The translations under genes were made by a program, and so were the position numbers. Positions 1 through 64,000 of a DNA stretch of 64,000 bases are shown one piece after another. How positions within the stretch are numbered: the stretch's first letter is position 1; every line of letters starts with the position of its first letter. The stretch covers positions 103,838 through 167,837 of the forward strand of contig CALXZM010000003.1 of assembly GCA_944393245.1 (NCBI GenBank), written 5' to 3'. Source of the DNA: an uncultured Alphaproteobacteria bacterium. GTDB lineage: Bacteria; Pseudomonadota; Alphaproteobacteria; Rs-D84. The notes under the pieces are model-generated. The model had not been told where the DNA came from, ran no database searches, and worked only from the letters and a program-made list of their open reading frames with translations.

Positions 1-3000
1 GCAATTATGCCGGCAGTGGCGACGGTCAATAATCCGGCCGATGTAGAAAATTGGAGTGGTACAATCGTTGAAAAAACAGATGAAAGTGTCCCTGGGGGAA
101 TATTAAATATTGCAGCGGGGGAAAACGTTGGAAATATAAATGCAGGTACTGTTGAAAATAATAAAATTGTTTTAACAAAAACTGCTGACAAGGGAACCGC
201 AGAAGTGCTTGGCCAGGGGGCCGTGATTTACAGTCATGGCGATATTGCGGCAATTAATGGAACATTTAAAAATAATTCAATTTCAAATACATCGGAAACT
301 GCAACCAAGGCAACGGCCAATGGGGGCGCGTTCGCATTGTATGCTGGGACCAATATCGGTGAAATAAATGGCGATTTTATTGGCAACAGTGTCAGTTCAA
401 CATACAGTGGTGATGGAACAACTGAATACACCAGTGGCAGTCAAATATCGGCCGGTGGTGGTGCCATGCATATAGAGGGCCAATATGGTAATTCTGCTGT
501 TAAAATAGGAACAATCACAGGTAACTTTATTGGTAACAGTGCAACTGGTGATGGGTATGCAAATGGTGGTGCAATTTATATCAAGGGCGGTGCAGATCGT
601 GCAGGACAGCAGGGGTATCTTGTTTCTGTTGATAAAATAGTTGGTAATTTTGAAAACAATTCTGTTGTTGCAAAAACTGGTACATCGGCAAATAAAAAAG
701 CATCCACAGGTGGGGCGATTTCAATTAAAAATGCTGAAAAAGATGTTACAGGGGCAACTGTAAATATTGTCGGGAATTTTACAAACAATTCGGTTACAAC
801 AAATGGTACTGATGCGCTGGGGGGGGCAATTTATAACGAAGGTGCATTGACCGTTAGTGGCGATTTTATAAACAATATTGCAAAGTCAGAAACTGGGGCT
901 GCATGGGGTGGCGCAATTAACAATACTGGTGATTTGGTAATTAAGGGTGGAAAAATGATTACCGATAACAGTGCTGGATTTGGTGGTGCCATCTGGAATG
1001 AAGGCAATATGACATTTGATTTGGAATTTGATGGTGATAATCGGTATATTGTATTCGGTAATAACCAGGCAACCGCAGAATTGGGGGCCGGTGGTGCAAT
1101 TTATAACAAGGGCACAATAGATAATTTGTCACATGCGTTGTTCCAGTATAACAGTGCATTTCAGGGCGGCGCAATTAACAATAATATTTCTGGGGTAATT
1201 AATAATATTTCGGCGTCAACATTTGCCAATAATAATGCGGGTTGGTCCGCTGGTGGTGCAATCCGTAACCAGGGTAAAATCGGGACTATGTCTGGGTTGA
1301 TTTTCCGTGAAAACAAGTCTGGTAACGGTGGTGCATTGTGGAATGGAACCGCAGGCAGTGTGGTTGAATCTTTGTCAGATGTTGACTTTATCGGCAATAT
1401 CGCTATTTCAGATAATGAAAAGGCCGAACAACAGGGTGGCGCAATAACAAATGCCGGCAGAATAAATTTGATTTCTGATGCTGATTTTACCAGTAATCAG
1501 GCCGGGGTTCGTGGCGGGGCAATTGCCAATGTGGCCCCCCAGGGTGAATCTGATAATTATATCAAGTTACAGGATACAACGTTTACCGGTAATATCGCAG
1601 GGCAAGAAGGGGGCGCAATTTGGAATACCGCCAGTGGTGTAATTGATTTTGCGGGCGATAATATATTTACTGACAATGTTGCCAATGGTGTTGGAAATGA
1701 TATTCATAATTTAGGAACGGTTAATATTGTCAGTGGTACTACATCTATTAATGGTGGTATTACAGGTGATGGTACTTTGACAATTGCAGATGGGGCAACG
1801 TTGGATATTGGAACTGCAACCATACAACAAGGGACGCTGAATCTGGATGGAATATTGGCGGCCGATTTGATTAATGAACAAGCGTTCGGTCATATCGATG
1901 TTGATAATTTTAATGTCGGTGCTGATGGAAAGTTGGATTTAACGTTTGGATCCGCAGGTACGTACGATTTCGGTGGTGTAATCGCATCCGATAAAATAAC
2001 GTACAAAGATGGTATATATAATGTTGATGTTGATGGGTCAAATATTATTGTGTCAACCAAGACTGTTGATGAAATTACCGAATCGGCGAATTTAACAACT
2101 GGGGCGGCAATTGCGTTGGTTGGGTTGGCGAACAGCGATAATATTGCGATGAATATTGCATCGTTGAATGCGCAAAATGCATTGAATAATGGCGATATTG
2201 AATATATTGAAAATGAATCAGCAAAGTTACATGCCGAAGACAAACCTGTTGCGCAATCGGTTGCAACATCTGTTCAGAACCAGGTGTTGTCGTTGGCCAC
2301 ATCACGCATGGCTGGTGGGGCGGCAATGGGACGCAGCGGTGGTGATTTGGCTGATGTTGAATATGGTGCGTGGGCCCAGGGACTGATGAACCGTACAAAA
2401 TATGCAGATAAATTCAATGGTGATACAAACGGTATTGCCGTTGGTGCAGATGCGTTGATTGGCGGTAAATATACAATTGGTATTGGGTATGCATATAACA
2501 CAACAGATGTTAATTCAAGTACGCGTGATACTGATATAACCAGCAACAGTTTGTTCCTGTATGGGCAGTACAAGCCGAACAAATGGTATGTTAACGCTGC
2601 GTTGAATTATACGATGGCAAATTATACTGAAATGACGACTGCGTTCGGTGCAATGTTTAACCCGGAATATGATGTCGATTCGTTCGGTGGCCAGGTTATG
2701 ACCGGTTATGATTTTGCATCTGGATTAACGCCGGAAATAGGTGCGCGTTATTTGCACGTGTCCCAGGATGCGTATAATAACGGACTGTTTGATATTGCGT
2801 CCAGTGATACGGATTATTTAACTGGGGTTGCGGGATTAAAGTATGCATTTACAATTGAATCCCAGGCACGTTTGAAATTCCGTCCGGAAATTCGTGCTGC
2901 GGCAACATATGATTTTATGTCTGATGCGGCAATTGCGAATGTTTCTGTGCCGGGGGCAGGGTCATATGTGGTTACCGGTGAACGTTTGTCACGTTTGGGT

Positions 3001-3126
3001 GGCGAATTTGGTATCGGATTATCCGCATTGTATGAAGGAATGGAAATTTCCATAAACTATGATTTGGATTTGCATGAACATTATACATCCCAGACCGGTA
3101 TGGTGAAATTCAGACTGGATTTCTAG
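1..3126 (+). CDS. Autotransporter outer-membrane protein, 5'-truncated by the window edge. Passenger carries Pmp-type GGA[ILV]/FxxN repeats; C-terminal beta-barrel translocator
   Basis: Long ORF running from the window start. Dozens of GGAI(Y/W/A)N and F(T/E/I)(N/G)NS(V/A) repeats. C-terminal ~280 aa show alternating beta-strand pattern ending ...MVKFRLDF. Followed by a 48-bp perfect palindrome terminator. Confidence 0.75.
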   Translation, partial: AIMPAVATVNNPADVENWSGTIVEKTDESVPGGILNIAAGENVGNINAGTVENNKIVLTKTADKGTAEVLGQGAVIYSHGDIAAINGTFKNNSISNTSETATKATANGGAFALYAGTNIGEINGDFIGNSVSSTYSGDGTTEYTSGSQISAGGGAMHIEGQYGNSAVKIGTITGNFIGNSATGDGYANGGAIYIKGGADRAGQQGYLVSVDKIVGNFENNSVVAKTGTSANKKASTGGAISIKNAEKDVTGATVNIVGNFTNNSVTTNGTDALGGAIYNEGALTVSGDFINNIAKSETGAAWGGAINNTGDLVIKGGKMITDNSAGFGGAIWNEGNMTFDLEFDGDNRYIVFGNNQATAELGAGGAIYNKGTIDNLSHALFQYNSAFQGGAINNNISGVINNISASTFANNNAGWSAGGAIRNQGKIGTMSGLIFRENKSGNGGALWNGTAGSVVESLSDVDFIGNIAISDNEKAEQQGGAITNAGRINLISDADFTSNQAGVRGGAIANVAPQGESDNYIKLQDTTFTGNIAGQEGGAIWNTASGVIDFAGDNIFTDNVANGVGNDIHNLGTVNIVSGTTSINGGITGDGTLTIADGATLDIGTATIQQGTLNLDGILAADLINEQAFGHIDVDNFNVGADGKLDLTFGSAGTYDFGGVIASDKITYKDGIYNVDVDGSNIIVSTKTVDEITESANLTTGAAIALVGLANSDNIAMNIASLNAQNALNNGDIEYIENESAKLHAEDKPVAQSVATSVQNQVLSLATSRMAGGAAMGRSGGDLADVEYGAWAQGLMNRTKYADKFNGDTNGIAVGADALIGGKYTIGIGYAYNTTDVNSSTRDTDITSNSLFLYGQYKPNKWYVNAALNYTMANYTEMTTAFGAMFNPEYDVDSFGGQVMTGYDFASGLTPEIGARYLHVSQDAYNNGLFDIASSDTDYLTGVAGLKYAFTIESQARLKFRPEIRAAATYDFMSDAAIANVSVPGAGSYVVTGERLSRLGGEFGIGLSALYEGMEISINYDLDLHEHYTSQTGMVKFRLDF

Positions 3127-3140
3127 GGTCGGCGATGTAT

Positions 3141-3188
3141 ATCGCACAAATAAAAATCCCCGGATGTCCGGGGATTTTTATTTGTGCG
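3141..3188. terminator. Bidirectional rho-independent terminator (48-bp perfect palindrome with T/A runs)
   Basis: tcgcacaaataaaaatccccggatgtccggggatttttatttgtgcga lies between convergent genes. Confidence 0.7.
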
Positions 3189-3209
3189 AATAATTTATCC
3201 GTTGCAACT

Positions 3210-3920
3210 TTAATCCTTGGTAAAATAGATTTTACGTTGTGATTCAGATACGGATTCCATTTTATCAAATATGCTTTTGGCGGCGGATTCATCAGCCGGT
3301 GCATTTGTAGACGAATTTGAAAAATCCGCACCGTTCAGAACAATTATTCGACTGGGGGTAATATCACCGCCGTTGCATTCGATGTAATATTTTGCCATAT
3401 CGTAATATTTGCCATAACAGTTATTGTTTACGGTCGCAACGTATCCGTAATCGGCCAATTCCTGGCATGTTGGTTGGGCACCATACGTTATTTCACCGTT
3501 TTCCAAATATTCGTCGGCATTGTCCAGTATCCCATTGCACCAAACACGTACGTATTTACCATTAACAGATGCCATTGCACCATTTTCCATGGTTTTACGC
3601 ATACCAAAACAATCGCCATTTAGTAAATCTGTGTCAAAATCTTTATTTATGTTTGTGCCACGTTCTATATCACGTCGACCCATTGGAACAGGTTGATAAT
3701 CGCCACCTGAAACCAATGCTTCGGGACAAATCATTTTCATGCCCCAACAACCCGTTTCATTATCCCACAATTCGCCATCATAACCAATGCCCATTGTTGC
3801 ATAACAATCGGTTGGATCCAGTTTGCACACAGTTGGTTGTTCCCACCATGGAACTGATGCAGCAATTGCACCAGGCGCGGTCAGGGCAAAAATTGCAGGT
3901 ATTATGAATGTTCGTTTCAT
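3210..3920 (-). CDS. Secreted cysteine-rich hypothetical protein (236 aa)
   Basis: Start moved to the internal Met (MKRTFIIPAIFALTAPGAIAAS signal peptide) preceded by GGGAAG RBS. 12 Cys. No recognisable family. Directly downstream of a large Cys-rich family gene on the same strand. Confidence 0.6.
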   Translation of the reverse strand: MKRTFIIPAIFALTAPGAIAASVPWWEQPTVCKLDPTDCYATMGIGYDGELWDNETGCWGMKMICPEALVSGGDYQPVPMGRRDIERGTNINKDFDTDLLNGDCFGMRKTMENGAMASVNGKYVRVWCNGILDNADEYLENGEITYGAQPTCQELADYGYVATVNNNCYGKYYDMAKYYIECNGGDITPSRIIVLNGADFSNSSTNAPADESAAKSIFDKMESVSESQRKIYFTKD

Positions 3921-4001
3921 TTTCTTCCCTTCTTTGTCAAAATTGTAACAAATTTTTTTTATCAAGGCAAGGTTACTTATTCATTTGTCTTTATTATATT
4001 A

Positions 4002-6524
4002 TTATGGTGTAATCTGGGCTGATATAATTCCCTGAATAAACGTTTTATCTGGTTCAGCACAGAAACCCCATTTTGTGTTTGATCCTGTTTCGTCATAGAA
4101 CAATTTGAATAACTTTTGACCAGTTTTGTCATGTTTTTCATCATTGCCATCGTTATCAATCCATTGGGTGGAAACCCATGTCCCGCCCAAGCGTTCACAT
4201 TCTGCTGATAATGCGTTTGCCATATCAACACGAATAGAATCCATTACAATGTTTACATCCTGTAAAACAGTTTCAGGGATTTTGGCACCGGCTGCCCCAG
4301 AAATAATCGCGTCATATTCAGATGGGCGAACACATACCTGGGTCGCATATTTTACCATTTTTTGATATAAACTGCCGGCGTAATCTTCACCACAATCTGT
4401 GTCGGTTTCGACACCGCTTTCACCACCCTGGGGCGGATTTGTACCCCCAGGACACAATGAATCAGTTGGACATTGCAAACATCTGTTCCCAGCCGTTGGG
4501 GTGCCATTGTATATCCATGTGTTGCTGGTTTGCTGTATTGCCATATAGTATCCAGGATTACATGATGTATACATGCGGTATTCCGTACATACATATCCCC
4601 TGGTTTCGGTGGGGATGTCGGGGCTTTGGCCCGTGTTGGGCAATTCTTCCCATTGTTTTTGATTACACCACCAATTAGATGCGTATATTGCGTCACCGGG
4701 TGCGTATACGCGACAGCCATATGGATAAGAATGCAAATTGTCGTTGCTGGGGACGGTGCACATGTCTTGGGCGAATGCTTCCAGTAATGTTTGGCATTGG
4801 GCTTCTAGTTTTTGATCTGTTAAATCGTGCATTGCGGTTAACAGCAAATCCAGGCCGTCGCCATTTGGGTCACCGTACAAATTGCTGCATGCGTACAGTT
4901 TTTCCTGGCATAATTCTTCGGATAATTCCAGACGTGAACCCAATAATAATTCTTCTTGGGCATTGCTAAAATCTTTTAATGATTCACTTTGTTCGTTATA
5001 GCATTGGTTTACAACGTCCAGGCATTCATTTTTTACGTCGCGGATTTTTTCCTGTTGGCCCTGGTATATTTCAACAATTGCCTGGCGCATAAATTCATCC
5101 CAGACTTCATCTGCGATGTCACGGCATGTTTCCAGGCCACGTTCTGCGTATATGCGCTTTTTGTTTAATTCTGAAACAATCATTGTATTATATGCGTTTT
5201 TCAATACATCACCATCCAATGATATTTGATTGCCCAATTGATAAAAGTCACGTGAATATATTGGTTCGCCAGTATCACGATTTAAATATCGGCCCGTTAT
5301 ATCCAGGCAATGAACATAATCTGTGCCACATGCGGTATCAGCCGTTATGTCGGCGCGAACCTGGGCAATACAGTCATTAATTGATGTAGAATTGTGGGCG
5401 TTATAGTTTTCCAAACGTGCCTGGTTCATGTTGCGTTCTGTTTCGCGAATTGTACTGTTGGCCTGAACCAGTTGTGAATCCAAGGCGTTCATCAATAATG
5501 AACAATCGTTTTCAATATACATTCCGTATGCAGATACAACCATGTTCAATGTTGATTGTGATGGGCATTGGGCTGAAACTAAATTTACGCATTGGGCGTG
5601 AACGGCATTGTATAATGCTTCACCAGTCAGGTTGGATATGTTTTGACCAGATGCCAAATCCGTTGTGGCCCATATCTGATTTATGTCGCCCGCAATGTCC
5701 AACGTACCCAATGTGGACAAAGATTGACTTTTAGATGATGATAAAACTTCCCTTATGCCGGCCAATTGTTGGGCGGAATCTGATTTATCTTCGATAATGG
5801 CCAATTCGCCTTCACTGGCGTTTAGCATTGCGTTTACTTCGGCCGCTGTTTTGGGGATAACCTCTATATTTAAATCTGTAAAATCCTGAATTTGGTCCGA
5901 TGCCTGGGACAGGGCGCGTTCGCGTTCCTGGATATCTGTTAACCTGGAAGAACACACGCAGCGGCGGTAAGTGTCGTTGGCGGTGGCACAAAATTGATCC
6001 ATGCATGTAAAATACGCATTGCGACATTGATTATATTCCGTGCCAAATGTATTTGTTACGCTGGATGGGGCAATTGTTGTTGCGCGTGCCGATGATGCGC
6101 GCGCAGTACGGGCAACAGTCCCAGATGTATCACGCGATGTTGAATTACGAACAATTGTATTGTTTGATGTGTTGCGCGCAGATGAATTGTTTTGGCGTAT
6201 TGCGGCCCCGGTTGCGGTGCGGGCAACTGTTGCAGAACGTGATTGGCCTGAACTATCTGTGTTACTGGGTGTGCGCGAATTAGTGTTAGATGTCGTTGGA
6301 CGGGTTATTGTGTTTTGCGCAGTGTTGCGTGCCGTCGTGCCACGCATGGCAATTGTGCCATTTGATGCTTGGTTTGGTGTTCGTGTTGTGCGTGCGATTA
6401 CGGCCGTCGTTTGGTCTGTATTTTGTGTTTGCGGGCGAACAACCGTGTTTGCATCACGTACAGCAGCATCGACATTTGCGATGCCAAATAAACACGCAAT
6501 AACAAAGGACACTATTTTTTTCAT
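4002..6524 (-). CDS. Large secreted Cys-rich coiled-coil protein, family member 1 (840 aa)
   Basis: Signal peptide MKKIVSFVIACLFGIANVDA. Then ~150 aa T/R/N/S low-complexity. Then motif CRNAYFTCMDQFC...CVCSS and coiled-coil. Shares ACGTDYVHCLDITGRYLNRDTGEPI with the 50183-53437 protein. Confidence 0.7.
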   Translation of the reverse strand: MKKIVSFVIACLFGIANVDAAVRDANTVVRPQTQNTDQTTAVIARTTRTPNQASNGTIAMRGTTARNTAQNTITRPTTSNTNSRTPSNTDSSGQSRSATVARTATGAAIRQNNSSARNTSNNTIVRNSTSRDTSGTVARTARASSARATTIAPSSVTNTFGTEYNQCRNAYFTCMDQFCATANDTYRRCVCSSRLTDIQERERALSQASDQIQDFTDLNIEVIPKTAAEVNAMLNASEGELAIIEDKSDSAQQLAGIREVLSSSKSQSLSTLGTLDIAGDINQIWATTDLASGQNISNLTGEALYNAVHAQCVNLVSAQCPSQSTLNMVVSAYGMYIENDCSLLMNALDSQLVQANSTIRETERNMNQARLENYNAHNSTSINDCIAQVRADITADTACGTDYVHCLDITGRYLNRDTGEPIYSRDFYQLGNQISLDGDVLKNAYNTMIVSELNKKRIYAERGLETCRDIADEVWDEFMRQAIVEIYQGQQEKIRDVKNECLDVVNQCYNEQSESLKDFSNAQEELLLGSRLELSEELCQEKLYACSNLYGDPNGDGLDLLLTAMHDLTDQKLEAQCQTLLEAFAQDMCTVPSNDNLHSYPYGCRVYAPGDAIYASNWWCNQKQWEELPNTGQSPDIPTETRGYVCTEYRMYTSCNPGYYMAIQQTSNTWIYNGTPTAGNRCLQCPTDSLCPGGTNPPQGGESGVETDTDCGEDYAGSLYQKMVKYATQVCVRPSEYDAIISGAAGAKIPETVLQDVNIVMDSIRVDMANALSAECERLGGTWVSTQWIDNDGNDEKHDKTGQKLFKLFYDETGSNTKWGFCAEPDKTFIQGIISAQITP

Positions 6525-6627
6525 TATATTATTATATAATGATAGCAAAAATCTGTTTTTATTAAAAGTGATATTTGTTGTAAATGCGGAATTTATAAAA
6601 CAAAACCGTCAATTAAGACGGTTGTTT

Positions 6628-6879
6628 TTATGCGTTTGCAGATTGGTCCGTTGATGGACGATTGCGTTCAACAAATGTTATTCGACCCTTGTCCAAATCG
6701 TATGGGGTCATTTCAACGCGGACGTGTTCACCAACGTTGACCCAGATGCGGGCCTTGCGCATTTTGCCACATACGGTTGCCAATATTTCATGACCGTTTT
6801 CCAATCTGACACGGAACATTGTGTTTGGTAATTTGTCTTCTACAACGCCGCTAAAAACGATAACATCATCTTTTGCCAT
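6628..6879 (-). CDS. infA: Translation initiation factor IF-1 with a short C-terminal extension
   Basis: [40 protein letters not shown]...[14 protein letters not shown] matches the IF-1 S1-like fold. Hairpin terminator downstream at ~6600-6630. Confidence 0.9.
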
Positions 6880-7025
6880 ATATTTTCCTATGTTTTTACT
6901 GTAATTTTTTAACGCAAATTATAATATGCTTTTATAAAAACAAAAGCAAGTTGTTTTTATTATGCTTGCGCGGACAGGCATGTTTTGATAAAATAGTATG
7001 AAATAACAATGTAGGAAGGAAAGTC

Positions 7026-9185
7026 ATGAAGTTAGGAATATTATTCGCTGTATTGTGCTTTATTCCGGGGCTGGCCGATGCAGCAACGCGTGACAGTGCC
7101 AATGTGCGCGTCGGTGTAAACCGTATGGCTCAGGCGGGGGTACATTCGTCGGCAAATATGTCGGTGGATTTGCCCAGTGGTACAAATTCCATGCCTACAT
7201 TAAATATCAAACCGGGTACACCATCATCAGGGGGCGGAACGTCCGATACTGATACAGATAAAGATAATGGGGATTCTGATAATTCGTCATCGCAGGTTCC
7301 AACACCGGAAAGTTGTCGTGACGCGTATCGGGCTTGCATGGACGAATTCTGTTTGTTGGATGAATCAGAGGGTGGACGTTGCGCGTGTTCGTCTAATATC
7401 AATCAATCAAAATCACTGATTCAGGAAATTCAAGAAATTCAGCAAGAGGCTGATTTGCTGTATACCGAGGGTGTAGAACGTGAACAAATGGGTGCCCAGG
7501 CAAAATTAGTTTTCGGTGAAAGTGAAGAGGCGCAAAAAAGTTCACGTGTGTCGGGTATCAATTTTGCAGAATGGATAAACAGCAGTTCAGAAGAGGATGC
7601 GTCCCTGGGGGGTGACAGTGATATTGGTGATCCATTATACGCCATGGCTGCGGAATATTGTGCGGCTGAGTTGGAGGCGTGTGGTGATCGGGCAGAAATG
7701 GAAGAGGTTTTATATTCGCGTTTGATTGTTCAGGATTGTAAAAATTTTGAAACATATCTGAATGATCAAAAGGCCATTGCTGAATCAAATAAACGCACGG
7801 CCGAGGCTGCTGTTCGTCAGGCGCGTTTACAGATGTTGGACACAACGAATAAATACAATCGCGGTGAATGTTTGTTGGCGTATCGTTCATGTATTGCTGA
7901 CAAGGGTGGTTGTGGTGTGAATTTTGAAAACTGTCTGGACGCGGATTTGTTACAGCGTCGTGCAAATGCGTGCGAAAATGTATTGGATCAATGTATGGCG
8001 GTGCGTGAATATGTTTTAAATGATTGGCAGGAAGAGGCCGTAAGCATTTTAGCTGATGCTGAAAAATACGCTGATCGAAATGCGCGTGGTACATGTTTGG
8101 CCCGTATTCAGTTGTGTTTGGAAGACAGTTGTTCCACAGAAACAAATTCTGCGTGTTTGACCGATGTTAATGTTGCGGCGGGAATTTGCCCGGTTATAGA
8201 CGAATGCGAAGCAATGATTCCGGGTATTAAATCTGTGGTGGTTGACAAGTTGGGATATTTGCGCACGCAATTCTGTCAAAATGACGTTGATGCGTGTTTG
8301 CGTGACAGATGTGGTGAAAACTTTACTGCACCGGAATGCATTGGTAAAAATCCGTCGGAAATTGCAGCAATGTGTCCACAGGATATGTTTCCGTCGTGTA
8401 AAAACGAGGGGCAGTTTGACATCATAGTTCAGGCCGCGTTATTACAGATGGATTACCAAATGTTACAGGGATGTCTGAATTATTTTGGTGAACGTTTGGG
8501 GGCGGTTTGCGGAACGGATATGTCCTGTCTGCCGACGGATACACAAATTGCATCATTGACCGCCGTCCCAACAGAGCAGGCAGATTTAGCCAATTTGCGT
8601 GACAGTGTTCGTGCAAATACAAGAAATGCGGTTGATGAATTTTTTGTCCAGTTTGAACAGGATAAAACCGTTGCAGCGTGTCAGGACAGCCAAAAGCCAG
8701 CCGATCGTGAAAGTTTGGGTGACAGTGTGTTTAACAGTGCCAAAATGATTGCCCAAATAAATGCAGAAAATCGTGCTATGCGTGAATTGGAATCCAAGAT
8801 TGCTGAATTGTCACGTCAACAGGATTTAGATGCGGCTGAACAAAACTGTTACAATATGTATCAGGTTGAAACACCGGATGAATCCAGCAAGAATTACAGT
8901 TATATCCGCAGTGTTTCATTTGAACCTGCGTTGCGTAATTGCCATGTTTGCCGTATGCAACAGGTGTGCGAAACAGGTGGACAGAATAAATGGACTGGTG
9001 CCGCACAGGGCGTTGCAGGCGGTTTGGCGGCCGGTGCATCAATGGGAACAATGGTAAATGCCGGTTGGGGTACTTTAATCGGTGGTGTTGTCGGTGCCGT
9101 TGGTGGTGGATTGATGGGGGGCCTGGGCAGTGGTGAAGAAGAATTCTGTCAGGAAATAGAAACCTGTGAAGATATTAATATGTAA
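7026..9185 (+). CDS. Large secreted Cys-rich coiled-coil protein, family member 2 (719 aa). Gly-zipper-like C-terminal segment, tail ...CEDINM
   Basis: AGGAAGGAAAG RBS. Signal peptide MKLGILFAVLCFIPGLADA. Motifs SCRDAYRACMDEFC...CACSS, CGVNFENCLD, ACENVLDQCMAVREYV. C-terminal GGLAAGASMGTMVNAGWGTLIGGVVGAVGGGLMGGLG. Confidence 0.7.
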   Translation: MKLGILFAVLCFIPGLADAATRDSANVRVGVNRMAQAGVHSSANMSVDLPSGTNSMPTLNIKPGTPSSGGGTSDTDTDKDNGDSDNSSSQVPTPESCRDAYRACMDEFCLLDESEGGRCACSSNINQSKSLIQEIQEIQQEADLLYTEGVEREQMGAQAKLVFGESEEAQKSSRVSGINFAEWINSSSEEDASLGGDSDIGDPLYAMAAEYCAAELEACGDRAEMEEVLYSRLIVQDCKNFETYLNDQKAIAESNKRTAEAAVRQARLQMLDTTNKYNRGECLLAYRSCIADKGGCGVNFENCLDADLLQRRANACENVLDQCMAVREYVLNDWQEEAVSILADAEKYADRNARGTCLARIQLCLEDSCSTETNSACLTDVNVAAGICPVIDECEAMIPGIKSVVVDKLGYLRTQFCQNDVDACLRDRCGENFTAPECIGKNPSEIAAMCPQDMFPSCKNEGQFDIIVQAALLQMDYQMLQGCLNYFGERLGAVCGTDMSCLPTDTQIASLTAVPTEQADLANLRDSVRANTRNAVDEFFVQFEQDKTVAACQDSQKPADRESLGDSVFNSAKMIAQINAENRAMRELESKIAELSRQQDLDAAEQNCYNMYQVETPDESSKNYSYIRSVSFEPALRNCHVCRMQQVCETGGQNKWTGAAQGVAGGLAAGASMGTMVNAGWGTLIGGVVGAVGGGLMGGLGSGEEEFCQEIETCEDINM

Positions 9186-9245
9186 TATCGGGGGAATGGC
9201 CCCCATATTGCATATAATACATTTGGTATGACGAGAGAGCATAAA

Positions 9246-11750
9246 ATGAAATCGAAATATATTTTGGCTGCGGTTGTGTGTTCGGGTGCGTTGGCATTGG
9301 CGTTTGATTCATGGGGGCTGACAACCACGGCAAAAAAACAGTCTGCGATTCAGCAGGGGACAACTGTTCGTACCAAGGTACAGGCCACGGGGCTGTATGA
9401 TCAGGCATGTTATGATGCTTATTTTGGTTGTATGGACCAGTTTTGTATTACTGATAATGCCAGTGGTGGTGCATGCAATTGCAGTGATGATGTAAATCAA
9501 TATAATGCAGAATTGGCCGCCATAGAAGATATATTGGATGAAGCGAATCGTTTGCGTACCGAAGAAATAGACCGTATCAAGGCCGGGGCTGATGCTGATA
9601 TTGTGTTTTCTGGTGAACGCAGATATGACGAAGATGGGAATGTTTTATATGATGGCGAATTGAGTGCAGCAGAAGAAAAAGAACAAAAACGTGCGGACCT
9701 GTTGGCTGTCTTTAATACAAATTTATATTCTGAATCAGAAGAAGAGGTTACCACGCAAAGTATAGCCGATATGACCGGACGTGCGTTATATAATGCTGCT
9801 AATGAATTATGTATGGCCCAGATTCCTGATTCCTGTGCGGGGGATATAGTATTTTTACAGCAATTGTATTCGCGCCAAATTGTATCTGATTGTTTGGGGT
9901 ATAAAAATTCTTTGGCGCAACAACGTACAAAGGCTGAAAATGAATTACATGCTGCCGAATCCGAAGTTCGGGTCGCCTTACAGGAAAGCCTGGAAAGTTC
10001 CAACAAGTACGATTTAGGTCAGTGTATGGTTGAATTCAAAAAGTGTATGCAGACCACAGATGCCTGTGGTGAAAATTGGGAAAATTGTGTTGCTGAAATT
10101 GCGGCTGAAAATATGCAGGCAAATGATGATACGCAAAAATTGGTTGCATATACCGTAACCGATGATACGGAAACGTTTGGTCTGGCGCAAAGTACATTGG
10201 ACAGTTTGAATAACAAGCGACCCATTTGCGAAAATGTTTTGGACCAATGTGTTGCCGTGCGTAACCAGGTATGGCCCAGTTTCCTGCGTGAAGCGGCCCC
10301 AACAATCAAGGTGGCCGAAGACCAGGCAGAATCAAAATTCCGTCAGTCTTGTTTGACGTCGATTTCCGACTGTATACAAAATGCGTGTCGCGATGATATT
10401 GCGGGCAAGGGTGTTGCCACAATGGATGCATGCTTGTCACGCCCAGATATGGCGCGCAGTTTTTGCAAGGTCGAAATTGAACCCTGTGAACGTATGGAAC
10501 CACTGATTTGGGGGTATGTCGAAGATAAATTGGCCGCCATGCGGGTTGATGCATGTACCCAGGAAGTCAAAGACTGCTTTACCGCGGATACACGGTGCGG
10601 GCCTAATTTTGAAAATTGTATCGGTATGGATTACGAATATATTCATGACATTTGCCCGATTGACAGCCTGGTTGTGTGCAAGGCAAATAATCCGGCATTT
10701 TCCATGGATGATTTGGACGATATGTTAATGGGACTGTATTTGAATATTGATAATTCGATGATGGAACAGTGCCAGAATGTTGTCGATCAAAAAATGGCTG
10801 AAATTTGTGGCAGTACAACCGACTGTAACAGATTTGCGGCCGATGATACAATTGGCACCGGATCACTGCGCAGCCAAAAGGACGGGGACGTTTATCGCGT
10901 AACTGGCATGATATCATTTGGCAGCATAATAATGGGTGACAGTGATGGCGAAACTATCACTGATGAAGATGGTGAAACCGTGCGTTTAGGACCAGGCGAA
11001 ATCGGGGTTGGCGAATATATCGCCAAAATCCGCGAAAATAACAAAGATGTTCCAAATGCAGATGCCATTATCACCACAATAGAAGAAGAATTAAATAATA
11101 TCGCCGGTACTATTAACCGTACCATTGAAATGATTGAACAAGATCCTGAAATTCAATATTGTGTTAATGGACGCGATTTGTCCCAGATTACAGGCGAAAA
11201 GGGGGCCGCAACCACTGGACGTTTCCCGAATTTGTTAAATCAAGTCAAAATGCAAATCGCGACATCTGCACTGCGACAGGCACAGGATAACTATAATAAT
11301 AAATTAAATACCGCCATTGCAGAAGCAACGCAAAATGCTTCCACTGATTTGGCTCAATATATGTGCCAGAAAATAGCAGAAAATGGTGGCGCGGGCGGCA
11401 CATCGGTAAGTGCATCTACACCACTGACGACACCATATTCAATCAGTTATGACGTTGGGGCTGGATTATCAACCGAAGATTTGGCCCAGGGCGGCGCAGG
11501 CGTTTTGCAGGCTGATGGCGTAACGTTTACAAACAAAGGCTATTTGGGCGGTTCCAGTATGAATGGTGGCGGTATAACAAAAACTGTTCGTGCGATATTT
11601 AGTCGCGATACCAGAACGTGCCGTATTTGCACACAAACTGTTACACAGGATTGCAAAACATCGGGCAGTGTCAGTTGGTTCCACAATAATCGTAACACCA
11701 GTTGCACAACCAACGCGTCCGAAGAAGTGTGTGAAGATATTGTTATGTAA
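9246..11750 (+). CDS. Large secreted Cys-rich coiled-coil protein, family member 3 (~834 aa). Tail ...CEDIVM
   Basis: Start chosen at MKSKYIL (GAGAG RBS); alternative ATG at 9228. Motifs ACYDAYFGCMDQFC...CNCSD, ACGENWENCV, PICENVLDQCVAVRNQV. Hairpin terminator 11753-11786. Confidence 0.65.
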   Translation: MKSKYILAAVVCSGALALAFDSWGLTTTAKKQSAIQQGTTVRTKVQATGLYDQACYDAYFGCMDQFCITDNASGGACNCSDDVNQYNAELAAIEDILDEANRLRTEEIDRIKAGADADIVFSGERRYDEDGNVLYDGELSAAEEKEQKRADLLAVFNTNLYSESEEEVTTQSIADMTGRALYNAANELCMAQIPDSCAGDIVFLQQLYSRQIVSDCLGYKNSLAQQRTKAENELHAAESEVRVALQESLESSNKYDLGQCMVEFKKCMQTTDACGENWENCVAEIAAENMQANDDTQKLVAYTVTDDTETFGLAQSTLDSLNNKRPICENVLDQCVAVRNQVWPSFLREAAPTIKVAEDQAESKFRQSCLTSISDCIQNACRDDIAGKGVATMDACLSRPDMARSFCKVEIEPCERMEPLIWGYVEDKLAAMRVDACTQEVKDCFTADTRCGPNFENCIGMDYEYIHDICPIDSLVVCKANNPAFSMDDLDDMLMGLYLNIDNSMMEQCQNVVDQKMAEICGSTTDCNRFAADDTIGTGSLRSQKDGDVYRVTGMISFGSIIMGDSDGETITDEDGETVRLGPGEIGVGEYIAKIRENNKDVPNADAIITTIEEELNNIAGTINRTIEMIEQDPEIQYCVNGRDLSQITGEKGAATTGRFPNLLNQVKMQIATSALRQAQDNYNNKLNTAIAEATQNASTDLAQYMCQKIAENGGAGGTSVSASTPLTTPYSISYDVGAGLSTEDLAQGGAGVLQADGVTFTNKGYLGGSSMNGGGITKTVRAIFSRDTRTCRICTQTVTQDCKTSGSVSWFHNNRNTSCTTNASEEVCEDIVM

Positions 11751-11873
11751 ATAAATATCCCGTCACAATGGCGGGATATTTTGTTATGTGGGTGGGGGGG
11801 CAGAAAAATTCCTAGACATTTTATGAAATAAATGTGATATTATATATGCGTAAACGAACAAAAGGGGTAATAC

Positions 11874-12242
11874 ATGAAAAAAATTTCCATTTTTGCTGCT
11901 GTTTGCACATTGGTTGGCGGCGCGGCAATGGCTGATTTTCAGCCGAATAATCCACATCAGGCGGGTGGCTTTGTCGGTGGAAACGAGGCTATTGTTACAG
12001 TAAAGCAGGTAAAAGAAATGCGTGATGATGTTCCAGTTATTGTCCAGGGACATATCGTTCAGCGTATGGGCGATGAAAAGTATTTGTTCGAAGACGCAAC
12101 CGATTCAGTTACTGTTGAAATAGATGACAAGGATTGGCGTGGTCAGACAGTTACACCGTCAGATACGGTTAAATTGTATGGCGAGGTTGATGCCGGCATG
12201 TTCAAAACAGAAATTGATGTCGGTTATGTTGAAAAATTGTAA
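11874..12242 (+). CDS. BOF (YgiW/YdeI) family periplasmic OB-fold protein
   Basis: Signal peptide plus the conserved ...FEDATDSVTVEIDDKDW...KLYGEVD... core typical of the YgiW/YdeI OB-fold family. Terminator hairpin 12243-12273. Confidence 0.7.
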   Translation: MKKISIFAAVCTLVGGAAMADFQPNNPHQAGGFVGGNEAIVTVKQVKEMRDDVPVIVQGHIVQRMGDEKYLFEDATDSVTVEIDDKDWRGQTVTPSDTVKLYGEVDAGMFKTEIDVGYVEKL

Positions 12243-12296
12243 TAAAAAATCCCGCCAACCGCGGGATTTTTTAGTTACTGGTTATTCGTGGCTTGT

Positions 12297-13192
12297 ATAT
12301 ACCCTGTCATTGCGAGCGTAGCGAAGCAATCCATTATTTACCTTTGTGTTCCATAATGTGTCGCTCGGGTACTGCGTACCCTGTGCGTATCCTCGTATTT
12401 GTTCAAACTGCGCAATTGCTTGTTTTCACATACTCGGATTCATCGCGAGTGAAACGAAGCAATCCAGTAAATATGCGCGACTTTGATTATAAATGGATTG
12501 CCGCGCCACTAACGTGGCTCGCAATGACAAGGTTGGGTGCATAATTGTATTATTATCACAGATATTACGAATTGTGTCATTGCGAGCGTAGCGAAGCAAT
12601 CCATATGCTGTTACCCGTTATTTGTAAGTCGTATGCCTTTTGTAATTGCAAGCAACGCGAAGCAATCCCTTCTTTATCATCGTGTTCCATACTGCGTACC
12701 CTGTGCGTATCCTCGTATTTGTTCAAACTGCGCTATCGCTTGTTTTCACATACTCGGATTCATTGCGAGCCACATTAGTGGCGTGGCGATCCAGGGTTGC
12801 AATATGTCACGCGTCGCGCGGACAATATTTACTGGATTGCTTCGCTACGCTCGCAATGACAAATAGATTTATGGCACAGCATATACTTATTTATGGGGCA
12901 TTTGGTGTTGTACCTTTCAAATATTTTTAATATCTCAGTATAACAATCCTAATATACTTACCCGCACCCAACTTTGTCATCGCGAGCCACGTTAGTGGCG
13001 TGGCGATCCAGGGTTGCAGTATGTCGCGCGTCGCGCGGACAATATTTACTGGATTGCTTCGCTACGCTCGCAATGACAAAGGAAAGACACAAGTCACGAA
13101 TAGCTAGCCATGGGTAACTAGTAAACGTATCTGGATTGCTTCGCGTTGCTCGCAATGACAAAGGAAAGACACAAGTCACGAATAGCGAGCCA
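12297..13192. repeat. Cluster of nested short palindromic repeat elements (MITE/REP-like): ~10 copies of a 27-bp core GTCATTGCGAGCGTAGCGAAGCAATCC in both orientations, plus two ~80-bp and two ~95-bp duplicated units
   Basis: Core at 12305-12331, 12575-12601, variant at 12642-12668. Reverse copies 12834-12860, 13051-13077, 13132-13158. Partials at 12445-12465, 12516-12528, 12761-12771, 12976-12988. 80-bp unit at 12372-12450 and 12692-12770. 95-bp unit at 12766-12862 and 12983-13079. Confidence 0.8.
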
Positions 13193-13254
13193 ACGGCACA
13201 GGTAACGGTGGTGGTCCGGCGGTAAAGAAAAATCCCGCCAGTTGGCGGGACGTT

Positions 13255-15954
13255 TTATGATGCGCATTTATTATTAGAAAATTGTACTTCTACCTTGCGG
13301 CAATTTTTATCATACTTGCTGGTGCTGTTACATTGGGTCGAACCAACACCGCTGGCTGTTATGTTTGACGCGGACAGCCCACCAGATACCAGTGCATTTT
13401 TAACCGCATTTGCACGTCGTTCGGATAGTGGCTGATTTATTGCATCGGTACCGCTGTTATCTGTGTGACCGGTAACGGTAATACAATAATCTGTATTGGT
13501 GCCAACCTGGGCTTTAACGTCTGTGACAAAGGTGTTCAGAACACTTTGTGCATCGGATGTTAAATCTGACGAGTTCAATTCAAACAGGTTGCCTGCATTC
13601 AATGTAATTGTTGGAATTTCGACAACTGGTTGAAGAATTTCGGTTATTGCGGGAATCGTCTGCTTTGTAACGCATTGACCCTGGGCATTGATTTCGTGTG
13701 TTGCGGTCGGGCAGTGGCATTTTGGTGTTGCGTCACTGCTTAAAGTATATCCGTCGGTGCAACTGCAATCACCGGTGTTCGGGTCAACGGTGACGTGTCC
13801 GGCGGAAGTATCACATTTTGCCGTTACGGTTGGTGCTGTAGGGGTAACACACGTATTGTTTTCACCGGGTAATGTTCCGTCTGGACAGTCACAGGTGTTA
13901 TTCACAGAAACCATATCGCCGGGACAGGATTCGCACATATTTGTATTTGCGTTATGTATGTATTTTGTGTTTGTGCATACGCAGTTCGGATATGTTCCAG
14001 TTGCGTCAGACGGACATTTAGCCGTAGATTCAGCGTCCGGCAATTTTGCGGTATTGTCGCGTAATTTCTTTAATGGTTCATATTTTGCCAGAATTTCGTC
14101 AGAACTTTCGCGGGGTTTGTCACCAACATAGTTCGTTAAAACATTGCCGGCAATCCCAACCAATGCACCTGCACCGGCAACAATCGCACCCGTCGTTAAT
14201 TGCGATGCTGTTTCCGCACGCTGCGCCGCCCATTCTGCCGCATCCGAACCAGTCGGATTGGACAACGCACGCGATATTGACGCATAGGCACCATCGGTTA
14301 TACCAGTCGATACATTGTCATATAATCCAGATGTTGCCGCATCCAGAATAACTTCGGATTCTATACCAGGGGCCATCCCCAGGGACTCTTTACGCGTTTT
14401 TAAATCTGCCGCCAATGTCGTATATTCGTTATATATTGGCAATAATACGTTTGCACCGGGTAAAACGATTCCTGTTTCACCACCAGTAATGGTCATGCCC
14501 GCACCATAATCGCATTTGAATGTTGCCAGATATGCCACCATATCACGTTCTGCGTCCGCATCAGCATTTTGTTCGGCCAGTGCGGATGCAACCTGCATTC
14601 CGCCAATACCCATTGCACCCATTGATGCGCCACCAACCATGCGGTTTGCCAACGATTGTTCACGTTCACGCATCGCATCGGCGTTTTCCTGTAATTCCGC
14701 GATTTGCTTTTGGGCATCTGCCTGGGACAGGGTCGGTTCGATGCAAGATTTTTTATCATTGCTGATGCTGTATCCGTCGCGACAGGCGTCTATAATACAT
14801 ACCTCAACCCCGGCGGTGGAATCGTATTCACGATGTGCAGATGTAGCATTTTCCGGCATCGGACTGCAATTGCCAGATATAGCAATACATTTGCCGTCCG
14901 ATACTTCGTACCCGGCATCGCATTCAGTTGCGTGACAGACGCCAAGCTTTAGCTCACCGGCCGTTGCGTGTTCGATTTGTTGAACTTGGGCGTCGGTACA
15001 GGGACCTTCTCTGACATCACAGGCGGTGCCAGCATCGTTTAGTAAATATCCATTGTTACACTTTTTAATTTTGCATTTTAGTGTATTGTTTTCCCAAACA
15101 TATTCGGATTTTGATGCATTTGCATCGGTTGCGGTGCATTCCTTGCCAACCTGGTCGACACATTGTGCAGTATTTCCTGTTCCAACCAATTTGTAACGGT
15201 CAGATTCACATTCGGTTGGGTAACAACCATTATCTTTGTCAGTTCTTGGCTCTGCTTTTTTGGCATGTAACTTTTTTAATTGTTCGGGACCACAGGCAAT
15301 AGATATTGCAGCGGGCAAGTTTTCTGTTTCCGCTTCTAATGTTACTGTTATAGAATTATCTGTTTTTGATATTGGAACATTTTTTGTTTTATAGAAGGCA
15401 AAAGAAATTTCCAACTCTGTTACGTCGTTTGGAACATTTATAGAAAATTTACCATCATTGTTTGTATATGTATAATCTGAATTATTCAGTTTTTGGTTAT
15501 CTGGCTTAACTATTTTGACGGTGGCACCCGGCATAGGGGTGTTATCACTATCATATACCGTGCCGGTAATTAAATACGTCGCCGATGCAGATGAATTAGC
15601 AGAATCTGTCGCGGTTGATGCAGGTGTTGTGTCGGGTGTGGACGTTGAAGCATCTGAATCAGTAGTTAGATATCCGTATGCACAACGATGCCCAATTCCA
15701 GTATAAGTACATTCATAATATTTGCCATTGGCTTCTATTGAGCATGTCAACAATTCACACTCTATGGATGCATCCAGAACAGCGGATAGATCTGTACCAG
15801 TTAATTGATTTGTATTCGCTAAATCTGAGATATACTTACATAATTCTGATTTTGGTTTGGATAAATTGTCCCCCTGACAATCGGGGTGTGTTGTTTGGCC
15901 GAATGCGGGCAGGGCGAATAATACTGCAAAAAATCCGAACAAATACTTTTTCAT
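13255..15954 (-). CDS. Large exported OmpA-family protein: signal peptide, carboxypeptidase-regulatory-like domain, Cys-rich repeats, C-terminal OmpA peptidoglycan-binding domain
   Basis: N-terminal MKKYLFGFFAVLFALPAFGQ. YLITGTVYDSDNTPMPGATVKIV... CarbopepD_reg-like. Repeated C..C..GY......C modules. C-terminal TGHTDNSGTDAINQPLSERRANAV motif of OmpA_C. Terminator on the minus strand at 13224-13254. Confidence 0.75.
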   Translation of the reverse strand: MKKYLFGFFAVLFALPAFGQTTHPDCQGDNLSKPKSELCKYISDLANTNQLTGTDLSAVLDASIECELLTCSIEANGKYYECTYTGIGHRCAYGYLTTDSDASTSTPDTTPASTATDSANSSASATYLITGTVYDSDNTPMPGATVKIVKPDNQKLNNSDYTYTNNDGKFSINVPNDVTELEISFAFYKTKNVPISKTDNSITVTLEAETENLPAAISIACGPEQLKKLHAKKAEPRTDKDNGCYPTECESDRYKLVGTGNTAQCVDQVGKECTATDANASKSEYVWENNTLKCKIKKCNNGYLLNDAGTACDVREGPCTDAQVQQIEHATAGELKLGVCHATECDAGYEVSDGKCIAISGNCSPMPENATSAHREYDSTAGVEVCIIDACRDGYSISNDKKSCIEPTLSQADAQKQIAELQENADAMREREQSLANRMVGGASMGAMGIGGMQVASALAEQNADADAERDMVAYLATFKCDYGAGMTITGGETGIVLPGANVLLPIYNEYTTLAADLKTRKESLGMAPGIESEVILDAATSGLYDNVSTGITDGAYASISRALSNPTGSDAAEWAAQRAETASQLTTGAIVAGAGALVGIAGNVLTNYVGDKPRESSDEILAKYEPLKKLRDNTAKLPDAESTAKCPSDATGTYPNCVCTNTKYIHNANTNMCESCPGDMVSVNNTCDCPDGTLPGENNTCVTPTAPTVTAKCDTSAGHVTVDPNTGDCSCTDGYTLSSDATPKCHCPTATHEINAQGQCVTKQTIPAITEILQPVVEIPTITLNAGNLFELNSSDLTSDAQSVLNTFVTDVKAQVGTNTDYCITVTGHTDNSGTDAINQPLSERRANAVKNALVSGGLSASNITASGVGSTQCNSTSKYDKNCRKVEVQFSNNKCAS

Positions 15955-15971
15955 ATTTATTGTTGCAAACT

Positions 15972-17759
15972 TTAACGCGATGATGATACGCTACGTGTTG
16001 ATCCTGGGCGTTGTTTTAGCGTTAGTTGGCTTTGGGGTGTTGCCTTGGCTTTTTCCCGTATAGCAGAGTCATCAACAGGTTGTAGTAGTCCATTTAACTC
16101 TTGATTTATTTTCAATTCTGCATTTCTTAAATCTTGTTCCATTTGTTTATCAACTTCTGCATTTGTTTGTGCGAATTGTTCGGCAATTGATTTATCCGAT
16201 TCTTCTTTTTGTTGTTCCAATTTATCCGTATCTATGTCATGTAAAACATCACCATCTTTATCAGGGTTATTCCCCCCCCCTGTATCGCCCGGTATATCGG
16301 GAACTTCGACAGTCATGTTTTCCACTTCGGTGGTTATTGCAGCCAGGTCTGCTTCTGTTTCGGCGTCCATTTGTTTGTCAGTGGCATCGCTTGTTTTTTT
16401 GGCATTTCGTTCAATTTTTTTCTCAGATTTACGTGTGTCTACCTGTTTTTCATCGATTTCTTGTGGGGTATAGTTTTCGTCGTATTCCTCTTGGGCATCT
16501 TTTAATGCCTTGTCAGCCTTTTGCCGGTCAATTGCACGGTCAATCGCGCCGGATGTTATTGCGCCCGCCGCAACACCCAAACCAGATCCCAATAATGCAG
16601 ATGATGCAGATGATTGTGCGCGTGTTAAGCGGTATGCGTTTTCCATAAATGTTGTGACGTCAATGCCAAACCAATTGGGTGTACAATCAAATGTGCCACC
16701 CGCATATAACTTTTTAGATGCAAACAGTGTTGTGTCATCGCCCGCATAGAATTCAACAGTGTATACGCATGTAAATGTGCGTTCATCAAATGTCGCCCCC
16801 AGTGTTTGACATTGGGCAATCATGTCATCGCGTAATTCGTACAGGCGTTGTTCGTCGCGCTGAATTTGTTCTTCGGCGTCAACGCGCAGATTGGCAAATA
16901 CCTGCATCGCGCGCGATGCCAGGCCACTGTCCTGTTGTATGCAATTGTCTGCAATTGTTTTGCATTTTGCGATTGCGGCATCACCCGCGGATTTCCCCAG
17001 GCAACCGCCAAATGTTGTCCCGCATTCCGTTACAATACAATCATTATACTGGTTACCACAATTCAAAACCGCATTATATGATGCCAATTGTGCGTTCATA
17101 TCGCGGTCTGATTTTATTTCCGCGGCAAACAACCGATATTCTTCACCAGTACAGGTGGCGTCAATGGAATTGCGGCACGAATCCATTTTGTTGCCCCATG
17201 CGGTGTCGGTGTCGCCACTGCAATTTGTAAAATCGGTACCGCATTTTTCGCGCATACATGCGCGCAATCCCATGTCACACGCGTTTTGATTGCCGGTCAG
17301 TACCGCGTTCGCGGTTGTTATCGCGCTTTGTGCGTCCAATTCAGCACGTTGGGCCGCGACCAATTCGGCCAATGTTTGGGCCGATGTGTCAGTGGCAGAT
17401 GTGCTGGAATATGATAACAGTTCGTCAAATTCCGCAGATTTGTTTTCTATTTCAATCCGATCCGTTGTCGTGGTGTCATCTGTTTCCGGGGGCGTGTCCG
17501 CATTCGTTTCGGTTGTGTCCGACTGAGTGGTGTTTTGGGACGGTGTTGTTACAGTTGTTGGCATGCGGCCGGATGTGTTCGTGCGTGTCGTTGATACCGT
17601 GGGACGGGCCGAAACACTGGTGCGTGAAACAACCGCGCCATATGAATAATCAGCCACACCGCATATTGCAACCAACCCCGCGATTATCGCAGTGCGTGAT
17701 ATTTTTGTGGGTCTGAAAAAAGTTTTTTGCGTGTTATTCATTGTGTTTAATTGTAACAT
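15972..17759 (-). CDS. Secreted Cys-rich coiled-coil protein, family member 4 (595 aa)
   Basis: Signal peptide; T/S/R low-complexity; motifs ACMREKCGTDFTNC and CGNQYNDCIVTECGTTFGGC; acidic coiled-coil C-terminal half. Start codon 5 bp after the stop of the upstream family gene. Confidence 0.6.
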   Translation of the reverse strand: MLQLNTMNNTQKTFFRPTKISRTAIIAGLVAICGVADYSYGAVVSRTSVSARPTVSTTRTNTSGRMPTTVTTPSQNTTQSDTTETNADTPPETDDTTTTDRIEIENKSAEFDELLSYSSTSATDTSAQTLAELVAAQRAELDAQSAITTANAVLTGNQNACDMGLRACMREKCGTDFTNCSGDTDTAWGNKMDSCRNSIDATCTGEEYRLFAAEIKSDRDMNAQLASYNAVLNCGNQYNDCIVTECGTTFGGCLGKSAGDAAIAKCKTIADNCIQQDSGLASRAMQVFANLRVDAEEQIQRDEQRLYELRDDMIAQCQTLGATFDERTFTCVYTVEFYAGDDTTLFASKKLYAGGTFDCTPNWFGIDVTTFMENAYRLTRAQSSASSALLGSGLGVAAGAITSGAIDRAIDRQKADKALKDAQEEYDENYTPQEIDEKQVDTRKSEKKIERNAKKTSDATDKQMDAETEADLAAITTEVENMTVEVPDIPGDTGGGNNPDKDGDVLHDIDTDKLEQQKEESDKSIAEQFAQTNAEVDKQMEQDLRNAELKINQELNGLLQPVDDSAIREKAKATPQSQLTLKQRPGSTRSVSSSR

Positions 17760-17763
17760 CCCA

Positions 17764-18636
17764 TTAATTCAATAATTCGCATGCCGTATCATAGAATTCA
17801 CACAGCAGGTTTGCGTTTACCCGTTCTGATTCATATCCGTCACCGCACTTGTTCGGCATGTTGCGTTCGCATACCGTTTCAATGCATGCGTCGCGACCAG
17901 CATTGTTTGTACATGTGGCGCGCGCATCAGTCAATTTTTGTTCGCGGGCGTTTTGATAACCTGAAACCAAATTCGCAATCAGCGCATCGGCATTTTCTAT
18001 GGCGGTATCACGCGCGTTTGTTAATGTCGTGCGTATTGTTGCAAAATATGCGTCACAACCAGTTGCCTGTACACTGCAGGTTGAAAAGAAGTTATTGAAT
18101 GCGGCGTTATCTTCGCATGCGGCCCAATTCGCACCACAGCGATTCGCATCAATCATACATGCGGTAATTGATGAACGGCAACTGGATTCATTGGCCGTCG
18201 ATTTGTTTGCGTCGGCAATTGTGGCCGTCATTTGTGCACTGACGCCTGCCGCACGACAGGACTGTTCAATCAATTTATCATATACGTCGGATACATCATC
18301 CGGGGTACAACCATCAATTTTTTTTATGCACTGTTCCGTTGCCCAGACATATCGTTGACCCGGGTCGGTCGGCGCATATTCTAATTCGTCTTCGCTTAAA
18401 GTATAGCGGGCGGATGCACCCAGAGATAAACTGCGCATGCCGGTGCGTGTGGATGGTGGGGTACCCGCACTGGATGTGCCACAATACTGGCACCGCGCGG
18501 CCGGATTGGATGATACGTTTATCGCGCATACGGAATCCAGGCAACGGGTTAAATTCATTTGTGAACATGTCGCCGCAGATGCTATGCCAGGCGCAACAAT
18601 CATTCCAGATATAAAAAACAGGATGCTTTTTTTCAT
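17764..18636 (-). CDS. Secreted Cys-rich protein, family member 5 (short, ~290 aa)
   Basis: Start moved to internal MKKSILFFISGMIVAPGIASA (signal peptide, AGAGAGA RBS). Motifs CSQMNLTRCLDSVC and ACMIDANRCGANWAACED match the family core. Confidence 0.6.
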   Translation of the reverse strand: MKKSILFFISGMIVAPGIASAATCSQMNLTRCLDSVCAINVSSNPAARCQYCGTSSAGTPPSTRTGMRSLSLGASARYTLSEDELEYAPTDPGQRYVWATEQCIKKIDGCTPDDVSDVYDKLIEQSCRAAGVSAQMTATIADANKSTANESSCRSSITACMIDANRCGANWAACEDNAAFNNFFSTCSVQATGCDAYFATIRTTLTNARDTAIENADALIANLVSGYQNAREQKLTDARATCTNNAGRDACIETVCERNMPNKCGDGYESERVNANLLCEFYDTACELLN

Positions 18637-18775
18637 TTCTCTCTTTGCATAAAAGTATACCAAAAAATAATATTTACTGCAAAGCAAAATAATATGATTT
18701 ATAAAATAAACAAAATGTATTGACAAATAAATATTTTTGTCCTATATTATCAGTGTAACAAACAAAGGATTACAA

Positions 18776-19444
18776 ATGAACTGGAAAAGAGTTATTGGGG
18801 TCAGTGCCGGTGTAATCGGTGCGATTGCCGTAATATTTTGTGTAAAAGAATGCAGGGATAACAGTGTAACAGAACAGGTTCAGGATGCACGTAATACCAT
18901 CAATGAGGCAATAACGCAAATTGATGCAGTGCGCAAGCAAAATGATTCTTTGCGTAATGAAACGGCAAAATGGCAAGATTCTGTTGATTTTTACAAGAAA
19001 AATTTGGCTGACTGTGAAAAAAGCAAACAGAAAACTCAGCACAAGCCTGTAAATACTAAACCAGCTAGTACAAACAAGCCAGCCGTGGAAAAAGACACTG
19101 TTTGGATTGTAAAAGAAACTGTGCGTGGAAATGGGTCTGATAACACACACACCACAACAATTCGTATGGAACAAAATACACGCAATAATGAAAATATTGT
19201 TGTGCAAAATGAAAAAGAAGCAGGCAGTGATACTGAAATTGTCCTGGGGCAGGGTGCCGTAAATGACGGTAACATCATTGTTAATAACGGTGGCCATGTC
19301 CATATCGATGGTAATAAACAGGCGGTTGATTCACTGCGTGTGGTGGTTGATTCACTGAAACAGGGTGCGTCAAAAACATTTGCGGCGTCTGCCAGCAGTG
19401 TGGTTGTTGTTAAAAAAGTACAAACATATAAACGTACCCGTTAA
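18776..19444 (+). CDS. Membrane-anchored coiled-coil hypothetical protein
   Basis: AAGGA RBS before MNWKRVIGVSAGVIGAIAVIFCV (single TM); coiled-coil; Asn/Val-rich C-terminus. No family recognised. Confidence 0.5.
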   Translation: MNWKRVIGVSAGVIGAIAVIFCVKECRDNSVTEQVQDARNTINEAITQIDAVRKQNDSLRNETAKWQDSVDFYKKNLADCEKSKQKTQHKPVNTKPASTNKPAVEKDTVWIVKETVRGNGSDNTHTTTIRMEQNTRNNENIVVQNEKEAGSDTEIVLGQGAVNDGNIIVNNGGHVHIDGNKQAVDSLRVVVDSLKQGASKTFAASASSVVVVKKVQTYKRTR

Positions 19445-19570
19445 TACATATATATTTATAGTATGTATAATGAACCCGGCTGATATTTCAGCCGGGTTTT
19501 GTTATATAGTTTTTTTCTGGACATATAATTTGATTGTATGTTAAGATATTTTGTACAGAGAGAATTGTTC

Positions 19571-22500
19571 ATGAAGTACATCAGATTATTACTGTTTGCA
19601 TTGTTTTTAATTCCGGCGGGTTCCGCGGTTGCGGCGGTTTCTGTGCCAAATAATGATTTTTTGGTTGCGGCGCAATTGTTGGCTGCGGCAAAAAATGCCG
19701 ATATTCAACAGGTGCAAAATTTAATAAATGCGGGTGCTGATATCAATTATGTTGACAGTACGGGGTTGTCGTTGGTTTGTACCGCGCTGATGAATAATGA
19801 TGTGCGGGCGGCGCAAATTTTACAAATGTATGGTGCGGATGCGTCACAATGTGACAGGCAAATTAAGCAATACGAATCGCGAACACAACCAACGGAAAGT
19901 GGGGGACTGTTCAGCGGATTATCCTCCGCCCAGACGATATCTTTGGCGGCGGCGGGGGCCGCCGTTGTTGTAGGTGGACTGTTTTTGTTGACGGACTGGT
20001 TGGATCCAGGAAATGAAAACGACAGTGGTTCATCATCTGGCAATCGGCCAAACGGTGGCGGTGATGGTGGTGGTGATAATGGCGGGGCCACGGCGGGGGC
20101 GGAAATTCCCGTGGGACCAGCATATTTTACATCTGATGGCGAAATTGCGTATTCAACGGCCAAGTATCAGGAAAATCTGGCACAATGGGATCCGTCGGTT
20201 GGCGGGGTGCGTGAAGCGGACTTTAATTATTTCCGCCCAACAACACAGCCGGCAAATAATTATATTGTTGATGGCATTTTGTTGCCGTTGCAAAACTATT
20301 TACTGATAATGCATGGTTATTCGTCGTTTGCAAACGGATATATGGGGCAATACACCTTTCGTGACGGTAACAGGGCACCACAAAAGGTTTTGAACACAAC
20401 CGGTGGTGGAAAACCAATTCGTACGGCATTAATTACCGCCAATGGTGTAAATCCAGCGGGATCGGCCGGGCGGTCTGTGGATGGTATTGCATGGTCCAGT
20501 TCAACTGCGGCTGATGCAAATACTGGGGCATATGATAAATATGCGAATTATAATGATCCATCTGGGGGAAATTTAGGCAGCGAATTGGCAAATTTAGGCG
20601 CAAGCAGTGCGTTTGATTTGTCCGGCAGTGGTACCGCAATGAATCCGTTTGCGTCGGCAACAGACAGTGCGTTGGCCAAAATTGTTGCCGGATGGGAAGC
20701 GGGCGGTCGTACACTGGGGGATTTGTATGGATTTGCACCAAACAGCCAGTTGGCAATTTATCGTACCGGAAATGGCAAGGGATGGGTTGATATTGCAGAC
20801 CCAACCAGTGGTGAAAGCGTTGGTGATTTGACTGATTCTGGGGTGGCCGGGGTGGCTGGAAAAATTAACCCGGGTGATACAATTACGTTTAATGGAAAAA
20901 CTTATACTATTTCATCTGCGCTGGACGATGCGGGGGTTACAAATCCAACAATTACAATAAATGGCAAAGTTTATAAACTGGGGCCTGGCAGTACCCTATT
21001 AAAGGGAACCTGTACCGGGGAAGAGGAAGAGTGTACTGATGTGTCTGATATTGCCATATATCAGGGTACGGACGGGTTTTATTATTTTAATACCACGGGC
21101 GGGGATACCGTTGACGGGGTGTATATGATTGATGAAAACAAGATATATGCACAAAAGGAATTAAAAGATATTGATATCAAGACTTTTGAAGCATTATATA
21201 ACATGCCAAAGGTTTATGAAATTGGTGATACAAATGGTTTGGCGTCAATTGCTGTAACTGTATTGAATCCAAAATCACGCGATATTTCATATATGAATGT
21301 GGGTGGGGTTGAATCGTATATTTCTGTTGCTGCGAATGGAAATGGCCGTACTGGATTTATGAATTTAGTTAATAATTATTATGAAAAAGATTCATCCGAC
21401 CCGCAAACACAGGGACAGTATGCGAATGCTGTATTGGGGAATTACGTTGCTGGAATGCCAATATTAATTATGCCGGCCGGCGAATTTGAATATGGTTTAG
21501 GTGACGGTAAATCAATGGATGTATTGGATGCAACGTTTGAAAACTATGCGCCCGCAATTTATACTAATTTGGAACATTTGTTCATGACGGTTGTGGCGGT
21601 ACAACATTCCAAGGGGACATCGGCCACGGACAGCATTGGTGATTATGGTAATGGCACTGGTGAAGATTTTGGACCGTTGTATTTATCAATGTGGACGGAC
21701 AATAACGGTACGCCCGATGATACCAGTGATGATATTACATATTCTTCACGTAAATGTGGTATTGCAGGACTGGGGGTAAATGGTGTTGATCCGTGGTGTT
21801 TTTCTGCCGCCGGGCCGAACGCAGAAATGGCGACCGCGTCCGCGGCTGGTGCTGTGACCGCGTTAAAGGGGGCGTTCCCTTATATGAATAATGGTGATAT
21901 TTTCACTTTGATGGCGTTGACTGCGGATGGGCCGTATTTGGGCACTGACAGTGCGGGCAAGGCGTTTACGATTGATGGGTTGGTTTCTTACTTAAAATCG
22001 ATGTATTCATTGCCGCCTGATTATCATGCTGATCAATTAACAGGCCAGGATTATTTGGATGCCTTTGCCGAAGTTTACGGTTACGGTATGATAAACCTGG
22101 AACGTGCAATGACGCCCGGTAACAAGATTTATTATTATGACGGAAACAGCATTGTTTCTGGTAACGGAAATGCATATTGGCGTGCGGCGTCGGGTACAAT
22201 GTTCCGGGCGTCGTCCGCGTTCAGTCCCAGTACCGCGACAATTAGCGCGCCGTTCTTTGACATATTGGAAAGTGTGAATGGTGATATGTCGATGCCGCGT
22301 GTTTGGAAAAATGAATTTGCGTTGGGTGTTACCGACAAGCGCGGGTTGTATATGGGTGACGTATTGGGTGAATTCAAAACTCGTAATGACGCCCCGCAAC
22401 GTGTACAGTTTGGCAAATTTGGTTTTTCAATGGCAATATCTGAAAAGCCATATGCGGATAATTTGAATGGTTTGGATAATATTCGTTTGGATTATACGTC

Positions 22501-23350
22501 TGGCAATTGGAACTTTGCGGCCGGGTATCAACGCCATTTTACCGATGGGGCATCACGCTTTGATGGTATGTCTAATCCTATTTTGGGATTGACGTCAAAT
22601 GCGGTGACATCGGATGTTGCGTATAATATGGGGCGTTGGTCGTTTGGGGCACGTGCGTTTTCGGGGGCAATTACCGATGAAACAATGTTGGACAGTGACC
22701 CGACCATTTCATCACAATATTTGCCTGCACGCCTGGGGTTAATGCAGGGGGCGCAATCAGATATCGCATGGCAGGGTGATAAATTTGGATTTACAACATC
22801 AATTGGTGCCGCGCACGAAAATAATACTTTGTTGGGGGCGATGTCTGGTGGTTTGTTGGATATGGGCAATGGGGATACAGTATATGTTGATTCTGAATTT
22901 CGGTACAGCCCAGCGGAAAATGTTATGCTGACCATGCGGTCAACATTTGCACGTACCACCACAGATGCCAGTGGCCAATTTATATTGGGAATGACTGACA
23001 TTTATTCAAATGCGTTCGCGTTTGGTGTTGATGCCGGTAATTTCAGTTTCAGTGTATCACAACCGTTGGGGGTCAGTAATGGTAATTTGATGTATCCGCA
23101 TGCTGAATATGAAATTATTGATTTAGGGGATGGCAAATATGATTTGGCAATAAATAATTTGCATATTGAAAATCTGGATTTAAGCCCAGATAAACGTGAA
23201 GTGCGCTTTACCGGTGCATATCGTCATAATTTTGGTGAATTTACAGATGGTGCAGTTGGGTTTATTTATCGTGTAAATCCTAATAATACAGATGTGTTTG
23301 GTAATGAATCCATATTTATGATGAAAATGACGCATCGATTGGGCATATAA
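19571..23350 (+). CDS. Very large exported protein (~1259 aa): N-terminal ankyrin-like repeat, Gly/Asp-rich linker, possible degenerate subtilase-like segment, C-terminal beta-barrel-like region
   Basis: Signal peptide MKYIRLLLFALFLIPAGSAVAA. LLAAAKNADIQQVQNLINAGADINYVDSTGLSLVCTALMNNDVRAAQILQMYGADA fits ANK consensus. GPNAEMATASAAGAVTALKGAFP resembles the S8 GTSMAAP..AG motif with the Ser replaced. Last ~300 aa have alternating amphipathic strands. Hairpin terminator 23362-23400. Confidence 0.55.
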   Translation: MKYIRLLLFALFLIPAGSAVAAVSVPNNDFLVAAQLLAAAKNADIQQVQNLINAGADINYVDSTGLSLVCTALMNNDVRAAQILQMYGADASQCDRQIKQYESRTQPTESGGLFSGLSSAQTISLAAAGAAVVVGGLFLLTDWLDPGNENDSGSSSGNRPNGGGDGGGDNGGATAGAEIPVGPAYFTSDGEIAYSTAKYQENLAQWDPSVGGVREADFNYFRPTTQPANNYIVDGILLPLQNYLLIMHGYSSFANGYMGQYTFRDGNRAPQKVLNTTGGGKPIRTALITANGVNPAGSAGRSVDGIAWSSSTAADANTGAYDKYANYNDPSGGNLGSELANLGASSAFDLSGSGTAMNPFASATDSALAKIVAGWEAGGRTLGDLYGFAPNSQLAIYRTGNGKGWVDIADPTSGESVGDLTDSGVAGVAGKINPGDTITFNGKTYTISSALDDAGVTNPTITINGKVYKLGPGSTLLKGTCTGEEEECTDVSDIAIYQGTDGFYYFNTTGGDTVDGVYMIDENKIYAQKELKDIDIKTFEALYNMPKVYEIGDTNGLASIAVTVLNPKSRDISYMNVGGVESYISVAANGNGRTGFMNLVNNYYEKDSSDPQTQGQYANAVLGNYVAGMPILIMPAGEFEYGLGDGKSMDVLDATFENYAPAIYTNLEHLFMTVVAVQHSKGTSATDSIGDYGNGTGEDFGPLYLSMWTDNNGTPDDTSDDITYSSRKCGIAGLGVNGVDPWCFSAAGPNAEMATASAAGAVTALKGAFPYMNNGDIFTLMALTADGPYLGTDSAGKAFTIDGLVSYLKSMYSLPPDYHADQLTGQDYLDAFAEVYGYGMINLERAMTPGNKIYYYDGNSIVSGNGNAYWRAASGTMFRASSAFSPSTATISAPFFDILESVNGDMSMPRVWKNEFALGVTDKRGLYMGDVLGEFKTRNDAPQRVQFGKFGFSMAISEKPYADNLNGLDNIRLDYTSGNWNFAAGYQRHFTDGASRFDGMSNPILGLTSNAVTSDVAYNMGRWSFGARAFSGAITDETMLDSDPTISSQYLPARLGLMQGAQSDIAWQGDKFGFTTSIGAAHENNTLLGAMSGGLLDMGNGDTVYVDSEFRYSPAENVMLTMRSTFARTTTDASGQFILGMTDIYSNAFAFGVDAGNFSFSVSQPLGVSNGNLMYPHAEYEIIDLGDGKYDLAINNLHIENLDLSPDKREVRFTGAYRHNFGEFTDGAVGFIYRVNPNNTDVFGNESIFMMKMTHRLGI

Positions 23351-23472
23351 TATTGGTTGTATCCCCCCCGCATATTGTAAGTGTGCGGGGGGAATTTTTG
23401 TTAAATATATACTTGATAAACATTTTTTTTGGTGTAAGATATGTTGACAAAAAATAAAAAGGGTAAAATATT

Positions 23473-23892
23473 ATGAAAATAGTACAAACAATCAAGGATT
23501 ATTTTGCACCTGCATACAGTAAACGTTTCGCAAACCCTGTCGAAGATATATGTGTGTTGGGAAATTTATGTAGTAATTCTTTATATTTAACGGCAAACAA
23601 CGGAAAAGGGTATTATTATTTTTTCCCAAAAGCACCAAGTCAAATCAAAGTTGCTAAATATTTGTTTAATAGAAATGGTGTTCCCGTTAAAATACATTAC
23701 AGCAAATATTATATGGGTGTGCAAACAAAGGTGTTGCGTATTCAGAATAAACAAATGGCTGCTGATAAAAAGGTTAAAGATTTTGTTTATAACGTGGATA
23801 TGGCTGCAAAAAATTCTGCAAGCTTTACGAAACAACAATTGGCTGAAAAATTGGTGTTATTAAATAAACAAATGAATGGCAAATCAAAATAA
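23473..23892 (+). CDS. Hypothetical protein (139 aa), Lys/Tyr-rich
   Basis: ORF with downstream hairpin terminator 23891-23916. No recognisable domain. Confidence 0.4.
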   Translation: MKIVQTIKDYFAPAYSKRFANPVEDICVLGNLCSNSLYLTANNGKGYYYFFPKAPSQIKVAKYLFNRNGVPVKIHYSKYYMGVQTKVLRIQNKQMAADKKVKDFVYNVDMAAKNSASFTKQQLAEKLVLLNKQMNGKSK

Positions 23893-23937
23893 AAACCGCC
23901 CAACTGGGCGGTTTTTATTGTAATTTCCAAAATATAA

Positions 23938-23967
23938 TTGACGTACCCTGGAATTTTTGGGTAAAAT
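23938..23967 (+). promoter_or_regulatory. Sigma70-like promoter TTGACG-17-TAAAAT upstream of the invertible leader
   Basis: ttgacg(23938-43) + 17 bp + taaaat(23962-67). A near-identical promoter recurs at 39580-39609. Confidence 0.5.
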
Positions 23968-23980
23968 AAAATCGAACAAA

Positions 23981-24085
23981 TGCCTAATACAAACCAACGA
24001 TTGCATTAGGCATATTTATTTTTGTAACAATCCCGGATTTCTGCATTTTATTCTCCCCTTTCGTGCCTAATGCAATCGTTGGTTT
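23981..24085. promoter_or_regulatory. Putative invertible leader switch: perfect 22-bp inverted repeats (23991-24012 / 24064-24085) flanking a 51-bp cassette (24013-24063) that encodes RBS+ATG+11 codons. Currently OFF for the downstream gene
   Basis: rc(aaaccaacgattgcattaggca) = tgcctaatgcaatcgttggttt. The cassette is identical (51/51) to 39488-39538, where it is in the productive orientation for gene 38592-39521. Confidence 0.6.
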
Positions 24086-24983
24086 GTGTGCGGTTGTTTT
24101 GGTTGGATTTGGGGTTACATCAACCGCGCTTGGGGCGGGCTTTCGCGATGGGGGAACCAGCAGTGTGTATACATGTCAGGCACCGGGTATGGGTACTGTA
24201 ACGGGATGGGACCCAACCAATTGGTCCCAGGCACCAATTGAATATGGCGCACGCAGTGAATTAAGCAGTCAGGATGCAATACCAAATTGCAAAACAACAG
24301 AAGTAATTTCATATATATCAGATTCGCGCGTAGGCGCATCAAAGAGAAATTCTTGTGCGAAATGTAATACTGGATACCGTTTGGTATCGTATACCGCGCC
24401 ATCAATAAGACAACCCGATTGTATCGTTACATGGGAAGAATGTGAAAAGGATGAATTACCAGACGATCCCCTGGAACTGTGTCCAGATGAGTGTAAAATG
24501 TTGGGGGGCTGGATGGATGTGCCCAAACAAACCGGCCTTCAAACGCAATGTGATCCACTGGAACAAAAGTGTTTATACAGATGTGGCCCAGGTTATTATA
24601 ATGCGGCTTTATCTATTGGGACAATGTGTCAGCCGTGCCCAGATAATGTGCTATCCACATCTTGTGCTGGTGGTGCAGATTACAATTCTGTATGCTGTGA
24701 ACGTGGATATTACAGACAGACCATAACAAGAAACACATCAACTGGGCTGATAATTAGGTATAAAGATGTTACATGTCCGCGTTGTCCGTCGTTGGGTGGG
24801 GTGTATGGAACAACACCGATGAATCAGTGTGTGTCATCTATTACAGCATGTTATATTCCGGCAAATACACCAATAAAAAGCACGCCGGGAACTTATGTAT
24901 TTACCAATGATTGTGATTATTCCACGACTGCTGCTGGCACAGGTACTGTAACGCCAGTTCAGCCAGATGTGGCAAATCCATAG
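24063..24983 (+). CDS. Small secreted Cys-rich protein, family member A (306 aa). As assembled it has a GTG start and no RBS (switch OFF)
   Basis: N-terminus PNAIVGLCAVVLVGFGVTSTALGAGFRDGGTSSVYTCQAPG is near-identical to 38592-39521. 24 Cys. C-terminal ACYIPANT...GTYVFTNDCDY motif is shared by all three family members. Confidence 0.65.
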   Translation: MPNAIVGLCAVVLVGFGVTSTALGAGFRDGGTSSVYTCQAPGMGTVTGWDPTNWSQAPIEYGARSELSSQDAIPNCKTTEVISYISDSRVGASKRNSCAKCNTGYRLVSYTAPSIRQPDCIVTWEECEKDELPDDPLELCPDECKMLGGWMDVPKQTGLQTQCDPLEQKCLYRCGPGYYNAALSIGTMCQPCPDNVLSTSCAGGADYNSVCCERGYYRQTITRNTSTGLIIRYKDVTCPRCPSLGGVYGTTPMNQCVSSITACYIPANTPIKSTPGTYVFTNDCDYSTTAAGTGTVTPVQPDVANP

Positions 24984-25070
24984 TAAACAAAATAAAAATA
25001 TTTATGTGTAATTTTAGTTTGTGTAAATAATAAACCGCCCCGCATTGCGGGGCGATTTATTATGCAAATA

Positions 25071-25631
25071 TTATTTACACACAACAACCATTGCCGTGCG
25101 TAAAACAGTGTCGCCAAACATATATCCCGGTTGTAATTCATCAATAATAGTATTTGGGGCAGGTTTTGGGTTCGCGTCCGCCGGGGCGTCTGTGACCTGA
25201 ATCGCATTGTGAAATTTCGGATTCATAATTTGCCCAATCGATTCGATTTTAGTAATTCCGACCTGGGTAAATGCGTCGTTCATGGCCATTGCCATCGATT
25301 TTATGCCGTCGTCATTTGGGGAATGTTTTTGGGCGGCCTCTATGGCGTCCATGACCGGTAAAAACTTTTTGGCAACGGACATTGCACGATTGCGTGCACT
25401 TGATTCTATATCCAATGCTGCGCGACGACGTGTGTTTTCTAGTTCCGCCGCCAGGCGCAAAAATTTATCAGTTAATTCAGCAATTTGTGCGTTTAGTTTT
25501 TCTGTTTCTGATTCTGTTTCCGGCGTTTGGGTGGTATTGTCTTTATCCGCATTATCATTTGATACAGGCGTTTCATTTTTATCTGTATCTGAAACGGAAA
25601 CAGTGTCTATTTTTACGTCTTTTTCGTCCAT
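25071..25631 (-). CDS. grpE: Nucleotide exchange factor GrpE
   Basis: Acidic N-terminus, coiled-coil LAAELENTRRRAALDIESS, C-terminal IDELQPGYMFGDTVLRTAMVVV. Confidence 0.9.
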   Translation of the reverse strand: MDEKDVKIDTVSVSDTDKNETPVSNDNADKDNTTQTPETESETEKLNAQIAELTDKFLRLAAELENTRRRAALDIESSARNRAMSVAKKFLPVMDAIEAAQKHSPNDDGIKSMAMAMNDAFTQVGITKIESIGQIMNPKFHNAIQVTDAPADANPKPAPNTIIDELQPGYMFGDTVLRTAMVVVCK

Positions 25632-25704
25632 TGGTTCACCTGTTGTGTAATAGCCCCGGGAAACGCGGGATACGCGCGCGCCCCGGGTCTGTTTTAATAT
25701 AAAC

Positions 25705-26409
25705 TTATTTTACGCTGGTTATTATAGGTATGAAGTCGTCCGGTTTCAAGGATGCACCACCAACCAATACACCATCAACATTTGCAATGGACATGATGTC
25801 GGCGGCATTGTTGCCCTTTACACTGGCACCGTATAAAATGGGCGTATTATGCATTCCCATATCTGCCAATGTATCCGCAATTAATTTGTGGGCTGTTGCG
25901 ATTTCCGCCGTCGTTGGGGTTAATCCCGCCCCAATTGCCCAACGTGGTTCGTATGCAATGATAATATCGCCAGTGGTGTCATTGGGTACTGATTCACGTA
26001 CACCCGATTCGATAACAGACATTGTTTGGCCAGATTGTTTTTCATCCATCGTTTCGCCAACGCATATAATCGGGGTTAATCCAGCCGATAATGCAGATGC
26101 GGCCTTGGCATGGACAATTGCGTTCGTTTCACTGTGATATTGGCGACGTTCGCTGTGCCCGACAATAACATATTTTGCGCCGGTGTCTGCAATCATTTGC
26201 GCGGAAACTTCACCAGTATATGCGCCATGGTCGTGGGCACTGACATCCTGGGCACCCAAATTGACGCGGCCGCCGTCCATGCACAACATGGTATATGGAA
26301 CACACAAAATAACGGTGTTTTCGGTATTTATGGTTTGTAATGCTGTAATCATTTTAACCAGGTCTGTGCGTGAACCGTTCATTTTCCAATTGCCGGCAAT
26401 AATTTTCAT
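25705..26409 (-). CDS. tpiA: Triosephosphate isomerase
   Basis: IIAGNWKMNG, GHSERR, AYEPRWAIGAG, LYGASV motifs. Confidence 0.93.
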   Translation of the reverse strand: MKIIAGNWKMNGSRTDLVKMITALQTINTENTVILCVPYTMLCMDGGRVNLGAQDVSAHDHGAYTGEVSAQMIADTGAKYVIVGHSERRQYHSETNAIVHAKAASALSAGLTPIICVGETMDEKQSGQTMSVIESGVRESVPNDTTGDIIIAYEPRWAIGAGLTPTTAEIATAHKLIADTLADMGMHNTPILYGASVKGNNAADIMSIANVDGVLVGGASLKPDDFIPIITSVK

Positions 26410-26478
26410 TGAAAAATCCCCTTTTTTTCATTGATTTTTTTGATATTGTTTTGCTATGGTATCGCAAAAGGGGATTAA

Positions 26479-27891
26479 ATGCTAGAATATTTACGTAATG
26501 CGGCGGATAAACCGCTGGCAAAGATTTTGATTGGAATTTTGGCGTTTTCTTTTGTCGGATGGGGTGTTGCCGAATGGATTTTTGGTGGCAGTGCCAGTGA
26601 TACGACTTTGGTACGCGTTGGAAATTCCGATATCACAATACAGCAATTTAGTTTGGAAAAATCGCGCGAATTGGCGTTAATGACGCGTGATATGCAACGT
26701 GAAACATATGCCGATCCGGAATTAATGGATGCGCTGAATAATAATGTTTTGTCCACTTTATCGGGCCAGGCAATGGCCGATAATCGGGCGGATGATTTGG
26801 GATTCGTGGTATCGGATGCACAAATTGCACGTGAAATTCGTGAATTTCCAGAATTTCAAATAGATGGGCAATTTTCCACATACGCATTTGACAATGTTTT
26901 GATGAACAGCGGATATAGCGAGGCCGCATTCGCAGACGTTCTGCGTCGCCAGGTTTTGCGCGGGTACACATTGGGTGCGATGTCCGTGCCATTGAATGTG
27001 CCTGATTTTGCCGTAATGGCCGCATATAATGCACGATATGGGCAACGCCAGATAGATTTTGCAACTGTTGATTTTGACGATTTTGATGTTGGTACCCCAA
27101 CTGTGGAACAATTGCGGGCTTTTTATGATCAAAATCCGCACGTTGTCCCGGAACAACGTACTGTTTCATATGTTCTGATTCCGGCGGAAATGGATACACC
27201 GGACAGTTATGATGCCGCGTATGAACGCGCCATATTGGTCGAAGATGATATTATCGCGGGTGATACAATGGCTGATGCGGCGAAAAAACATGACGCAAAA
27301 TATGTTGCGCTGGGGACTTTTGATGCGGACAATCGGCCGGTGGATGAAATTTTAACCGATAAAATGATGAACCGTATTTTTGATATGGAAGAGGGTCTGG
27401 AAAGCGAACTGTTGGAAACCAAACAGGGATTTTTGATTGTGCGTGTTGATAAAATAATTCCATCGCATAATGCTGAATTTGACGCGGTGCGCGATGAATT
27501 AACCGATGGATGGCGTCGTGCCGAACAGCGCAAGCAGGCATATGTGCGTGCCAATGAATTATTGGTTGATTTGAATAAAACTGGTAATTTATCTGGTAAA
27601 AAAACTGTAACTGTTACACGTACATCGGGGGCACCATTGGATGTGTTAAGTGCGGCGTTTAATTCGCCAATCGGAAACAATCAAATTGTAAACGGAACTG
27701 ATAAGTTTTATGTATTGCATACCGAAAAAGAAATTGCCCCAACCATTGATGATAAAAAAATGGCTGATTTAAGGGCTGAAATGGAAAAGGTTTCAAATCG
27801 TGATATTGCCGTTGATTACGAATCGTTTTTAAAACGTACGTATCCGGTAAAGGTAAACGAAAAAGTATTTAACCGTTTCTTTGCACAATAA
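26479..27891 (+). CDS. ppiD: PpiD-like periplasmic chaperone (SurA-N / PPIase-like)
   Basis: N-terminus MLEYLRNAADKPLAKILIGILAFSFVGWGVAEWIFGG typical of PpiD; size 470 aa. Confidence 0.7.
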   Translation: MLEYLRNAADKPLAKILIGILAFSFVGWGVAEWIFGGSASDTTLVRVGNSDITIQQFSLEKSRELALMTRDMQRETYADPELMDALNNNVLSTLSGQAMADNRADDLGFVVSDAQIAREIREFPEFQIDGQFSTYAFDNVLMNSGYSEAAFADVLRRQVLRGYTLGAMSVPLNVPDFAVMAAYNARYGQRQIDFATVDFDDFDVGTPTVEQLRAFYDQNPHVVPEQRTVSYVLIPAEMDTPDSYDAAYERAILVEDDIIAGDTMADAAKKHDAKYVALGTFDADNRPVDEILTDKMMNRIFDMEEGLESELLETKQGFLIVRVDKIIPSHNAEFDAVRDELTDGWRRAEQRKQAYVRANELLVDLNKTGNLSGKKTVTVTRTSGAPLDVLSAAFNSPIGNNQIVNGTDKFYVLHTEKEIAPTIDDKKMADLRAEMEKVSNRDIAVDYESFLKRTYPVKVNEKVFNRFFAQ

Positions 27892-27981
27892 TAAATGTGG
27901 ATTAGTAAAATCGCCGCCCATTTGGGCGGTGTTTTTTTCATAAACTTTTATTATTTGTGAATGTATAATGTCCCCAGAATG

Positions 27982-28632
27982 AAATTGGAATCAAATGGAA
28001 TTTTAATTGCATTGCGGCCGTTGGGTGAACGTGATTCGATTGCGCGTATTTTTACGCCAGATTTTGGATTAATGTGCGGAATGATGCGCGGGGCCCAGGT
28101 CGCACGAAAAAACAGGCCATTGGTCGGGCAATTTGGTGTGGTTGCATGGAATGCGCGGCTGGATTCGCAATTGGGGGTGTTCCATTGGGATGCGGAAAAA
28201 AATATGGCTGCTGTGTTAATGATGTCGCATGAACGGTTGGGATATATGAACAGTGCATTTGCATTGATTGCGGCGATGGTGCCCGAACGTGAACAGTATC
28301 GGGAATTATATAATGAAACTTTGGATTTGTTGCTGAATTTAACAAATGATAATCCGCATGACGCGTATTTGCAGTGGGAAATTATGTTGTTGCGGGAATT
28401 GGGGTATGCGTTAAATTTGAACACGTGTTCTGGGTGTGGAACACATGCTGATTTAGAATATTTGTCGCCACGTACTGGTCGGGCGGTGTGTAAAAATTGT
28501 GCCGTACCTTATATTGGGCGTTTGTATGAATTGCCAATAAATCTGGATATTACACGTGCGTTTCTGGAACGTGTGTGCGTGGCCCAGGGAATTGATTTGC
28601 CACCGGCACGAAAAATGTTGGGGCGGATATAA
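27982..28632 (+). CDS. recO: DNA repair protein RecO
   Basis: N-terminal OB-fold region GILIALRPLGERDSIARIFT; C-terminal Cys4 zinc motif CSGCG...CKNC. Start at MKLESNG; ORF opens at 27961. Confidence 0.85.
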   Translation, partial: KLESNGILIALRPLGERDSIARIFTPDFGLMCGMMRGAQVARKNRPLVGQFGVVAWNARLDSQLGVFHWDAEKNMAAVLMMSHERLGYMNSAFALIAAMVPEREQYRELYNETLDLLLNLTNDNPHDAYLQWEIMLLRELGYALNLNTCSGCGTHADLEYLSPRTGRAVCKNCAVPYIGRLYELPINLDITRAFLERVCVAQGIDLPPARKMLGRI

Positions 28633-28710
28633 ATTGGTTCAATTTATTCCTTGCACAAAGATAATTTTTTGGGTATCGTGTTTTCGTTCAACAGATAAAG
28701 GAGAAAAACT

Positions 28711-29544
28711 ATGACTTGGACAATATTGGTTCTGGTGGTGGGTGTTCTGCTGTACCTGTTTGGCGGTATGATGCTGTCAAAGGGTGATGGTAAAAATCCA
28801 TCTGCTGGGAAAATTGTTGCAAAAAAATGCATTTCAGTGATTGCTATTATCCTGATTTCGGGCAGTATGTGCCGTTTGTATATGCCTTATTACCTGACCA
28901 CGGTAAATCCGGCAATTGTTCAGGAAATGGTTAACGGCATGCAGGCACAGCAACAGGCTGAAAAGAACAAACAGATTCGTAAATATGTTCGTTCCGAAGG
29001 CGACAAAATGATGCGTGATGCACCGGTTTTGGGTAATCGCGATGCGAAAAAGACAATTTATGTTTGGACAGACTTCTCTTGCCCATTCTGCCGTCGTGTA
29101 CATGGCGAAATCGAACGCGTATTGGCCGACCGTGACGATACACGCGTTGTGATTAAGAACTTTTCTATCCATGGGCCATTGTCTGATGCACCGGCCAAGG
29201 CCGTGATTGCAGCAAACTTGCAGGATCCTGAAAAGGCCGGTGAATTGACAAATATGTTGATGACACGCGATTTCTATACTCAGGACGACCTGAAAGACCA
29301 GGCCACATTGGCAGATAAAGTAGAAGCCAACGTTTTGAAAATGGCCGCAGAAGCTGGTTTGGATACAGAAAAATTAAAGGCTGATATGAATGGCGATGTC
29401 GTTGCACGTGAAATGCGCAATGTTCGCGATTTGGCCCAGCGTTTCGAAATCACAGGAACACCGTTCTTGATTATCGGTGAACAGGCGTTCCCGGGTGCAA
29501 TTCCTGCCGCACAAATCGAAACAGCACTGGACGAAGCAGAATAA
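28711..29544 (+). CDS. DsbA-family thiol:disulfide oxidoreductase with N-terminal membrane anchor
   Basis: WTDFSCPFCRRVHGE thioredoxin-fold CPFC active site; two N-terminal hydrophobic segments; strong AAGGAG RBS. Confidence 0.8.
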   Translation: MTWTILVLVVGVLLYLFGGMMLSKGDGKNPSAGKIVAKKCISVIAIILISGSMCRLYMPYYLTTVNPAIVQEMVNGMQAQQQAEKNKQIRKYVRSEGDKMMRDAPVLGNRDAKKTIYVWTDFSCPFCRRVHGEIERVLADRDDTRVVIKNFSIHGPLSDAPAKAVIAANLQDPEKAGELTNMLMTRDFYTQDDLKDQATLADKVEANVLKMAAEAGLDTEKLKADMNGDVVAREMRNVRDLAQRFEITGTPFLIIGEQAFPGAIPAAQIETALDEAE

Positions 29545-29668
29545 GTTCTGAAATCCTAAATGCATATTTTCAATCCCGTCCGAATCGGACGGGATTTTTG
29601 TTGTTACAACTGTAAATAATTTTATATGTGCACTATATTATATGGGCAGTTAAATAGGAGGTTTTCAA

Positions 29669-30175
29669 ATGGGGGCAATTATTATTTATTTTTCACGGGC
29701 CGGTGAAAATTGGATTGATGGCGGTATTCGTCATACGGATGTTGGAAATACGGAACGTGCCGCGCAAATTATTCACGATTTAACAGGTGCTGATTTGTTT
29801 AAGATAGAACCAGTTGTTCCGTATCCTGAAAACTATGACGAATGTACCGCGGTTGCCAAACGTGACCAGCAAACAAATGCGCGTCCAGAAATAAAATCAT
29901 ATCCGAAAGATTTAGATAAATACGATACCGTATATTTGGGATATCCCAATTATTGGGGAACAATGCCGATGGCGGTATTTACATTGTTGGACGGATGTGA
30001 TTTTTCTGGCAAAGTTGTAAAACCGTTCTGTACGCACGAAGGCAGCGGTCTGGGGCACAGTATGTCCGATGTTCGTAAAATGTGTCCAGGTGCGGATGTT
30101 CGCGACGGGTTGGCTATTGTCGGATCGGCGGCTGGCGACAGTGTTGAATCGATTCGTAAATGGTTGAATAAATAA
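29669..30175 (+). CDS. Flavodoxin-like protein
   Basis: IIIYFSRAGENW... and overall 168-aa size match the flavodoxin-like fold family. AGGAGG RBS. Hairpin terminator 30180-30207. Confidence 0.6.
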   Translation: MGAIIIYFSRAGENWIDGGIRHTDVGNTERAAQIIHDLTGADLFKIEPVVPYPENYDECTAVAKRDQQTNARPEIKSYPKDLDKYDTVYLGYPNYWGTMPMAVFTLLDGCDFSGKVVKPFCTHEGSGLGHSMSDVRKMCPGADVRDGLAIVGSAAGDSVESIRKWLNK

Positions 30176-30204
30176 AATAAAAAACGGGGTGTATACCCCG
30201 TTTT

Positions 30205-31374
30205 TTATTTGCTTTCCAGTATCGCAATGCCGGGCAGGGTGCGACCCTCTATAAATTCCAGAAATGCGCCGCCGCCGGTTGATACGTATGTTATGTCATC
30301 CTTTACACCACAGGCTGCCAGTGCGGCAACGGTGTCGCCACCGCCGACAATACTGTCCAATTTGCCGGCGCGTGTTTGTTCCGCAATTGTTTTTGCAATC
30401 GCGAATGAACCATATGACCACGTCGGTTGCCATTCCGCCATACCAACGGTGCCGTTCCAGATTACTGTTGCGGCATGACGAATGGCGTCAATGTTACGTT
30501 CGGTTGTTGCAATGCCGGCATCAATGATGATGTCGTCGTCGGCGATTTCGGTAAAGTCCTTGTTTGTGCGGGTGGCGGTCGGGGTGAATTCCTTGGCCAC
30601 GCCCTTGTCCAATGGCAACAGTACTTCGCAATTATTTTGTTTTGCGTATTCCAGAATTTCCAGTGCGGTATCTTTCTGGTCGGCTTCGAACAATGAATTG
30701 CCGACCTTGCCACCCATTGCATAGTTAAATGTTGTGCCCAATGCGCCACCGATAATCAATTTGTCGGACAGTTTGGCCAATGCCTTTAACACGCCGATTT
30801 TGGTGGAAACTTTACTGCCAGCGACAATGGATAACAGTGGGCGTTTTGGGTTTTCCATAACCGCAGTCAGATGTTCTATTTCCGATGCCAACAGTTTGCC
30901 CGCATATGACGGCAGAATTTCTGCAACGCCAACGGTGCTGGCGTGTGCACGGTGCGATACGGCAAACGCGTCATTGATAAAAATATCAAACCCGTTGGCC
31001 AGTTTTTTTGCAAATTCGGGGTCATTTTGTTCCTCGCCCTGGTAAAAGCGCACATTTTCCAACAGAACCACGTCGCCGTCGTTCATATTTTGCATAAAGT
31101 CACGATCCAGGCAGTCCGCAATCAGTGGCACTTGCATATATTCCGCAACTGGGGCCATGGTGTATTCCATATTGCGCGTGCCCTTTGGCCGGCCCAGGTG
31201 TGCACAAATTGCAATACGTGCGCCACCCGCCCGCAGGGCGTTTATCGTTGGCATACTTTGTTCAATACGAAATGCGTCGGTAATTTTACCGTCCACGATT
31301 TGTACGTTGAAATCATCGCGCAGCAAAATAAATTTGCCACGCACGTCCAGATTTTCAATTGTGCGCAGTTTCAT
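30205..31374 (-). CDS. pgk: Phosphoglycerate kinase
   Basis: 389 aa; LLRDDFNV, AHLGRP, GGGDTVAAL motifs. Confidence 0.95.
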   Translation of the reverse strand: MKLRTIENLDVRGKFILLRDDFNVQIVDGKITDAFRIEQSMPTINALRAGGARIAICAHLGRPKGTRNMEYTMAPVAEYMQVPLIADCLDRDFMQNMNDGDVVLLENVRFYQGEEQNDPEFAKKLANGFDIFINDAFAVSHRAHASTVGVAEILPSYAGKLLASEIEHLTAVMENPKRPLLSIVAGSKVSTKIGVLKALAKLSDKLIIGGALGTTFNYAMGGKVGNSLFEADQKDTALEILEYAKQNNCEVLLPLDKGVAKEFTPTATRTNKDFTEIADDDIIIDAGIATTERNIDAIRHAATVIWNGTVGMAEWQPTWSYGSFAIAKTIAEQTRAGKLDSIVGGGDTVAALAACGVKDDITYVSTGGGAFLEFIEGRTLPGIAILESK

Positions 31375-31997
31375 TTTTCCTGTATCCTTTCTTTGACGGG
31401 TTTATACGTTTTTCGATAATGTTCGTTTATACCATATTTTTCAATTGCGCGCAAATGTTCGGCGGTTGGATAGCCCGAATTTTTATCCCACCCATACATC
31501 GGATATTGTATGGCCAATTCGTGCATAATTTTATCACGCGTTTCCTTTGCAATAATTGATGCGGCGGCAATTGACAGTGATTTTGCGTCACCACGCACAA
31601 CGGCGCGCCCAGTCAAAAGTGGCGGCAACCTGTTCCCGTCAATTAAACAAAACTGGGGCGTGTGGGACAGTTTTTGTACCGCACGTGTCATTGCGGTCAG
31701 CGATGCGTTCAAAATGTTCATTTCGTCGATTTCGGTCGGACTGCATGCGCCAGTTGCCCAAATGGTGTTATGTGTTATCCAATCCAATGCGGCGGCGCGC
31801 ATATGTGGTGTCATTTGTTTGGAATCGCGAATAATAACTGGAATTTCAATGTTACGGTGCGGAAATATAACGGCCGCCGCAACAACCGGCCCGCACAGGG
31901 GGCCACGGCCGGCCTCGTCCACGCCGGCAACGATGTCAAAGCCTGTTTCGTTTTCAATATCAAATGTAGGACACGTTTTCATAGCGATTAAAACCAT
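31371..31997 (-). CDS. rnhB: Ribonuclease HII
   Basis: GVDEAGRGPLCGPVVAAAVIF active-site region; overlaps the pgk start by 4 nt. Confidence 0.92.
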   Translation of the reverse strand: MVLIAMKTCPTFDIENETGFDIVAGVDEAGRGPLCGPVVAAAVIFPHRNIEIPVIIRDSKQMTPHMRAAALDWITHNTIWATGACSPTEIDEMNILNASLTAMTRAVQKLSHTPQFCLIDGNRLPPLLTGRAVVRGDAKSLSIAAASIIAKETRDKIMHELAIQYPMYGWDKNSGYPTAEHLRAIEKYGINEHYRKTYKPVKERIQEK

Positions 31998-32226
31998 ACC
32001 ATAAATTTATGGCAAATGGAAAAGTTTTCATATATAATATATGGTGTATCAGCGCGTTGCTGGTATGGGGTATCACAACCCGATAGTACGCGTTTCGTGT
32101 GAACGAAATGAAAAGTTCTCCAATCCCGGGGTTGGAGGGTGCTGAATATCCAATAAAGCACGCTATTCGTACTAATAGTTGTGAACCTCCAACCCACCTG
32201 AAAATATTTTTAGGTGGTTTTTTATT

Positions 32227-32589
32227 ATGGGGGGATTTATGGGCGGAAAAAAACACCGGGTGTGTGAATTTGATATTTATGTTGGACGGGTTATTATGAT
32301 GCTGCGTACCCGTATGGGAATGAGCCAGCAAGATTTGGGACAACAGATAGGTGTTACTTTTCAACAGGTACAAAAATACGAATGCGGTGAAAACAGATTA
32401 ACCGTTGCGCGATTGAATGATATATGCCGGGTATTTGATGTGTCGCCGGCATTGTTTTACAATGAAGCAAACCAGTCATATGTTCATGATAAAAATATGG
32501 TGGTTTTGATAAATACAATTTATAAATTACCAACAGAAAAAAGAAATATTATTGCTGTGATTGCAAATGCGCTGTGTTCTGATAATTAA
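32227..32589 (+). CDS. XRE-family helix-turn-helix transcriptional regulator
   Basis: LRTRMGMSQQDLGQQIGVTFQQVQKYECGENRLTVARLNDICRVFDV is a canonical HTH_XRE. True start may be the internal MM at ~32293. Confidence 0.75.
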   Translation: MGGFMGGKKHRVCEFDIYVGRVIMMLRTRMGMSQQDLGQQIGVTFQQVQKYECGENRLTVARLNDICRVFDVSPALFYNEANQSYVHDKNMVVLINTIYKLPTEKRNIIAVIANALCSDN

Positions 32590-34316
32590 ATCGCCATGCG
32601 GTTGGCAATTTGTTGCTGAACATATTCGTCTTCGCTGTTGTACAGGGGCCATTCACCGTTGGCTAAATCCTTCATCGTGGTCAATGGTTGGTCCAAACGG
32701 GCACGATATAACCACAGGTTTGACATGACGCGTTTAATATAACTGCGGGTTTCGTATGTTGGGAAACTTTCGATATATAATAATGGGTCGTATGTTTCAA
32801 ACATGTTTTCAAATTCAACCAATGTGCCCATGCCAGCATTATATGCAGCCAACATTTTGATTATATTATTATTTATGTTTGGATGGGCCAACAGGTCAAC
32901 AATATACTGTTGCCCCAGGAACATATTGTGTTCCGGATTTAACATATCTATATCGGACATGTTTACTTTGTTTTCACGCGCAACACGTTTGGCAGTACTG
33001 GGCATGATTTGCATCAGACCGTTTGCACCGGCACCTGATTTTGCGTTTGTGCGGAAACCACTTTCCTGTTTAGTGATGGCCAATAACAGCGCGCGGTCAA
33101 TTGACCACCCCCCCATTGGTTCCCAATCGGGCAGGGGATATTGCGCCGAATAAATAATATTGTCATCGATTTCCAAAATACCGCGGTCTTTTATTAAACT
33201 GGACGCCTGAATCGATACACGGGGCAATCCGTATGCCGTCGCAACTGAATTAATTGCGTGCAATGTGCGGTCAGAAACCTTGGCAGTAATCATGTATTTC
33301 AGGTATTGTTCCGCGCGGTCTTTCTGGCCAACTTGTAACAGGGCCAGGGCCCTTTTGCCATATTTTGTTTCACGCAGGGTATCTATGTCATCATCGGTAC
33401 AATCCTGTTCAAAAAATTCATATTTTGGCGTGCGTCCCAACATGACCGACGACAGAGCCCCATAAAATGCCATTGGGTGTGCCGCAGCAATTTTCCAATA
33501 TTTTTTTGCGGCACTGCGATTACCGTTGGCGTCCGCCGCACGACCAGCCCAGAATGCGGCCTCGGTCTTTCTGGCGTTGTTTATTTGTTCTAAATCCAGG
33601 ATTGCACTGAAATATTTTTCACTTTCGTGATATTTTTCTTCCTTGAAATACAATAATCCCATTGCCCACAGGCCGTATTCTGATTTTGCATCAGATGCGA
33701 CAAATCCCCATTTTTTCGCCAATTCAAATTCACCGTTCGTATAATATATAAATGATAAACGTCCCGCCAAACGGCCATAGTCCGATTCGGTCAGGCTTTT
33801 TTTCAGGGCGGAATCTTCCAGTATTAAACGGGCTGTTTTTGTTGCGCCACTGCGGATTGCGCGCTTGAATTTTGTAATTTTTGTGTTCGTGGCACCAGTA
33901 TATTTTTTTTCCGTCCAATTTTCAGATTGGGGTGTTTCAATTGATGCGCCACCGCTGATTGTACGGGGAACGGATGCCTTGCGAACGGTTGCCTGTTTTA
34001 TTTTGGCCAGTTTTGCCATGCGTTCCGCACCAGGCATATCATAATATTTTTCCATCCAAGATACCAATTCGCGGCCACGGGTGCGATACGTTTTGGATAT
34101 AAAGCGTTGGTATAAAACCTCGTTCATCAGTAATGGATCGGACAGTTGCTTTTCCAGTTTTTGTGCCGCGGAAATTTCTTCTTCGCTTTGCAGCAGGAAT
34201 ATTTGAGTGTACAAACTGGCGTCCGCATCAGACAGTACATTGATATCAGGCCGATCCGCGGCAATCGCCATAAACGGCAAAAATATTGCTATTAAAAATG
34301 TGAAGATTTTTTTCAT
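32586..34316 (-). CDS. slt: Soluble lytic murein transglycosylase
   Basis: Signal peptide MKKIFTFLIAIFLPFMAIA; superhelical TPR-like N-domain; C-terminal SLT motif ITKQESGF...GANGLMQIMPSTA...AYNAG. Confidence 0.9.
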   Translation of the reverse strand: MKKIFTFLIAIFLPFMAIAADRPDINVLSDADASLYTQIFLLQSEEEISAAQKLEKQLSDPLLMNEVLYQRFISKTYRTRGRELVSWMEKYYDMPGAERMAKLAKIKQATVRKASVPRTISGGASIETPQSENWTEKKYTGATNTKITKFKRAIRSGATKTARLILEDSALKKSLTESDYGRLAGRLSFIYYTNGEFELAKKWGFVASDAKSEYGLWAMGLLYFKEEKYHESEKYFSAILDLEQINNARKTEAAFWAGRAADANGNRSAAKKYWKIAAAHPMAFYGALSSVMLGRTPKYEFFEQDCTDDDIDTLRETKYGKRALALLQVGQKDRAEQYLKYMITAKVSDRTLHAINSVATAYGLPRVSIQASSLIKDRGILEIDDNIIYSAQYPLPDWEPMGGWSIDRALLLAITKQESGFRTNAKSGAGANGLMQIMPSTAKRVARENKVNMSDIDMLNPEHNMFLGQQYIVDLLAHPNINNNIIKMLAAYNAGMGTLVEFENMFETYDPLLYIESFPTYETRSYIKRVMSNLWLYRARLDQPLTTMKDLANGEWPLYNSEDEYVQQQIANRMAI

Positions 34317-34324
34317 ATGTTTTT

Positions 34325-34825
34325 TCAAAATAGTGATGTTTTCGGCAGTGCGCATACATTGGCGTTGTCGTCATCCGCAGGAATTTGCGCCAATATTTTT
34401 TTGAAATCCGAAATGCGCGAAAATTTACGATATACTGATACAAAGCGCACAAATGCAATCGGATCCAGGTTTAATAATGAATCAGAAACCATTTGACCAA
34501 CCATTGCGCTGGTTACCGTATCGTCGGCGGTTTCTGTTTCCAGTCTGCGGTGTATGGATGTTACCAATTTTTCAATCTGTTCGTCGCCAACATCGCGATT
34601 GCGACACGCCAATTTAATACTGCGACGTAATTTTTCGCGGTCAAAGGCCTCTAACTTTCCACTGTTTTTACGCACCATCAGGTCGCGCATTTGAACGCGT
34701 TCGACGGTTGTAAATTTTGCCCCGCATTGATTGCATACGCGACGACGCCGAATAATGGCGTCTTCGGTATCTGGGCGGGAATCGGTCACCCGACTGTCAG
34801 TAGAGTTACAATATGGACATCTCAT
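34325..34825 (-). CDS. nrdR: Transcriptional repressor NrdR
   Basis: Start moved to MRCPYCNSTDSRVTDSR (zinc ribbon) followed by an ATP-cone. The ORF-track N-extension overlaps slt. Confidence 0.9.
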   Translation of the reverse strand: MRCPYCNSTDSRVTDSRPDTEDAIIRRRRVCNQCGAKFTTVERVQMRDLMVRKNSGKLEAFDREKLRRSIKLACRNRDVGDEQIEKLVTSIHRRLETETADDTVTSAMVGQMVSDSLLNLDPIAFVRFVSVYRKFSRISDFKKILAQIPADDDNANVCALPKTSLF

Positions 34826-35001
34826 ACCCATATACGGTAGCAAGCAAAAACCCAACTGTAAAGTAGAAAGTGATTTTCGCCCCATTGGGTAAAAAATGCG
34901 TTTTTTATAAAAATCAAGCACTTTATTTATATGCAAATCACTGGGGTGAACTTTTTAATGGGGTCGTTTTGTGATAAAATGTAAATCGAGACCAGAGAGA
35001 G

Positions 35002-36102
35002 ATGGAAAAATACCTGAACCAGATTTTAACCGGCGATTGTGTGGATGTTATGCGCGGAATACCAGATGCATCGGTTGATGCGGTATTCGCAGATGCGCCG
35101 TATAATCTGCAACTGGGGGCAAAAACGCTGTATCGCCCCGAAGATCAAACCGCGGCGCGTGCCGTGCGTGATGCGTGGGATGCATTTGAAAGCCCCGCCG
35201 CGTATGACGAATTTACACGTGCGTGGTTGACCCAGTGCAAGCGGGTGTTGAAACCTGATGGTGCATTGTGGGTTATCGGCAGTTATCATAATATTTTCCG
35301 GGTGGGGGCTATTTTACAGGATTTAGGCTTTTGGATTTTAAATGATATTGTATGGGTGAAAACAAATCCTATGCCGAATTTCCGTGGAACGCGGTTTACG
35401 AATGCGCATGAAACGCTGATTTGGGCAACCCCGCGTAAAACAGGCAAGTACACATTTAATTATGAAACAATGAAAAAACTGAACGGTGGCAAGCAAATGC
35501 GTTCAGATTGGAATATAAATATTTGTCTGGGCGAAGAACGGGTCAAGGGCGCAAATGGCAAAAGTTTACATAATACGCAAAAACCATTGGATTTATTGCG
35601 TCGGGTGATTTTGGCATCAACCAAGCAGGGTGATGTTATTTTAGATCCTTTCTTGGGCAGTGGCACAACCGCCGCCGCGGCCAAGGAATTGGGGCGTAAT
35701 TTTATCGGTATTGAACGCGAAGAATCATATGTTTCTGCGGCGCGTGCGCGTGTCGATGCGGTGACACCGATTGATTTATCACAGATAGAAGTTGCCACCC
35801 CAAAACGGGCCGAGGTCCGCGTTGCGTTCAAGGAACTGATAGAAGCAGGCCTGTTGTATGTCGGACAAACGTTGGTCAGTCCGCGTGGCGAACGTGTGAT
35901 GATTACGCGCGATGGCCAGTTGGCGCATTCTTTGCATGGCAAGGCGTCAATTCACGTTATGGCCGCGCGTCTGCAACACAGTGTCAGTTTTAATGGTTGG
36001 GATTATTGGTCGGCTGAAAAGCGCGATGGTTCATTGGTTCCAATTGATGAATTGCGCAAATATGTGCGCAGTGTAAAGCGTGATATAAAGCAGGCTGCAT
36101 AA
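35002..36102 (+). CDS. ccrM: CcrM-type N6-adenine DNA methyltransferase (GANTC)
   Basis: Near-collinear with Caulobacter CcrM: [18 protein letters not shown] (DPPY-type), [57 protein letters not shown]-terminal nonspecific DNA-binding extension. Confidence 0.9.
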
Positions 36103-36124
36103 AATAATCAATCTGGATTGATTG

Positions 36125-36508
36125 TTATCTGGTGCGTTTGAATAAATTTATCAATTTATTTCCGATTTTGTTGTAATGTTTTTGATATGCAATATCCATG
36201 GCGGATTGTATGGTGCGGCCGTTGCGTGACATTGATATGTGCATTTGGGCGTCGGCGCAATCTGATTCCAGTGCCAGAATTTCGCTGTGTAATTTATGGG
36301 CGTCTGTGATTGCCTGGGTCCGTGTTTGCATATCGTATACCGTGGCAATCATGTCCAGATTATAAAAATAGTGCGGTTTGGGCATCAGGTTGCACCCAGA
36401 ACGTGCAAAATCATATATTTCAGTACGCTGATTTATCGCACGGGTCGTTTCATTTTGTAAACGTGCATATTCCAGAATATAAAAACCGTTTGTGTGCTCG
36501 TTTTCCAT
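36125..36508 (-). CDS. Hypothetical protein (127 aa)
   Basis: Clean ORF between ccrM and clpP. No family recognised. Confidence 0.4.
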   Translation of the reverse strand: MENEHTNGFYILEYARLQNETTRAINQRTEIYDFARSGCNLMPKPHYFYNLDMIATVYDMQTRTQAITDAHKLHSEILALESDCADAQMHISMSRNGRTIQSAMDIAYQKHYNKIGNKLINLFKRTR

Positions 36509-36674
36509 ATTAATATAAAACCTTTTATTAACAAGTATATGTCAAAAATAATATTTGTCAATATTTGATAGTGGCCTTGTATTTTTGTTATATGGGATTA
36601 TATATATCATAAATTCGCGAATCGGGTTTTTGTGTGATATAGTTTTATTTGTAATAAAGTAAGGGATTTATATT

Positions 36675-37256
36675 ATGGCTTTGATACCTGTGGTTATAGA
36701 GGAATCACCCCGTGGTGAACGTTCCTTTGACATATATTCCAGATTATTGCGCGATCGAATTGTCATGATAAACGGTCAAATTGAACCAAATATGGCAAGC
36801 ACGGTTGTGGCACAGTTGCTGTTTTTGGAATCAGAAAATCCAAATGCAGAAATTTCTGTTTATATAAATTCGCCCGGGGGTGATGTTTCTGCGGGGTGGG
36901 CCATTATGGACACAATGCAGTATATTAAATCGCCCGTTTCAACAATTGGTATGGGGTTGGTTGCGTCAATGGGATCGGTGCTGTTGGCCGCGGGTGAAAA
37001 GGGCAAGCGTTTCGTTCTGCCAAATACACAAATTATGATACATCAGCCATTGGCCGGGGCCGAAGGTCAAATTACTGATATGGAAATCCGTATGGCACAG
37101 TATTTGAAAAACAAGAAAACATTGATAAAACAAATGGCTGCCTTTACCGGACGTAAAGAAAAAGAATTGTTTGACGCAATGGAACGCGACAATTGGATGA
37201 CGCCTGACGAGGCCAAAGATTTTGGCCTGATTGACGGTGTATTACAGCGTAAATAA
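36675..37256 (+). CDS. clpP: ATP-dependent Clp protease proteolytic subunit
   Basis: [37 protein letters not shown] (Ser), IMIHQP (His). Confidence 0.95.
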
Positions 37257-37287
37257 TTTTATCCGTTTTTGTGGGGGATTATTGGAC

Positions 37288-38562
37288 ATGAGTGACGATA
37301 AAACAAAATCTGCTGATGAAGCACAGGCAACCACGCCACCACAATTTTGCAGTTTTTGTGGCAAAGCAGTGTACGAGGTTAAAAAACTGGTCAGTGGACG
37401 CAATGTTTGCATTTGTGACGAATGCATAAATTTATGTAATGACATAATGGCCGATGATATGCGGACGGAAATGGGTGGGGATACGGCAAAATTACCAACC
37501 CCGCACCAGATTTACGATTTCCTGAATGAATATATCGTGGGCCAGGACAGTGCCAAAAGGACACTGGCGGTGGCGGTATATAATCATTATAAACGTCACA
37601 GTGTTGCTGAAAATACCAAGGTTGAAATACAAAAATCAAATGTGTTATTGATTGGGCCAACGGGTACCGGGAAAACACTGTTTGCGCAAACATTGGCGCG
37701 TATATTGGACGTGCCGTTTGCAATTGCGGACGCAACCACCCTGACCGAGGCCGGATATGTCGGTGACGATGTGGAAAGTGTTTTAACGCGTCTGTTGCAA
37801 AATGCGAATTTTGATGTTGAACGTGCCGGGCGTGGAATAATTTATATTGACGAAATTGATAAAATCGCCCGTAAATCTGAAAATCCATCACTGACACGTG
37901 ATGTTTCCGGCGAAGGTGTCCAACAGGCATTGTTAAAACTGGTCGAAGGCACCGTTGCCAACGTGCCGGCCGGCGGGGCGGGGCGCAAGCACCCGGGCGA
38001 GGCCACCGTTCAATTGGATACATCAAAGATTTTATTCATTTGTGGTGGGGCGTTTGATGGCCTGAACAAGATTATTGGTGCGCGTACAAATGAACGCGCA
38101 GGTATCGGATTCGGGGCAAATGTTCAATCCAAAAAGGAACGTGAATCTAAAAACTATTTGGACGATGTTCAACCCGAAGATTTGGTTAAGTTCGGTATTA
38201 TACCGGAATTGGTTGGGCGGTTGCCAGTTGTAACAACTTTACAGGATTTAGACGAAGATGCGTTGGTAAAAATTCTGACCGAACCCAGAAATGCAATTGT
38301 AAAGCAATATTCCGCCATGTTGGAAATGGATGGTGTTAAATTGACAATTACAGATGATGGGTTGCGCGAAATTGCGAAAAAGGCCGCAGAACGTAAAACT
38401 GGGGCGCGTGGTCTGCGCAGTATTTTGGAAAAAATCTTGCTGCAACCGATGTTTGATGCCCCGGACAAGGATGATTTAATCGAAATCGTTATCGACAAGG
38501 ATGTTGTTGCCGGGCGTAAACCGCCGGTTGAAATATTACGCGATGCGAAAAAGGTTGCATAA
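37288..38562 (+). CDS. clpX: ATP-dependent Clp protease ATP-binding subunit ClpX
   Basis: Start at MSDDKTKS (GGGGGA RBS). C4 zinc finger CSFCGK...CICDEC; Walker A GPTGTGKT; IGF-loop region. Confidence 0.93.
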
Positions 38563-38591
38563 AAAATCGGGGCGAATGCCCCGATTTTTTA

Positions 38592-39521
38592 TTATTCATC
38601 TTCGGTATAATTACACTTTTGGGTAAACTGGAATGTGCCTTCGGTCATACGTATACTTGTATTCGGGGGTATATAACACCTGGTTATATGCGATGGTGTC
38701 GGTGCAAACATTGGACATTCTAGCAGGGTTGTCCCATATACCAAGGGAAGACCTATCCCAATTGATGGACAACGCAAACAATCATAATCCTTGGCGCGGA
38801 CCCCCGTTATTCCACCACCGGATTCAACGTAATTATTATCTATTAAATAATATCCAACATCACAACATGGCATAATCGTACCGGCAGGACAACCGTCCAT
38901 AGTATGATCTGGACACGCCTTGCAATTTGGTCCAGAACCGGCTACCATCATACCACCTGCATTATAATAATTGGATTTACATTGATATTCGCATTTGTTG
39001 GTGCTGGTGTTACAACGTGTTTGATAATTTTTACCGCTAACATTCATCCAGGATGTTCTACCCTCGCACGCCAGACCATCGCATGGGGTGTCCTTTACAC
39101 ATTCTTCCCATGTAACAATACAGTCCTGTTGTCTTTGTGACGGCATTGTGTGTGATACCAAATGGTATCCAGTATTACATGCAGAACATGTATTACGTTT
39201 GCCCCCACCAGACATCATCCCACCGTTGGGTTTCGCATAATATTCTATGGTTGTTGTTGTTTTACAATTTGGTATGGGATCGTCACTGGCCAAATCACTT
39301 TGTCCGACATATCCATCGACTGGTACCGACCAATCTGTTGTGTCCCAACCCACCATGGTGAAGCCGGGATCCTGGCACGTATAAAAACTGTCCGTTCCCC
39401 CATCGCGAAAGCCCGCCCCAAGCGCGGTTGATGTAACCCCAATTCCAACCAAAACAACCGCACACAATTGAACGATTGGATTAGGCATATTTATTTTTGT
39501 AACAATCCCGGATTTCTGCAT
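38592..39521 (-). CDS. Small secreted Cys-rich protein, family member B (309 aa). Leader cassette in ON orientation
   Basis: GGGGAG RBS + ATG inside the 51-bp cassette (39488-39538) gives MQKSGIVTKIN then MPNPIVQLCAVVLVGIGVTSTALGAGFRDGG, near-identical to the 24063 gene. 30 Cys. C-terminal RCYIPPNT...GTFQFTQKCNY. Confidence 0.7.
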   Translation of the reverse strand: MQKSGIVTKINMPNPIVQLCAVVLVGIGVTSTALGAGFRDGGTDSFYTCQDPGFTMVGWDTTDWSVPVDGYVGQSDLASDDPIPNCKTTTTIEYYAKPNGGMMSGGGKRNTCSACNTGYHLVSHTMPSQRQQDCIVTWEECVKDTPCDGLACEGRTSWMNVSGKNYQTRCNTSTNKCEYQCKSNYYNAGGMMVAGSGPNCKACPDHTMDGCPAGTIMPCCDVGYYLIDNNYVESGGGITGVRAKDYDCLRCPSIGIGLPLVYGTTLLECPMFAPTPSHITRCYIPPNTSIRMTEGTFQFTQKCNYTEDE

Positions 39522-39654
39522 TTTATTCTCCCCTTTCGTGCCTAATCCAAACGGTGGTTTAAAAACAGTAAAAATATGATTGACGCACCCCAGAATTTTC
39601 GGCTAAAATAGAAACAAACAAATGCCTAATGCAAACCACCGTTTGGATTAGGCA
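39476..39654. promoter_or_regulatory. Nested putative invertible elements between divergent family genes: 12-bp IR (39476-39487 / 39539-39550) around the 51-bp leader cassette; 19-bp IR (39539-39557 / 39636-39654) around a 78-bp promoter segment
   Basis: ttggattaggca / tgcctaatccaa flank the leader. tgcctaatccaaacggtgg / ccaccgtttggattaggca flank the promoter. Hairpin tgcctaat-N16-attaggca at 39623-39654, as at 23981-24012. Confidence 0.55.
39580..39609 (+). promoter_or_regulatory. Sigma70-like promoter TTGACG-17-TAAAAT, currently pointing at gene 39670-40320, inside the IR-flanked 78-bp segment
   Basis: ttgacg(39580-85) + 17 bp + taaaat(39604-09). Homologous to the promoter at 23938-23967. 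Confidence 0.5.
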
Positions 39655-39669
39655 CGAAAGGGGAGAAAC

Positions 39670-40320
39670 ATGAAAAAATTTTTTATCATATTGGCAATTA
39701 GTGTTGGAATTATAACAAGTGCTGACGCTACGTCTACGGTATCGCCTTGTACATCGATGTTAAGGCCATACGATTGTGGTAATAATTGTTGCGCTGCAAA
39801 TGCGGCCAGTTGCAAAACGCAATGTCCAAATATAGTAATAACGGAATGCGAAGGTTTGGTATGTGAAAATAAAATGACATGGACCAATTATGGTGATCCT
39901 GGAAAGCAGATAAAGTGTAATACGGCTTCAGATACCTGTGAATACCGTTGTAATCCAGATGGTTATTACAGAACCAGTGTTGGTGGTGGTTCGGCCATGC
40001 GATGTGCAGAATGCCCAGACAATGCAACATGTTCACAAGGGACAAGTGTATGCTGTAATCAGGGACATTATCCTGTAACAAATGTTTATATGGCCCCTGG
40101 ATTGACCGGCCAGATAACAGAATATACATGTCCATCTTGTCCAGGGTATTTGCGTTATTTATCTGCAACTTCACCAGCTGGGACGTATGTGCCTGGTACA
40201 ACGGATGCCGCTTCATGCCCTGCTGCTATAGGTGCGTGTTATATCCCCAGTGGGACATATTCTGGTGATATAACTGGCAGATTTCAGCTGACTGGTAAGT
40301 GTCACTATAAAGAATCATAA
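39670..40320 (+). CDS. Small secreted Cys-rich protein, family member C (216 aa)
   Basis: GGGGAGAAAC RBS. Signal peptide MKKFFIILAISVGIITSADA. 24 Cys. Shares CEYRCNPDGYY, CAECPDN, C-terminal GACYIPSGT...GRFQLTGKCHY with members A and B. Terminator 40338-40362. Confidence 0.7.
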   Translation: MKKFFIILAISVGIITSADATSTVSPCTSMLRPYDCGNNCCAANAASCKTQCPNIVITECEGLVCENKMTWTNYGDPGKQIKCNTASDTCEYRCNPDGYYRTSVGGGSAMRCAECPDNATCSQGTSVCCNQGHYPVTNVYMAPGLTGQITEYTCPSCPGYLRYLSATSPAGTYVPGTTDAASCPAAIGACYIPSGTYSGDITGRFQLTGKCHYKES

Positions 40321-40370
40321 TATGATACATGATACAGAAATCCCCATATTATGGGGATTTTTAATTTAAA

Positions 40371-40484
40371 ATCACCCACAAAATTATACAATTTTGCGGG
40401 GCCCGACAAATCACCCACAAAATTTTGCAATTTTGCGGGGCCCGACAAATCACCCACAAAATTTTGCAATTTTGCGGGGCCCGA
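40371..40484. repeat. Tandem direct repeat, 39-bp unit x 2.9 (ATCACCCACAAAATTTTGCAATTTTGCGGGGCCCGACAA)
   Basis: Units at 40371-40409 (2 mismatches), 40410-40448 and 40449-40484 (truncated). Each contains the palindrome CAAAATTTTG. Confidence 0.85.
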
Positions 40485-40555
40485 TGCTGGTCGGACTCTT
40501 TCTCGTCCGCCCATGGCCAAATAAAAAACACGCCAAAAGGCGTGCTTTTTATTTC

Positions 40556-40640
40556 TGGTGGCCCTGGTCGGACTCGAACCGACACTCCTTGCGGAACTTG
40601 ATTTTGAGTCAAGCGCGTCTACCAATTCCGCCACGGGGCC
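40556..40640 (-). tRNA. tRNA-Leu (anticodon CAA)
   Basis: Minus strand reads ggccccgtggcggaattggtagacgcgcttgaCTCAAAAtcaagttccgcaaggagtgtcggttcgagtccgaccagggccacca. Class II long variable arm. Encoded CCA. Bidirectional terminator 40523-40550. Confidence 0.85.
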
Positions 40641-40658
40641 AAAACGCGTTACGACAAA

Positions 40659-41033
40659 TTATTTTGTCGCCGCTGTGCGGGCCGCAACCTTTTTAACCAG
40701 GCGTGCACTGCGGTTCGCCTTGTGCGCTGGTTTTTTCGCGGGTTTTTCGCCGGCACCAATTTTTTTGTTTATCGCTTTTTTAATCGCCGCCATTTCCGGT
40801 GTTAAACGGGACGGGGATTTTGACATTACGTACGCGTCCAGTCCGCCATGCTTTGTCAATGTGCGCAGACCAGCCGTCGAAATACGCAGTGAAAAATCGC
40901 GATTTAAAATGTCGCTGTGAAATTTTAATTTTTGCAAATTTGGCAAGAATGTACGCTTTGTATGGCGTTCAGAATGGGATACATTCATACCCACCTGTGT
41001 CTTCTTACCTGTAACTTTACATACGCGTGGCAT
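40659..41033 (-). CDS. rpmB: 50S ribosomal protein L28 with Lys/Ala-rich C-terminal extension
   Basis: Start at MPRVCKVTGKK (AAGGA RBS); RTFLPNLQK core of L28; ~45-aa basic tail. Confidence 0.85.
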   Translation of the reverse strand: MPRVCKVTGKKTQVGMNVSHSERHTKRTFLPNLQKLKFHSDILNRDFSLRISTAGLRTLTKHGGLDAYVMSKSPSRLTPEMAAIKKAINKKIGAGEKPAKKPAHKANRSARLVKKVAARTAATK

Positions 41034-41252
41034 ATTATAATCCTTTAATAACTGCGGCATAATTTATACCAAAATTCCCGAAAAGTCAAGAATTGTTTTA
41101 CATATTTCTTGATTTTGGGATAACCGTTTTATTATATCAGATTTTTTTTGAAAATCTAATATTTTATGAATAATCAATGTTTTGATTCCTGTACCTTGAA
41201 TTTGTAAAAAATGCTACTATATATAGTAACAAATAAAAGGAGATTTTAGCAT

Positions 41253-43310
41253 ATGAATCCAGAAGAAATGCAGGAAACGCCAGAACAGGCGATTGCAAAA
41301 TATACCACTGATTTTACAAAATTGGCGGCGGATGGAAAATTGGATCCTGTTATCGGGCGCGATGAAGAAATTCGCCGCACTATTCAGGTGTTGTCACGTC
41401 GTACAAAAAATAATCCGGTGTTGATTGGTAACCCCGGGGTCGGTAAAACCGCAATAGTAGAAGGTTTGGCCGAACGAATCGTGTCGCGTGATGTTCCAGA
41501 AAATTTGTTAAATAAAAAATTATTGTCGTTGGATATGGGCGCGTTGATGGCCGGGGCTATGTTCCGTGGCCAATTCGAAGGACGTTTCAAGGCCATATTA
41601 AAAGCGGTCAAGGATTCCGACGGACAAATCATTTTGTTCATTGACGAATTGCATACCCTGGTCGGGGCAGGCAAGGGCGAAGGTTCAATGGACGCCGGTA
41701 ATTTGATAAAGCCTATGTTGGCGCGTGGTGAATTACACTGTCTGGGGGCAACAACATTGGATGAATATCGGCAATATATTGAAAAAGACCCCGCACTGGC
41801 GCGCAGATTTCAGCCTGTGTATGTTGATGAACCAACCGTTGATGATACGATTTCGATTTTACGCGGGTTAAAGGAAAAGTATGAAGGTCACCATGGGGTG
41901 CGGATTTCTGATGCCGCATTGGTGGCCGCGGTGCGATTGTCAAATCGTTATATCACCGACAGATTTCTGCCGGACAAGGCAATTGATTTAATTGATGAGG
42001 CTGCCGCACGCGTGCGTATTGAAATTGCGTCAAAGCCAGAAAAATTGGATGAAGTCGATCGGCATTTAATGCAACTGAAAATAGAACAGCAGGCGTTAAA
42101 GAAAGAAAAAGACGAAGAGTCTAAGAAACGACTGAAAGAATTAGATGCACTTATCAAAGAAACCGAGGCTGAATCAGAAAAGTTAACCGCACAATGGCGG
42201 ACTGAACAGGATAAAATGCGCGCACTGTCTGATGCAATGGCGGCGTTGGATGCGGCCAAGGCAGAAGTTGCCGCCGCAATGCGTAATGGCGATTATGAAA
42301 AGGCGTCCGCACTGCAATATGGCAAAATCCCAGAACTGGAAGAACAAATCCGTAAAATGAATGCGGATGCACGGGAATATAAAACTGTTTTGCCAGAACA
42401 TATCGCGGCCGTGGTTAGCAAGTGGACCGGGGTGCCAGCAGACAAGTTAAGTGTCGAAGAGCAATCTAAATTATTAAATATCGAAGATGAACTGCGTAAA
42501 CGTGTTGTTGGCCAGGATCATGCACTGACCGTGATTGCGCGGGCAATACGACGCAGTCGCGCGGGATTGGCGGATCCGCATCGCCCAATGGGCAGTTTCA
42601 TGTTCCTGGGGCCGACCGGCGTCGGCAAGACCGAAGTTGCCAAGGCGTTGGCAGAATACTTGTTTAACGATGATACCGCGATGACCCGTATTGATATGAG
42701 TGAATATATGGAACCGCATTCTGTATCACGTCTGATTGGCAGTCCCCCGGGGTATGTCGGTTATGAACAGGGTGGCGTTTTGACCGAAAGTGTTCGCCGT
42801 CGTCCGTACCAGGTATTGTTATTTGATGAAATCGAAAAGGCAAATCCTGACGTATTTAATGTATTTTTACAAATACTGGACGATGGGCGTTTAACCGACG
42901 GCCAGGGACATGTGGTGAATTTTACAAACACCATTATAATTATGACCAGCAATCTGCCTGATATGGCGGCGGTAAAGAAACATTTCCGTCCGGAATTTAT
43001 AAACCGTATCGATGAAATTGTGTTCTTTAACCCATTGGGCAAAGATGTAATGGCTGGGATTGTAAAGATTCAGTTGCATAATCTGGAAAAACGTCTGGCA
43101 GATAGACGTATCGGACTGGAAGTATCGGACAAAGCGGTTAAATGGCTGGGGGACAATGGATATGACCCTGTATTCGGTGCGCGACCGTTAAAACGACTGA
43201 TTACATCAGCAGTAGAGGATAAAATTGCAGATTTGATTTTATCTGGTCAAATAAGCGATGGCAGCACCGTATACGTTGATGTTCATGGCAAGGATTTGAT
43301 TGTTAAATAA
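41253..43310 (+). CDS. clpB: Chaperone ClpB, natively N-domain-less (685 aa)
   Basis: Begins at the conserved pre-NBD1 segment ([29 protein letters not shown]); both Walker A sites ([16 protein letters not shown]); middle coiled-coil. Strong AAAGGAG RBS. Only 190 bp separate it from rpmB, so no room for an N-domain. Confidence 0.88.
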
Positions 43311-43346
43311 TAAACGGGGCGTTTGCCCCGTTTTTATTTATTATAA

Positions 43347-45164
43347 TTATTTCTTTTGCTTGTTCGCGGTGAATTGAATATCGCGCAGTTTTTTATATTC
43401 GCCATTTAATGCAACCAGTTCTGCATCTGTTCCCTGTTCAACAATATGGCCGTCCTTTACAACACATATTATGTCGGCGTCCAATATGGTTGACAATCTG
43501 TGCGCAATTACAAATGTGGTGCGACCGCGCATTAAATCACGTAATGCAGATTGAATTTGTTTTTCGCTTTGCGTGTCCAGTGCGGATGTGGCTTCGTCCA
43601 GTAATAAAATTGGTGCATCTTTTAATATTGCACGGGCGATGGCGATTCGTTGTTTTTGCCCACCAGACAGTAATGCGCCCCCTTCGCCGACAATGGATTT
43701 ATACTTGTGCGGAAATGCCATTATGAAATCGTGGGCGTTGGCGGCACGGGCGGCGGCCATTACTTGGTCTGGTGTGGCGTTCGGCGCACCATATTTTATA
43801 TTATCTTCGATTGTGCCGTTGAATAAAAATACATCCTGGGATACTTCGGCAATGTTATTGCGTAATGAACGCAGGGTGTATTTGCGTATATCTGTGTTAT
43901 TTATTTCTATGCGGCCACGTTGGGGATCATAAAAGCGTTCAATTAAATTAAACATTGTCGTTTTGCCACCACCAGATGGACCGACCAAGGCGCATACCTT
44001 GCCAGCGGGGACATTCAGGTTTACGTCACGCAAAACCGGTTCGTCGGGAACATATGAAAAATATACATGGTTAAATTTAACCGACATTTTGCCCGGCTTT
44101 AATTCAATGGCGTTCGGGGAATCAACAATTTCAGGTTTGCTGTCCAGGAAATTAAACAGAACTTCGGCCGCCAATAATCCGTGTTGAACAGTGTTGCTGG
44201 TGCTGGTAATGCTGCGCGCGGGTTTGTATGCCGCAGTTAACGCCAATAAAAATGCAGTAAAATCACCGGTTGTTATCGCGCCATTTACAATAAAATGACC
44301 ACCCGCAATCAATGCCAAACACAGACCAATTGAAATCATTAATTCCAATAATGGCGATTGCAGGGCAAAAGCCTGGGTGCCTTTGTACGAATTTACCATT
44401 GAAGAATTTAATACTGTTTCAAATTTTTTGGTTTCTGTGTCTTCGTTTGCGAATGCCTGAATGGTTTTTATGCCGTGCAATGTTTGGTTCAAATGTTGGG
44501 ATACGTCATTTGCGATGCCAAATGATTCACGCGACAATTTGCGGCGCCGACGCATAATTAATACCATTGGAATCATTATTGCCGGCACCAGGAACAGTAA
44601 TACCGCACATAATTGTGGGGCATAATAAATCATCAATCCCAATGTCATGGCCAGCGTGGCGATTTGCTGAACCGTGCTGATAAGTGTGCCGGTAACCAGA
44701 TTTAATACGGCCCCAGCCTGGACACTGAAATAATTTAGATGTTTACCAATGCCGTCACCATAAAATTTTGCAATGTTCATTGTTACCATGTGACTGTATA
44801 TGCGTTTTTGCAAATCAGCACTGGCGTTCAGGCCGGCCTTGGCCATTAATAATGATTTGGCGTAACTAAATACGCCCTTGAACCCAAATGCGGCGATAAC
44901 TTGCAGACCAAAAAAGTATATGTTGGCCATGCTTTTTTGAATAAATGCCTTGTCCACAACCTGTTGAACCAGGGTAATGGTGTATGCTTCGGCCCCGGCG
45001 GCACATATTGTTGCAATTATGCCAGCCAACAGCCATTTCCATTGTGGTTTGCCAATTTCACGCCATACACGTCCGTATAATGACCATTTTATGCGACTGT
45101 TGTTTTCGTCGCCCTTGACAAGTTTTTTTATATTTTTCTTTATATTCTGTAACATAACAGCCAT
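43347..45164 (-). CDS. msbA: ABC transporter, fused permease/ATPase (MsbA-like lipid exporter)
   Basis: Six-TM domain then Walker A GPSGGGKTT, signature LSGGQKQR, Walker B ILLLDEATSALD. Start uncertain: ORF opens with GTG at 45209, ATG candidates at 45164 and 45155. Confidence 0.8.
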   Translation of the reverse strand: MAVMLQNIKKNIKKLVKGDENNSRIKWSLYGRVWREIGKPQWKWLLAGIIATICAAGAEAYTITLVQQVVDKAFIQKSMANIYFFGLQVIAAFGFKGVFSYAKSLLMAKAGLNASADLQKRIYSHMVTMNIAKFYGDGIGKHLNYFSVQAGAVLNLVTGTLISTVQQIATLAMTLGLMIYYAPQLCAVLLFLVPAIMIPMVLIMRRRRKLSRESFGIANDVSQHLNQTLHGIKTIQAFANEDTETKKFETVLNSSMVNSYKGTQAFALQSPLLELMISIGLCLALIAGGHFIVNGAITTGDFTAFLLALTAAYKPARSITSTSNTVQHGLLAAEVLFNFLDSKPEIVDSPNAIELKPGKMSVKFNHVYFSYVPDEPVLRDVNLNVPAGKVCALVGPSGGGKTTMFNLIERFYDPQRGRIEINNTDIRKYTLRSLRNNIAEVSQDVFLFNGTIEDNIKYGAPNATPDQVMAAARAANAHDFIMAFPHKYKSIVGEGGALLSGGQKQRIAIARAILKDAPILLLDEATSALDTQSEKQIQSALRDLMRGRTTFVIAHRLSTILDADIICVVKDGHIVEQGTDAELVALNGEYKKLRDIQFTANKQKK

Positions 45165-45303
45165 TATAAAATGTACATTATTTTCTGTCCAGTGAAAGAT
45201 TTTTGTCACATTTTTGCATTTTTAATTTGACAATATTATCAAAAGTGTATAAAATTCGTGGGCTTTCAAAGAAATTTGTGGCAAAATTAAATTGTAAAGT
45301 TTT

Positions 45304-45379
45304 GGGGTTGTAGCTCAGTTGGTAGAGCACCTGCTTTGCAAGCAGGGGGTCGTCAGTTCGAGTCTGATCAGCTCCACCA
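45304..45379 (+). tRNA. tRNA-Ala (anticodon TGC)
   Basis: ggggttgtagctcagttggtagagcacctgcttTGCaagcagggggtcgtcagttcgagtctgatcagctccacca; G3:U70 identity pair present; encoded CCA. Confidence 0.92.
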
Positions 45380-45414
45380 CAAAATGCAGATGCGTTAAAG
45401 GGGGTGAATATACG

Positions 45415-45621
45415 ATGGTGAAAGTTCTGGTTCGCGATAATAATGTCGAACAGGCGTTGCGCGTTGCAAAACGTAAATCTCAGAAAGAGGGCCTGTACCG
45501 CGAAATGAAAGAACGTCAGCGTTATGAAAAACCAACAACTAAACGCAAACGTTTAAAGGAAGAGGCCGTACGTAACGAAAAAAAACGTCAATCGAAACAG
45601 CGTATGGTTTTCGGATTCTAA
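45415..45621 (+). CDS. rpsU: 30S ribosomal protein S21
   Basis: [46 protein letters not shown]; GGGGGTGA RBS. The ORF-track N-extension overlaps the tRNA. Terminator 45623-45650. Confidence 0.9.
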
Positions 45622-45696
45622 TAAAAATCGCCCATTTGGGCGATTTTTATTTTCGCTGTTTATATGATATAATACCCATATAACAAAGGATGTTTT

Positions 45697-46194
45697 ATGC
45701 CAGCAAAAACAAAAAAATCACAAAAATCGTCCAAACAAATTTTAGACAGTAAAAAATATACTAATATGTTGGAAGCATATGGTGCTTTCTGGCGTCGAGG
45801 CTTTACTGAATGGGCCGGTACCTCTTCGCGTTCCGAATATTGGTGGTCGTATTTGATGACATGGTTGATAGCGGCTCTTTTGGCAGTACTTATCATTATT
45901 AGCACATTGTCTTATTCATCATTAGAAACAGAAATTGTCTTTTCTCCTATGTCCGCAATTTTGTCTTTTGGTTTGATAATATTTTTGTTGGCGTCACTTA
46001 TACCATCAATTTCAATGACTGCCAGACGTTTGCATGATGCTGGTTTAAGTGCATGGTGGTTGTTATTGCTGTTGTTAAACCTGATATGTGAACCGCTTAG
46101 CATAATCATCAGCATTGTATTTTTTATCTTTGCTGTTTTACCAACAAAAGCGGAAGGAAACCCGTATCACAAGTTCAATAAAGAAAATAAATAA
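45697..46194 (+). CDS. DUF805-family inner-membrane protein
   Basis: RSEYWW motif and three TM helices typical of DUF805 (YhaH-like). Terminator 46194-46222. Confidence 0.65.
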   Translation: MPAKTKKSQKSSKQILDSKKYTNMLEAYGAFWRRGFTEWAGTSSRSEYWWSYLMTWLIAALLAVLIIISTLSYSSLETEIVFSPMSAILSFGLIIFLLASLIPSISMTARRLHDAGLSAWWLLLLLLNLICEPLSIIISIVFFIFAVLPTKAEGNPYHKFNKENK

Positions 46195-46219
46195 AAAATC
46201 CGGTCAACAGACCGGTTTT

Positions 46220-48997
46220 TTATTTGCCCCAAAATTTGCCGATTACATAATCTGCCGCCAATGGAACTGATAATTTTGAAACGGTTTCCATGGTGTTTTC
46301 TATTTTTTTTGCAAATTCGTCGGCCATGTTTTCATCGCATTCAAATATGATTTCATCGTGTACCTGCATAATCATGCGAATTTTATCGGCGTTTGGTTGT
46401 ATGATGTCGCGGTCCAGATTTACCATTGCACGCCGCATCAGGTCGGCTTCATATCCCTGAATTGGGGCATTAACCGCGGCACGCATGGCGTATGCACGTG
46501 TGCGGGGATTTTTTACTTCTGGTAATTCTATTCTGCGGCCCCATGGGGTATAAACACATGCATGTGTCATTGCAAAATTTTTTATGTATTCAATATATTC
46601 CTGTATTTCCGGCAGTCCAGCCATATATGCGTCGATTATTTTTTGCGCATCGGTGCGTGATATGCCCAATTGGTTTGCCAATCCAAACGATGATATTCCA
46701 TATATAATTGAAAAGTTTACAGTTTTGGCGGCGCGCCTTAATTCTTTTGGTACGGGCGAATCGTTTGGAATGCCAAATATTTGACGTGCCGTTTGTTCGT
46801 GAATATCTGTGCCTGCATTGAACGTTTCTTTGAAAGTATGAACATTTGCAACGTCCGCCAACAAGCGCAGTTGAATTTGTGAATAATCGGCAGATATCAG
46901 TACGCGACCCGCCGGCGCAATAAAGCATTTGCGGATTTCTTCGCCCAGTTCGGTTTTTATCGGTATATTTTGCAGGTTTGGATCGCGGCTGGACAGACGG
47001 CCTGTATTCGTGCTGGTTTGTAAATATGTTGTATGAATGCGACCATCAGATGCAATTTGGCGCGGCAATGCGTCGGCGTATGTGCCAGCCAGTTTTGCGA
47101 TTGAACGCCAATTTAGTATTTTTTCAATTACTGGGTGGGTATCAATTAAATCATTTAATGCGTCTGCATCTGTGGAACGTTTGCGATTGGCCGGCAATTG
47201 CAATTCATCAAATAAAACAGCCCCCAGTTGCTTTGGACTGGCAATATTAAATTCGTGACCGGCCAATTGCCATATATCTGATTCTAGTGTAGTTAATTGT
47301 TCATGGAATACATTTGATAATTGTTGCAGACCATTTTTATTAACCAATACCCCAGTGCGTTCCATTTTCATTAAAATTGGCATTAACGGTAAATCACATT
47401 TGTCATATAATTCATGTAATTTTTCGTTTTTATCCAATTGGGGCCGCATCAGGTTATATAACGCCATGGTTATGGTTGCATCTTCGGCGGCATATGGGGT
47501 GGCGGTTTCAATGGGCAATAAATCAAAGTGCATATCTGCATCCCGGGTTTTGGGTGGAAACAGTGATGCAAATGATATATTTGTATGTGCCAGATATTTT
47601 TGTGCCAATTCATCCAAACCGTGCCCATGCAATGTCCCATGCAATGCATATGATAACAACATTGTATCGTCAATCGGGGCGATTTCTGATGTGTTCCATC
47701 CTGCATTTTCAAACATGTGAAAATCGTATTTCAGATTGTGCCCAATTTTTACTATATTTTTATTTGTAAATATTGGCCACAATTTTGCATGTACTGTTTT
47801 TATATCTAGTTGATTTGGGGCGATTTTATTTTCTGTGAATAAATCATTACTTGCCGTGCGATGACGCAGTGGAATATATACACCATGTGTGTCGTTTGTG
47901 GCCAATGATATTCCGACAATTTGCGCATCCAGGTAATTTAGACCGGTTGTTTCTGTATCAATGGATATCTTGTTAGTTATGGTTTTTATAAAATTATCCA
48001 GTTCGTCTGCTGTTGTGATTGTGTCATATGTTAATTTACGTGTTGTCACATTTTGTGGGGTGGGTTGCGATTCGTCGCCAGTTTCACATACAGACCCGGC
48101 AAAATCAAATGCCGCGGGGTGGGGGGCACCATTGAATTTTTCCAATGGAAACAATTTTTCTATTCTGGCCGCCAAAGAATTACTTTCCAGTTTTTCACGC
48201 ACAAATTGTAATGCGTTTGGCGTATTGAACACAAACGGTTCTATTTTTAGCCCAGTTAAATCAACATCTGTTTTTAATGTTACCAGTTTTTTTGATATAT
48301 ATGCGCTGTCGCGGTTGTCACGTAATAAATTGCGGGTGCGTTCGTTTTTTATGTCGTCCAGGTGGGCGTATAATTCATCCAATGATCCAAACTGATTTAT
48401 CAATTCAGACGCCTTTTTCGGCCCAATACCAGGGACGCCAGGGACATTATCAGACGAATCGCCCATTAAACTTTGTACGTCAATAACCTGGTCTGGGCGA
48501 ACGCCGAATTTTTCCAGTACCTGGGGCGCGCGGATTTCACGTTCCTTCATCCCGTCATACAAAAATACGCAATCTGATACCAATTGCATTAAATCTTTGT
48601 CACTGGTAATTATGCGCGTTGCGTCATGGCCAGTACAATTTTCATGTGCCAGGGTTGCGATGACGTCGTCGGCTTCTACCCCTGGGATACATAATACAGG
48701 GATACCCATTGCGGCAACACCGGAACGTACCAAGTATGATTGTGAAATTAAATCCGCAGGTGTTTCGGTACGATTGGCCTTGTACGCGGGGAAAATGTCC
48801 TGGCGAAAGGAAATTCGCGATGCATCAAAAATACATACAAACGAATCGTTTGGTTTGGCCGCCGCCAGTATTGGTAACACCATATTGAAAAAACCGTAAA
48901 CCGCACCAGTTGGTGTGCCGTCGCTGCGTGTAAGACGACTGTGCACACCATAATATGCACGAAATAATATGGAATTTCCATCAATCAGTGTCAGCAT
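46220..48997 (-). CDS. polA: DNA polymerase I
   Basis: 5'-3' exonuclease N-terminus (LIDGNSILFRAYYG), 3'-5' exonuclease, polymerase motifs A/B/C (RRAAKTVNFSIIYG, QVHDEIIFE). Confidence 0.95.
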   Translation of the reverse strand: MLTLIDGNSILFRAYYGVHSRLTRSDGTPTGAVYGFFNMVLPILAAAKPNDSFVCIFDASRISFRQDIFPAYKANRTETPADLISQSYLVRSGVAAMGIPVLCIPGVEADDVIATLAHENCTGHDATRIITSDKDLMQLVSDCVFLYDGMKEREIRAPQVLEKFGVRPDQVIDVQSLMGDSSDNVPGVPGIGPKKASELINQFGSLDELYAHLDDIKNERTRNLLRDNRDSAYISKKLVTLKTDVDLTGLKIEPFVFNTPNALQFVREKLESNSLAARIEKLFPLEKFNGAPHPAAFDFAGSVCETGDESQPTPQNVTTRKLTYDTITTADELDNFIKTITNKISIDTETTGLNYLDAQIVGISLATNDTHGVYIPLRHRTASNDLFTENKIAPNQLDIKTVHAKLWPIFTNKNIVKIGHNLKYDFHMFENAGWNTSEIAPIDDTMLLSYALHGTLHGHGLDELAQKYLAHTNISFASLFPPKTRDADMHFDLLPIETATPYAAEDATITMALYNLMRPQLDKNEKLHELYDKCDLPLMPILMKMERTGVLVNKNGLQQLSNVFHEQLTTLESDIWQLAGHEFNIASPKQLGAVLFDELQLPANRKRSTDADALNDLIDTHPVIEKILNWRSIAKLAGTYADALPRQIASDGRIHTTYLQTSTNTGRLSSRDPNLQNIPIKTELGEEIRKCFIAPAGRVLISADYSQIQLRLLADVANVHTFKETFNAGTDIHEQTARQIFGIPNDSPVPKELRRAAKTVNFSIIYGISSFGLANQLGISRTDAQKIIDAYMAGLPEIQEYIEYIKNFAMTHACVYTPWGRRIELPEVKNPRTRAYAMRAAVNAPIQGYEADLMRRAMVNLDRDIIQPNADKIRMIMQVHDEIIFECDENMADEFAKKIENTMETVSKLSVPLAADYVIGKFWGK

Positions 48998-49026
48998 GTT
49001 TGCCCCGCGTGTGTTATGGTGTTGTG

Positions 49027-49563
49027 CTAGAATACATAGCGCAATTTCAGGCGTGCTTCGTATTGCAGAAAATCAGGTTTCAAACCCGCAACATCATAAA
49101 TATCGGCGGCGTACAGGGCGCGACCCTCTATATCCACATCAATTGGTAATACGGGGATGTCAAACGTTACACCCAACATTGCCTGGTATGCGGCGACAGA
49201 ATCAATGTCAACAAAATCTGTGTCGGTGCCACTGAATATGTTACCAATACCAACACCAATGTATGGCTTTACCGCAGGCAACGGCATTTTCGCATACAGA
49301 TTTATCATCCCCAGGTGCATTTTTATGCTGTCCGCATGCATATAATCATATTCTAGTTCAAAGCGAAATACCGGTATATCAATTCCAACAACGGCACCAT
49401 ACGATTGGGCCGAGTGAGTTTTATCAACATCTTTTGCGAACATTGTGGCACCACCAACACCAACCATTGCGCCAGCATACACGTCAAACAGTGCATTTGC
49501 ATTGGCCGCACCAGAAAAGCCAATTATTGCGGCGGTAAAAAGACCCGCATATTTTAAATTCAT
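49027..49563 (-). CDS. Small outer-membrane beta-barrel protein (OmpA-like / opacity-family fold)
   Basis: Signal peptide; alternating aromatic beta-strands; C-terminal ...RLKLRYVF. Confidence 0.6.
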   Translation of the reverse strand: MNLKYAGLFTAAIIGFSGAANANALFDVYAGAMVGVGGATMFAKDVDKTHSAQSYGAVVGIDIPVFRFELEYDYMHADSIKMHLGMINLYAKMPLPAVKPYIGVGIGNIFSGTDTDFVDIDSVAAYQAMLGVTFDIPVLPIDVDIEGRALYAADIYDVAGLKPDFLQYEARLKLRYVF

Positions 49564-49608
49564 ATTTTTCTCCTTTATATGATATTATAATAAAAAAAAG
49601 AGATATAT

Positions 49609-50130
49609 ATGCAAGAAAATAAACCAATTTTAATTGTTGGGTTGGGAAATCCAGGGGCGCAATATGAAAAGACGCGTCATAATGTCGGATTTATGGCTGT
49701 GCAGCATTTTGTACCCGATGATGCGACGTGGCGTAATGAACATAATGCGTTGACTGTGTCTGAAAATATAAATGGGTGCCGGGTTATATTTGCGTTGCCC
49801 CAGACGTTTATGAATAACAGTGGGATGGCTGTTGGTGCGCTGGTGCGTTTTTATAAAATTCCGGTGGAAAATGTAATTGTTATTCATGACGACATGGATT
49901 TAAAGCCGGGGGACATACGTGAAAAAACAGGTGGTGGCAGTGCCGGCCATAATGGGATAAAATCAATTGATGCGGCAATTGGGGTAAATTATCGTCGTAT
50001 CAGGATTGGTATCGGTCATCCACGCGATTTTGATTTACCGATAAATCCGGCTGATTGGGTTTTGGGTAAGTTTTCTGATAATGAAATGAAAATAATAAAT
50101 GATGTTATTTCGCAAATAAAATTGTTTTAA
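49609..50130 (+). CDS. pth: Peptidyl-tRNA hydrolase
   Basis: LIVGLGNPGAQYEKTRHNVGF, GHNG motif. Confidence 0.93.
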   Translation: MQENKPILIVGLGNPGAQYEKTRHNVGFMAVQHFVPDDATWRNEHNALTVSENINGCRVIFALPQTFMNNSGMAVGALVRFYKIPVENVIVIHDDMDLKPGDIREKTGGGSAGHNGIKSIDAAIGVNYRRIRIGIGHPRDFDLPINPADWVLGKFSDNEMKIINDVISQIKLF

Positions 50131-50182
50131 GTAAATTTCTGTGATTAATAAACAAATCCCCATAATTGTTATGGGGATTTGT

Positions 50183-53100
50183 TTATTGGTATGTAATTTT
50201 GAAGTTTGTCGGTGATTGATTTTGGCATTGGGTTTGACCGTTCAGCCATGACCAAGCATCACCGCCAAATGTTCTTACACATGATACATTATCACCAACC
50301 TCAACAGATTCATTGTATGAACATATTGGGTTTTGTGGCTGGGGGTCTGGTATATTATCCGGTACATTGTACAGGGGCGCCATATATTGTCCGTTTTTGG
50401 TAACAATGACATATTCGCCGTTACAATGTACCTTTTTACCAGATGGATACGCGGCGTCTGCGTCTGGTTCAGAAACATCAGATTTTTCGCCGATACAAAA
50501 TACGTAACCTAGACCATCGTTGCCGTAATAATCACCACTGACCTGGAATGACATAATGAATGTTGCATTTGCAGGTAAACACAAGCCACCGTCAGCGGTT
50601 GGGGCGGCACCTTCGACAGAACCGCCGGCGGGACCTATGGTGCTTGGGTTTTTGACATTACCCCAATAGGCAGTTGTTTTTCCCCAATCCAAATTATTAA
50701 TACGATTCTGTAATCCGCCCAGGCAGCAGTTTCCAAACGTATCGCGTCCACCGTTGGTGCTGTCTGATGTTTTGCAGCAGTTTGTTGTATTGCCAACATT
50801 TACACGCCAGAATTTGTCCGTTGGGCATAAATCGCCATCGCCAGATATTCCAGATTGTGATACGCATACTGTTGCCTGGGCCGCCGCATCCCATGTTGCA
50901 ATGTATCCAGGGCCACATGATGTATCGCGACAACTGTCCAGTGCGGTATCTGTTCCTGTATTTTTGGCGAACCAGGACAGTAATGTTTCGTCGGATGCCA
51001 CGGTTGGGATTTTGATTTGGTTATGTGAATTTTCTGCGGACAGATTTGTTGCAGGGTGCACTTCGCAATTGCCCCATATCTTTTCCGCCAAACGGCATAC
51101 CTGGCATTCGTCTGATGATGCATTATTGTAACTGATTGTTGTGCCGTCAAACGTAAATCCACAATCGTCGGCGCATATATCAAATATGCAATTTGTTGTG
51201 CCAGATTCATCCAATATGCATGATGTGGACGTAAAGTTAGATGATAATTCATCATTTGTTATGTCGTCATTTGTATATTGACCATAAATTGATGAATAAA
51301 ATGAGCCGTTGGTGTCAATCAGGCCGTCAGCCTGTTGTAATTCTGTTATTTTATTAATAGATGTTATACCAGCGTCAGCAACACAATTTAACACTTCGTC
51401 CCAACATGCGGTACGGTTGATAATGGCCTTTCTGTTAACAGAAGTTTGGATGTTTTCACACAAACCAAAGTTGCCAGAAATAGATTTGCATGATTGGATA
51501 ATGCAGTTACGGCCAACTTCGCGACAGGTTTGCATAATGGTTTCGTATGTTTTGTCGCTGGCGATTTCTGTCATGCCAGATGACCAATCTGTGCCACCGT
51601 CAACAGTGTCTAGTAATGCGGTACAGGCATTTTGAACCTCGGAACACATTTGTTTGACGGTTTTGTCGGCCTCTACACCAAAAACAGACAGGGAACGTGC
51701 ATCAAATTCTTCCAGTGAATCATAGGCATCGGTCAGGCATTGGGTGGTCAAAGTGGTGCAACTTTGGCGCACTTCTTCTAATTTCTTTTCCTGGGCTAAT
51801 TTTATTTGCGCCAATGCATCTTCGATAAAACTGTCCCATACGTAATCGGCAATGTCCTGACATTTTTCGGTGGCTGATTCCAAAAACATCTTTTTTGATG
51901 TTAAATATGATACGAATTTGGCGTTGCCCGGCGCGCCAGTCCATGTTTGATTTGGCCCCGGGCGGGTTATTAAATTTCCTAAATTGACCAATTCTGATGT
52001 TAAAATGGCTTCGCCGGTGGATGGATCTATGTATTGACCACTGATGTCCAGGCATTGTTCCAGATTTTCACCGCAAACAGATGTGTTTGTCAGCATATCC
52101 AACATTTTCTTTTTACATGTTAATATGTCATCTGAATTACGCTGTTGGTATGTGTCCAGACGGGATATGTCCAACAGGGCACTGCCTTCACGGATTTTTT
52201 CACGGGCCAAATCCTGTTGTGTTTGATATGCCTTGGCCACGGTATTACAATCTTGTTCAATGGCCATTTGATATCCACTTTCCACTATATCCAGTTCGTC
52301 CTGGGTACAAACCTCTAATGCCATTTCACGGCATATTGGTAATGCGGATGCGTATAATTCTGTGCCGGATTTTGCCGTTGTGGACGCGCCAGCCAATGAA
52401 TCGACATTGTCAAATGCGGCATCCACATTCAATGATAATGATATTGGTGCCAGGTTGGCATCAAATGAACTGGTGTCAAATGTGTCATTTAACTTTTCAG
52501 AAATTTCATCCAGTAATTTTTTAGAATCTGAATTATCGTCCTGTTGAAATGCTATTTCGCCCTCGGTCGGTTTAAATATAGCCTCGGCATCTTCTTTGTC
52601 CATGTTTACGGTTAACAAGCGTTGGTTAAAATCCAACAATTTATCTTCTACCTGGGCCAGTTGCGCTTTGACATCATCAAATTCATTTATGCGTGACGAA
52701 CATGCACAACGTTTTAACTGGCTGTCCTTGTTGGCGCAAAATTCGTCCATGCAACTGTAATATACGTCGCGACATGTTGTATAATCGCGGTTCATGATTT
52801 CTTCGGCGGTCATGGTTCCCGCACGCGACAGACGGGCACCAGATGATGTGGTCCTGCGTGCTGTGCCTGTATTTGCAGCAGTTTGAATTGCGTTGCGTGA
52901 AACCGTTGCGGCGCGGGATACTGTTGCAGTGCCACTGCGCGCACCAGATGATTGGGTCGATGGGGTGCGTGTTATTGTCCCCGTTCGTGATGTTGTTCCA
53001 ACCGTTCCGCGTGAAATGGTCGCACGTGACGGGGTGGATATAACCGTGGATGTGTTTGTTGTACCGCGTGGCAAAACATTTGTTGCCGTGCGCGCGGAAA

Positions 53101-53437
53101 CGCCGTTGGTGGCGGTTTCAGTGGTGGTTCGGGCCCCTGTGTCACGAACAACAACATTATTTGTGCGTGATGTTGTGTTTGTTGTCGCGCGATTACGCAC
53201 AGATGTCCCAGATGACATTTGTGTGTCGTACGTATTCGTTGAACGTGAAATTCCAGATGTACCAATTGATTGCGTACCAGCAGAATTGGCAGTTTGGGTG
53301 CGGGACACGGTTGTGGTGGCACCACGCCGTGTTGCGGCGCGGGCAACACTGTCCGCGTCATCAGCATGCGCAACACCGATGAAAAACAAAAGTGCCAGTG
53401 TTATGCAACCTGAAAAAAATTGTTTGATTCCTGTCAT
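50183..53437 (-). CDS. Large secreted Cys-rich coiled-coil protein, family member 6 (1084 aa)
   Basis: Signal peptide; ~200 aa T/R/S low-complexity; TTCRDVYYSCMDEFC...CACSS; VCGENLEQCLDISGQYIDPSTGEAI and EKCQDIADYVWDSF blocks shared with 4002-6524; Cys-rich C-terminal third. Confidence 0.7.
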   Translation of the reverse strand: MTGIKQFFSGCITLALLFFIGVAHADDADSVARAATRRGATTTVSRTQTANSAGTQSIGTSGISRSTNTYDTQMSSGTSVRNRATTNTTSRTNNVVVRDTGARTTTETATNGVSARTATNVLPRGTTNTSTVISTPSRATISRGTVGTTSRTGTITRTPSTQSSGARSGTATVSRAATVSRNAIQTAANTGTARRTTSSGARLSRAGTMTAEEIMNRDYTTCRDVYYSCMDEFCANKDSQLKRCACSSRINEFDDVKAQLAQVEDKLLDFNQRLLTVNMDKEDAEAIFKPTEGEIAFQQDDNSDSKKLLDEISEKLNDTFDTSSFDANLAPISLSLNVDAAFDNVDSLAGASTTAKSGTELYASALPICREMALEVCTQDELDIVESGYQMAIEQDCNTVAKAYQTQQDLAREKIREGSALLDISRLDTYQQRNSDDILTCKKKMLDMLTNTSVCGENLEQCLDISGQYIDPSTGEAILTSELVNLGNLITRPGPNQTWTGAPGNAKFVSYLTSKKMFLESATEKCQDIADYVWDSFIEDALAQIKLAQEKKLEEVRQSCTTLTTQCLTDAYDSLEEFDARSLSVFGVEADKTVKQMCSEVQNACTALLDTVDGGTDWSSGMTEIASDKTYETIMQTCREVGRNCIIQSCKSISGNFGLCENIQTSVNRKAIINRTACWDEVLNCVADAGITSINKITELQQADGLIDTNGSFYSSIYGQYTNDDITNDELSSNFTSTSCILDESGTTNCIFDICADDCGFTFDGTTISYNNASSDECQVCRLAEKIWGNCEVHPATNLSAENSHNQIKIPTVASDETLLSWFAKNTGTDTALDSCRDTSCGPGYIATWDAAAQATVCVSQSGISGDGDLCPTDKFWRVNVGNTTNCCKTSDSTNGGRDTFGNCCLGGLQNRINNLDWGKTTAYWGNVKNPSTIGPAGGSVEGAAPTADGGLCLPANATFIMSFQVSGDYYGNDGLGYVFCIGEKSDVSEPDADAAYPSGKKVHCNGEYVIVTKNGQYMAPLYNVPDNIPDPQPQNPICSYNESVEVGDNVSCVRTFGGDAWSWLNGQTQCQNQSPTNFKITYQ

Positions 53438-53522
53438 TCTGTCTGTATGTGTAATGTTAGCAAAATTTTAAAAAGTCGGGCAAGTATTTTTATTACAGAA
53501 CGATAACAGATTTTGTGGGGTT

Positions 53523-53606
53523 GGTGCGGACGGGGGGAATCGAACCCCCATGGATTTTATCCACAGCATCCTTAGTGCTGTGCGTCTACCGTTTCGCCAC
53601 GCCCGC
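53523..53606 (-). tRNA. tRNA-Leu with apparent anticodon AAG (class II)
   Basis: Minus strand: gcgggcgtggcgaaacggtagacgcacagcaCTAAGGAtgctgtggataaaatccatgggggttcgattccccccgtccgcacca. Anticodon stem cagca/tgctg, 7-nt loop CUAAGGA, so positions 34-36 are AAG. Confidence 0.7.
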
Positions 53607-53719
53607 AGTATGTATTAAATGTATTTTTTCTTTGCTAATTCTTGCAAGAAGCATTTTTATTTTCAACCTTTTTATGATACAATGGCAATTGATAATAGTG
53701 ATGTAGAGAGGATAATAAA

Positions 53720-55198
53720 ATGAGAAAAGTTTCTTTGATTGCATTAATGTTGGCACCAATCGCTGCAAACGCGGCTGGGACATACTATTCTGGATATACG
53801 AATGCGTATCAATCACCACAAACAGGGTATTCAACACAAACATATGCCCAGCGTCAGGGCGGATATGCAAATCAGTATAACCGATATGCGGCACCATCGT
53901 ATGCCAGTACACGTTATAACACGGGCAGTGTGGCAAATACTGCCACCATGGCACAGCAAAGCAATACCCAGGCAAAAAGCAATAATTCTAAGAAAACTGG
54001 TTTTTGGTTGGATGCCGGAATTACGCATGAAATGGCGCAGTGGCAATTTGAAATGGCACAATCTGGCAGTATTTTAAGTTATGATAATGTCGGTTGGAAT
54101 GTTTTTGATATTACTGCGGGGTATGCATTTGATGTTGGCAGTACAACGTTACAATTTGATGCTGGGTTTAAATACGGTATGCAGTGGGGCGAATCAACCA
54201 TGTATGACGATGATATTTCAAATGGTGGGTTTTTAGTAACCACGTGGGTTGATGCCGGCGATAAAAGTACAATTGGTGACCAAATTGGGCATGCAATGTC
54301 AATCGGTACCAGCAAGGGCGGTAATATGTTGGGATTTAACGTCGGGTTTGGGCTGACTGATATTTTCAAGATTGGTAATGTGACCATTACACCATCTGTT
54401 GGTTATCGGTATTTGAAATACAAATTAACAACTGAAAATAATTTTGGGTTGTCTGTTGATACAACGGCCTGTTTCCAGATAGAGGGCAGCGATGAAATTC
54501 AATGCGATCCAGCAATCATTGTTAACTTGGGTGACGGAAAGCAACAAATTATTTGGCGCGATGATATTAATGGCAGTATGGATATCCCCAGTGGGGCGAC
54601 CGACATAAATACAGGCAGTACATATTATTATCATCAACCGGGGACCAGCCATTCTTATGAAACAACATGGGCAGGACCATATATTGCATTGGATATGGAT
54701 TATGTAATTAATCAGTATAATGCTGTTAATGGTCGTGTTGAATTTGGATTCCCAGGATATACGTCAACTGGTGACCAACCATATCGTTTTGATTGGGCGC
54801 ATCCGAAAAGTGTAGAAGATGAAGCCGGCATGTTTGGGGCATTCCATTTTGGATTGGGGGCCAATTGGACAACGTCCATAACAGATTATGTTGCATTGTC
54901 GGTTGGTTTAACATATGATTATTATACCGTCAGTGGGGCTGATGCCAGTACGTATTTAAATATGGATTATTATAATACTTGGTATAACATGATTCTGGAT
55001 GCGTGGAAAGAACAGTATCCTGATAATACCGAAGATTATATGTTGGGCAAGATAGAAGATGTCGCCGGTGACCCAACCGCGATAAATATCAAAAACCTGG
55101 AAGCGCAATGCCCCGGTGGTGTTTGCACAACTGACAGTGAAATAGAATCTTTCTATAAATCATTGGGGATACGAATTGGTATAAACGCAAAGTTTTAA
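53720..55198 (+). CDS. Outer-membrane beta-barrel protein, hypothetical (492 aa)
   Basis: Signal peptide MRKVSLIALMLAPIAANA; Tyr/Gln/Asn-rich N-region; beta-strand-rich body ending GIRIGINAKF. Confidence 0.55.
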   Translation: MRKVSLIALMLAPIAANAAGTYYSGYTNAYQSPQTGYSTQTYAQRQGGYANQYNRYAAPSYASTRYNTGSVANTATMAQQSNTQAKSNNSKKTGFWLDAGITHEMAQWQFEMAQSGSILSYDNVGWNVFDITAGYAFDVGSTTLQFDAGFKYGMQWGESTMYDDDISNGGFLVTTWVDAGDKSTIGDQIGHAMSIGTSKGGNMLGFNVGFGLTDIFKIGNVTITPSVGYRYLKYKLTTENNFGLSVDTTACFQIEGSDEIQCDPAIIVNLGDGKQQIIWRDDINGSMDIPSGATDINTGSTYYYHQPGTSHSYETTWAGPYIALDMDYVINQYNAVNGRVEFGFPGYTSTGDQPYRFDWAHPKSVEDEAGMFGAFHFGLGANWTTSITDYVALSVGLTYDYYTVSGADASTYLNMDYYNTWYNMILDAWKEQYPDNTEDYMLGKIEDVAGDPTAINIKNLEAQCPGGVCTTDSEIESFYKSLGIRIGINAKF

Positions 55199-55204
55199 TA
55201 TAAA

Positions 55205-55816
55205 ATGAAGTTGAACAGGATTTTATTTGGAATGTTTCTGGCAATCGCACCGTTTGGTGCGATTGCGGTTGATTTGTCTGGAACGGCATCGGTAAATGTT
55301 ACCAGTGATACCGCCGCCGCCGCAAAAAATATGGCTTTTGATGAGGCCCGTCGTCAAATTATTAACGATGTGTTGGGACAATACGCCATTCCTGATTTGT
55401 TGGCCGATGCGGTAAAAAATGCCAGTGCAGATGATTTGACAAATTTGATTGCTGCGTCGTCAATTGATGGGGAACAGCAATCCGATACAACTTATTCCGC
55501 AAATATTTCCATGACAATTGACCGTGATGCAGCGCGCGCATGGATGACAGCAAATAATGTTCAAAATTGGCTGACCGATGGTAAATCGGGTGATACATTT
55601 GTTGTTCAAATTGTTATGTCTGATAAATTGGCCGGTTGGATTGAATTAAACAATATTGCACGCGCCGAAGGCATAAATATGGACACTAAATACATAAATG
55701 GAAACAGGGTTACTGTTGAAATTCCTGTGTCCAGTCGTGGGGCATTCACCATCGCAATTGGCGAGGCTGGATGGCGATATGCCGACCAAAATGGTGTTTT
55801 ACACATAATAAAGTAA
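55205..55816 (+). CDS. Secreted hypothetical protein (203 aa)
   Basis: Signal peptide MKLNRILFGMFLAIAPFGAIA. No family recognised. Confidence 0.5.
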   Translation: MKLNRILFGMFLAIAPFGAIAVDLSGTASVNVTSDTAAAAKNMAFDEARRQIINDVLGQYAIPDLLADAVKNASADDLTNLIAASSIDGEQQSDTTYSANISMTIDRDAARAWMTANNVQNWLTDGKSGDTFVVQIVMSDKLAGWIELNNIARAEGINMDTKYINGNRVTVEIPVSSRGAFTIAIGEAGWRYADQNGVLHIIK

Positions 55817-55823
55817 TTTTGTC

Positions 55824-56702
55824 TTGAAACGTTATTTGGCTGTTTTAATTGTTATGTTATTGCCGTTCGCGGCCGTGGCAGATGATGCCAATAATGCATT
55901 GTTTGGGGTAACGCATGACGACAGTAAATTACAATTGTCTGTGCGACGCATTGGCCTGGATTTATCAAAAACACAGGTACGCAATGCCGAAGAGTATCAG
56001 GATTCACCAGTTGCGGCCCTGAATGCCACCAGCCAGGATTATATCAAGGCTGTTTTTGATACTATTTTGGAATACACAAAAAATAAATTTAAATGGGATA
56101 ACAGTTTGTTTATGGAATATGGTAAAACAACACTGAAACCATATGATGCGCCCGCAACAACCGATGAAAACGCTGACAAGATTTTGTATTCCAGTGATTT
56201 ATCTTATGAATGTTGGGAATTTGGCGGATTAAAATTTGGACCGACTGTGCGTGGGGCGTACGAAACGCAGTTCGCAGACAGTACTGATTCACCACGACAA
56301 AATATTATTCGTGCCAGTGCCGGTATTTCTTTGTTTGATCATAATATAATAAAAAGCCTGTATATAACTGGAATACACGAATATGATTTTACATATGCCG
56401 GGAATCAAAACAGTAAATTGGGTGCTGAATTTGGATGGCGTTTGGAATATAATATTCGCCAGGGCGTAAAGTTGTCTTCGGATGGATATTATCGTGAATA
56501 TTTTTCATATTCTGAATATGTGCCAACTGATTTAGAACGGGATTTAAGTGCCGTTATCCGATTGGATACAAATTTGTGGGGCGATTTTACAATGGGGCCG
56601 TATGCGCAATACAGATTGGCCAGGGCACGTGGGGCTGACCATTATGGCAGTAATTTGATATTGGGAATTTCGTTTAATTATATTACAAAATTCTTGTTAT
56701 AA
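55824..56702 (+). CDS. Secreted / outer-membrane hypothetical protein (292 aa)
   Basis: Signal peptide MKRYLAVLIVMLLPFAAVA; aromatic-rich amphipathic strands. Confidence 0.5.
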   Translation: MKRYLAVLIVMLLPFAAVADDANNALFGVTHDDSKLQLSVRRIGLDLSKTQVRNAEEYQDSPVAALNATSQDYIKAVFDTILEYTKNKFKWDNSLFMEYGKTTLKPYDAPATTDENADKILYSSDLSYECWEFGGLKFGPTVRGAYETQFADSTDSPRQNIIRASAGISLFDHNIIKSLYITGIHEYDFTYAGNQNSKLGAEFGWRLEYNIRQGVKLSSDGYYREYFSYSEYVPTDLERDLSAVIRLDTNLWGDFTMGPYAQYRLARARGADHYGSNLILGISFNYITKFLL

Positions 56703-56726
56703 GTGTGCGTCAATTTGTCCACGTAT

Positions 56727-59138
56727 TTACTTTATCACACTGAATGTTATTGATGTCGCGGCACCCATTTCATCCATTATTCTGACAATATGGTCACCGA
56801 TGGGTACATTGTACGTAATTGTTTGGCCTGATATTGTTGTGCCAATCATGTTGTCGTCCAAAAACCAAAATATTTTTGCGTCTGGCATGTCTGATACCGC
56901 GCGAAAAGCGATTTGTTCAGTATTTTTATCTGATAAAATTACTGTTCTGGTGCCGTCCAGTGGGGATATTATGACCGGCGCGGCGCGGGTTGATGTTACA
57001 TCGTCCAGGTTACAGCCCGGCATAAATGGGGGCGGGGTGTTACGTGTAATTCCAGCACGACGAAACATATCCAGATATTCTGCATCCCAAAATTCGTATA
57101 CCGCCATGTGCGTGGTTGCAGGATTGCGGGTGCATGCACGCAGGCCTGTTTTATTATCAATTGGTACCGCACGATAAACTGATGATGTGTTTATCGGGGA
57201 TTTGCCAGGAATAAAGTATGCCATGGTGGTTTTGGGACAATACTTGCCGGCCAGTCCACCAACGTCGGCGCACATTTCTATTTCTGATATATTCATGTCG
57301 TCGCGCAGAAAATTATTGTTTTTTAATGGGGTGCCGCGTGCTGTATAATATTTTTCAACCGTTTCAGCCAGTGAAAAATATATTGGTGCGGCCGCACGGG
57401 CACCACTGAACGCATTGTTTGGTGTGCCATCAAAATTACCAACCCATACGATTAATACAAAATCGCCAAATATTCCCGCCGTCCATGCGTCACGAAATGA
57501 TGACGATGTGCCTGTTTTCCAATAATGACGTAATGAATTTGTTTGATGTTTGGCAAATGGAATTTTTTTAGTCGGGGTGGATTGATGCGATAACATATCC
57601 AGGGTGATAAAGAATGCTTCGGGGGTTAAAACGTGTGTCGGTGAAATTTGTGTATCGTTTATGTCTGTTTTTATATTGTATCGTGCGCCCAGGTTGGCCA
57701 TTGTTGCATAAATGTTTGCCAATTCAAACATTGATACTTCGGCCCCGCCCAGGGCGATTGATATCCCATAATAATCCGGCGATTTCAGGTTTGATACGCC
57801 ACAATCAGACAGTATTTTATAAAAGTTTTTTGTGCCGATTTGTTTTAATAAATTAATCGCTGGTATATTTCGCGAATGGGTTAATGCATCGCGTGCCAAT
57901 ACTGGGCCAAAAAATTCACTGTCTGAATTTTCAGGGGCGTATACGCCAAAATTTATTTTAGAATCTTTTAATAATGTCATCCCATGAATATAACCCATAT
58001 CAACCGCAGTTGCGTATATTAATGGCTTTAACGTTGAACCTGGGCTGCGACGGGCCTGGACCCCGTCATTTTCACCAAAAATTGTTTTATCAAAATAATC
58101 AGCCGAACCAATATATGCCAATGTTTCCATTGTTTTATAGTTTAATAATATGGCCGCTGCATTCGTGATGCCAATCGCACGGCGCGCATTTATTTCATTT
58201 GCAAGTGTTCGGGTCAGCGCATTTTGCAAATCTAAATCCAGTGTCGTTGTGATTAACGAATCGTGTTGGCCAATGTCATTCCAATAATTGGCATTTTTTG
58301 ATATTTCGTAATTTATAAAATGTGGCGCATTAAATGGTAAATCACGTGTTGTACGCGTGCTTAATGGCATGTCGGCCAATTGTATCAGGGTATTATCAGA
58401 TGGATTTTCATCAACCCATCTGCGAACTAAATCGCCACGCATGTTCATTATGTTGGATAATCCGGTGGGGGTATTTAATCCGCGCTTTATTGGATTTTGC
58501 GGTATTGTTGCCAGGGTAATCGATTCGATTTTTGTTAAATCTGATGCGGGTTTGTCAAAATATATTAACGATGCGGCACCAATGCTTTCGATATTTCCAC
58601 CATATGGGGCTAAATTTAAATAACATTCCAGAATTTCGTCCTTTGGATAAAACATATCTATATAAATAGCCGCGGCAATTTGTTTCAGTTTACCCGCAAT
58701 TTCCCGCGTGTTCAGATTGTATTTTATGCGGGCAACCTGCATCGTTATGGTGGATGCGCCAGCAGGGTGGGGAACACCCATAAAATAATTTATTGTCGCG
58801 CGCACTAATGATACAGGATTTACCCCAGGATGATATTTGAAATATTTATCTTCGTATAAAATAGTGGCCCGTTGAATGTCTGAACTGATTTCTGATAATG
58901 GCGTATATAATCTGTATTTATCGTCCGCGGATAATGTTATGCGTAACAGTTTGCCGTTTCTGTCAAAATATGCCCGTCCAAAATGTGTGTCGTTTAATAA
59001 CGGTGGGGTAAAAAATATTTGTATAATGGAATATAGTATTATTAATCCGGCAATAATTCCGTATAAAACCCGATGGCGGCGCATGTGCGTCGCCAATTGG
59101 GGTATTATATTGGTTAACTGATTATTTGGACGCGTCAT
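56727..59138 (-). CDS. pbpC: Penicillin-binding protein 1C (bifunctional transglycosylase/transpeptidase)
   Basis: GT51 motifs (EDKYFKYHPGVNP, RIKYNL), transpeptidase SxxK/SxN/KTG, C-terminal PbpC domain. Overlaps the upstream A2M gene end by 17 nt. Confidence 0.9.
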   Translation of the reverse strand: MTRPNNQLTNIIPQLATHMRRHRVLYGIIAGLIILYSIIQIFFTPPLLNDTHFGRAYFDRNGKLLRITLSADDKYRLYTPLSEISSDIQRATILYEDKYFKYHPGVNPVSLVRATINYFMGVPHPAGASTITMQVARIKYNLNTREIAGKLKQIAAAIYIDMFYPKDEILECYLNLAPYGGNIESIGAASLIYFDKPASDLTKIESITLATIPQNPIKRGLNTPTGLSNIMNMRGDLVRRWVDENPSDNTLIQLADMPLSTRTTRDLPFNAPHFINYEISKNANYWNDIGQHDSLITTTLDLDLQNALTRTLANEINARRAIGITNAAAILLNYKTMETLAYIGSADYFDKTIFGENDGVQARRSPGSTLKPLIYATAVDMGYIHGMTLLKDSKINFGVYAPENSDSEFFGPVLARDALTHSRNIPAINLLKQIGTKNFYKILSDCGVSNLKSPDYYGISIALGGAEVSMFELANIYATMANLGARYNIKTDINDTQISPTHVLTPEAFFITLDMLSHQSTPTKKIPFAKHQTNSLRHYWKTGTSSSFRDAWTAGIFGDFVLIVWVGNFDGTPNNAFSGARAAAPIYFSLAETVEKYYTARGTPLKNNNFLRDDMNISEIEMCADVGGLAGKYCPKTTMAYFIPGKSPINTSSVYRAVPIDNKTGLRACTRNPATTHMAVYEFWDAEYLDMFRRAGITRNTPPPFMPGCNLDDVTSTRAAPVIISPLDGTRTVILSDKNTEQIAFRAVSDMPDAKIFWFLDDNMIGTTISGQTITYNVPIGDHIVRIMDEMGAATSITFSVIK

Positions 59139-62100
59139 TTTTTACTGTGAACGTTCCAGTATCGCCAGTGGCTGAAATCTGTGCGTTATACATTGATTCC
59201 GCATGTATTGCCGGTATTGCAAATGTGCCAGCATTCCCAACCGTGGCGGTATATGTAAATGTTTGTTCGTCGCGCGTTAAATCAGCATATATCATCACGC
59301 GATCTTCACGGACCTGGGCAAATGTCATGTCACCAGATACCGAATCAGAATCAGCAGTTAATCCACCAGGCAATAAATCAGTAATTGCAATATTTTCAGC
59401 ATTATCAACACCACCGCGGGTGCGGGCAAAAATTTTAACTGTTATAATATCGCCGGTCTGTGCGGATGTAATCCGGTTGCCATTTGCATCATAGTATTCG
59501 CGAATTATATCAATACCATCATAATGTTCATGTGTTTGCGTTGGATAGCCCTGTTGTATCAATGTATAGAAAACTGGGGCGGTATCACAATCGCCACAGG
59601 TGATTGTTATTTCCGTGGCATCGTTTGGAATTGTTGCCTGAATTCCAGTATTTGATGTACGAACAACCGGGGTGGTTGACGCATTTGCTGTAATCGTAAT
59701 GTTCGCGGGTTGGGCCGCATTGGTATTGCCAGCCAACGCCATTATTACTGTGGCGGACGTATATGCGTTGTATTTACCAGATTCAATATATCCACGTAAT
59801 AAATTTGATTCAGTTGGATTTTCTGGGGCAAAATACTTATTAGCCAAATAATAATACAGCGCATCGTTTGCAACGTTGTTTGTGAACATCGTGTCATATT
59901 TGAATTCTGATGATTTTGACGGGGTGTATTTTGATATTAAATCACGTGCCAAATCATCCTGTTTCATAATTTTATATGCAGATGCGATATATGCGCCCAT
60001 TAATTCAGATTGCCAATTTTTTATATTTTCGTTGGCATATTGGGTCAATGTATCAATATAACTGGTGGTTATATAGTCATTTTCTGAAATAACATATATT
60101 GCGTACGCCATTGCTGACGCATATGCATTATCAGTTATTGTTCCGCCGGCAAAAGTGCGCAGGTAACCAATCGCGCGTGACAACATTTCGTTCGGAACAT
60201 TAAAACCATTTTCGTGTGCCATGGTTAAAAACTGGGCAACATATGCGGTTAAATATGCGGTGTTTGCATTATGTTGATTACTGCGTGCGGTCGCACCGCC
60301 AGACCACAGTGCAAACGAACCATCAGAATTTTGACGATTGCGTAACGTGTTGATTGTTTCTGTGATTTTTTCTGATGATTTGTCTGTGGTTGTACCCAAA
60401 ATTGGGTCGTTTGGCATAAATACGTACGGCATTGCACGTGAAACCAGTTGTTCTGTGCATGGGTATTCATATTTTTCCAAATATTTAAACAGTGGCATTA
60501 TCATTGCAGATGCACCACGTGATATATACAATGTCCGTGATGAATATTCTGGATACATATCAATACGAAAATCTGATATTTTCATATCTGTGGAATCCAA
60601 CAGCCCAGAATTTACACTGGTTACAAAAGTGGTTGCCGGGCGTACAGACAATGTCGTGTGATTTATGCGTGATGATAAATTCGCACCATCAGATGTCAAT
60701 GTGGCATGCAAAGATATATCAGCATTGCCCGGTGTATTGTTGGCGTGTGCATTAAATGTAAACAAGTGGTCTGCATTTTGTGGCAGTGTTGCAGTGGCCG
60801 TCGCAGAATCTGTAATACTAATTCCGCCGGTTGCAGTTGCCGATACATTTAATGTCGCGTTTGCACCACTGTTTTCCGTCATATTTGTTATTACTGCATT
60901 TATGCTAAATTTATCACCGGGGGCAACCACCATTGGGGCGGATGTTGATATTATAATTGGTGATTGAACCAGTGTTTCTGTATCTGCTGCACCAACGGCA
61001 TTTGTGTTTGCTGCAACGGCAAAGACACGTACAGAACCGTTGAAGTATTCCGGGATATCAAAACTGATTGTTTCGGTCGTACCGGCGCGAACATTTAATA
61101 TTTTTGAATAAAATGCAACTGGGGCCTGGGTTTTGCGGCCAAACGGATTGCGTGCAATCAGTTCATCCGCCATGCCACCACCATAATCGCCACCACCTGT
61201 TTTGGCATATTCACGTAATATGTTGTATTCAGGTAATAATAATGACAGTATTTGGTAAGTGTTTACCTGTAACGCGGATTTCTGGAAAAAGTGCGCCAAC
61301 GGGTTTGGTATTTGATATTTTGCAACCTGTAAAATTCCAGTATCAACCGCAAAAATCATCATACGGGCGTTTTTGTCAGATGTGTATTTGATTTCTAGTT
61401 TGTTGTCCCGTACAACATCTGGCACGTCCAGTTTTATTCCTATTTTGCGTGCAGATATATCGGCTGAAAACGGCGCGACTGCGTATGCGTATGGCGTGGT
61501 AAATATGTCGCGACTGTTTATATCGCGCACAAATGAAACGTTGACGTATCCAGTGCCCTCAAATCCAGCGGGTACAGTTATGTGTTGTACCGACGATGTG
61601 GAATTGGTGTTGAACCATTTATATGCATATACTTTATCGCGTTCAATTGTTATCAGGCCGGCACCAGTATATGGGGACGTTATGCTGATTTCAATTTTAT
61701 CACCGGGGGCAAATTCATTATCATTCAGTTTAATTTGCAAATCCGCATTTGTGTCTGTTTGCATTGTGGCGTTTGTACCACCAGAAACAAAGTATTGTAC
61801 ATTTGCCAGAATTTTATCAGACGCATCCAAAATTTGAACAATATACGTGCCACCATTTTGGGTATCCAGTGTTATATCTGTGCCATTTTCAGAAATGTTC
61901 AGATTTTGTTGTGAAATAATGCGGTCACGTGAAACAGTCTGGTATTTATAGAAATTATTATAATCTTTTACCAGGGTTGTTTGATTTTCACGTTTTACCA
62001 ATCGCATGGTCAGGTTGTGTGCTGTGATTTGATTTGCAGTATGGTCAATCGCAACCAGGTTTATTGTTCGTTTGGCATTGCGATTCACATACGATAAATC

Positions 62101-64000
62101 CCCAGATGCACGCCACCCAACCAAATATTTTGCATCTGATACGCGTGTGGTCAGGTTTGTTTGAACGTTTTTACCAGAATTTGATTCAAAACCGCGTATG
62201 TTTAATGCCAAATTATACGTGCCTGATGGAATTTGGTTGTCAAATTTTATATCGATGGTTGCATTACCGTTTTCATCTGTGCGTACGTCTGGTAATTCAA
62301 CAGAATATGTTTGCGCGCGCGTGACAGTGTTTTCTGATAATCCCGTGCCAGCAATAAAGTTTGGTGTAAATTTATACCCGGAAAATTTATCGAATGAATA
62401 TTCAGACGGGGTTAATGTTGCGTGTGCTGATATGCGCTTGTCCGTTGCGGGGGTGCCAAATAAATTCCGCAATGATACATTTGCAGATAAATTATCCGGC
62501 GCAATCCAACCGTTTGCGTCATCCCCAGGAATATTGGCTGTTATTTTTAATGTATCTGGGACGAATTCCTGGACATCAAAACTGGTTGTACCCAAAATAT
62601 CAGATAATTTGTTGTTTGATGTTAATGAATACAGGTATGCATTCCAACCACCCAAAGTGGCATCGTTTGGTATTTCAAATTGTGTATCAAACATGCCGTC
62701 CGCGGTCAGTGAAAATGTTTGTTCTGATACCGTACGACCACGCGAATCGATTATTTGTAAACGTACTGGAATGCCGGCCAATGATTTGAATGATTTGTTT
62801 TTTACTATACCACCCAAAACCAAGTTTTCACCAGGACGGTATATACCGCGGTCTGAAAATATAAACGCATTTAATGGCGTTGATGCATATGAATATACAC
62901 CATCTATATCAAATTTAGAATATTCAACGCGCTGATTATTTGCATTATATGGAATAAAAGATACGTCGTTACCATTACGTGCGACAACTGCAACCGGTTC
63001 GCGGGCGTTTCTGTATTCTGACCATGGCAGTGCAGGGATATTTGCGTGGCCATCGGCATCAGTGCGTCCCGCCCAAACGGCGTTACCATTGCGACCCAAT
63101 ACAGATATTTCAACATCGCTGGCTGGTTTGCCATCAGACAGGCGTGATACGAATACATCAGATGAACTGTCTGAATTGATTTTACGTATTATGCCTAAAT
63201 CAGTTAACAGTATCAGGCGTTTATCATTGTATTCTGCCGCATTTTCTGATGCACCAGTTTGTATTATAAATATTCCAGTGTTGTCACCATATGTACGATC
63301 CAGATAATCGCCCAAATCAATTGACGCATAATTTGCACGTGTCATTGACGGGTTGGAAAAAGAAATTTGTTTTTGAAATACAACGGACATGTCATACGCA
63401 CCAAATGACCATGATTTGAATTCCATGCCAGATGCAAAAACATTATATGTTTGTGAAATCAGGTGATTTATTTCAGATGATTTTACTTTATACAAATTCA
63501 CATATGCCGTATTTACACCGCCACGTGCGACAATCCCCAATTCGCGACTGCCCGCCAATGACAACAGTGCGCCAGATCCCGCGATTTCAACTGATTCAGA
63601 CGGATATGGAACGCGCATTACGGATGTTGCACCGTTTTTCATTATAAAACCATTTGCAGATTGGGCACCATTTTGTACAGTCACATATATATAACGTGTT
63701 TGTTTATCGGATACACTGAATTCAAAAGCATATTGATAAACACCATTTGGGGCCGCAAAATCCATTGGATTTAATTCTAGTTTTTCTGATTCAGATAAAA
63801 CGGTATCTGTTATTTCATCAGGGGCCCATGTATGCGGACGTTTGTTATCACGTTCGTCATCGGTGCGATATGTTGGCAACAGGTATGCGGATACATATTG
63901 TGCCAGATTGGTATTTGATTGGGCCGCAGATGTGGTATTTAATAATATTAACTGTTGTGCGTTGCCGTCCATGTCGTCCGCCACAGTTGTTTCAATTGAT
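59122..64000 (-). CDS. Bacterial alpha-2-macroglobulin family protein (YfhM-like); N-terminus beyond window
   Basis: >1620-aa ORF running off the window. Thioester-type CTEQ motif (KYEYPCTEQL). MG-domain beta-rich repeats. Classic pairing with pbpC. Confidence 0.85.
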   Translation of the reverse strand, partial: SIETTVADDMDGNAQQLILLNTTSAAQSNTNLAQYVSAYLLPTYRTDDERDNKRPHTWAPDEITDTVLSESEKLELNPMDFAAPNGVYQYAFEFSVSDKQTRYIYVTVQNGAQSANGFIMKNGATSVMRVPYPSESVEIAGSGALLSLAGSRELGIVARGGVNTAYVNLYKVKSSEINHLISQTYNVFASGMEFKSWSFGAYDMSVVFQKQISFSNPSMTRANYASIDLGDYLDRTYGDNTGIFIIQTGASENAAEYNDKRLILLTDLGIIRKINSDSSSDVFVSRLSDGKPASDVEISVLGRNGNAVWAGRTDADGHANIPALPWSEYRNAREPVAVVARNGNDVSFIPYNANNQRVEYSKFDIDGVYSYASTPLNAFIFSDRGIYRPGENLVLGGIVKNKSFKSLAGIPVRLQIIDSRGRTVSEQTFSLTADGMFDTQFEIPNDATLGGWNAYLYSLTSNNKLSDILGTTSFDVQEFVPDTLKITANIPGDDANGWIAPDNLSANVSLRNLFGTPATDKRISAHATLTPSEYSFDKFSGYKFTPNFIAGTGLSENTVTRAQTYSVELPDVRTDENGNATIDIKFDNQIPSGTYNLALNIRGFESNSGKNVQTNLTTRVSDAKYLVGWRASGDLSYVNRNAKRTINLVAIDHTANQITAHNLTMRLVKRENQTTLVKDYNNFYKYQTVSRDRIISQQNLNISENGTDITLDTQNGGTYIVQILDASDKILANVQYFVSGGTNATMQTDTNADLQIKLNDNEFAPGDKIEISITSPYTGAGLITIERDKVYAYKWFNTNSTSSVQHITVPAGFEGTGYVNVSFVRDINSRDIFTTPYAYAVAPFSADISARKIGIKLDVPDVVRDNKLEIKYTSDKNARMMIFAVDTGILQVAKYQIPNPLAHFFQKSALQVNTYQILSLLLPEYNILREYAKTGGGDYGGGMADELIARNPFGRKTQAPVAFYSKILNVRAGTTETISFDIPEYFNGSVRVFAVAANTNAVGAADTETLVQSPIIISTSAPMVVAPGDKFSINAVITNMTENSGANATLNVSATATGGISITDSATATATLPQNADHLFTFNAHANNTPGNADISLHATLTSDGANLSSRINHTTLSVRPATTFVTSVNSGLLDSTDMKISDFRIDMYPEYSSRTLYISRGASAMIMPLFKYLEKYEYPCTEQLVSRAMPYVFMPNDPILGTTTDKSSEKITETINTLRNRQNSDGSFALWSGGATARSNQHNANTAYLTAYVAQFLTMAHENGFNVPNEMLSRAIGYLRTFAGGTITDNAYASAMAYAIYVISENDYITTSYIDTLTQYANENIKNWQSELMGAYIASAYKIMKQDDLARDLISKYTPSKSSEFKYDTMFTNNVANDALYYYLANKYFAPENPTESNLLRGYIESGKYNAYTSATVIMALAGNTNAAQPANITITANASTTPVVRTSNTGIQATIPNDATEITITCGDCDTAPVFYTLIQQGYPTQTHEHYDGIDIIREYYDANGNRITSAQTGDIITVKIFARTRGGVDNAENIAITDLLPGGLTADSDSVSGDMTFAQVREDRVMIYADLTRDEQTFTYTATVGNAGTFAIPAIHAESMYNAQISATGDTGTFTVKNDASK

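Follow-up and report, generated by a model that had tools for sequence, protein, structure and literature searches.

Phase variation by DNA inversion is well known; to our knowledge, what is flipped is nearly always a promoter, or else coding domains are exchanged. In Mycoplasma pulmonis vsa and in Ureaplasma mba and UU172, inversion picks the surface-protein gene that receives the translation start and the 5' coding (signal peptide) region; the moved block of vsa contains the promoter, the RBS and the first 714 nt, inversions on the kb scale shuffle it among numerous silent genes, and a dedicated Xer-like recombinase is encoded beside the locus (PMC2268961, PMC3047005). Clostridioides difficile cwpV and flgB show an invertible element between a fixed promoter and the ORF, and one unlinked tyrosine recombinase, RecV, serves several switches (PMC2784873, PMC7446863). 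The mpl (P35) promoter invertons of Mycoplasma penetrans are many small switches, each at its own surface-protein gene, with a common repeat consensus and served in trans (PMC3047005). The "partial intergenic" invertons and gene-altering programmed inversions (PhaVa, Milman et al.) have one genic and one intergenic repeat (10.1101/2023.03.11.532203; PMC9881135), and the PhaVa text contains no mention of start codons or ribosome-binding sites.

The window, a stretch of 64,000 nt from an uncultured alphaproteobacterium of the Rs-D84 lineage, shows two loci of interest, at 24 kb and 39.5 kb, which contain three paralogous genes, A, B and C (Table 1). The region 23981-24095 is probably a miniature site-specific inversion switch for the translation and export, not the transcription, of the secreted Cys-rich protein encoded by gene A. 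Phase variation by site-specific inversion is a known principle. The unit that is flipped here has 51 bp and is limited to a Shine-Dalgarno (SD) sequence, a start codon and the charged end of a signal peptide; the recombination site itself is translated. The sequence comparisons support the interpretation given in an earlier note on this DNA as essentially correct, and incomplete.

Table 1. Features of the 24-kb and 39.5-kb loci, in window coordinates.
Feature	Position	Strand	Description
Terminator stem-loop of upstream 139-aa gene	23888..23919		14-pair stem; terminator scan
9-bp direct repeat AAACCGCCC, left copy	23893..23901	+	bounds 1,139-bp variable block
Fixed sigma-70-like promoter (putative) TTGACG-18-TAAAAT	23938..23967	+	faces gene A; 10/12 consensus matches
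Full recombination site	23981..24012		arm TGCCTAATACAAA + spacer CCAACG + arm ATTGCATTAGGCA; 13-6-13 palindrome
Perfect inverted repeat, left arm	23989..24012		24 nt, 100% complementary to right arm
51-bp cassette	24013..24063	-	SD GGGGAG 24058-24053, ATG 24046-24044, codons MQKSGIVTKIN
Gene A, Cys-rich secreted protein	24063..24983	+	306 aa from GTG as assembled; 317 aa after inversion
24-bp repeat, right arm = partial site	24064..24087		arm TGCCTAATGCAAT 24064-24076, spacer CGTTGG 24077-24082, TTT
9-bp direct repeat AAACCGCCC, right copy	25032..25040	+	bounds 1,139-bp variable block
Gene B, 309-aa paralogue	38592..39521	-	cassette faces gene B; promoter now points away
Site D, arm inside gene B	39475..39487	-	spacer CGTTCA; potential partner is site E
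Second copy of 51-bp cassette	39488..39538	-	reading orientation for gene B
Partial site E	39539..39560		arm TGCCTAATCCAAA, spacer CGGTGG, TTT; left 22-bp inverted repeat of promoter switch
72-bp invertible segment	39561..39632	+	promoter TTGACG-18-TAAAAT 39580-39609; faces gene C as assembled
Full recombination site F+G	39623..39654		TGCCTAATGCAAA-CCACCG-TTTGGATTAGGCA; right 22 bp pair with E as inverted repeat
Gene C, 216-aa paralogue	39670..40320	+	common Cys-rich C-terminal half; divergent from B; faced by invertible promoter

The inverted repeats at 24 kb are perfect, as the earlier note described, and measure 24 nt instead of the 22 bp given there. Their arms are separated by 51 nt, the site centres are 83 bp apart, and the spacer of the partial site is the exact reverse complement of the full-site spacer. 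The full site fits the family profile TGCCTAATccAAA-SSNNSS-TTTggATTAGGCA, derived from 78 full sites; TGCCTAAT-N16-ATTAGGCA, previously described as a hairpin, is instead this full palindromic recombination site. All seven TGCCTAAT cores of the 64 kb belong to the 24-kb and 39.5-kb loci (2.1 expected; 0/100 shuffles reach seven). The reported 51/51 identity between 24013-24063 and 39488-39538 holds with 0 mismatches on the same strand (0/100 shuffles give such a match), and the 24-kb cassette is directed away from gene A as assembled. This cassette is the core of a conserved 5' module of ~230 bp common to the paralogues at both loci, with identities of ~85-90% in the promoter, 100% in the cassette and ~99% in the next ~90 bp of signal-peptide coding sequence, after which the paralogues show ~55%; the cassette plus cores give 67 bp of sequence common to both loci. 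A promoter-like 30-mer is present at 23938-23967, where a promoter had been proposed with a spacer of 17 nt, and its actual spacer is 18 nt. It is outside the repeats, without any recombination site upstream of it, and recurs with one mismatch at 39580-39609, inside the proven invertible promoter segment. Promoter function is likely from the consensus match and this homology, in an AT-rich region where promoter-like matches show no enrichment over shuffles. The stem-loop of the upstream gene shields the switch promoter against upstream transcription. No hairpin with a T-run was detected in the 24-kb cassette in either orientation, Rfam gave over 23800-24300 only sub-threshold matches on the terminator hairpin (terminator artefacts), and Tandem Repeats Finder found nothing at 12.0-13.4 kb.

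Gene A as assembled shows a GTG start and no Shine-Dalgarno upstream, and the RBS and ATG of the cassette read on the minus strand into the ORF MQKSGIVTKINMPNAIVGLY*, both in agreement with the earlier description. Inverting the cassette in silico gives a 317-aa protein starting MQKSGIVTKINMPNAIVGLCAVVLVGFGV, in which SD, ATG and 11 codons are joined in frame and a charged signal-peptide n-region is gained; the full N-terminus is thus restored, as had been predicted. The partial site is within the gene A coding sequence and is translated as (M/V)PNAIVGL, which bears out the placement of a recombination site inside the signal-peptide coding sequence. Gene A shows no match in Pfam. In RNA modelling, the 24-nt repeats pair as a long leader stem in both orientations; the OFF form has a GUG with a P(unpaired) of 0.03 and no SD, and the ON form has an unpaired SD (0.55) and AUG (0.92) within a 51-nt loop. 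From sequence and modelling, cassette orientation is expected to affect both translation and export of gene A. In the proposed mechanism, the fixed promoter would transcribe through the 32-bp full site, the 51-bp cassette and the partial site, which corresponds to codons 12-19, and a recombinase encoded elsewhere would exchange strands at both site centres, inverting the intervening DNA. In the forward orientation of the cassette, the mRNA would contain SD GGGGAG, AUG and MQKSGIVTKIN in frame with MPNAIVGLCAV, so that the signal peptide is complete (ON). In the reversed orientation, gene A would be left with only a GUG buried in the stem, with no SD and no charged n-region (OFF). The same recombinase system would also flip the 72-bp promoter segment at 39539-39654 between the divergent genes B and C.

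At 39.5 kb the paralogue cannot be counted as plainly ON: the cassette faces gene B, yet the promoter faces gene C. The promoter switch 39539-39654 shows a perfect 22-bp repeat around 72 bp. Because this second switch aims the promoter at the divergent gene C, gene B as assembled is probably not transcribed. The assembled arrangement, with A apparently OFF by its cassette, B OFF by a promoter that faces away and C ON, agrees with a variable protein family whose members are expressed one at a time. The D/E pair is probably not active in this strain, because the spacers of the two sites differ at 3/6 positions, the centre included. Sites C (24064) and D (39475) have the arm and four spacer bases in common in inverted orientation, and could also recombine, swapping 5' modules via a 15-kb inversion. 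Full-site spacers differ between the two loci of the window: CCAACG at 24 kb and CCACCG at 39.5 kb.

Both orientations of the 39.5-kb promoter segment and of the gene B cassette occur among related assemblies. L095 differs from the window solely in that 39561-39632 is exactly reverse-complemented; its flanks and its B and C proteins are identical. This segment is also inverted in L001, which shares 98% identity with the window across 11 kb, and is oriented as in the window in L096, L097 and L099. The 51-bp cassette of the gene B orthologue is in opposite orientations in two strains, ON in L001 and OFF in L004; in L004 gene B and clpX are orthologous at 94%. Between L001 and L004 the markers of the inner arms have changed places from one site to the other, the outcome expected of a crossover within the site. 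L008 and L009 form an orthologous pair, with flanks of 92% identity, and their switch is 98% identical but inverted. These comparisons show natural inversion for the 39.5-kb promoter switch and for the orthologous RBS+start cassette at gene B.

The 32-bp site pattern is found at 71 genome loci, against ~1 expected by our own calculation, in gut Alphaproteobacteria MAGs of Candidatus Enterousia and relatives. Centre-to-centre distances are 83-86 bp in 57 of the 63 site pairs. Partner spacers are reverse complements, and their two central positions never mismatch in 47 pairs; a third conserved arm turns one boundary into a full palindrome (78 full sites). Each copy of the common chassis bears one of three payloads, assigned by an in-silico inversion test, namely a promoter, an RBS+start cassette or a one-way terminator hairpin. 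CCCGG-N4-CCGGG with a one-sided T-run is present at about 10 related loci of other genomes. The RBS+start payload occurs at 17 loci across many MAGs, with segments of 51-54 bp, and the ORF reads through the site as (M/L)PN. The earlier proposal that the switch inverts a translation-initiation region, rather than or in addition to a promoter, is upheld in its first form by these 17 loci of the same design and by the ON and OFF forms in L001 and L004. As assembled, 14 of the 17 are OFF and most show two spacer mismatches, so some RBS+start loci may be locked. Genes downstream of the family switches mostly encode signal-peptide proteins. Contigs often end at copies of the family unit. The spacer as a locus-specific "address code" was rejected as a general rule, CCACCC and CCACCG being reused at 40 of the 78 full sites. 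This family of ~85-bp flip-switches for surface or secreted protein genes in small-genome uncultured gut Alphaproteobacteria is previously undescribed; the searchable literature contains no mention of phase variation or inversions in Rs-D84 or Candidatus Enterousia.

No recombinase was found in the window, as the earlier note stated: Pfam shows no recombinase domain in the 40 largest ORFs, and ORFs of at least 100 aa gave no match to five recombinase seeds in phmmer. The seeds (Hin, gamma-delta resolvase, XerC, XerD and FimB) were compared with 1,758 ORFs, taken from the window and from 78 loci, in a search that is blind to Piv/IS110-type or very divergent recombinases, and no Resolvase-type ORF was found in either. 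The single recombinase match, L030 1847-2770, is XerC-like in NCBIfam with 292 bits, below the cut-off of 335 bits. It was rejected as a dedicated invertase: it looks like a housekeeping XerC, and one Xer gene per ~570 kb is about the chance expectation. The recombinase is therefore likely to be encoded elsewhere and to act in trans. The invariant spacer centre is explained equally well by a serine recombinase, with its crossover of 2 bp at the centre, as by a tyrosine recombinase.

The opposite orientation of 24013-24063 was not seen among the three sequences that contain the locus, which are the window, L003 and the short Logan contig L082, all OFF. A scan of JGI metagenomes with a locus-A-specific 23-mer gave only an unrelated chance match, L079. 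The 24-kb block is strain-variable: 1,139 bp comprising the promoter, the switch and gene A are absent from 14 of the 15 related assemblies, which have a 39-bp intergenic region there. Both the OFF-only record and the accessory nature of the block, as well as the mostly OFF state of RBS+start loci in other genomes, would suit a fossil or locked switch, in which the cassette inverted once, or came inverted with the 1.1-kb block, and no longer flips, gene A being a silenced accessory copy in decay. This explanation is unlikely: the perfect 24-bp repeat and perfect spacer match are better than those of most family members, the ORF of gene A is intact with 306 aa, a cassette of identical sequence lies at a locus whose adjacent switch demonstrably flips within this species, and a consensus assembly gives only the majority orientation. 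We infer that switching is ongoing at the 24-kb locus. The reversed cassette could also come from reads mis-joined across the shared 67-bp sequence, which exceeds typical k-mers; L082 stops inside the cassette, and L003, which shows the same arrangement and matches the window at 100% across 12.4 kb, is not independent of it and was dropped as confirmation. Such an artefact is hardly credible, given that 13 other RBS+start loci are assembled reversed in MAGs from different studies and assemblers, that L004, L005 and L006 also show the reversed arrangement, and that a mis-join would not yield a perfect in-frame alternative upon inversion.

Two further explanations concern the nature of the repeats. 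A miniature mobile element (MITE or Correia-like), a non-autonomous unit of ~100 bp whose orientation would only record insertion history, would account for the many copies per genome, for their even length, for the inverted repeats at their ends, for payloads of promoters or terminators, and for the frequent contig breaks at copies. It is very improbable, since orthologous loci with identical or near-identical flanks differ solely by a precise inversion between the repeats, so that orientation is not fixed and independent insertions fail to explain it; moreover, one boundary is completed to a full palindrome by a third conserved arm, many genes read the partial site in frame within their signal peptide, and the payload is oriented in a way that makes functional sense with the promoter and gene beside it. 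The long leader stem predicted from the 24-nt repeats in either orientation could instead point to an element that acts at the RNA level only, tuning translation or mRNA stability without DNA rearrangement. There is scarcely any likelihood of this, which does not account for the reversal of SD and ATG, for orthologous loci that are polymorphic in orientation or for the conserved 13-6-13 DNA palindrome with reverse-complementary spacers; no Rfam family is above threshold.

The inversion switch at 24 kb would provide a compact gating of translation and export under a constitutive promoter, and belongs to a modular switch family that is abundant in Rs-D84 and Candidatus Enterousia, uncultured gut Alphaproteobacteria with genomes under 1 Mb. 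Taken jointly, and put forward tentatively with a little less than even confidence, the data would define the ~85-bp unit as a distinct "mini-inverton" class, near the smallest DNA loop that a recombinase can synapse and phased at ~8 helical turns, in which one unlinked recombinase would run 10 or more loci in genomes reported as ~0.75-1 Mb, and the chassis would accept promoter, one-way terminator and translation-start cassette as interchangeable payloads. The last type would be a dedicated translation-initiation and export inverton, with the conserved signal-peptide residues Met-Pro-Asn encoded by its own site; no description of an inverton of this type was found in the literature. The family suggests that reduced-genome gut bacteria of Rs-D84 and Enterousia lean heavily on surface variation, as mycoplasmas do. 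It also accounts for contig breaks, and for gene calls that are truncated or start at GTG, in MAGs of this group, and offers a very small defined substrate for minimal recombinase-synapsis geometry and possibly for synthetic switches.

Among the known systems, vsa, mba and UU172 share with the 24-kb locus a recombination site in the 5' coding sequence, paralogues with a conserved 5' module and a reduced, host-associated genome. Unlike vsa, the 24-kb switch shows a fixed promoter, 51 bp flipping in place at one gene and no linked recombinase, and no promoter-bearing expression site is moved among silent 5'-truncated genes. As in cwpV and flgB, control at 24 kb would act after transcription initiation, and the terminator-type relatives in other genomes work on the cwpV principle. 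The cwpV leader is roughly 200 bp and acts by a terminator, whereas the 24-kb element shows none and removes the SD, the start codon and N-terminal codons. One repeat in a gene and the other intergenic is also the arrangement of the "partial intergenic" invertons, but these and the gene-altering inversions are described mainly as long shufflon-like coding-domain exchanges, unlike the 24-kb switch. The adjacent invertase gene, 26-bp sites, enhancer and segment of ~1 kb or larger of Hin/Gin-type systems are not found, the segments being 51-72 bp and the site 32 bp; an unlinked serine recombinase is nevertheless compatible. The sites resemble loxP/FRT-type core sites of tyrosine recombinases in their 13-bp inverted arms, their short asymmetric orientation-setting spacer and the requirement that partner spacers match, and the minimum inter-site distance reported for Cre is close to the 83-86 bp spacing. 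They differ in a spacer of 6 bp, not 8, and in a partner site with a single good arm, and many family pairs mismatch at spacer positions 5-6, which an overlap of 6-8 bp would tolerate poorly. The 39.5-kb promoter switch is of the mpl and Bacteroides (Mpi, Tsr) type, the invertible promoters of Bacteroides being a comparable set of small promoter switches served in trans. The mpl and Bacteroides switches contain only promoters and measure roughly 135-230 bp, in contrast to a chassis of ~85 bp that carries any of three payloads.

Inspection of 23700-24400 and 39200-39900 bears out the main observation: the 24-kb switch shows a 51-bp cassette (24013-24063), containing the Shine-Dalgarno (SD) sequence, the ATG and the first 11 codons, between inverted repeats that an earlier note had described as perfect and 22 bp long; they are perfect, but the repeat finder gives 24 nt. 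The cassette is identical to 39488-39538 on the same strand, as claimed (0 mismatches; 0 in 100 shuffles). As assembled, gene A starts with a GTG lacking an SD, the SD and ATG of the cassette are found on the minus strand, where they read MQKSGIVTKINMPNAIVGLY followed by a stop, and in-silico inversion of the cassette yields a product beginning MQKSGIVTKINMPNAIVGLCAVVLVGFGV, all in agreement with the earlier reading. Where that reading placed a fixed promoter, a promoter-like 30-mer is present at 23938-23967, with a second occurrence at 39580-39609, and its spacer is 18 nt in the promoter scan, not 17. This promoter is predicted from consensus and from homology to a proven invertible promoter payload; promoter-like matches were not enriched over shuffles in the scan. 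The window contains seven TGCCTAAT cores, all at the 24-kb and 39.5-kb loci, against 2.1 expected. Genes A and B share a 5' module of about 230 bp, and the 51/51 match forms its core: identity is 85-90% over the promoter, 100% over the cassette and about 99% over roughly the following 90 bp, then falls to about 55%. Differences within the module are mostly found in the inner arms and the spacers of the sites. The module resembles the conserved 5' UTR/signal-peptide modules of mycoplasma vsp and vpma (PMC2268961).

Transcription from the fixed promoter would cross the full site and then the cassette. In the modelled OFF leader RNA, the GUG is inside a 25-bp repeat stem (probability unpaired 0.03) with no SD upstream; in the ON leader modelled after inversion, the SD (0.55) and AUG (0.92) are both in a 51-nt loop. 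Since K3 and K9, the only basic residues of the signal-peptide n-region, come with the ON form, the product of residual GUG starts in the OFF form would be poorly exported.

Coordinates of the features at the two switches, related loci and other window genes
Feature	Position	Strand	Description
24-kb inverted repeat arms	23989-24012 and 24064-24087		24 nt, 100% complementary, 51 nt between (repeat finder)
Gene A	24063-24983	plus	at the 24-kb switch
Strain-variable block	23893-25040		1,139 bp extra; promoter, switch and gene A; 9-bp direct repeat AAACCGCCC at both ends
Gene B	38592-39521	minus	divergent from gene C, switch between them
Partial site E	39539-39560		perfect 22-bp inverted repeat with right part of F+G (39633-39654)
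Invertible promoter segment	39561-39632		72 bp, between 22-bp repeats E and F+G
Gene C	39670-40320	plus	promoter of the 39.5-kb switch faces gene C as assembled
L030 recombinase	1847-2770 of related locus L030	minus	XerC-like tyrosine recombinase, NCBIfam 292 bits, below 335-bit cut-off; two switches within 1.7 kb
Other window genes	7-3126, 19538-23350, 50183-53437, 53720-55198, 59122-63984		
Promoter-type switches (examples)			window 39.5-kb switch, L001, L008/L009, L012, L066, L072
Terminator-type switches			L010, L019, L032, L035, L044, L062, L067, L070, L073, L078

A second switch (39539-39654), missed by the earlier note, toggles a promoter between the divergent paralogues B and C. Inversion at this switch is found in nature: the B and C proteins of the related locus L095 are identical to those of the window, and its switch region differs in nothing but 39561-39632, which is an exact reverse complement; L096, L097 and L099 have the window orientation. 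L001, 98% identical to the window across 11 kb, also has the promoter inverted. L004, orthologous to the gene B and clpX region (94%), shows the promoter toward B and the cassette reversed; compared with L001, its inner-arm markers (CAAA vs CAAT) are on swapped sides and the outer sequences are unmoved, the pattern expected of a crossover within the site. The orthologous loci L008 and L009, from two MAG species, have flanks 92% identical; their switches lie in opposite orientation and are 98% identical. Several contigs stop at a switch or within one, overlapping by 127 bp, which is what assembly-graph branching would produce. Because the promoter faces gene C as assembled, gene B is promoter-OFF, and in the window consensus A would be OFF through its reversed cassette and B through a promoter that points away, with C ON. 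Sites C (gene A, 24064-24087) and D (gene B, 39464-39487) are inverted relative to each other and have in common the arm plus the first four spacer bases (TGCCTAAT-S-CAATCGTT). Their recombination would flip 15.4 kb of housekeeping genes and exchange the A/B 5' modules; no evidence of this event was found.

The GTDB representative genomes, scanned with TGCCTAAT-NN-AA-N8-TT-NN-ATTAGGCA, contain 71 loci (up to 13 per MAG) against about one calculated by chance, and nearly all of them come from MAGs of gut Alphaproteobacteria (Candidatus Enterousia, 'Rickettsiales bacterium' and relatives). The genomes of Candidatus Enterousia, uncultured gut bacteria of the order Rs-D84, measure about 0.75-1.0 Mb; the paper that describes the group speaks of neither phase variation nor inversions (PMC12306168). 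L059 (CAZJGX010000037.1), labelled uncultured Muribaculaceae, matches the alphaproteobacterial loci both in its 32-bp site and in the architecture of its flanks; the contig is probably mis-binned. From 78 examples, the full site reads as a 13-6-13 palindrome, TGCCTAATccAAA-SSNNSS-TTTggATTAGGCA, and its partner in every switch is a partial site made up of one good arm, a spacer that is the reverse complement, and TTT. In 57 of 63 pairs the site centres lie 83-86 bp apart, or about 8 helical turns; in two others the distance is 74 and 97 bp. Partner spacers of 47 pairs show 3, 4, 0, 0, 15 and 13 mismatches at positions 1 to 6, so the central two base pairs always match.

The same switch chassis carries three payloads: promoter, terminator, and RBS plus start. 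The terminator type (about 10 loci, both orientations present) has a CCCGG-N4-CCGGG hairpin flanked on a single side by a T-run. Lying between the gene and a fixed promoter, it would probably terminate transcription in one orientation only, a cwpV-like logic. The RBS+start type, which includes the 24-kb switch, contains the SD, the start codon and about 11 codons, and its reading frame runs through the site, read as (M/L)PN, and on to a hydrophobic signal sequence; 14 of the 17 loci are assembled OFF and three ON. Most of them mismatch twice, at distal positions 5-6, whereas the 24-kb spacers match perfectly, which is unusual. Downstream genes mostly encode signal-peptide proteins, and the biggest cluster (21 members) holds the A/B/C family, Cys-rich secreted paralogues in which no Pfam domains were matched. 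The AF2 model of a switched protein is all-beta and disulfide-rich (mean pLDDT 76), and the switched proteins presumably act as antigens or adhesins, at the surface or secreted.

Gene A belongs to an accessory, strain-variable block: 14 of 15 other assemblies with identical flanking 139-aa and GrpE proteins show just 39 bp between those genes, and the block may be an insertion in the window or have been deleted from those assemblies. Only three copies of locus A were found: that of the window, that of L003 and that of L082, a short Logan contig ending inside the cassette. L003 is 100% identical to the window and therefore gives no independent confirmation. Since all three copies are OFF, we infer rather than observe switching at 24013-24063, from its anatomy and the behaviour of the family. 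Elsewhere in the window, 12240-13260 is about 1 kb of non-coding DNA with roughly nine copies of a palindromic unit of about 30 nt, TGTCATTGCGAGCGTAGCGAAGCAATCCA, in both orientations, within 80-104-nt repeats that recur in L005 (7247-7679) and look REP- or MITE-like. Among the other genes of the window are an autotransporter bearing a Chlamydia PMP repeat, a Pom porin of the Protochlamydia type and, without Pfam match, three very large ORFs (1,084-1,620 aa); none of these five shows a TGCCTAAT site.

No recombinase gene was found in the window, as the earlier note had said, and around 78 related loci there is a single case, the XerC-like gene of L030. It was considered as a dedicated invertase, and is probably a housekeeping Xer; one gene in 78 loci is about the chance expectation, which argues that the switch recombinase is encoded away from its sites. 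Three features resemble the loxP/FRT substrates of tyrosine recombinases: the 13-6-13 arrangement, the inner AAA/TTT, which is conserved, and a spacing of about 84 bp, near the minimum inter-site distance for Cre. A serine recombinase whose crossover spans 2 bp would fit equally well, because the central dinucleotide is invariant and mismatches are tolerated at positions 5-6. In the more distant relatives L002 (9840-9960) and L007 (150-270), the arm core TGCCGAAA replaces TGCCTAAT, and within a given switch both partner sites carry it. The arms have thus changed in concert, which suggests that recombinase specificity evolves along with them.

Many individual promoters are flipped in Bacteroides. 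The same is true of M. penetrans (PMC3047005). In M. pulmonis vsa and Ureaplasma mba/UU172, a block of promoter, RBS and 5'-coding sequence is moved or divergent genes are toggled, and the repeats are partly inside an ORF (PMC2268961, PMC3047005). In C. difficile cwpV, the invertible element lies between promoter and ORF, forms a terminator and is served by an unlinked recombinase (PMC2784873). 'Partial intergenic' invertons have been catalogued and described chiefly as shufflons, and the PhaVa text speaks of neither start codons nor ribosome-binding sites. The 24-kb element would function like all of these systems, but it differs from them in that only a promoterless 51-bp translation-start unit flips in place, its own recombination site is translated, and the chassis of about 85 bp also carries promoter and terminator payloads.

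Follow-up and report, generated by a model that had tools for sequence, protein, structure and literature searches.

Genes of the cysteine-rich family

The analysed stretch of DNA, a window of 64,000 nucleotides from an uncultured Alphaproteobacteria bacterium, has three open reading frames for small cysteine-rich proteins, namely g1 (24063-24983, plus strand), g2 (38592-39521, minus strand) and g3 (39670-40320, plus strand). An earlier sequence-only reading of the window had proposed that they form a family of paralogues, and our comparisons agree: g1 and g2 are 54% identical, BLASTP relates g3 to both g1 (E = 3e-16) and g2 (E = 7e-22), and a family HMM searched against the six-frame translation of the window returned exactly g1, g2 and g3. 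The Cys content, which had been put at 8 to 10 percent, is 9.7% over the full ORF of g3 (21 residues) and slightly lower than that range in g1 (22 residues, 7.1%) and g2 (22 residues, 7.2%); each of the three mature proteins has 21 Cys, an odd number. All of the shared sequence blocks named in that reading are present, in the forms C(E/L)Y(R/Q)C..(G/N)YY, C..CPD(N/H) and, at the C-terminus, CYIP...G.(Y/F).(F/L)T..C.Y, with the corrections that g2 has CEYQC and NYY instead of CEYRC and GYY in the first block and that T and G are six residues apart, not four, in the last. In an alignment of 24 family members, 22 columns were invariant, with Cys in most of them.

In the g2 protein (309 aa), a predicted signal peptide is followed by a beta domain of about 105 residues at the N-terminus and by a region of Cys-rich repeats; the g3 protein (216 aa) is a short form, in which a short Cys-rich stretch at the N-terminus lies between the predicted signal peptide and the shared repeats. 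The C-terminal region of about 170 residues with the Cys-rich repeats is common to all three proteins, and the beta domain is found among them in g1 and g2 only, the N-termini of which proved near-identical on comparison, as had been noticed.

The family extends well beyond these three genes, with 43 close relatives and, in a profile search, 230 cluster representatives (E <= 1e-3), and all relatives with a source name are from uncultured Alphaproteobacteria MAGs. The copy number of paralogues varies among the relatives: one related locus has five family genes, and g1 is absent from all 10 other contigs with an identical GrpE, in which the gap between the 139-aa gene and grpE is 40 bp (the junction sequences were compared as well). 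Identities to g2 are discordant between the domains in P0016 (N-domain 90%, C-domain 40%) and in P0020 (25% and 70%, respectively). As judged from these comparisons, the family is mosaic, multi-copy and variable in gene content.

Switch regions of the locus

The g1 gene lies in a strain-specific cassette (23902-25044, plus strand), which has its own terminator half, promoter and switch and is bounded by the direct repeat AAACCGCCC. The fixed, sigma-70-like promoter (23938-23967, plus strand; TTGACG-N18-TAAAAT) scored 10/12 in a consensus scan, and its 30-mer, with degenerate positions allowed, was found only there and at 39580-39609. A pseudo-palindromic site in the 5'UTR (23981-24012, plus strand), TGCCTAAT-N16-ATTAGGCA, is an inverted repeat that we propose to be both a full recombination site and an RNA hairpin. 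It overlaps the candidate invertible start-codon module (23989-24087), in which perfect 24-nt inverted repeats (23989-24012 and 24064-24087, 100% complementary) surround a segment of 51 nt holding the RBS, the ATG and codons 1-11. This segment is in the OFF orientation in the window, with the RBS motif on the minus strand (24051-24071). The CDS as called (24063-24983, plus strand) encodes 306 aa from a GTG, and would be the body of a longer protein after a flip of the module. Flipping the module in silico restored the RBS, the ATG and the frame to give a 317-aa ORF. Its first 11 codons (MQKSGIVTKIN) lie within the inverted 51-nt segment, and the 20 nt that precede its ATG match g2 exactly. The N-terminus that had been read for g1 (a GTG start, MPNA...) is an artefact, because the start segment is inverted in the window. 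The called g1 protein is identical to P0024 (unnamed in NCBI and ENA).

Between the divergent g2 and g3, a putative promoter toggle (39526-39667) has perfect 35-nt inverted repeats (39526-39560 and 39633-39667) around a 72-nt promoter segment (39561-39632), whose hexamers, TTGACG-N18-TAAAAT (39580-39609, plus strand), at present face g3. The putative start-codon module of g2 (39473-39553) has 15-nt inverted arms (39473-39487 and 39539-39553, 93% match) around 51 nt and, for g2, stands in the ON orientation. The 5'UTR of g3 has a pseudo-palindromic site as well (39623-39654, plus strand), the inverted repeat TGCCTAATGCAAAC-CACC-GTTTGGATTAGGCA, and RNA folding predicted that its transcript forms a stable hairpin (-17.3 kcal/mol, z = -4.4) which leaves the RBS free. 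The arrangement in the window reads as g3 ON, g2 OFF, because no promoter points at it, and g1 OFF, because its start module is inverted; g3 would thus be the sole expressible member.

Inverted and non-inverted modules in related contigs

Both orientations of the same loci were found among natural sequence variants. In L002, the 72-bp promoter segment runs opposite to its orientation in L003 and the window, between flanks that are identical, and a second, independent inversion of the promoter segment distinguishes L004 from L006. The 84-bp start unit of g2, with its RBS, ATG and initial 11 codons, also occurs in both orientations among the metagenome contigs: L110, an orthologous g2 locus with 92% identity across 2 kb including clpX, has the unit reverse-complemented with respect to L002 and the window. 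There are thus three independent cases of precise inversion, in two module types and with otherwise near-identical flanks, each seen between contigs from different samples or strains rather than among reads within one population. They support, at the level of variants between samples, the phase variation that had been suggested from the window. Two marks of an inverton are present, namely inverted repeats around a promoter or gene start (35-nt and 24-nt repeats perfect, 15-nt at 93%) and both orientations in nature at the same locus, here across samples, and we regard the inversion switches at both module types as real on this comparative sequence evidence.

We considered whether the orientation differences might instead be fixed strain polymorphisms or assembly artefacts, with g1 and g2 decaying or silent and g3 the sole functional, constitutive gene. 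That every comparison is between samples, that the recombinase search in the window was negative (see below) and that the arms in L102, L105 and L106 are degenerate and look locked OFF would fit such an explanation, but it accounts poorly for three independent precise inversions of two module types between near-identical flanks. The g1 and g2 ORFs are intact, and the 24- and 35-nt repeats are perfect despite overlapping differently constrained sequence. The copies of the core also co-vary, the change from TGCCTAAT to TGCCGAAAA being common to all three copies in L007 and L107. Moreover, the whole switch spans 142 bp, less than a typical sequencing read, so that an assembler is unable to invert it by itself, and the short contigs L101, L103, L109 and L110 stop exactly at module boundaries, as expected from mixed populations. 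We therefore consider this explanation very unlikely and retain inversion switching.

Proposed recombination sites

The 8-mer core occurs in seven copies in the window, every one at the two switch regions. The sites are pseudo-palindromes of about 32 bp, for example TGCCTAATGCAAACC-AC-CGTTTGGATTAGGCA, and the two that flank the g2 start module differ in the central dinucleotide in this strain (AC vs AA). The 15-16-nt arms move together with the start module, the right arm in L110 being the same as the left arm in L002 (16/16), which would place the crossover in the middle of the palindromic site and not in the best-matching repeat. A crossover at the centre of a short pseudo-palindromic site, away from the best homology, would be expected of a site-specific recombinase more than of RecA-dependent homologous exchange. 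The sites may alternatively be read as those of a tyrosine recombinase (12-bp arms, 8-bp spacer). Pfam searches of 20 ORFs and tblastn with Hin and XerD queries gave no recombinase gene in the 64-kb window, nor was one called close to the switches in L001-L007, L102, L104 and L107. Furthermore, a classical invertase would have little length for synapsis across 84 bp, which counts against the proposed mechanism, as do the unmatched central dinucleotides at the g2 module and the odd Cys number of the mature proteins.

The TGCCTAAT/ATTAGGCA elements could also be thought to act purely in RNA, where they would form a 5'UTR hairpin that controls mRNA stability or translation, since all architectures observed have a stable hairpin directly before a free RBS. 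This would leave the copy in the coding region, the inverted start module of g1 and the observed inversions all unexplained, and as an exclusive role it is contradicted by those inversions (L002 vs L003 and the window; L110 vs L002), so that we find it scarcely credible. Hairpin and recombination roles are compatible, and an RNA role would therefore be an additional function of the proposed recombination sites.

Predicted export and probable fold of the proteins

In a simple script, g2, g3 and g1 after the in-silico flip each showed an n-region with a charge of +2 and a strongly hydrophobic core (12-mer Kyte-Doolittle value of 2.8-3.1), and candidate cleavage motifs are ALGA/GF in g1 and g2 and SADA/T in g3. 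No form matched the lipobox pattern [LVI][ASTVI][GAS]C within its first 40 residues. These features support the export that had been postulated and suggest that g1, g2 and g3 are Sec-exported (SPI), disulfide-bonded proteins. A gene for a DsbA-family thiol-disulfide oxidoreductase in the window (28711-29544, plus strand; Pfam DSBA 5.2e-19, Thioredoxin_4 8.1e-18) would give the capacity for oxidising such proteins. A Sec signal peptide in a Gram-negative cell means delivery to the periplasm only. An outer-membrane anchor, a beta-barrel or a known secretion signal was not identified in g1, g2 or g3; we infer a surface location for the three proteins.

Pfam hmmscan gave no match for g1, g2 or g3 at E <= 1, including none to PF07699 (Ephrin_rec_like) or VSP, and a repeated Pfam search with g2 alone was again without a PF07699 match; profile searches placed the three proteins in no housekeeping family. 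The family profile, however, aligned over its C-terminal 100 columns with a profile of minimal members of about 100 aa (hhalign, 99.3% probability, E = 1.6e-20), which are stand-alone secreted mini-proteins of about 90 aa. One protein included in the latter profile, P0097, was itself found by the family profile (E = 5.3e-9) and covers the full 48-position model of PF07699 with 36.4 bits; P0108 scored 33.4 bits, the gathering cut-off being 23.1, a value that many members of the minimal module exceed. PF07699 matched 18 of 148 representatives, TNFR_ELAPOR1_6th four and Giardia VSP three, the last weakly (best 4.4e-05, under the Pfam cut-off), and precomputed PF07699 labels exist on some family relatives. 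By this transitive route through profiles, the C-terminal region of about 100 residues of g1, g2 and g3 is homologous to the PF07699-matching module. AlphaFold models of g2 and g3 had mean pLDDT values of 77.7 and 71.7, and the top Foldseek matches of both (PDB, BFVD) were mostly TNFR-superfamily ectodomains, including viral decoys, at non-significant values (E 0.18-5, TM 0.1-0.3); the family profile aligned weakly with the Cys-rich region of EphA2 (E = 0.32). The proteins most likely fold as stacked cysteine-rich repeats of the TNFR/ephrin-receptor-like kind.

These neighbours raise the question of whether the phase-variable, exported proteins, rather than forming a surface coat, work in soluble form in the periplasm or after secretion as ligand binders, effectors or toxins, for instance as poxvirus-TNFR-like decoys for host TNF- or ephrin-like ligands, or as small disulfide-rich proteins antagonistic to other microbes. 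The absence of a membrane anchor, a lipobox and a beta-barrel, the small secreted minimal members and the structural resemblance to ligand-binding TNFR ectodomains are all consistent with such a role. The structural matches are non-significant, however, neither secretion systems nor immunity genes are linked to the family in the window or the related loci, and expressing mosaic paralogues in a mutually exclusive way is a signature of antigenic variation in exposed structures, not of toxins; on balance we hold this reading to be unlikely and prefer the mechanism proposed below. Paralogy, predicted export, the inversion variants and the lack of a housekeeping match together favour the candidate variable surface or effector family that had been proposed, with the caution in which it was worded.

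Proposed mechanism and significance

We propose that the locus probably encodes paralogous Sec-exported, disulfide-rich repeat proteins, the expression of which is chosen by inversion of two kinds of modules of about 84 bp. The promoter module would fire towards one gene, g2 or g3, at a time. The start module of g1 and g2 would move the RBS, the ATG and 11 codons encoding the charged n-region of the signal peptide, and a gene with this module inverted would be transcribed, yet neither translated nor exported. The 5'UTR copy of the site would act as the partner for both kinds of flips, which we infer to be enzyme-catalysed and to occur within a population. The products would be variable proteins, either exposed on the envelope or secreted, which host immunity, phage or predators put under pressure to diversify. 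A broader reading joins an undescribed, lineage-wide ephrin-receptor/TNFR-like family, a role as a VSP-like coat or as decoys or binders of host ligands, and a new minimal inversion network composed of 84-bp modules, three pseudo-palindromic sites, one hub and an unlinked trans recombinase acting on several loci; taken jointly, these are a tentative and rather doubtful combination.

If the switches work as proposed, their ON/OFF state can be read directly from metagenomes, and the 84-bp module, moving only the translation start and the signal-peptide n-region, may serve as a genetic part. The nameless family of about 230 clusters would bring into bacteria a type of repeat otherwise described in eukaryotes and their viruses. 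We also observed that gene callers had assigned spurious GTG or TTG starts to OFF-state genes (P0024, P0002, P0003, P0023 and P0027), by which the signal peptide is hidden, and annotations of such genes call for caution.

Comparison with known systems

The Cys spacing C..CP..G..GT......I..C is common to the window family and to PF07699, TNFR and growth-factor-receptor repeats, whereas nothing in the PF07699 model corresponds to the CYIP...G.F.FT..C.Y block at the C-terminus or to the beta domain at the N-terminus. In the literature searched, all 17 papers with PF07699 or its names deal with eukaryotes, in contrast to the present bacterial family. Giardia VSPs (PF03302) resemble the family in having cysteine-rich repeats of the same broad superfamily and in being a multigene group with one or a few members expressed at once. 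Unlike VSPs, the window proteins are far smaller, with two or three CxxC motifs each, and have hydrophilic ends (CNYTEDE, CHYKES) without a C-terminal transmembrane helix or CRGKA tail; on the CxxC, tail and helix features, we rejected membership in the VSPs. Switching of VSPs is post-transcriptional, versus DNA inversion in the window family.

In the sap system of Campylobacter fetus, a single promoter lies on an invertible segment between oppositely oriented paralogues of surface-layer proteins. Likewise, one promoter would flip between the divergent g2 and g3, with the inverted repeats forming the shared 5' ends of the transcription units. The module of 72-84 bp differs from the kilobases of sap, and the start-codon module would add a second tier of control. 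The hix and gix sites of Hin, Gin and Cin are pseudo-palindromes with two half-sites of about 13-15 bp and a centre like ...AAACC-NN-GGTTT...; the window sites would resemble them as pseudo-palindromes with a probable crossover at the centre, but there is no invertase gene in the window, the 84-bp segment is far shorter than those inverted by these enzymes and the central dinucleotides do not always match. Pathogens and gut Bacteroidota are well known to have phase-variable surface families; to our knowledge, the dealings of uncultured Alphaproteobacteria in human and animal guts with their hosts and phages are almost undescribed.

The majority of known invertons have a length below 300 bases (PMC11602134), and those of gut bacteria include invertible promoters and intragenic or gene-altering inversions (PhaseFinder/DeepInverton, PMC11602134; bioRxiv 10.1101/2023.03.11.532203; PMC9881135). 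The present modules resemble them in having short inverted repeats around a promoter or part of a gene, in occurring in host-associated bacteria and in their exported or surface targets. They differ in that one module holds only the RBS, the ATG and 11 signal-peptide codons, in the putative three-site network with one 5'UTR site taking part in both flips, in the lack of an adjacent recombinase, and in the host lineage, which is uncultured Alphaproteobacteria rather than Bacteroidota or Bacillota. As a whole, the system is a variation on a known strategy.

Three paralogous genes for Cys-rich proteins

The three ORFs claimed in the sequence-only reading were found where it had placed them: g1 (24063-24983, plus strand, 306 aa counted from a GTG start), g2 (38592-39521, minus strand, 309 aa) and g3 (39670-40320, plus strand, 216 aa). 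The proposed paralogy was borne out by pairwise identity, E-values and a family HMM: g1 and g2 are 54% identical, their C-terminal 140-170 residues match g3 with E = 3e-16 and E = 7e-22, respectively, and the three genes were the sole above-noise matches of the HMM in a six-frame translation of the window. The Cys content per ORF is 7.1% (g1), 7.2% (g2) and 9.7% (g3), and an alignment of 24 family members has 22 invariant columns, mostly Cys. The shared motifs described in that reading are present, with small corrections required in their spacing. Its observation of a three-gene family is confirmed, and its interpretation, a variable family of exported Cys-rich proteins, is supported by the results below. 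A further predicted secreted protein (3210-3965, minus strand, 251 aa, about a dozen Cys, signal peptide MKRTFIIPAIFALTAPGAIAA) had no Pfam match and was ruled out as a fourth member by its HMM E-value (E = 0.099) and differing Cys pattern.

Export is predicted for g2 and g3, in agreement with the earlier claim. Their N-termini, MQKSGIVTKINMPNPIVQLCAVVLVGIGVTSTALGA/GF for g2 and MKKFFIILAISVGIITSADA/T for g3 (predicted cleavage at the slash), have a +2 n-region and a strongly hydrophobic core, and neither N-terminus contains a lipobox. The window also encodes a DsbA-family oxidoreductase (28711-29544), autotransporter proteins and OmpA-domain proteins, so the cell is diderm and able to oxidise exported cysteines. 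The g2 and g3 proteins would probably reach at least the periplasm.

Invertible promoter and start-codon modules

The switches that had been put forward as putative are real; both orientations occur in metagenome contigs (L-numbers) of different samples or strains. An 8-mer core (TGCCTAAT / ATTAGGCA) has seven copies in the window, all upstream of g1, g2 or g3, an RBS-containing 21-mer has three (0 expected), and a 30-nt promoter has two. In the g2-g3 interval, perfect 35-nt inverted repeats enclose a 72-nt promoter-bearing segment (promoter module). L002 and L003 encode the same g2 protein, and their sole difference is the orientation of this segment, the promoter being directed towards g2 in L002 and towards g3 in L003, L100, L101 and the window. 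The promoter segment is also flipped between L004 and L006, a second case from another species and locus.

The second type of module carries the translation start. At g1, perfect 24-nt inverted repeats enclose 51 nt that hold GGGGAG, ATG and the codons for MQKSGIVTKIN, facing away from g1; flipping this segment in silico produced an ORF of 317 aa, in which the 20 nt before the ATG are those of g2. The start-codon module of g2 is in the ON orientation in the window. In L110, the orthologue of the g2 locus in another strain (92% identity over 2 kb including clpX), the 84-bp start unit is the exact reverse complement of its g2 counterpart. Start modules are OFF-oriented, with the promoter fixed, in L007, L102, L105 and L106, and ON-oriented in L104 and L005.

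The OFF start module has a degenerate left arm (for example, ATTGGGCA and AAAAGTGATGG) in L105 and L106 (3880-4030; the human-gut relative) and in L102 (2880-3030), and the switch of these three loci may be locked or may pair with another site. Four short contigs (L101, L103, L109 and L110) start exactly at or inside switch modules, as would happen if, in the samples concerned, mixed orientations had interrupted the assembly. The switch-site pattern had no exact matches in the JGI metagenomes.

State of the genes in the window

As read from the orientation of the modules, g3 should be ON, since its promoter, the hairpin, the RBS and the ATG line up, and g2 should be OFF despite its ON start module, because the promoter faces away. 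Likewise, g1 would be OFF despite having its own promoter, because its start module is inverted. The GTG start called for g1 by ORF finders has neither an RBS nor a charged n-region and is spurious. A search for ON-state g1 found in the databases only P0024, which is identical to g1 as called and is an OFF-state call. Spurious GTG, TTG or ATG starts were noted at OFF-state genes (24063 in the window and the proteins P0002, P0003, P0023, P0024 and P0027), with N-termini resembling MPN... or MHIYILPF.... As a consequence, database entries for family members are often missing the real start codon and some of the signal peptide.

Proposed mechanism of inversion

Comparison of L110 with L002 showed that imperfect 15-16-nt arms travel with the inner 51-53 nt, the left arm of L002 being equal to the right arm of L110 (16/16). 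RecA-type homologous exchange within the repeats was ruled out for the start module by this movement of the imperfect arms with the segment, which places the exchange point outside the arms. We propose that the exchange would occur in the centre of a pseudo-palindrome of about 32 bp, in which a few central bases separate an outer from an inner half-site (for example, TGCCTAATGCAAACC-AC-CGTTTGGATTAGGCA), the centre of which presumably resembles hix/gix sites. The 'third' core copy in each 5'UTR would be the outer half of such a full site, and the single 5'UTR site would have two possible partners, one within the g2 coding region and the other across the promoter. The site centres, counted by hand, are 83 bp apart at g1 and 84 bp apart at the promoter module.

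The core copies of L007 and L107 have changed jointly to TGCCGAAAA, and both core types occur in one locus; in L107, the toggle has the TGCCGAAAA core and the adjoining coding region retains a TGCCTAAT copy. The full site in the 5'UTR forms a stable hairpin (-17.3 kcal/mol, z = -4.4) without sequestering the RBS, and this hairpin may also stabilise the mRNA. No recombinase gene was found in the window or beside the switches of those related loci that were inspected, and we therefore infer that the enzyme is supplied in trans.

Relatives of the family and predicted structure

The profile searches suggested with the sequence-only reading gave g1-g3 no direct Pfam family, and the only match was a sub-threshold one to MSC in g3. 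NCBI entries for all three exist, without names. A collection of 5.8 billion proteins contained 43 close relatives, all unnamed metagenomic proteins, and searching 1.84 billion cluster representatives with a profile returned 230 relatives at E <= 1e-3 (49 at E <= 1e-10), which are small (about 90-430 aa). Relatives with a named source are all annotated as 'hypothetical protein' from an uncultured Alphaproteobacteria MAG. Scanning genome contigs with the family patterns confirmed no relatives, and a scan with ClpX gave, among the matches listed, proteins of ~55-62% identity from many phyla. Scanning JGI metagenome proteins gave two loci, one of which is labelled human gut metagenome and has the relative adjoining a ClpX that is ~93% identical.

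The segment commonest among the relatives is the extreme C-terminal ~60-100 residues, and the shortest members consist of a signal peptide and a single module (about 85 residues). Several of these minimal members exceed the Pfam gathering cut-off (23.1 bits) of PF07699 (Ephrin_rec_like), as in the related proteins P0097 (36.4 bits across the entire model) and P0108 (33.4 bits). PF07699 was matched by 18 of the 148 family representatives, TNFR_ELAPOR1_6th by four, Giardia VSP by three, and Furin-like_2 and NCD3G by one each. In a profile-profile comparison, the C-terminal 100 columns of the window family matched the minimal module (99.3% probability, E = 1.6e-20), so that g1-g3 are linked to a known family through minimal members that bridge to PF07699. 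The literature searched contained no reports of non-eukaryotic PF07699, and the papers mentioning it concern eukaryotes. Against the sequences of solved structures, the family profile aligned weakly with EphA2 (E = 0.32); its only other match, to an XkdQ-related chain (E = 0.0017 over 48 columns), was judged a coincidence of the Cys pattern.

PF09402 (MSC, Man1-Src1p C-terminal domain) matched 16 of the 148 representatives (best E = 2e-10) at model positions ~41-93, on the Cys-rich repeats (residues 93-146 in g3); most likely, these matches reflect a Cys-rich segment caught in the Pfam model and not true homology. In two distant members (P0179 and P0186), CarboxypepD_reg-like domains are joined to the C-terminal Cys-rich module of the family, a hint that envelope proteins can carry this module. 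The window itself encodes an 899-aa protein with CarboxypepD_reg and OmpA domains (13255-15954, minus strand).

AlphaFold models of g2 and g3 (mean pLDDT 77.7 and 71.7, respectively) are elongated and all-beta, with disordered signal peptides; in g3, residues 1-52, a short N-terminal stretch rich in Cys, are likewise disordered (pLDDT below 50). Their best Foldseek neighbours were TNFR1, CD40, TNFR2, RANK, HVEM and OX40, together with poxvirus and iridovirus TNFR homologues, all of them non-significant (E 0.18-5) with low TM-scores, as expected because stacks of repeats are bendable. Considering the Pfam links of the minimal members, the profile comparison and the fold neighbours together, we read the shared region as putative divergent ephrin-receptor-like / TNFR-like cysteine-rich repeats. 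Beyond this region, g1 and g2 carry an N-terminal beta domain of ~105 residues.

Variation in gene content and neighbourhood

Together with its promoter and switch, g1 forms a cassette of ~1.14 kb (23902-25044), the ends of which are a 9-bp direct repeat (AAACCGCCC) within terminator stems. All 10 of the 10 other strains that have an identical adjoining GrpE (L088-L097) lack this cassette, which is an insertion/deletion polymorphism. The ~5-kb locus of a related strain (L107, ERZ24773551 NODE_1674, 1-4400) holds five genes of the family that alternate in orientation; one pair is separated by a promoter toggle, and the fifth gene has a decayed version of this promoter. The human-gut relative is present as one copy, after clpX. 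Identity to g2 differs between domains: 90% in the N-domain and 40% in the C-domain for P0016, 25% in the N-domain and 81% in the middle region for P0020, and 33% in the signal region and 88% in the C-domain for P0003, indicating recombination between paralogues.

In L007 (9076-11635), P0003 directly adjoins T7-like phage remnants (portal, truncated terminase, Bbp19-like). The family and the switch site were not found in viral contigs, and a phage origin of the family was ruled out by this absence, despite the setting in L007.

Between g3 and tRNA-Leu(CAA), a 39-bp unit is repeated three times in tandem (40369-40484, 97% matches); each unit contains a hairpin that scored as terminator-like on the minus strand, and the repeats may constitute a REP-like element or, alternatively, a stack of terminators. 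Six large ORFs of the window (595-1270 aa; 4002-6548, 7026-9185, 9228-11750, 15972-17759, 19538-23350 and 50183-53437) had no Pfam match at E <= 1e-5. The 1270-aa ORF, directly upstream of the g1 region, has by eye an ankyrin-like start and a beta-barrel-like end. Large, uncharacterised proteins of the envelope or of host interaction seem to be numerous in this genome.

Comparison with known systems

The sap system of Campylobacter fetus has a single invertible promoter between opposed paralogues, and the toggle logic of g2 and g3 is like that of sap and of gut-bacterial invertons. The start module belongs to the partly intragenic invertons (10.1101/2023.03.11.532203; PMC9881135), and the module size is unusual but has precedent, since invertons below 300 bases are the norm (PMC11602134). 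The proteins are alike in composition to the VSPs of Giardia, but g1-g3 lack the features of VSP membership. What is new is the protein family, which brings repeats known elsewhere from eukaryotes and their viruses to uncultured Alphaproteobacteria, a module that moves the translation start and the signal-peptide n-region alone, and the proposed three-site network with a common hub.

Follow-up and report, generated by a model that had tools for sequence, protein, structure and literature searches.

In E. coli and Salmonella, a promoter lies on an invertible segment flanked by inverted repeats (IRs), and its orientation turns a surface structure ON or OFF or selects between alternative ones. 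The fimS segment of E. coli is 314 bp long, with fimB/fimE adjacent, and the hin segment of Salmonella is about 1 kb, with hin inside. The locus described here shares the promoter on an IR-flanked invertible segment but is far smaller, its 35-nt arms enclosing 72 bp, and neither the window nor the related loci yielded a linked recombinase. In the R64 Rci/sfx shufflon, alternative C-terminal segments are exchanged among at least three sites, with rci adjacent. Shufflon membership was rejected for the present locus: it has three to four sites, one of its two units holds a promoter and the other an N-terminal start in place of alternative C-termini, and no recombinase is adjacent.

In Mycoplasma penetrans, 12-bp IRs are present at many mpl promoters, and the recombinase is the tyrosine enzyme MYPE2900 (PMC3047005). 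The resemblance extends to small promoter invertons with very short IRs, placed upstream of a surface-protein multigene family in a genome-reduced, host-associated bacterium; the IR sequences vary by locus, and the recombinase is not beside each target. In mpl, one promoter turns one gene ON or OFF, whereas here one promoter would toggle two divergent paralogues and is accompanied by a second invertible unit with the translation start; moreover, the host here is an alphaproteobacterium. In Ureaplasma parvum, mba/UU376 and UU172/UU171 are subject to inversion at short IRs in 5′ coding and intergenic sequence, with Xer-like recombinases suspected (PMC3047005). These loci show the alternating expression of two opposed neighbouring surface-protein genes and a palindromic element, as may be the case here. 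However, a single inversion in Ureaplasma carries both the promoter and the 5′ end of the gene, whereas here separate units of about 80 bp, spaced with an 84-bp period, would flip independently.

The cwpV element of Clostridioides difficile consists of 195 bp between 21-bp IRs and is inverted by RecV (PMC2784873). It lies downstream of a fixed promoter, as does the invertible element at one of our loci (geneA, below), and its OFF state is likewise proposed to involve a stem-loop and poly-U terminator in the leader RNA. The cwpV element contains no part of the ORF, whereas our leader (L) cassette holds a Shine-Dalgarno sequence, a start codon and 11–16 codons, is about 2.5 times shorter, and has a putative terminator. 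The vsa, vsp and vpma systems of Mycoplasma pulmonis, M. bovis and M. agalactiae use expression-site inversions by tyrosine recombinases of the Xer1/HvsR type (PMC2268961; PMC3047005). There too, inversion at sites in the 5′ UTR or the 5′ part of the coding sequence brings silent surface genes behind the sole promoter (vsp, vpma), or behind a promoter together with RBS and 5′ ORF end (vsa). Those systems shuffle kilobase-scale clusters and have the recombinase gene adjoining, whereas here parts of about 80 bp move, the genes are stationary and the regions searched held no linked recombinase. Finally, PhaVa and Milman et al. catalogue partial intergenic and gene-altering invertons (bioRxiv 10.1101/2023.03.11.532203). 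The L cassette resembles a partial intergenic inverton in that it overlaps a gene boundary and alters the encoded product. The catalogued invertons are mostly long and shufflon-like and swap protein domains, whereas L swaps the translation-initiation region for non-coding, U-rich sequence. Our search of the literature found no prior description of such a switch for Enterousia or other Alphaproteobacteria.

The DNA analysed, called the window here, is a stretch of 64,000 nucleotides from a genome-reduced gut alphaproteobacterium close to Candidatus Enterousia. We propose, with a probability of roughly 0.8, that it carries a two-tier DNA-inversion phase-variation switch governing related Cys-rich proteins that are secreted or lie at the surface. 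The architecture described earlier is real, and for a switch of this known kind the invertible units are exceptionally small.

Three genes are concerned. GeneB (38592–39521, minus strand) is an ORF for a 309-aa Cys-rich secreted protein, the first 11 codons of which (MQKSGIVTKIN) lie on the invertible L cassette. Divergent from it is geneC (39670–40320, plus strand), an ORF for a 216-aa Cys-rich secreted protein that the promoter now faces and that is paralogous to geneB in the C-terminal domain of the latter (35% identity, 167 aa, E = 7e-22). GeneA (24063–24983, plus strand) encodes a 306-aa paralogue of geneB (50% identity); it has only a GTG, without Shine-Dalgarno sequence or ATG, and is therefore predicted to be silent. 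The 43 homologues of geneB are all metagenomic, and the Cys pattern is invariant in the geneB family. None of the three proteins matched a family in Pfam or NCBIfam, and the AlphaFold model of geneB (pLDDT 77.7) gave no significant fold in the PDB, the best match being the TNFR1 Cys-rich domains at E = 0.23. Proteins of this type may well be exposed at the cell surface.

The 39-kb locus is built from short sites that recur at regular distances. Every sequence named in a preliminary description of the locus is present where it was placed, but parts of the architecture had to be redrawn. Site 2 (39470–39487, minus strand) consists of the half-site GATTGGATTAGGCA (39474–39487) and the 4-nt spacer GAAC (39470–39473); on the gene strand the half-site reads TGCCTAATCCAATC and codes for M-P-N-P-I. 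Next to it lies the 51-bp L cassette (39488–39538, minus strand), which is ON for geneB. It is flanked, as originally described, by a perfect 12-nt IR, TTGGATTAGGCA (39476–39487) and TGCCTAATCCAA (39539–39550), which extends to 15 nt at 93%. Read on the minus strand, the cassette provides cgaaaGGGGAGaataaaATG and the 11 codons MQKSGIVTKIN in frame with the ORF 38592–39521, also as claimed. It thus contains a GGGGAG Shine-Dalgarno sequence (39528–39533), an ATG (39519–39521) and 11 codons, or 16 when the half-site is included.

The promoter (P) segment, 72 bp long (39561–39632, plus strand), faces geneC in the window and has a half-site, S3, at its downstream end. Its flanking IR had been given as 19 nt; the repeat exists, but its length was understated, as the perfect arms are 35 nt each, at 39526–39560 and 39633–39667. 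The left arm comprises the half-site TGCCTAATCCAAAC (39539–39552), the spacer GGTG (39553–39556) and GTTT, and the right arm holds the geneC Shine-Dalgarno sequence GGGGAG (39660–39665). The GGGGAG of both flanking genes thus lies inside the arms, which are 72 nt apart. A promoter scan predicts a –35 element TTGACG (39580–39585) and a –10 element TAAAAT (39604–39609), matching the consensus at 10/12 positions with a spacer of 18 nt, not 17 as first reported. As a consensus match only, TTGACG-18-TAAAAT is kept at both window loci and at all related loci; transcription from it is predicted to begin near 39616. Downstream lies a full palindromic site (39623–39654, plus strand), TGCCTAATGCAAAC-CACC-GTTTGGATTAGGCA, 13/14 complementary, which would form a 5′-UTR hairpin of computed ΔG –16.7 kcal/mol. 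In both orientations of the promoter, this site always follows it immediately on the downstream side. The core sites number four, not the three first counted; TGCCTAATGCAA at 39623–39634 pairs with 39643–39654 in a 14-4-14 palindrome. The two modules, taken initially to be nested, are in fact adjacent, with the middle site common to both. A second promoter-like match lies within geneC (minus strand, 39736–39709), and geneB and geneC may for that reason not be strictly mutually exclusive.

The second locus, at 24 kb, repeats part of this design. A promoter of the same TTGACG-18-TAAAAT form (23938–23967, plus strand) has no IR arm upstream and is fixed. It is followed by a full palindromic site and hairpin (23981–24012, plus strand), TGCCTAATACAAAC-CAAC-GATTGCATTAGGCA, complementary at 12/14 positions and continued in the present state by TATTTATTTTTG. 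Then comes a 51-bp L cassette (24013–24063, minus strand), OFF relative to geneA and flanked by a perfect 24-nt IR (23989–24012 / 24064–24087). This invertible cassette sits between the fixed promoter and the gene body and is identical at 51/51 positions to 39488–39538, being OFF at geneA and ON at geneB. Simulated inversion of the geneA cassette gives MQKSGIVTKINMPNAIVGLC... in frame. GeneA is thus predicted to have a fixed promoter, to be gated by L alone, and to be OFF at present.

Such sites are not expected by chance. The 32-nt arm sequence occurs three times in the window, the third copy being at 24051–24082, against 0.00 expected from shuffles. The 12-mer core with at most one mismatch occurs seven times against 0.49 expected, all seven in the two loci, and 14-4-14 palindromic full sites number two against 0.02 in shuffles.

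Related loci were taken from ENA assemblies reached through protein look-up; the leader pattern AGGGGAGAATAAAATGCARAAATC had no exact match in genome or metagenome contig collections, nor had the promoter-cassette pattern AAAAACAGTAAAAATATGATTGAC in the metagenome contig collection. Three of the contigs (L006, L012 and L021) end at the switch or cassette boundary; such breaks are suggestive at most, because the cassette is also a repeat.

Comparison of these loci demonstrates that both orientations of P are present in one strain background. The flanks of locus L018 (ERZ24773394) are 100.000% (0 mismatches in 2,688 nt) and 99.894% (2 in 1,891 nt) identical to the window, and only the inter-arm segment, itself 100% identical, is reversed, so that the promoter faces geneB. 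L019 is 100% identical to the window over 4,651 nt and has the same orientation. In L001 the flanks are 95.8–97.6% identical and the segment (71/72) is flipped to face geneB, which is exactly the arrangement that inversion of the segment had been predicted to produce. A further strain pair, L008 and L010, encodes an identical protein and has flanks 99.1–99.7% identical; the 72-bp segments agree at 72/72 positions only as reverse complements. This pair lies at another locus than the 39-kb switch of the window. Promoter inversion, postulated from one orientation, is thus a natural variant in L018, L001 and L008/L010.

Leader inversion, also postulated, is likewise found in nature: both orientations of L occur, between paralogous loci and between strains. 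At the syntenic geneB-clpX locus of L006 (93.8% identical) the cassette is reversed relative to the gene, that is, OFF, and it is OFF also at geneA, L005, L011/L012 and L015. In OFF loci the half-site has moved along with the cassette. When re-inversion is simulated, an intact MQKS...MPN... ORF reappears in 5/5 OFF loci; in L015 it does so only when the half-sites are flipped too, since a flip of the cassette without them introduces a TAA stop. Database proteins tell of the same alternatives, those with the leader reading ...MPN.I[VG]QLC and two called OFF (P0002, P0023) reading MPNPNGQLC; another, P0024, matches geneA of the window across its first 60 residues. All observed flips of L separate either paralogous loci or strains with a divergence of about 6%.

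This last pattern bears on the view that P alone is a working switch, the reversed L cassettes being fossil or rare rearrangements that lock paralogues OFF (pseudogenisation) rather than a second reversible gate. Near-identical assemblies agree in L orientation, which is ON in all of L018–L021, and L011 and L012 (99.97% identical) are both OFF with arms degraded to 11/14. The L arms are degraded (9–11/14) in L001, L002, L011, L015 and L016b, L014 lacks any downstream half-site, and L016 has a degenerate inverted cassette without ATG. Yet the OFF cassettes are intact, with Shine-Dalgarno sequence, ATG and a frame that can be restored in 5/5 cases; the cassette is the same at 51/51 positions at both window loci although the genes are 50% identical; and perfect IRs of 24, 16 and 22 nt surround OFF cassettes at the 24-kb locus, L005 and L016a, respectively. 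Furthermore, the arms co-vary across lineages, and at least four loci or lineages acquired the OFF state independently of one another. We therefore think it unlikely that L is no gate at all. Given its constancy among near-identical assemblies and the degraded state of L011/L012, L may nevertheless flip only seldom, or be stuck in one orientation in some strains.

The sites are regular in build and spacing. The 14-nt half-site, TGCCTAATNCAA[A/T]C, adjoins a 4-nt spacer, and the sites recur with a period of 83–85 bp in 15 switch regions, for both P and L units, which are unrelated in sequence. Some lineages have arms of the form TGCCTAAT.CAA, and L002, L005, L014 and L016 have TGCCGAAAA.AA or TGCCGAAAAAAATC, but the variants are always matched inside each locus. 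One of these, L014, is from Ca. Enterousia intestinigallinarum and is syntenic with the window (pgk...clpP-clpX), its ClpX being 92% identical. In recombining pairs, one site is a good 14-4-14 (or 12-8-12) palindrome, and the partner has one good arm and another of about 6–7/14. The spacers are the same for the P pair and differ for the L pair of the window (GGTG vs. GTTC). For comparison, a core site of the loxP/FRT/dif type, used by tyrosine recombinases, has a pair of inverted arms around a 6–8-bp spacer that is identical in both partners.

Inversion of the hin/fim type had been suggested at the outset, but no such recombinase turned up. Neither Pfam nor NCBIfam identified a recombinase among the ORFs of at least 150 aa in the window, which is 64 kb of a genome of roughly 0.9 Mb, or near the related loci (about 100 kb, including ORFs by L013 and L014). 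The flips could then be occasional RecA-mediated or template-switch events between short IRs of the conserved 5′ ends of paralogues, an evolutionary polymorphism and not programmed phase variation. The perfect 35- and 24-nt arms are near the minimal length for homologous pairing, and recO is in the window. On the other hand, the L arms of the window have only 12–15 nt in common, and the inferred crossovers would fall in spacers almost without homology. Nor would such events explain a strict 83–85-bp period across diverged lineages and unrelated unit sequences, or a P flip repeated in three independent strain pairs with flanks about 97–100% identical. The palindromic full site with its co-varying arms resembles a protein-binding recombination site, and global invertases are often unlinked to their targets, as is MYPE2900 of Mycoplasma penetrans (PMC3047005). 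An origin of the flips without a dedicated enzyme thus seems quite improbable to us.

We consider it very improbable that the promoter element, 142 bp with its flanking IRs, is mobile in the manner of a MITE, inserted either way and never inverted in situ. The promoter cassette is indeed repeated, at the 24-kb and 39-kb loci of the window and in L007–L012, and some contigs stop at its boundary (L012, L006). However, a target-site duplication is absent, as the left arm is bordered by ...GCATTTTA and the right arm by ACATGA...; the flanking genes use the arms as their functional 5′-UTR and Shine-Dalgarno sequence; opposite orientations occur at precisely the same position in otherwise identical strains; and the L cassette would be left unexplained. 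A MITE identity was rejected on the grounds that the arms show no duplication and that position is fixed in all strains, orientation alone differing. Least credible is a role for the palindromes at the level of RNA or transcription only, as 5′-UTR hairpins or bidirectional terminators with the IRs a by-product of one leader common to divergent genes: the 14-4-14 palindrome is predicted to be transcribed as a stable 5′-UTR hairpin of ΔG –10 to –18 kcal/mol in every locus and its arms co-vary like an RNA stem, but DNA inversion between the arms is directly observed, a hairpin role is compatible with inversion and cannot replace it, no Rfam family matches, and near-identical strains with a flipped segment refute this reading as a stand-alone explanation.

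The two-tier switch may still make use of RNA structure. The hairpin ΔG ranges from –5 to –18 kcal/mol across loci, L015 being weak (–5.2). The 12 nt after the hairpin contain 7–10 T in OFF states vs. 0–2 T in ON states, and the OFF-state hairpin and U-tract may act as an intrinsic terminator. The hairpin of the OFF state was not recognised by a rule-based scan for terminators, owing to its one or two internal mismatches. In Rfam there were only sub-threshold matches to plant miRNA hairpins, artefacts of the long hairpin, and no family.

We envisage the following program. Sites about 84 bp apart would mark off two units, each about 80 bp long and able to invert without the other. Unit P, with the only good promoter and one half-site, would flip between the 35-nt arms to face geneC, as in the window, or geneB; as both arms carry the same 5′-UTR and Shine-Dalgarno sequence, either gene would receive an equivalent leader. 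Unit L, the 51-bp cassette with two 14-nt half-sites, would supply the Shine-Dalgarno sequence, the ATG and a lysine-containing start of the signal peptide. When ON, it would complete geneB (or geneA). When OFF, it would leave the gene with a GTG and no Shine-Dalgarno sequence, and its A-rich codons would become a U-tract right behind the 5′-UTR hairpin, in the manner of an intrinsic terminator. The predicted states are geneC ON (the window), geneB ON (L018, L001) and neither (L006), so the cell probably picks which surface protein, if any, to make. An unlinked site-specific recombinase would catalyse the flips, with crossover in the spacers, and switching within a population may be frequent and reversible.

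To invert units this small, about 80 bp or 84 bp from centre to centre, the DNA must be looped very tightly. For Cre, about 82 bp between loxP sites is the lower limit for recombinase-mediated looping, and the present units are close to it. It is tentatively possible, though we would not expect it, that the 84-bp period (about 8 helical turns) and the small units are the mark of specialised recombination machinery, be it a novel family of recombinases or an Xer-type enzyme with a DNA-bending cofactor. Its inversion loops would be the tightest natural ones known, and it would serve a serial array of P, L and extra modules such as those of L016, perhaps recombining also between the two loci 15.5 kb apart. 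If so, a genome of <1 Mb would hold a compact, modular array of inversion cassettes acting on transcription, termination and translation initiation in a surface-protein family.

In closing, the mechanistic interest lies in the combination of three features: a promoter toggled between two directions, a translation start on an invertible cassette of its own, which may also serve as a terminator, and the small size of the units, some 80 bp. Standard inverton finders could overlook elements of such length and with 12-nt arms, and similar switches may thus be under-counted. Once its recombinase is known, the 84-bp module could serve as a very compact switch for synthetic biology. Candidatus Enterousia (order Rs-D84) comprises uncultured Alphaproteobacteria from the gut of humans and farm animals; their genomes are <1 Mb and their lifestyle is unknown (PMC12306168). 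An inversion switch that is conserved, present at several loci and placed at genes of one Cys-rich secreted-protein family suggests that these bacteria vary their surface in the style of mycoplasmas. Such variation would point to an intimate interaction with the host, with the host immune system, or with phages.

The divergent genes geneB (38592-39521, minus strand) and geneC (39670-40320, plus strand) encode Cys-rich secreted proteins and flank two invertible units, a promoter segment (P) and a leader cassette (L). The sequences in the preliminary description were all found where it had placed them. The 51-bp cassette (39488-39538) does lie within a perfect 12-nt inverted repeat (15 nt at 93% by the repeat finder), and on the minus strand it supplies GGGGAG, an ATG and 11 codons (MQKSGIVTKIN) in frame with geneB. 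A second inverted repeat also exists, but it is a perfect 35 nt (39526-39560 and 39633-39667, with 72 nt between the arms), not 19 nt. The promoter between these arms, TTGACG-18-TAAAAT (39580-39609; 10 of 12 consensus matches in a promoter scan), has a spacer of 18 nt instead of the 17 nt reported. To the three core sites recognized earlier a fourth must be added, TGCCTAATGCAA at 39623-39634, and the modules are adjacent, sharing the middle site, rather than nested. Since each 35-nt arm runs from the flanking gene's Shine-Dalgarno GGGGAG through TGCCTAATCCAAAC-GGTG-GTTT, geneB and geneC have identical 5′-UTRs. The fourth core together with 39641-39654 makes a palindrome of two 14-nt half-sites and a 4-nt spacer, immediately downstream of the promoter. 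Chance does not account for these features: the 32-nt arm was found three times (0.00 expected), the 12-mer core seven times (0.49 expected) and palindromic full sites twice (0.02 in shuffles).

The surroundings of the switch have a few additional features. The half-site at 39623-39652 starts with ATG and opens a 9-codon uORF in the geneC leader (MPNANHRLD, then a stop), without a Shine-Dalgarno; related loci of the L013 type have the corresponding ATG in the reading frame of the gene downstream, and the database protein P0018 starts MPKNAEKKPPFIFGINGENKMQKSG. A second sigma-70-like match inside geneC (39709-39736, minus strand; TAGACG-16-TATAAT, extended TG) points at the switch and geneB. 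It is probably due to chance (two found, 0.8 expected); if it is a promoter, antisense or geneB transcription could arise from it in either orientation of the switch. Between the geneC stop codon and tRNA-Leu(caa) (40556-40640), three copies of a tandem repeat of about 39 nt (aaatcacccacaaaattttgcaattttgcggggcccgac) occupy 40360-40480, and their number appears to vary among strains, as judged from offset self-matches in L017-L021.

Inversion of P is directly observed as opposite orientations between assemblies. The 100-kb contig of L018 (ERZ24773394, an assembly of the window's strain) matches the window exactly along the geneC flank (2,688 nt) and has 2 differences in 1,891 nt of the geneB flank. 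It carries the inter-arm DNA the other way round, with the promoter facing geneB. Three other assemblies have the window's promoter orientation (L019, identical over 4,651 nt at 100%; L020; L021). In L001, where the flanks are 95.8-97.6% identical, the segment (71/72 identical) faces geneB. Another chromosomal locus shows both orientations too. There L008 and L010 share the protein P0021 without a difference and run collinear at 99.1-99.7%, but the 72-bp segment of one agrees with that of the other at 72/72 only as its reverse complement (24/72 directly), and arm polymorphisms place the crossover in GGTGGTTT / AAACCACC. This locus (L008 9318-9959) has a divergent 206-aa paralogue with the invertible promoter. 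L007 and L009, from the same chromosomal locus, have neither the paralogue nor the left arm, and their promoter is a different, fixed allele (TTGACTGGGGCTGGAAAATTCGGCTAGAAT), as if part of the switch had been deleted or replaced there. The distant L014, from Candidatus Enterousia intestinigallinarum, has the same architecture with other arm sequences (TGCCGAAAAAAATCGGTGG / CGACCGATTTTTTTCGGCA) and the promoter towards the other gene.

The leader cassette, too, occurs in both orientations, between loci as well as between strains. L006 comes from another strain and is its syntenic geneB-clpX locus, with 93.8% identity over 1.9 kb; there the promoter faces geneB and the cassette is reversed relative to the gene. 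Other OFF cassettes are in L005 (arms TGCCGAAAACAAACGG, a perfect 16-nt inverted repeat), L011/L012 and L015; ON cassettes are in L001, L002, L007-L010 and L016. Within the window, the additional arm and core matches are at 23.9-24.1 kb, where a promoter of the geneB/geneC type (23938-23967, plus strand) is followed by a palindromic full site (23981-24012, plus-strand reading), a cassette 51/51 identical to that of geneB (24013-24063) and geneA (24063-24983, plus strand), a paralogue 50% identical to geneB. Here the cassette, flanked by a perfect 24-nt inverted repeat (repeat finder), points away from geneA, which is therefore left without a Shine-Dalgarno and with only a GTG start. Read from orientation, the window thus holds one cassette ON at geneB and one OFF at geneA.

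Simulated re-inversion brought back an intact MQKS...MPN... signal peptide in 5/5 OFF loci. In L015 this required flipping both 14-nt half-sites alongside the 51 bp; flipping the cassette only gave a TAA stop. Database proteins agree with leader inversion, having MPN.I[VG]QLC where the leader is present and MPNPNGQLC in the OFF-called P0002 and P0023. These two lines of evidence define the L unit as 14 + 51/53 + 14 = 79-81 bp and put its crossover within or beside the 4-nt spacers. No L flip was seen among the near-identical assemblies L018-L021, and L may therefore flip less often than P.

In 15/15 switch regions examined, one site follows the next at a distance of 83-85 bp. Half-sites start, for example, at positions 34, 118 and 201 of the switch region in L001, at 27, 111 and 196 in L010, at 118, 203 and 286 in L016, at 57 and 140 in the window's second locus, and at 46 and 130 in L014. 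The period is kept despite the lack of any sequence relationship between P and L units and a cassette length that varies from 51 to 53 bp. In L016 (2750-3070; clpX-linked, another strain), three modules follow one another; one is a degenerate inverted leader-like cassette without ATG inside a perfect 22-nt inverted repeat. The hybrid full site of L016, TGCCGAAATAAAAC-GGTG-GTTTGCATTAGGCA, joins two arm types, and this arrangement points to past exchange between site types.

We propose that an unlinked site-specific recombinase flips each unit of about 80 bp; Pfam/NCBIfam scans found no recombinase among the window's ORFs of at least 150 aa or in any related locus. With P towards geneC, as in the window, geneC would be ON. 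With P towards geneB, geneB would be ON if L is ON (L018, L001), and neither gene if L is OFF (L006). GeneA, with a fixed promoter, would be gated by L only and is predicted to be OFF at present. Transcripts from the promoter would always include the palindrome that follows it, as a 5′-UTR hairpin (dG -10 to -18 kcal/mol at most loci). In L-OFF states 7-10 of the next 12 nt are T, whereas in L-ON states CGAAAGGGGAG follows, with 0-2 T. This may make the OFF orientation a transcription terminator as well, as proposed for C. difficile cwpV (PMC2784873). We put this at slightly under even odds, since a rule-based scanner did not call the terminator. No genuine Rfam match came up at the switch.

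The geneB family, for which 43 homologues were found, comes almost entirely from ENA metagenome assemblies and matches nothing in Pfam or NCBIfam. Its structural model (pLDDT 77.7) has no significant fold match in PDB; the best is a TNFR-type Cys-rich domain (E = 0.23). A protein-profile scan of species-representative genomes placed the family also in an uncultured alphaproteobacterial MAG and in Ca. E. intestinigallinarum, whose locus is syntenic with the window (pgk, rnhB, SLT, nrdR, a ccrM-like methylase, clpP and clpX, then the divergent pair; ClpX 92% identical). Enterousia, of the order Rs-D84, inhabit the gut of farm animals and have genomes below 1 Mb (PMC12306168). In L005 (5076-7635), phage-like genes for a head-tail connector, terminase large subunit and Bbp19 lie beside an OFF-leader family member, flanked by dnaB and priA; they may be what is left of a prophage, or a cluster resembling a gene-transfer agent, in an Enterousia-like genome.

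The remainder of the window has housekeeping genes and many large outer-membrane or unannotated proteins. Large proteins without Pfam match or with outer-membrane signatures (an autotransporter with Chlam_PMP repeat, OmpA, a Pom-like protein, a weak ankyrin match) take up much of the window, at 7-3126, 4002-11750, 13255-17759, 19538-23350 and 50183-55198. Judged by such annotation, the window is a region rich in surface proteins within a reduced genome. Between the ORFs 9228-11750 and 13255-15954, dense 29-47-nt repeats in both orientations (12300-13160; e.g., TGTCATTGCGAGCGTAGCGAAGCAATCCA) look like a REP/MITE-type cluster.

Invertible promoters and expression-site inversions, such as fim and hin, are well known. 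Others include the M. penetrans mpl promoters with 12-bp inverted repeats, Ureaplasma mba/UU376 and UU172/UU171 (PMC3047005), M. agalactiae vpma/Xer1 (PMC2268961, PMC3047005), and C. difficile cwpV (PMC2784873). The L unit fits the 'partial intergenic invertons' (bioRxiv 10.1101/2023.03.11.532203). Our literature search found no published phase-variation system in Enterousia. What is new here is the coupling of a bidirectional promoter toggle to an independent, adjacent invertible translation-start cassette, the unit size of about 80 bp with its constant 84-bp period, and the finding that the switch is conserved, and its arms co-vary, across a genus of uncultured alphaproteobacteria with reduced genomes.
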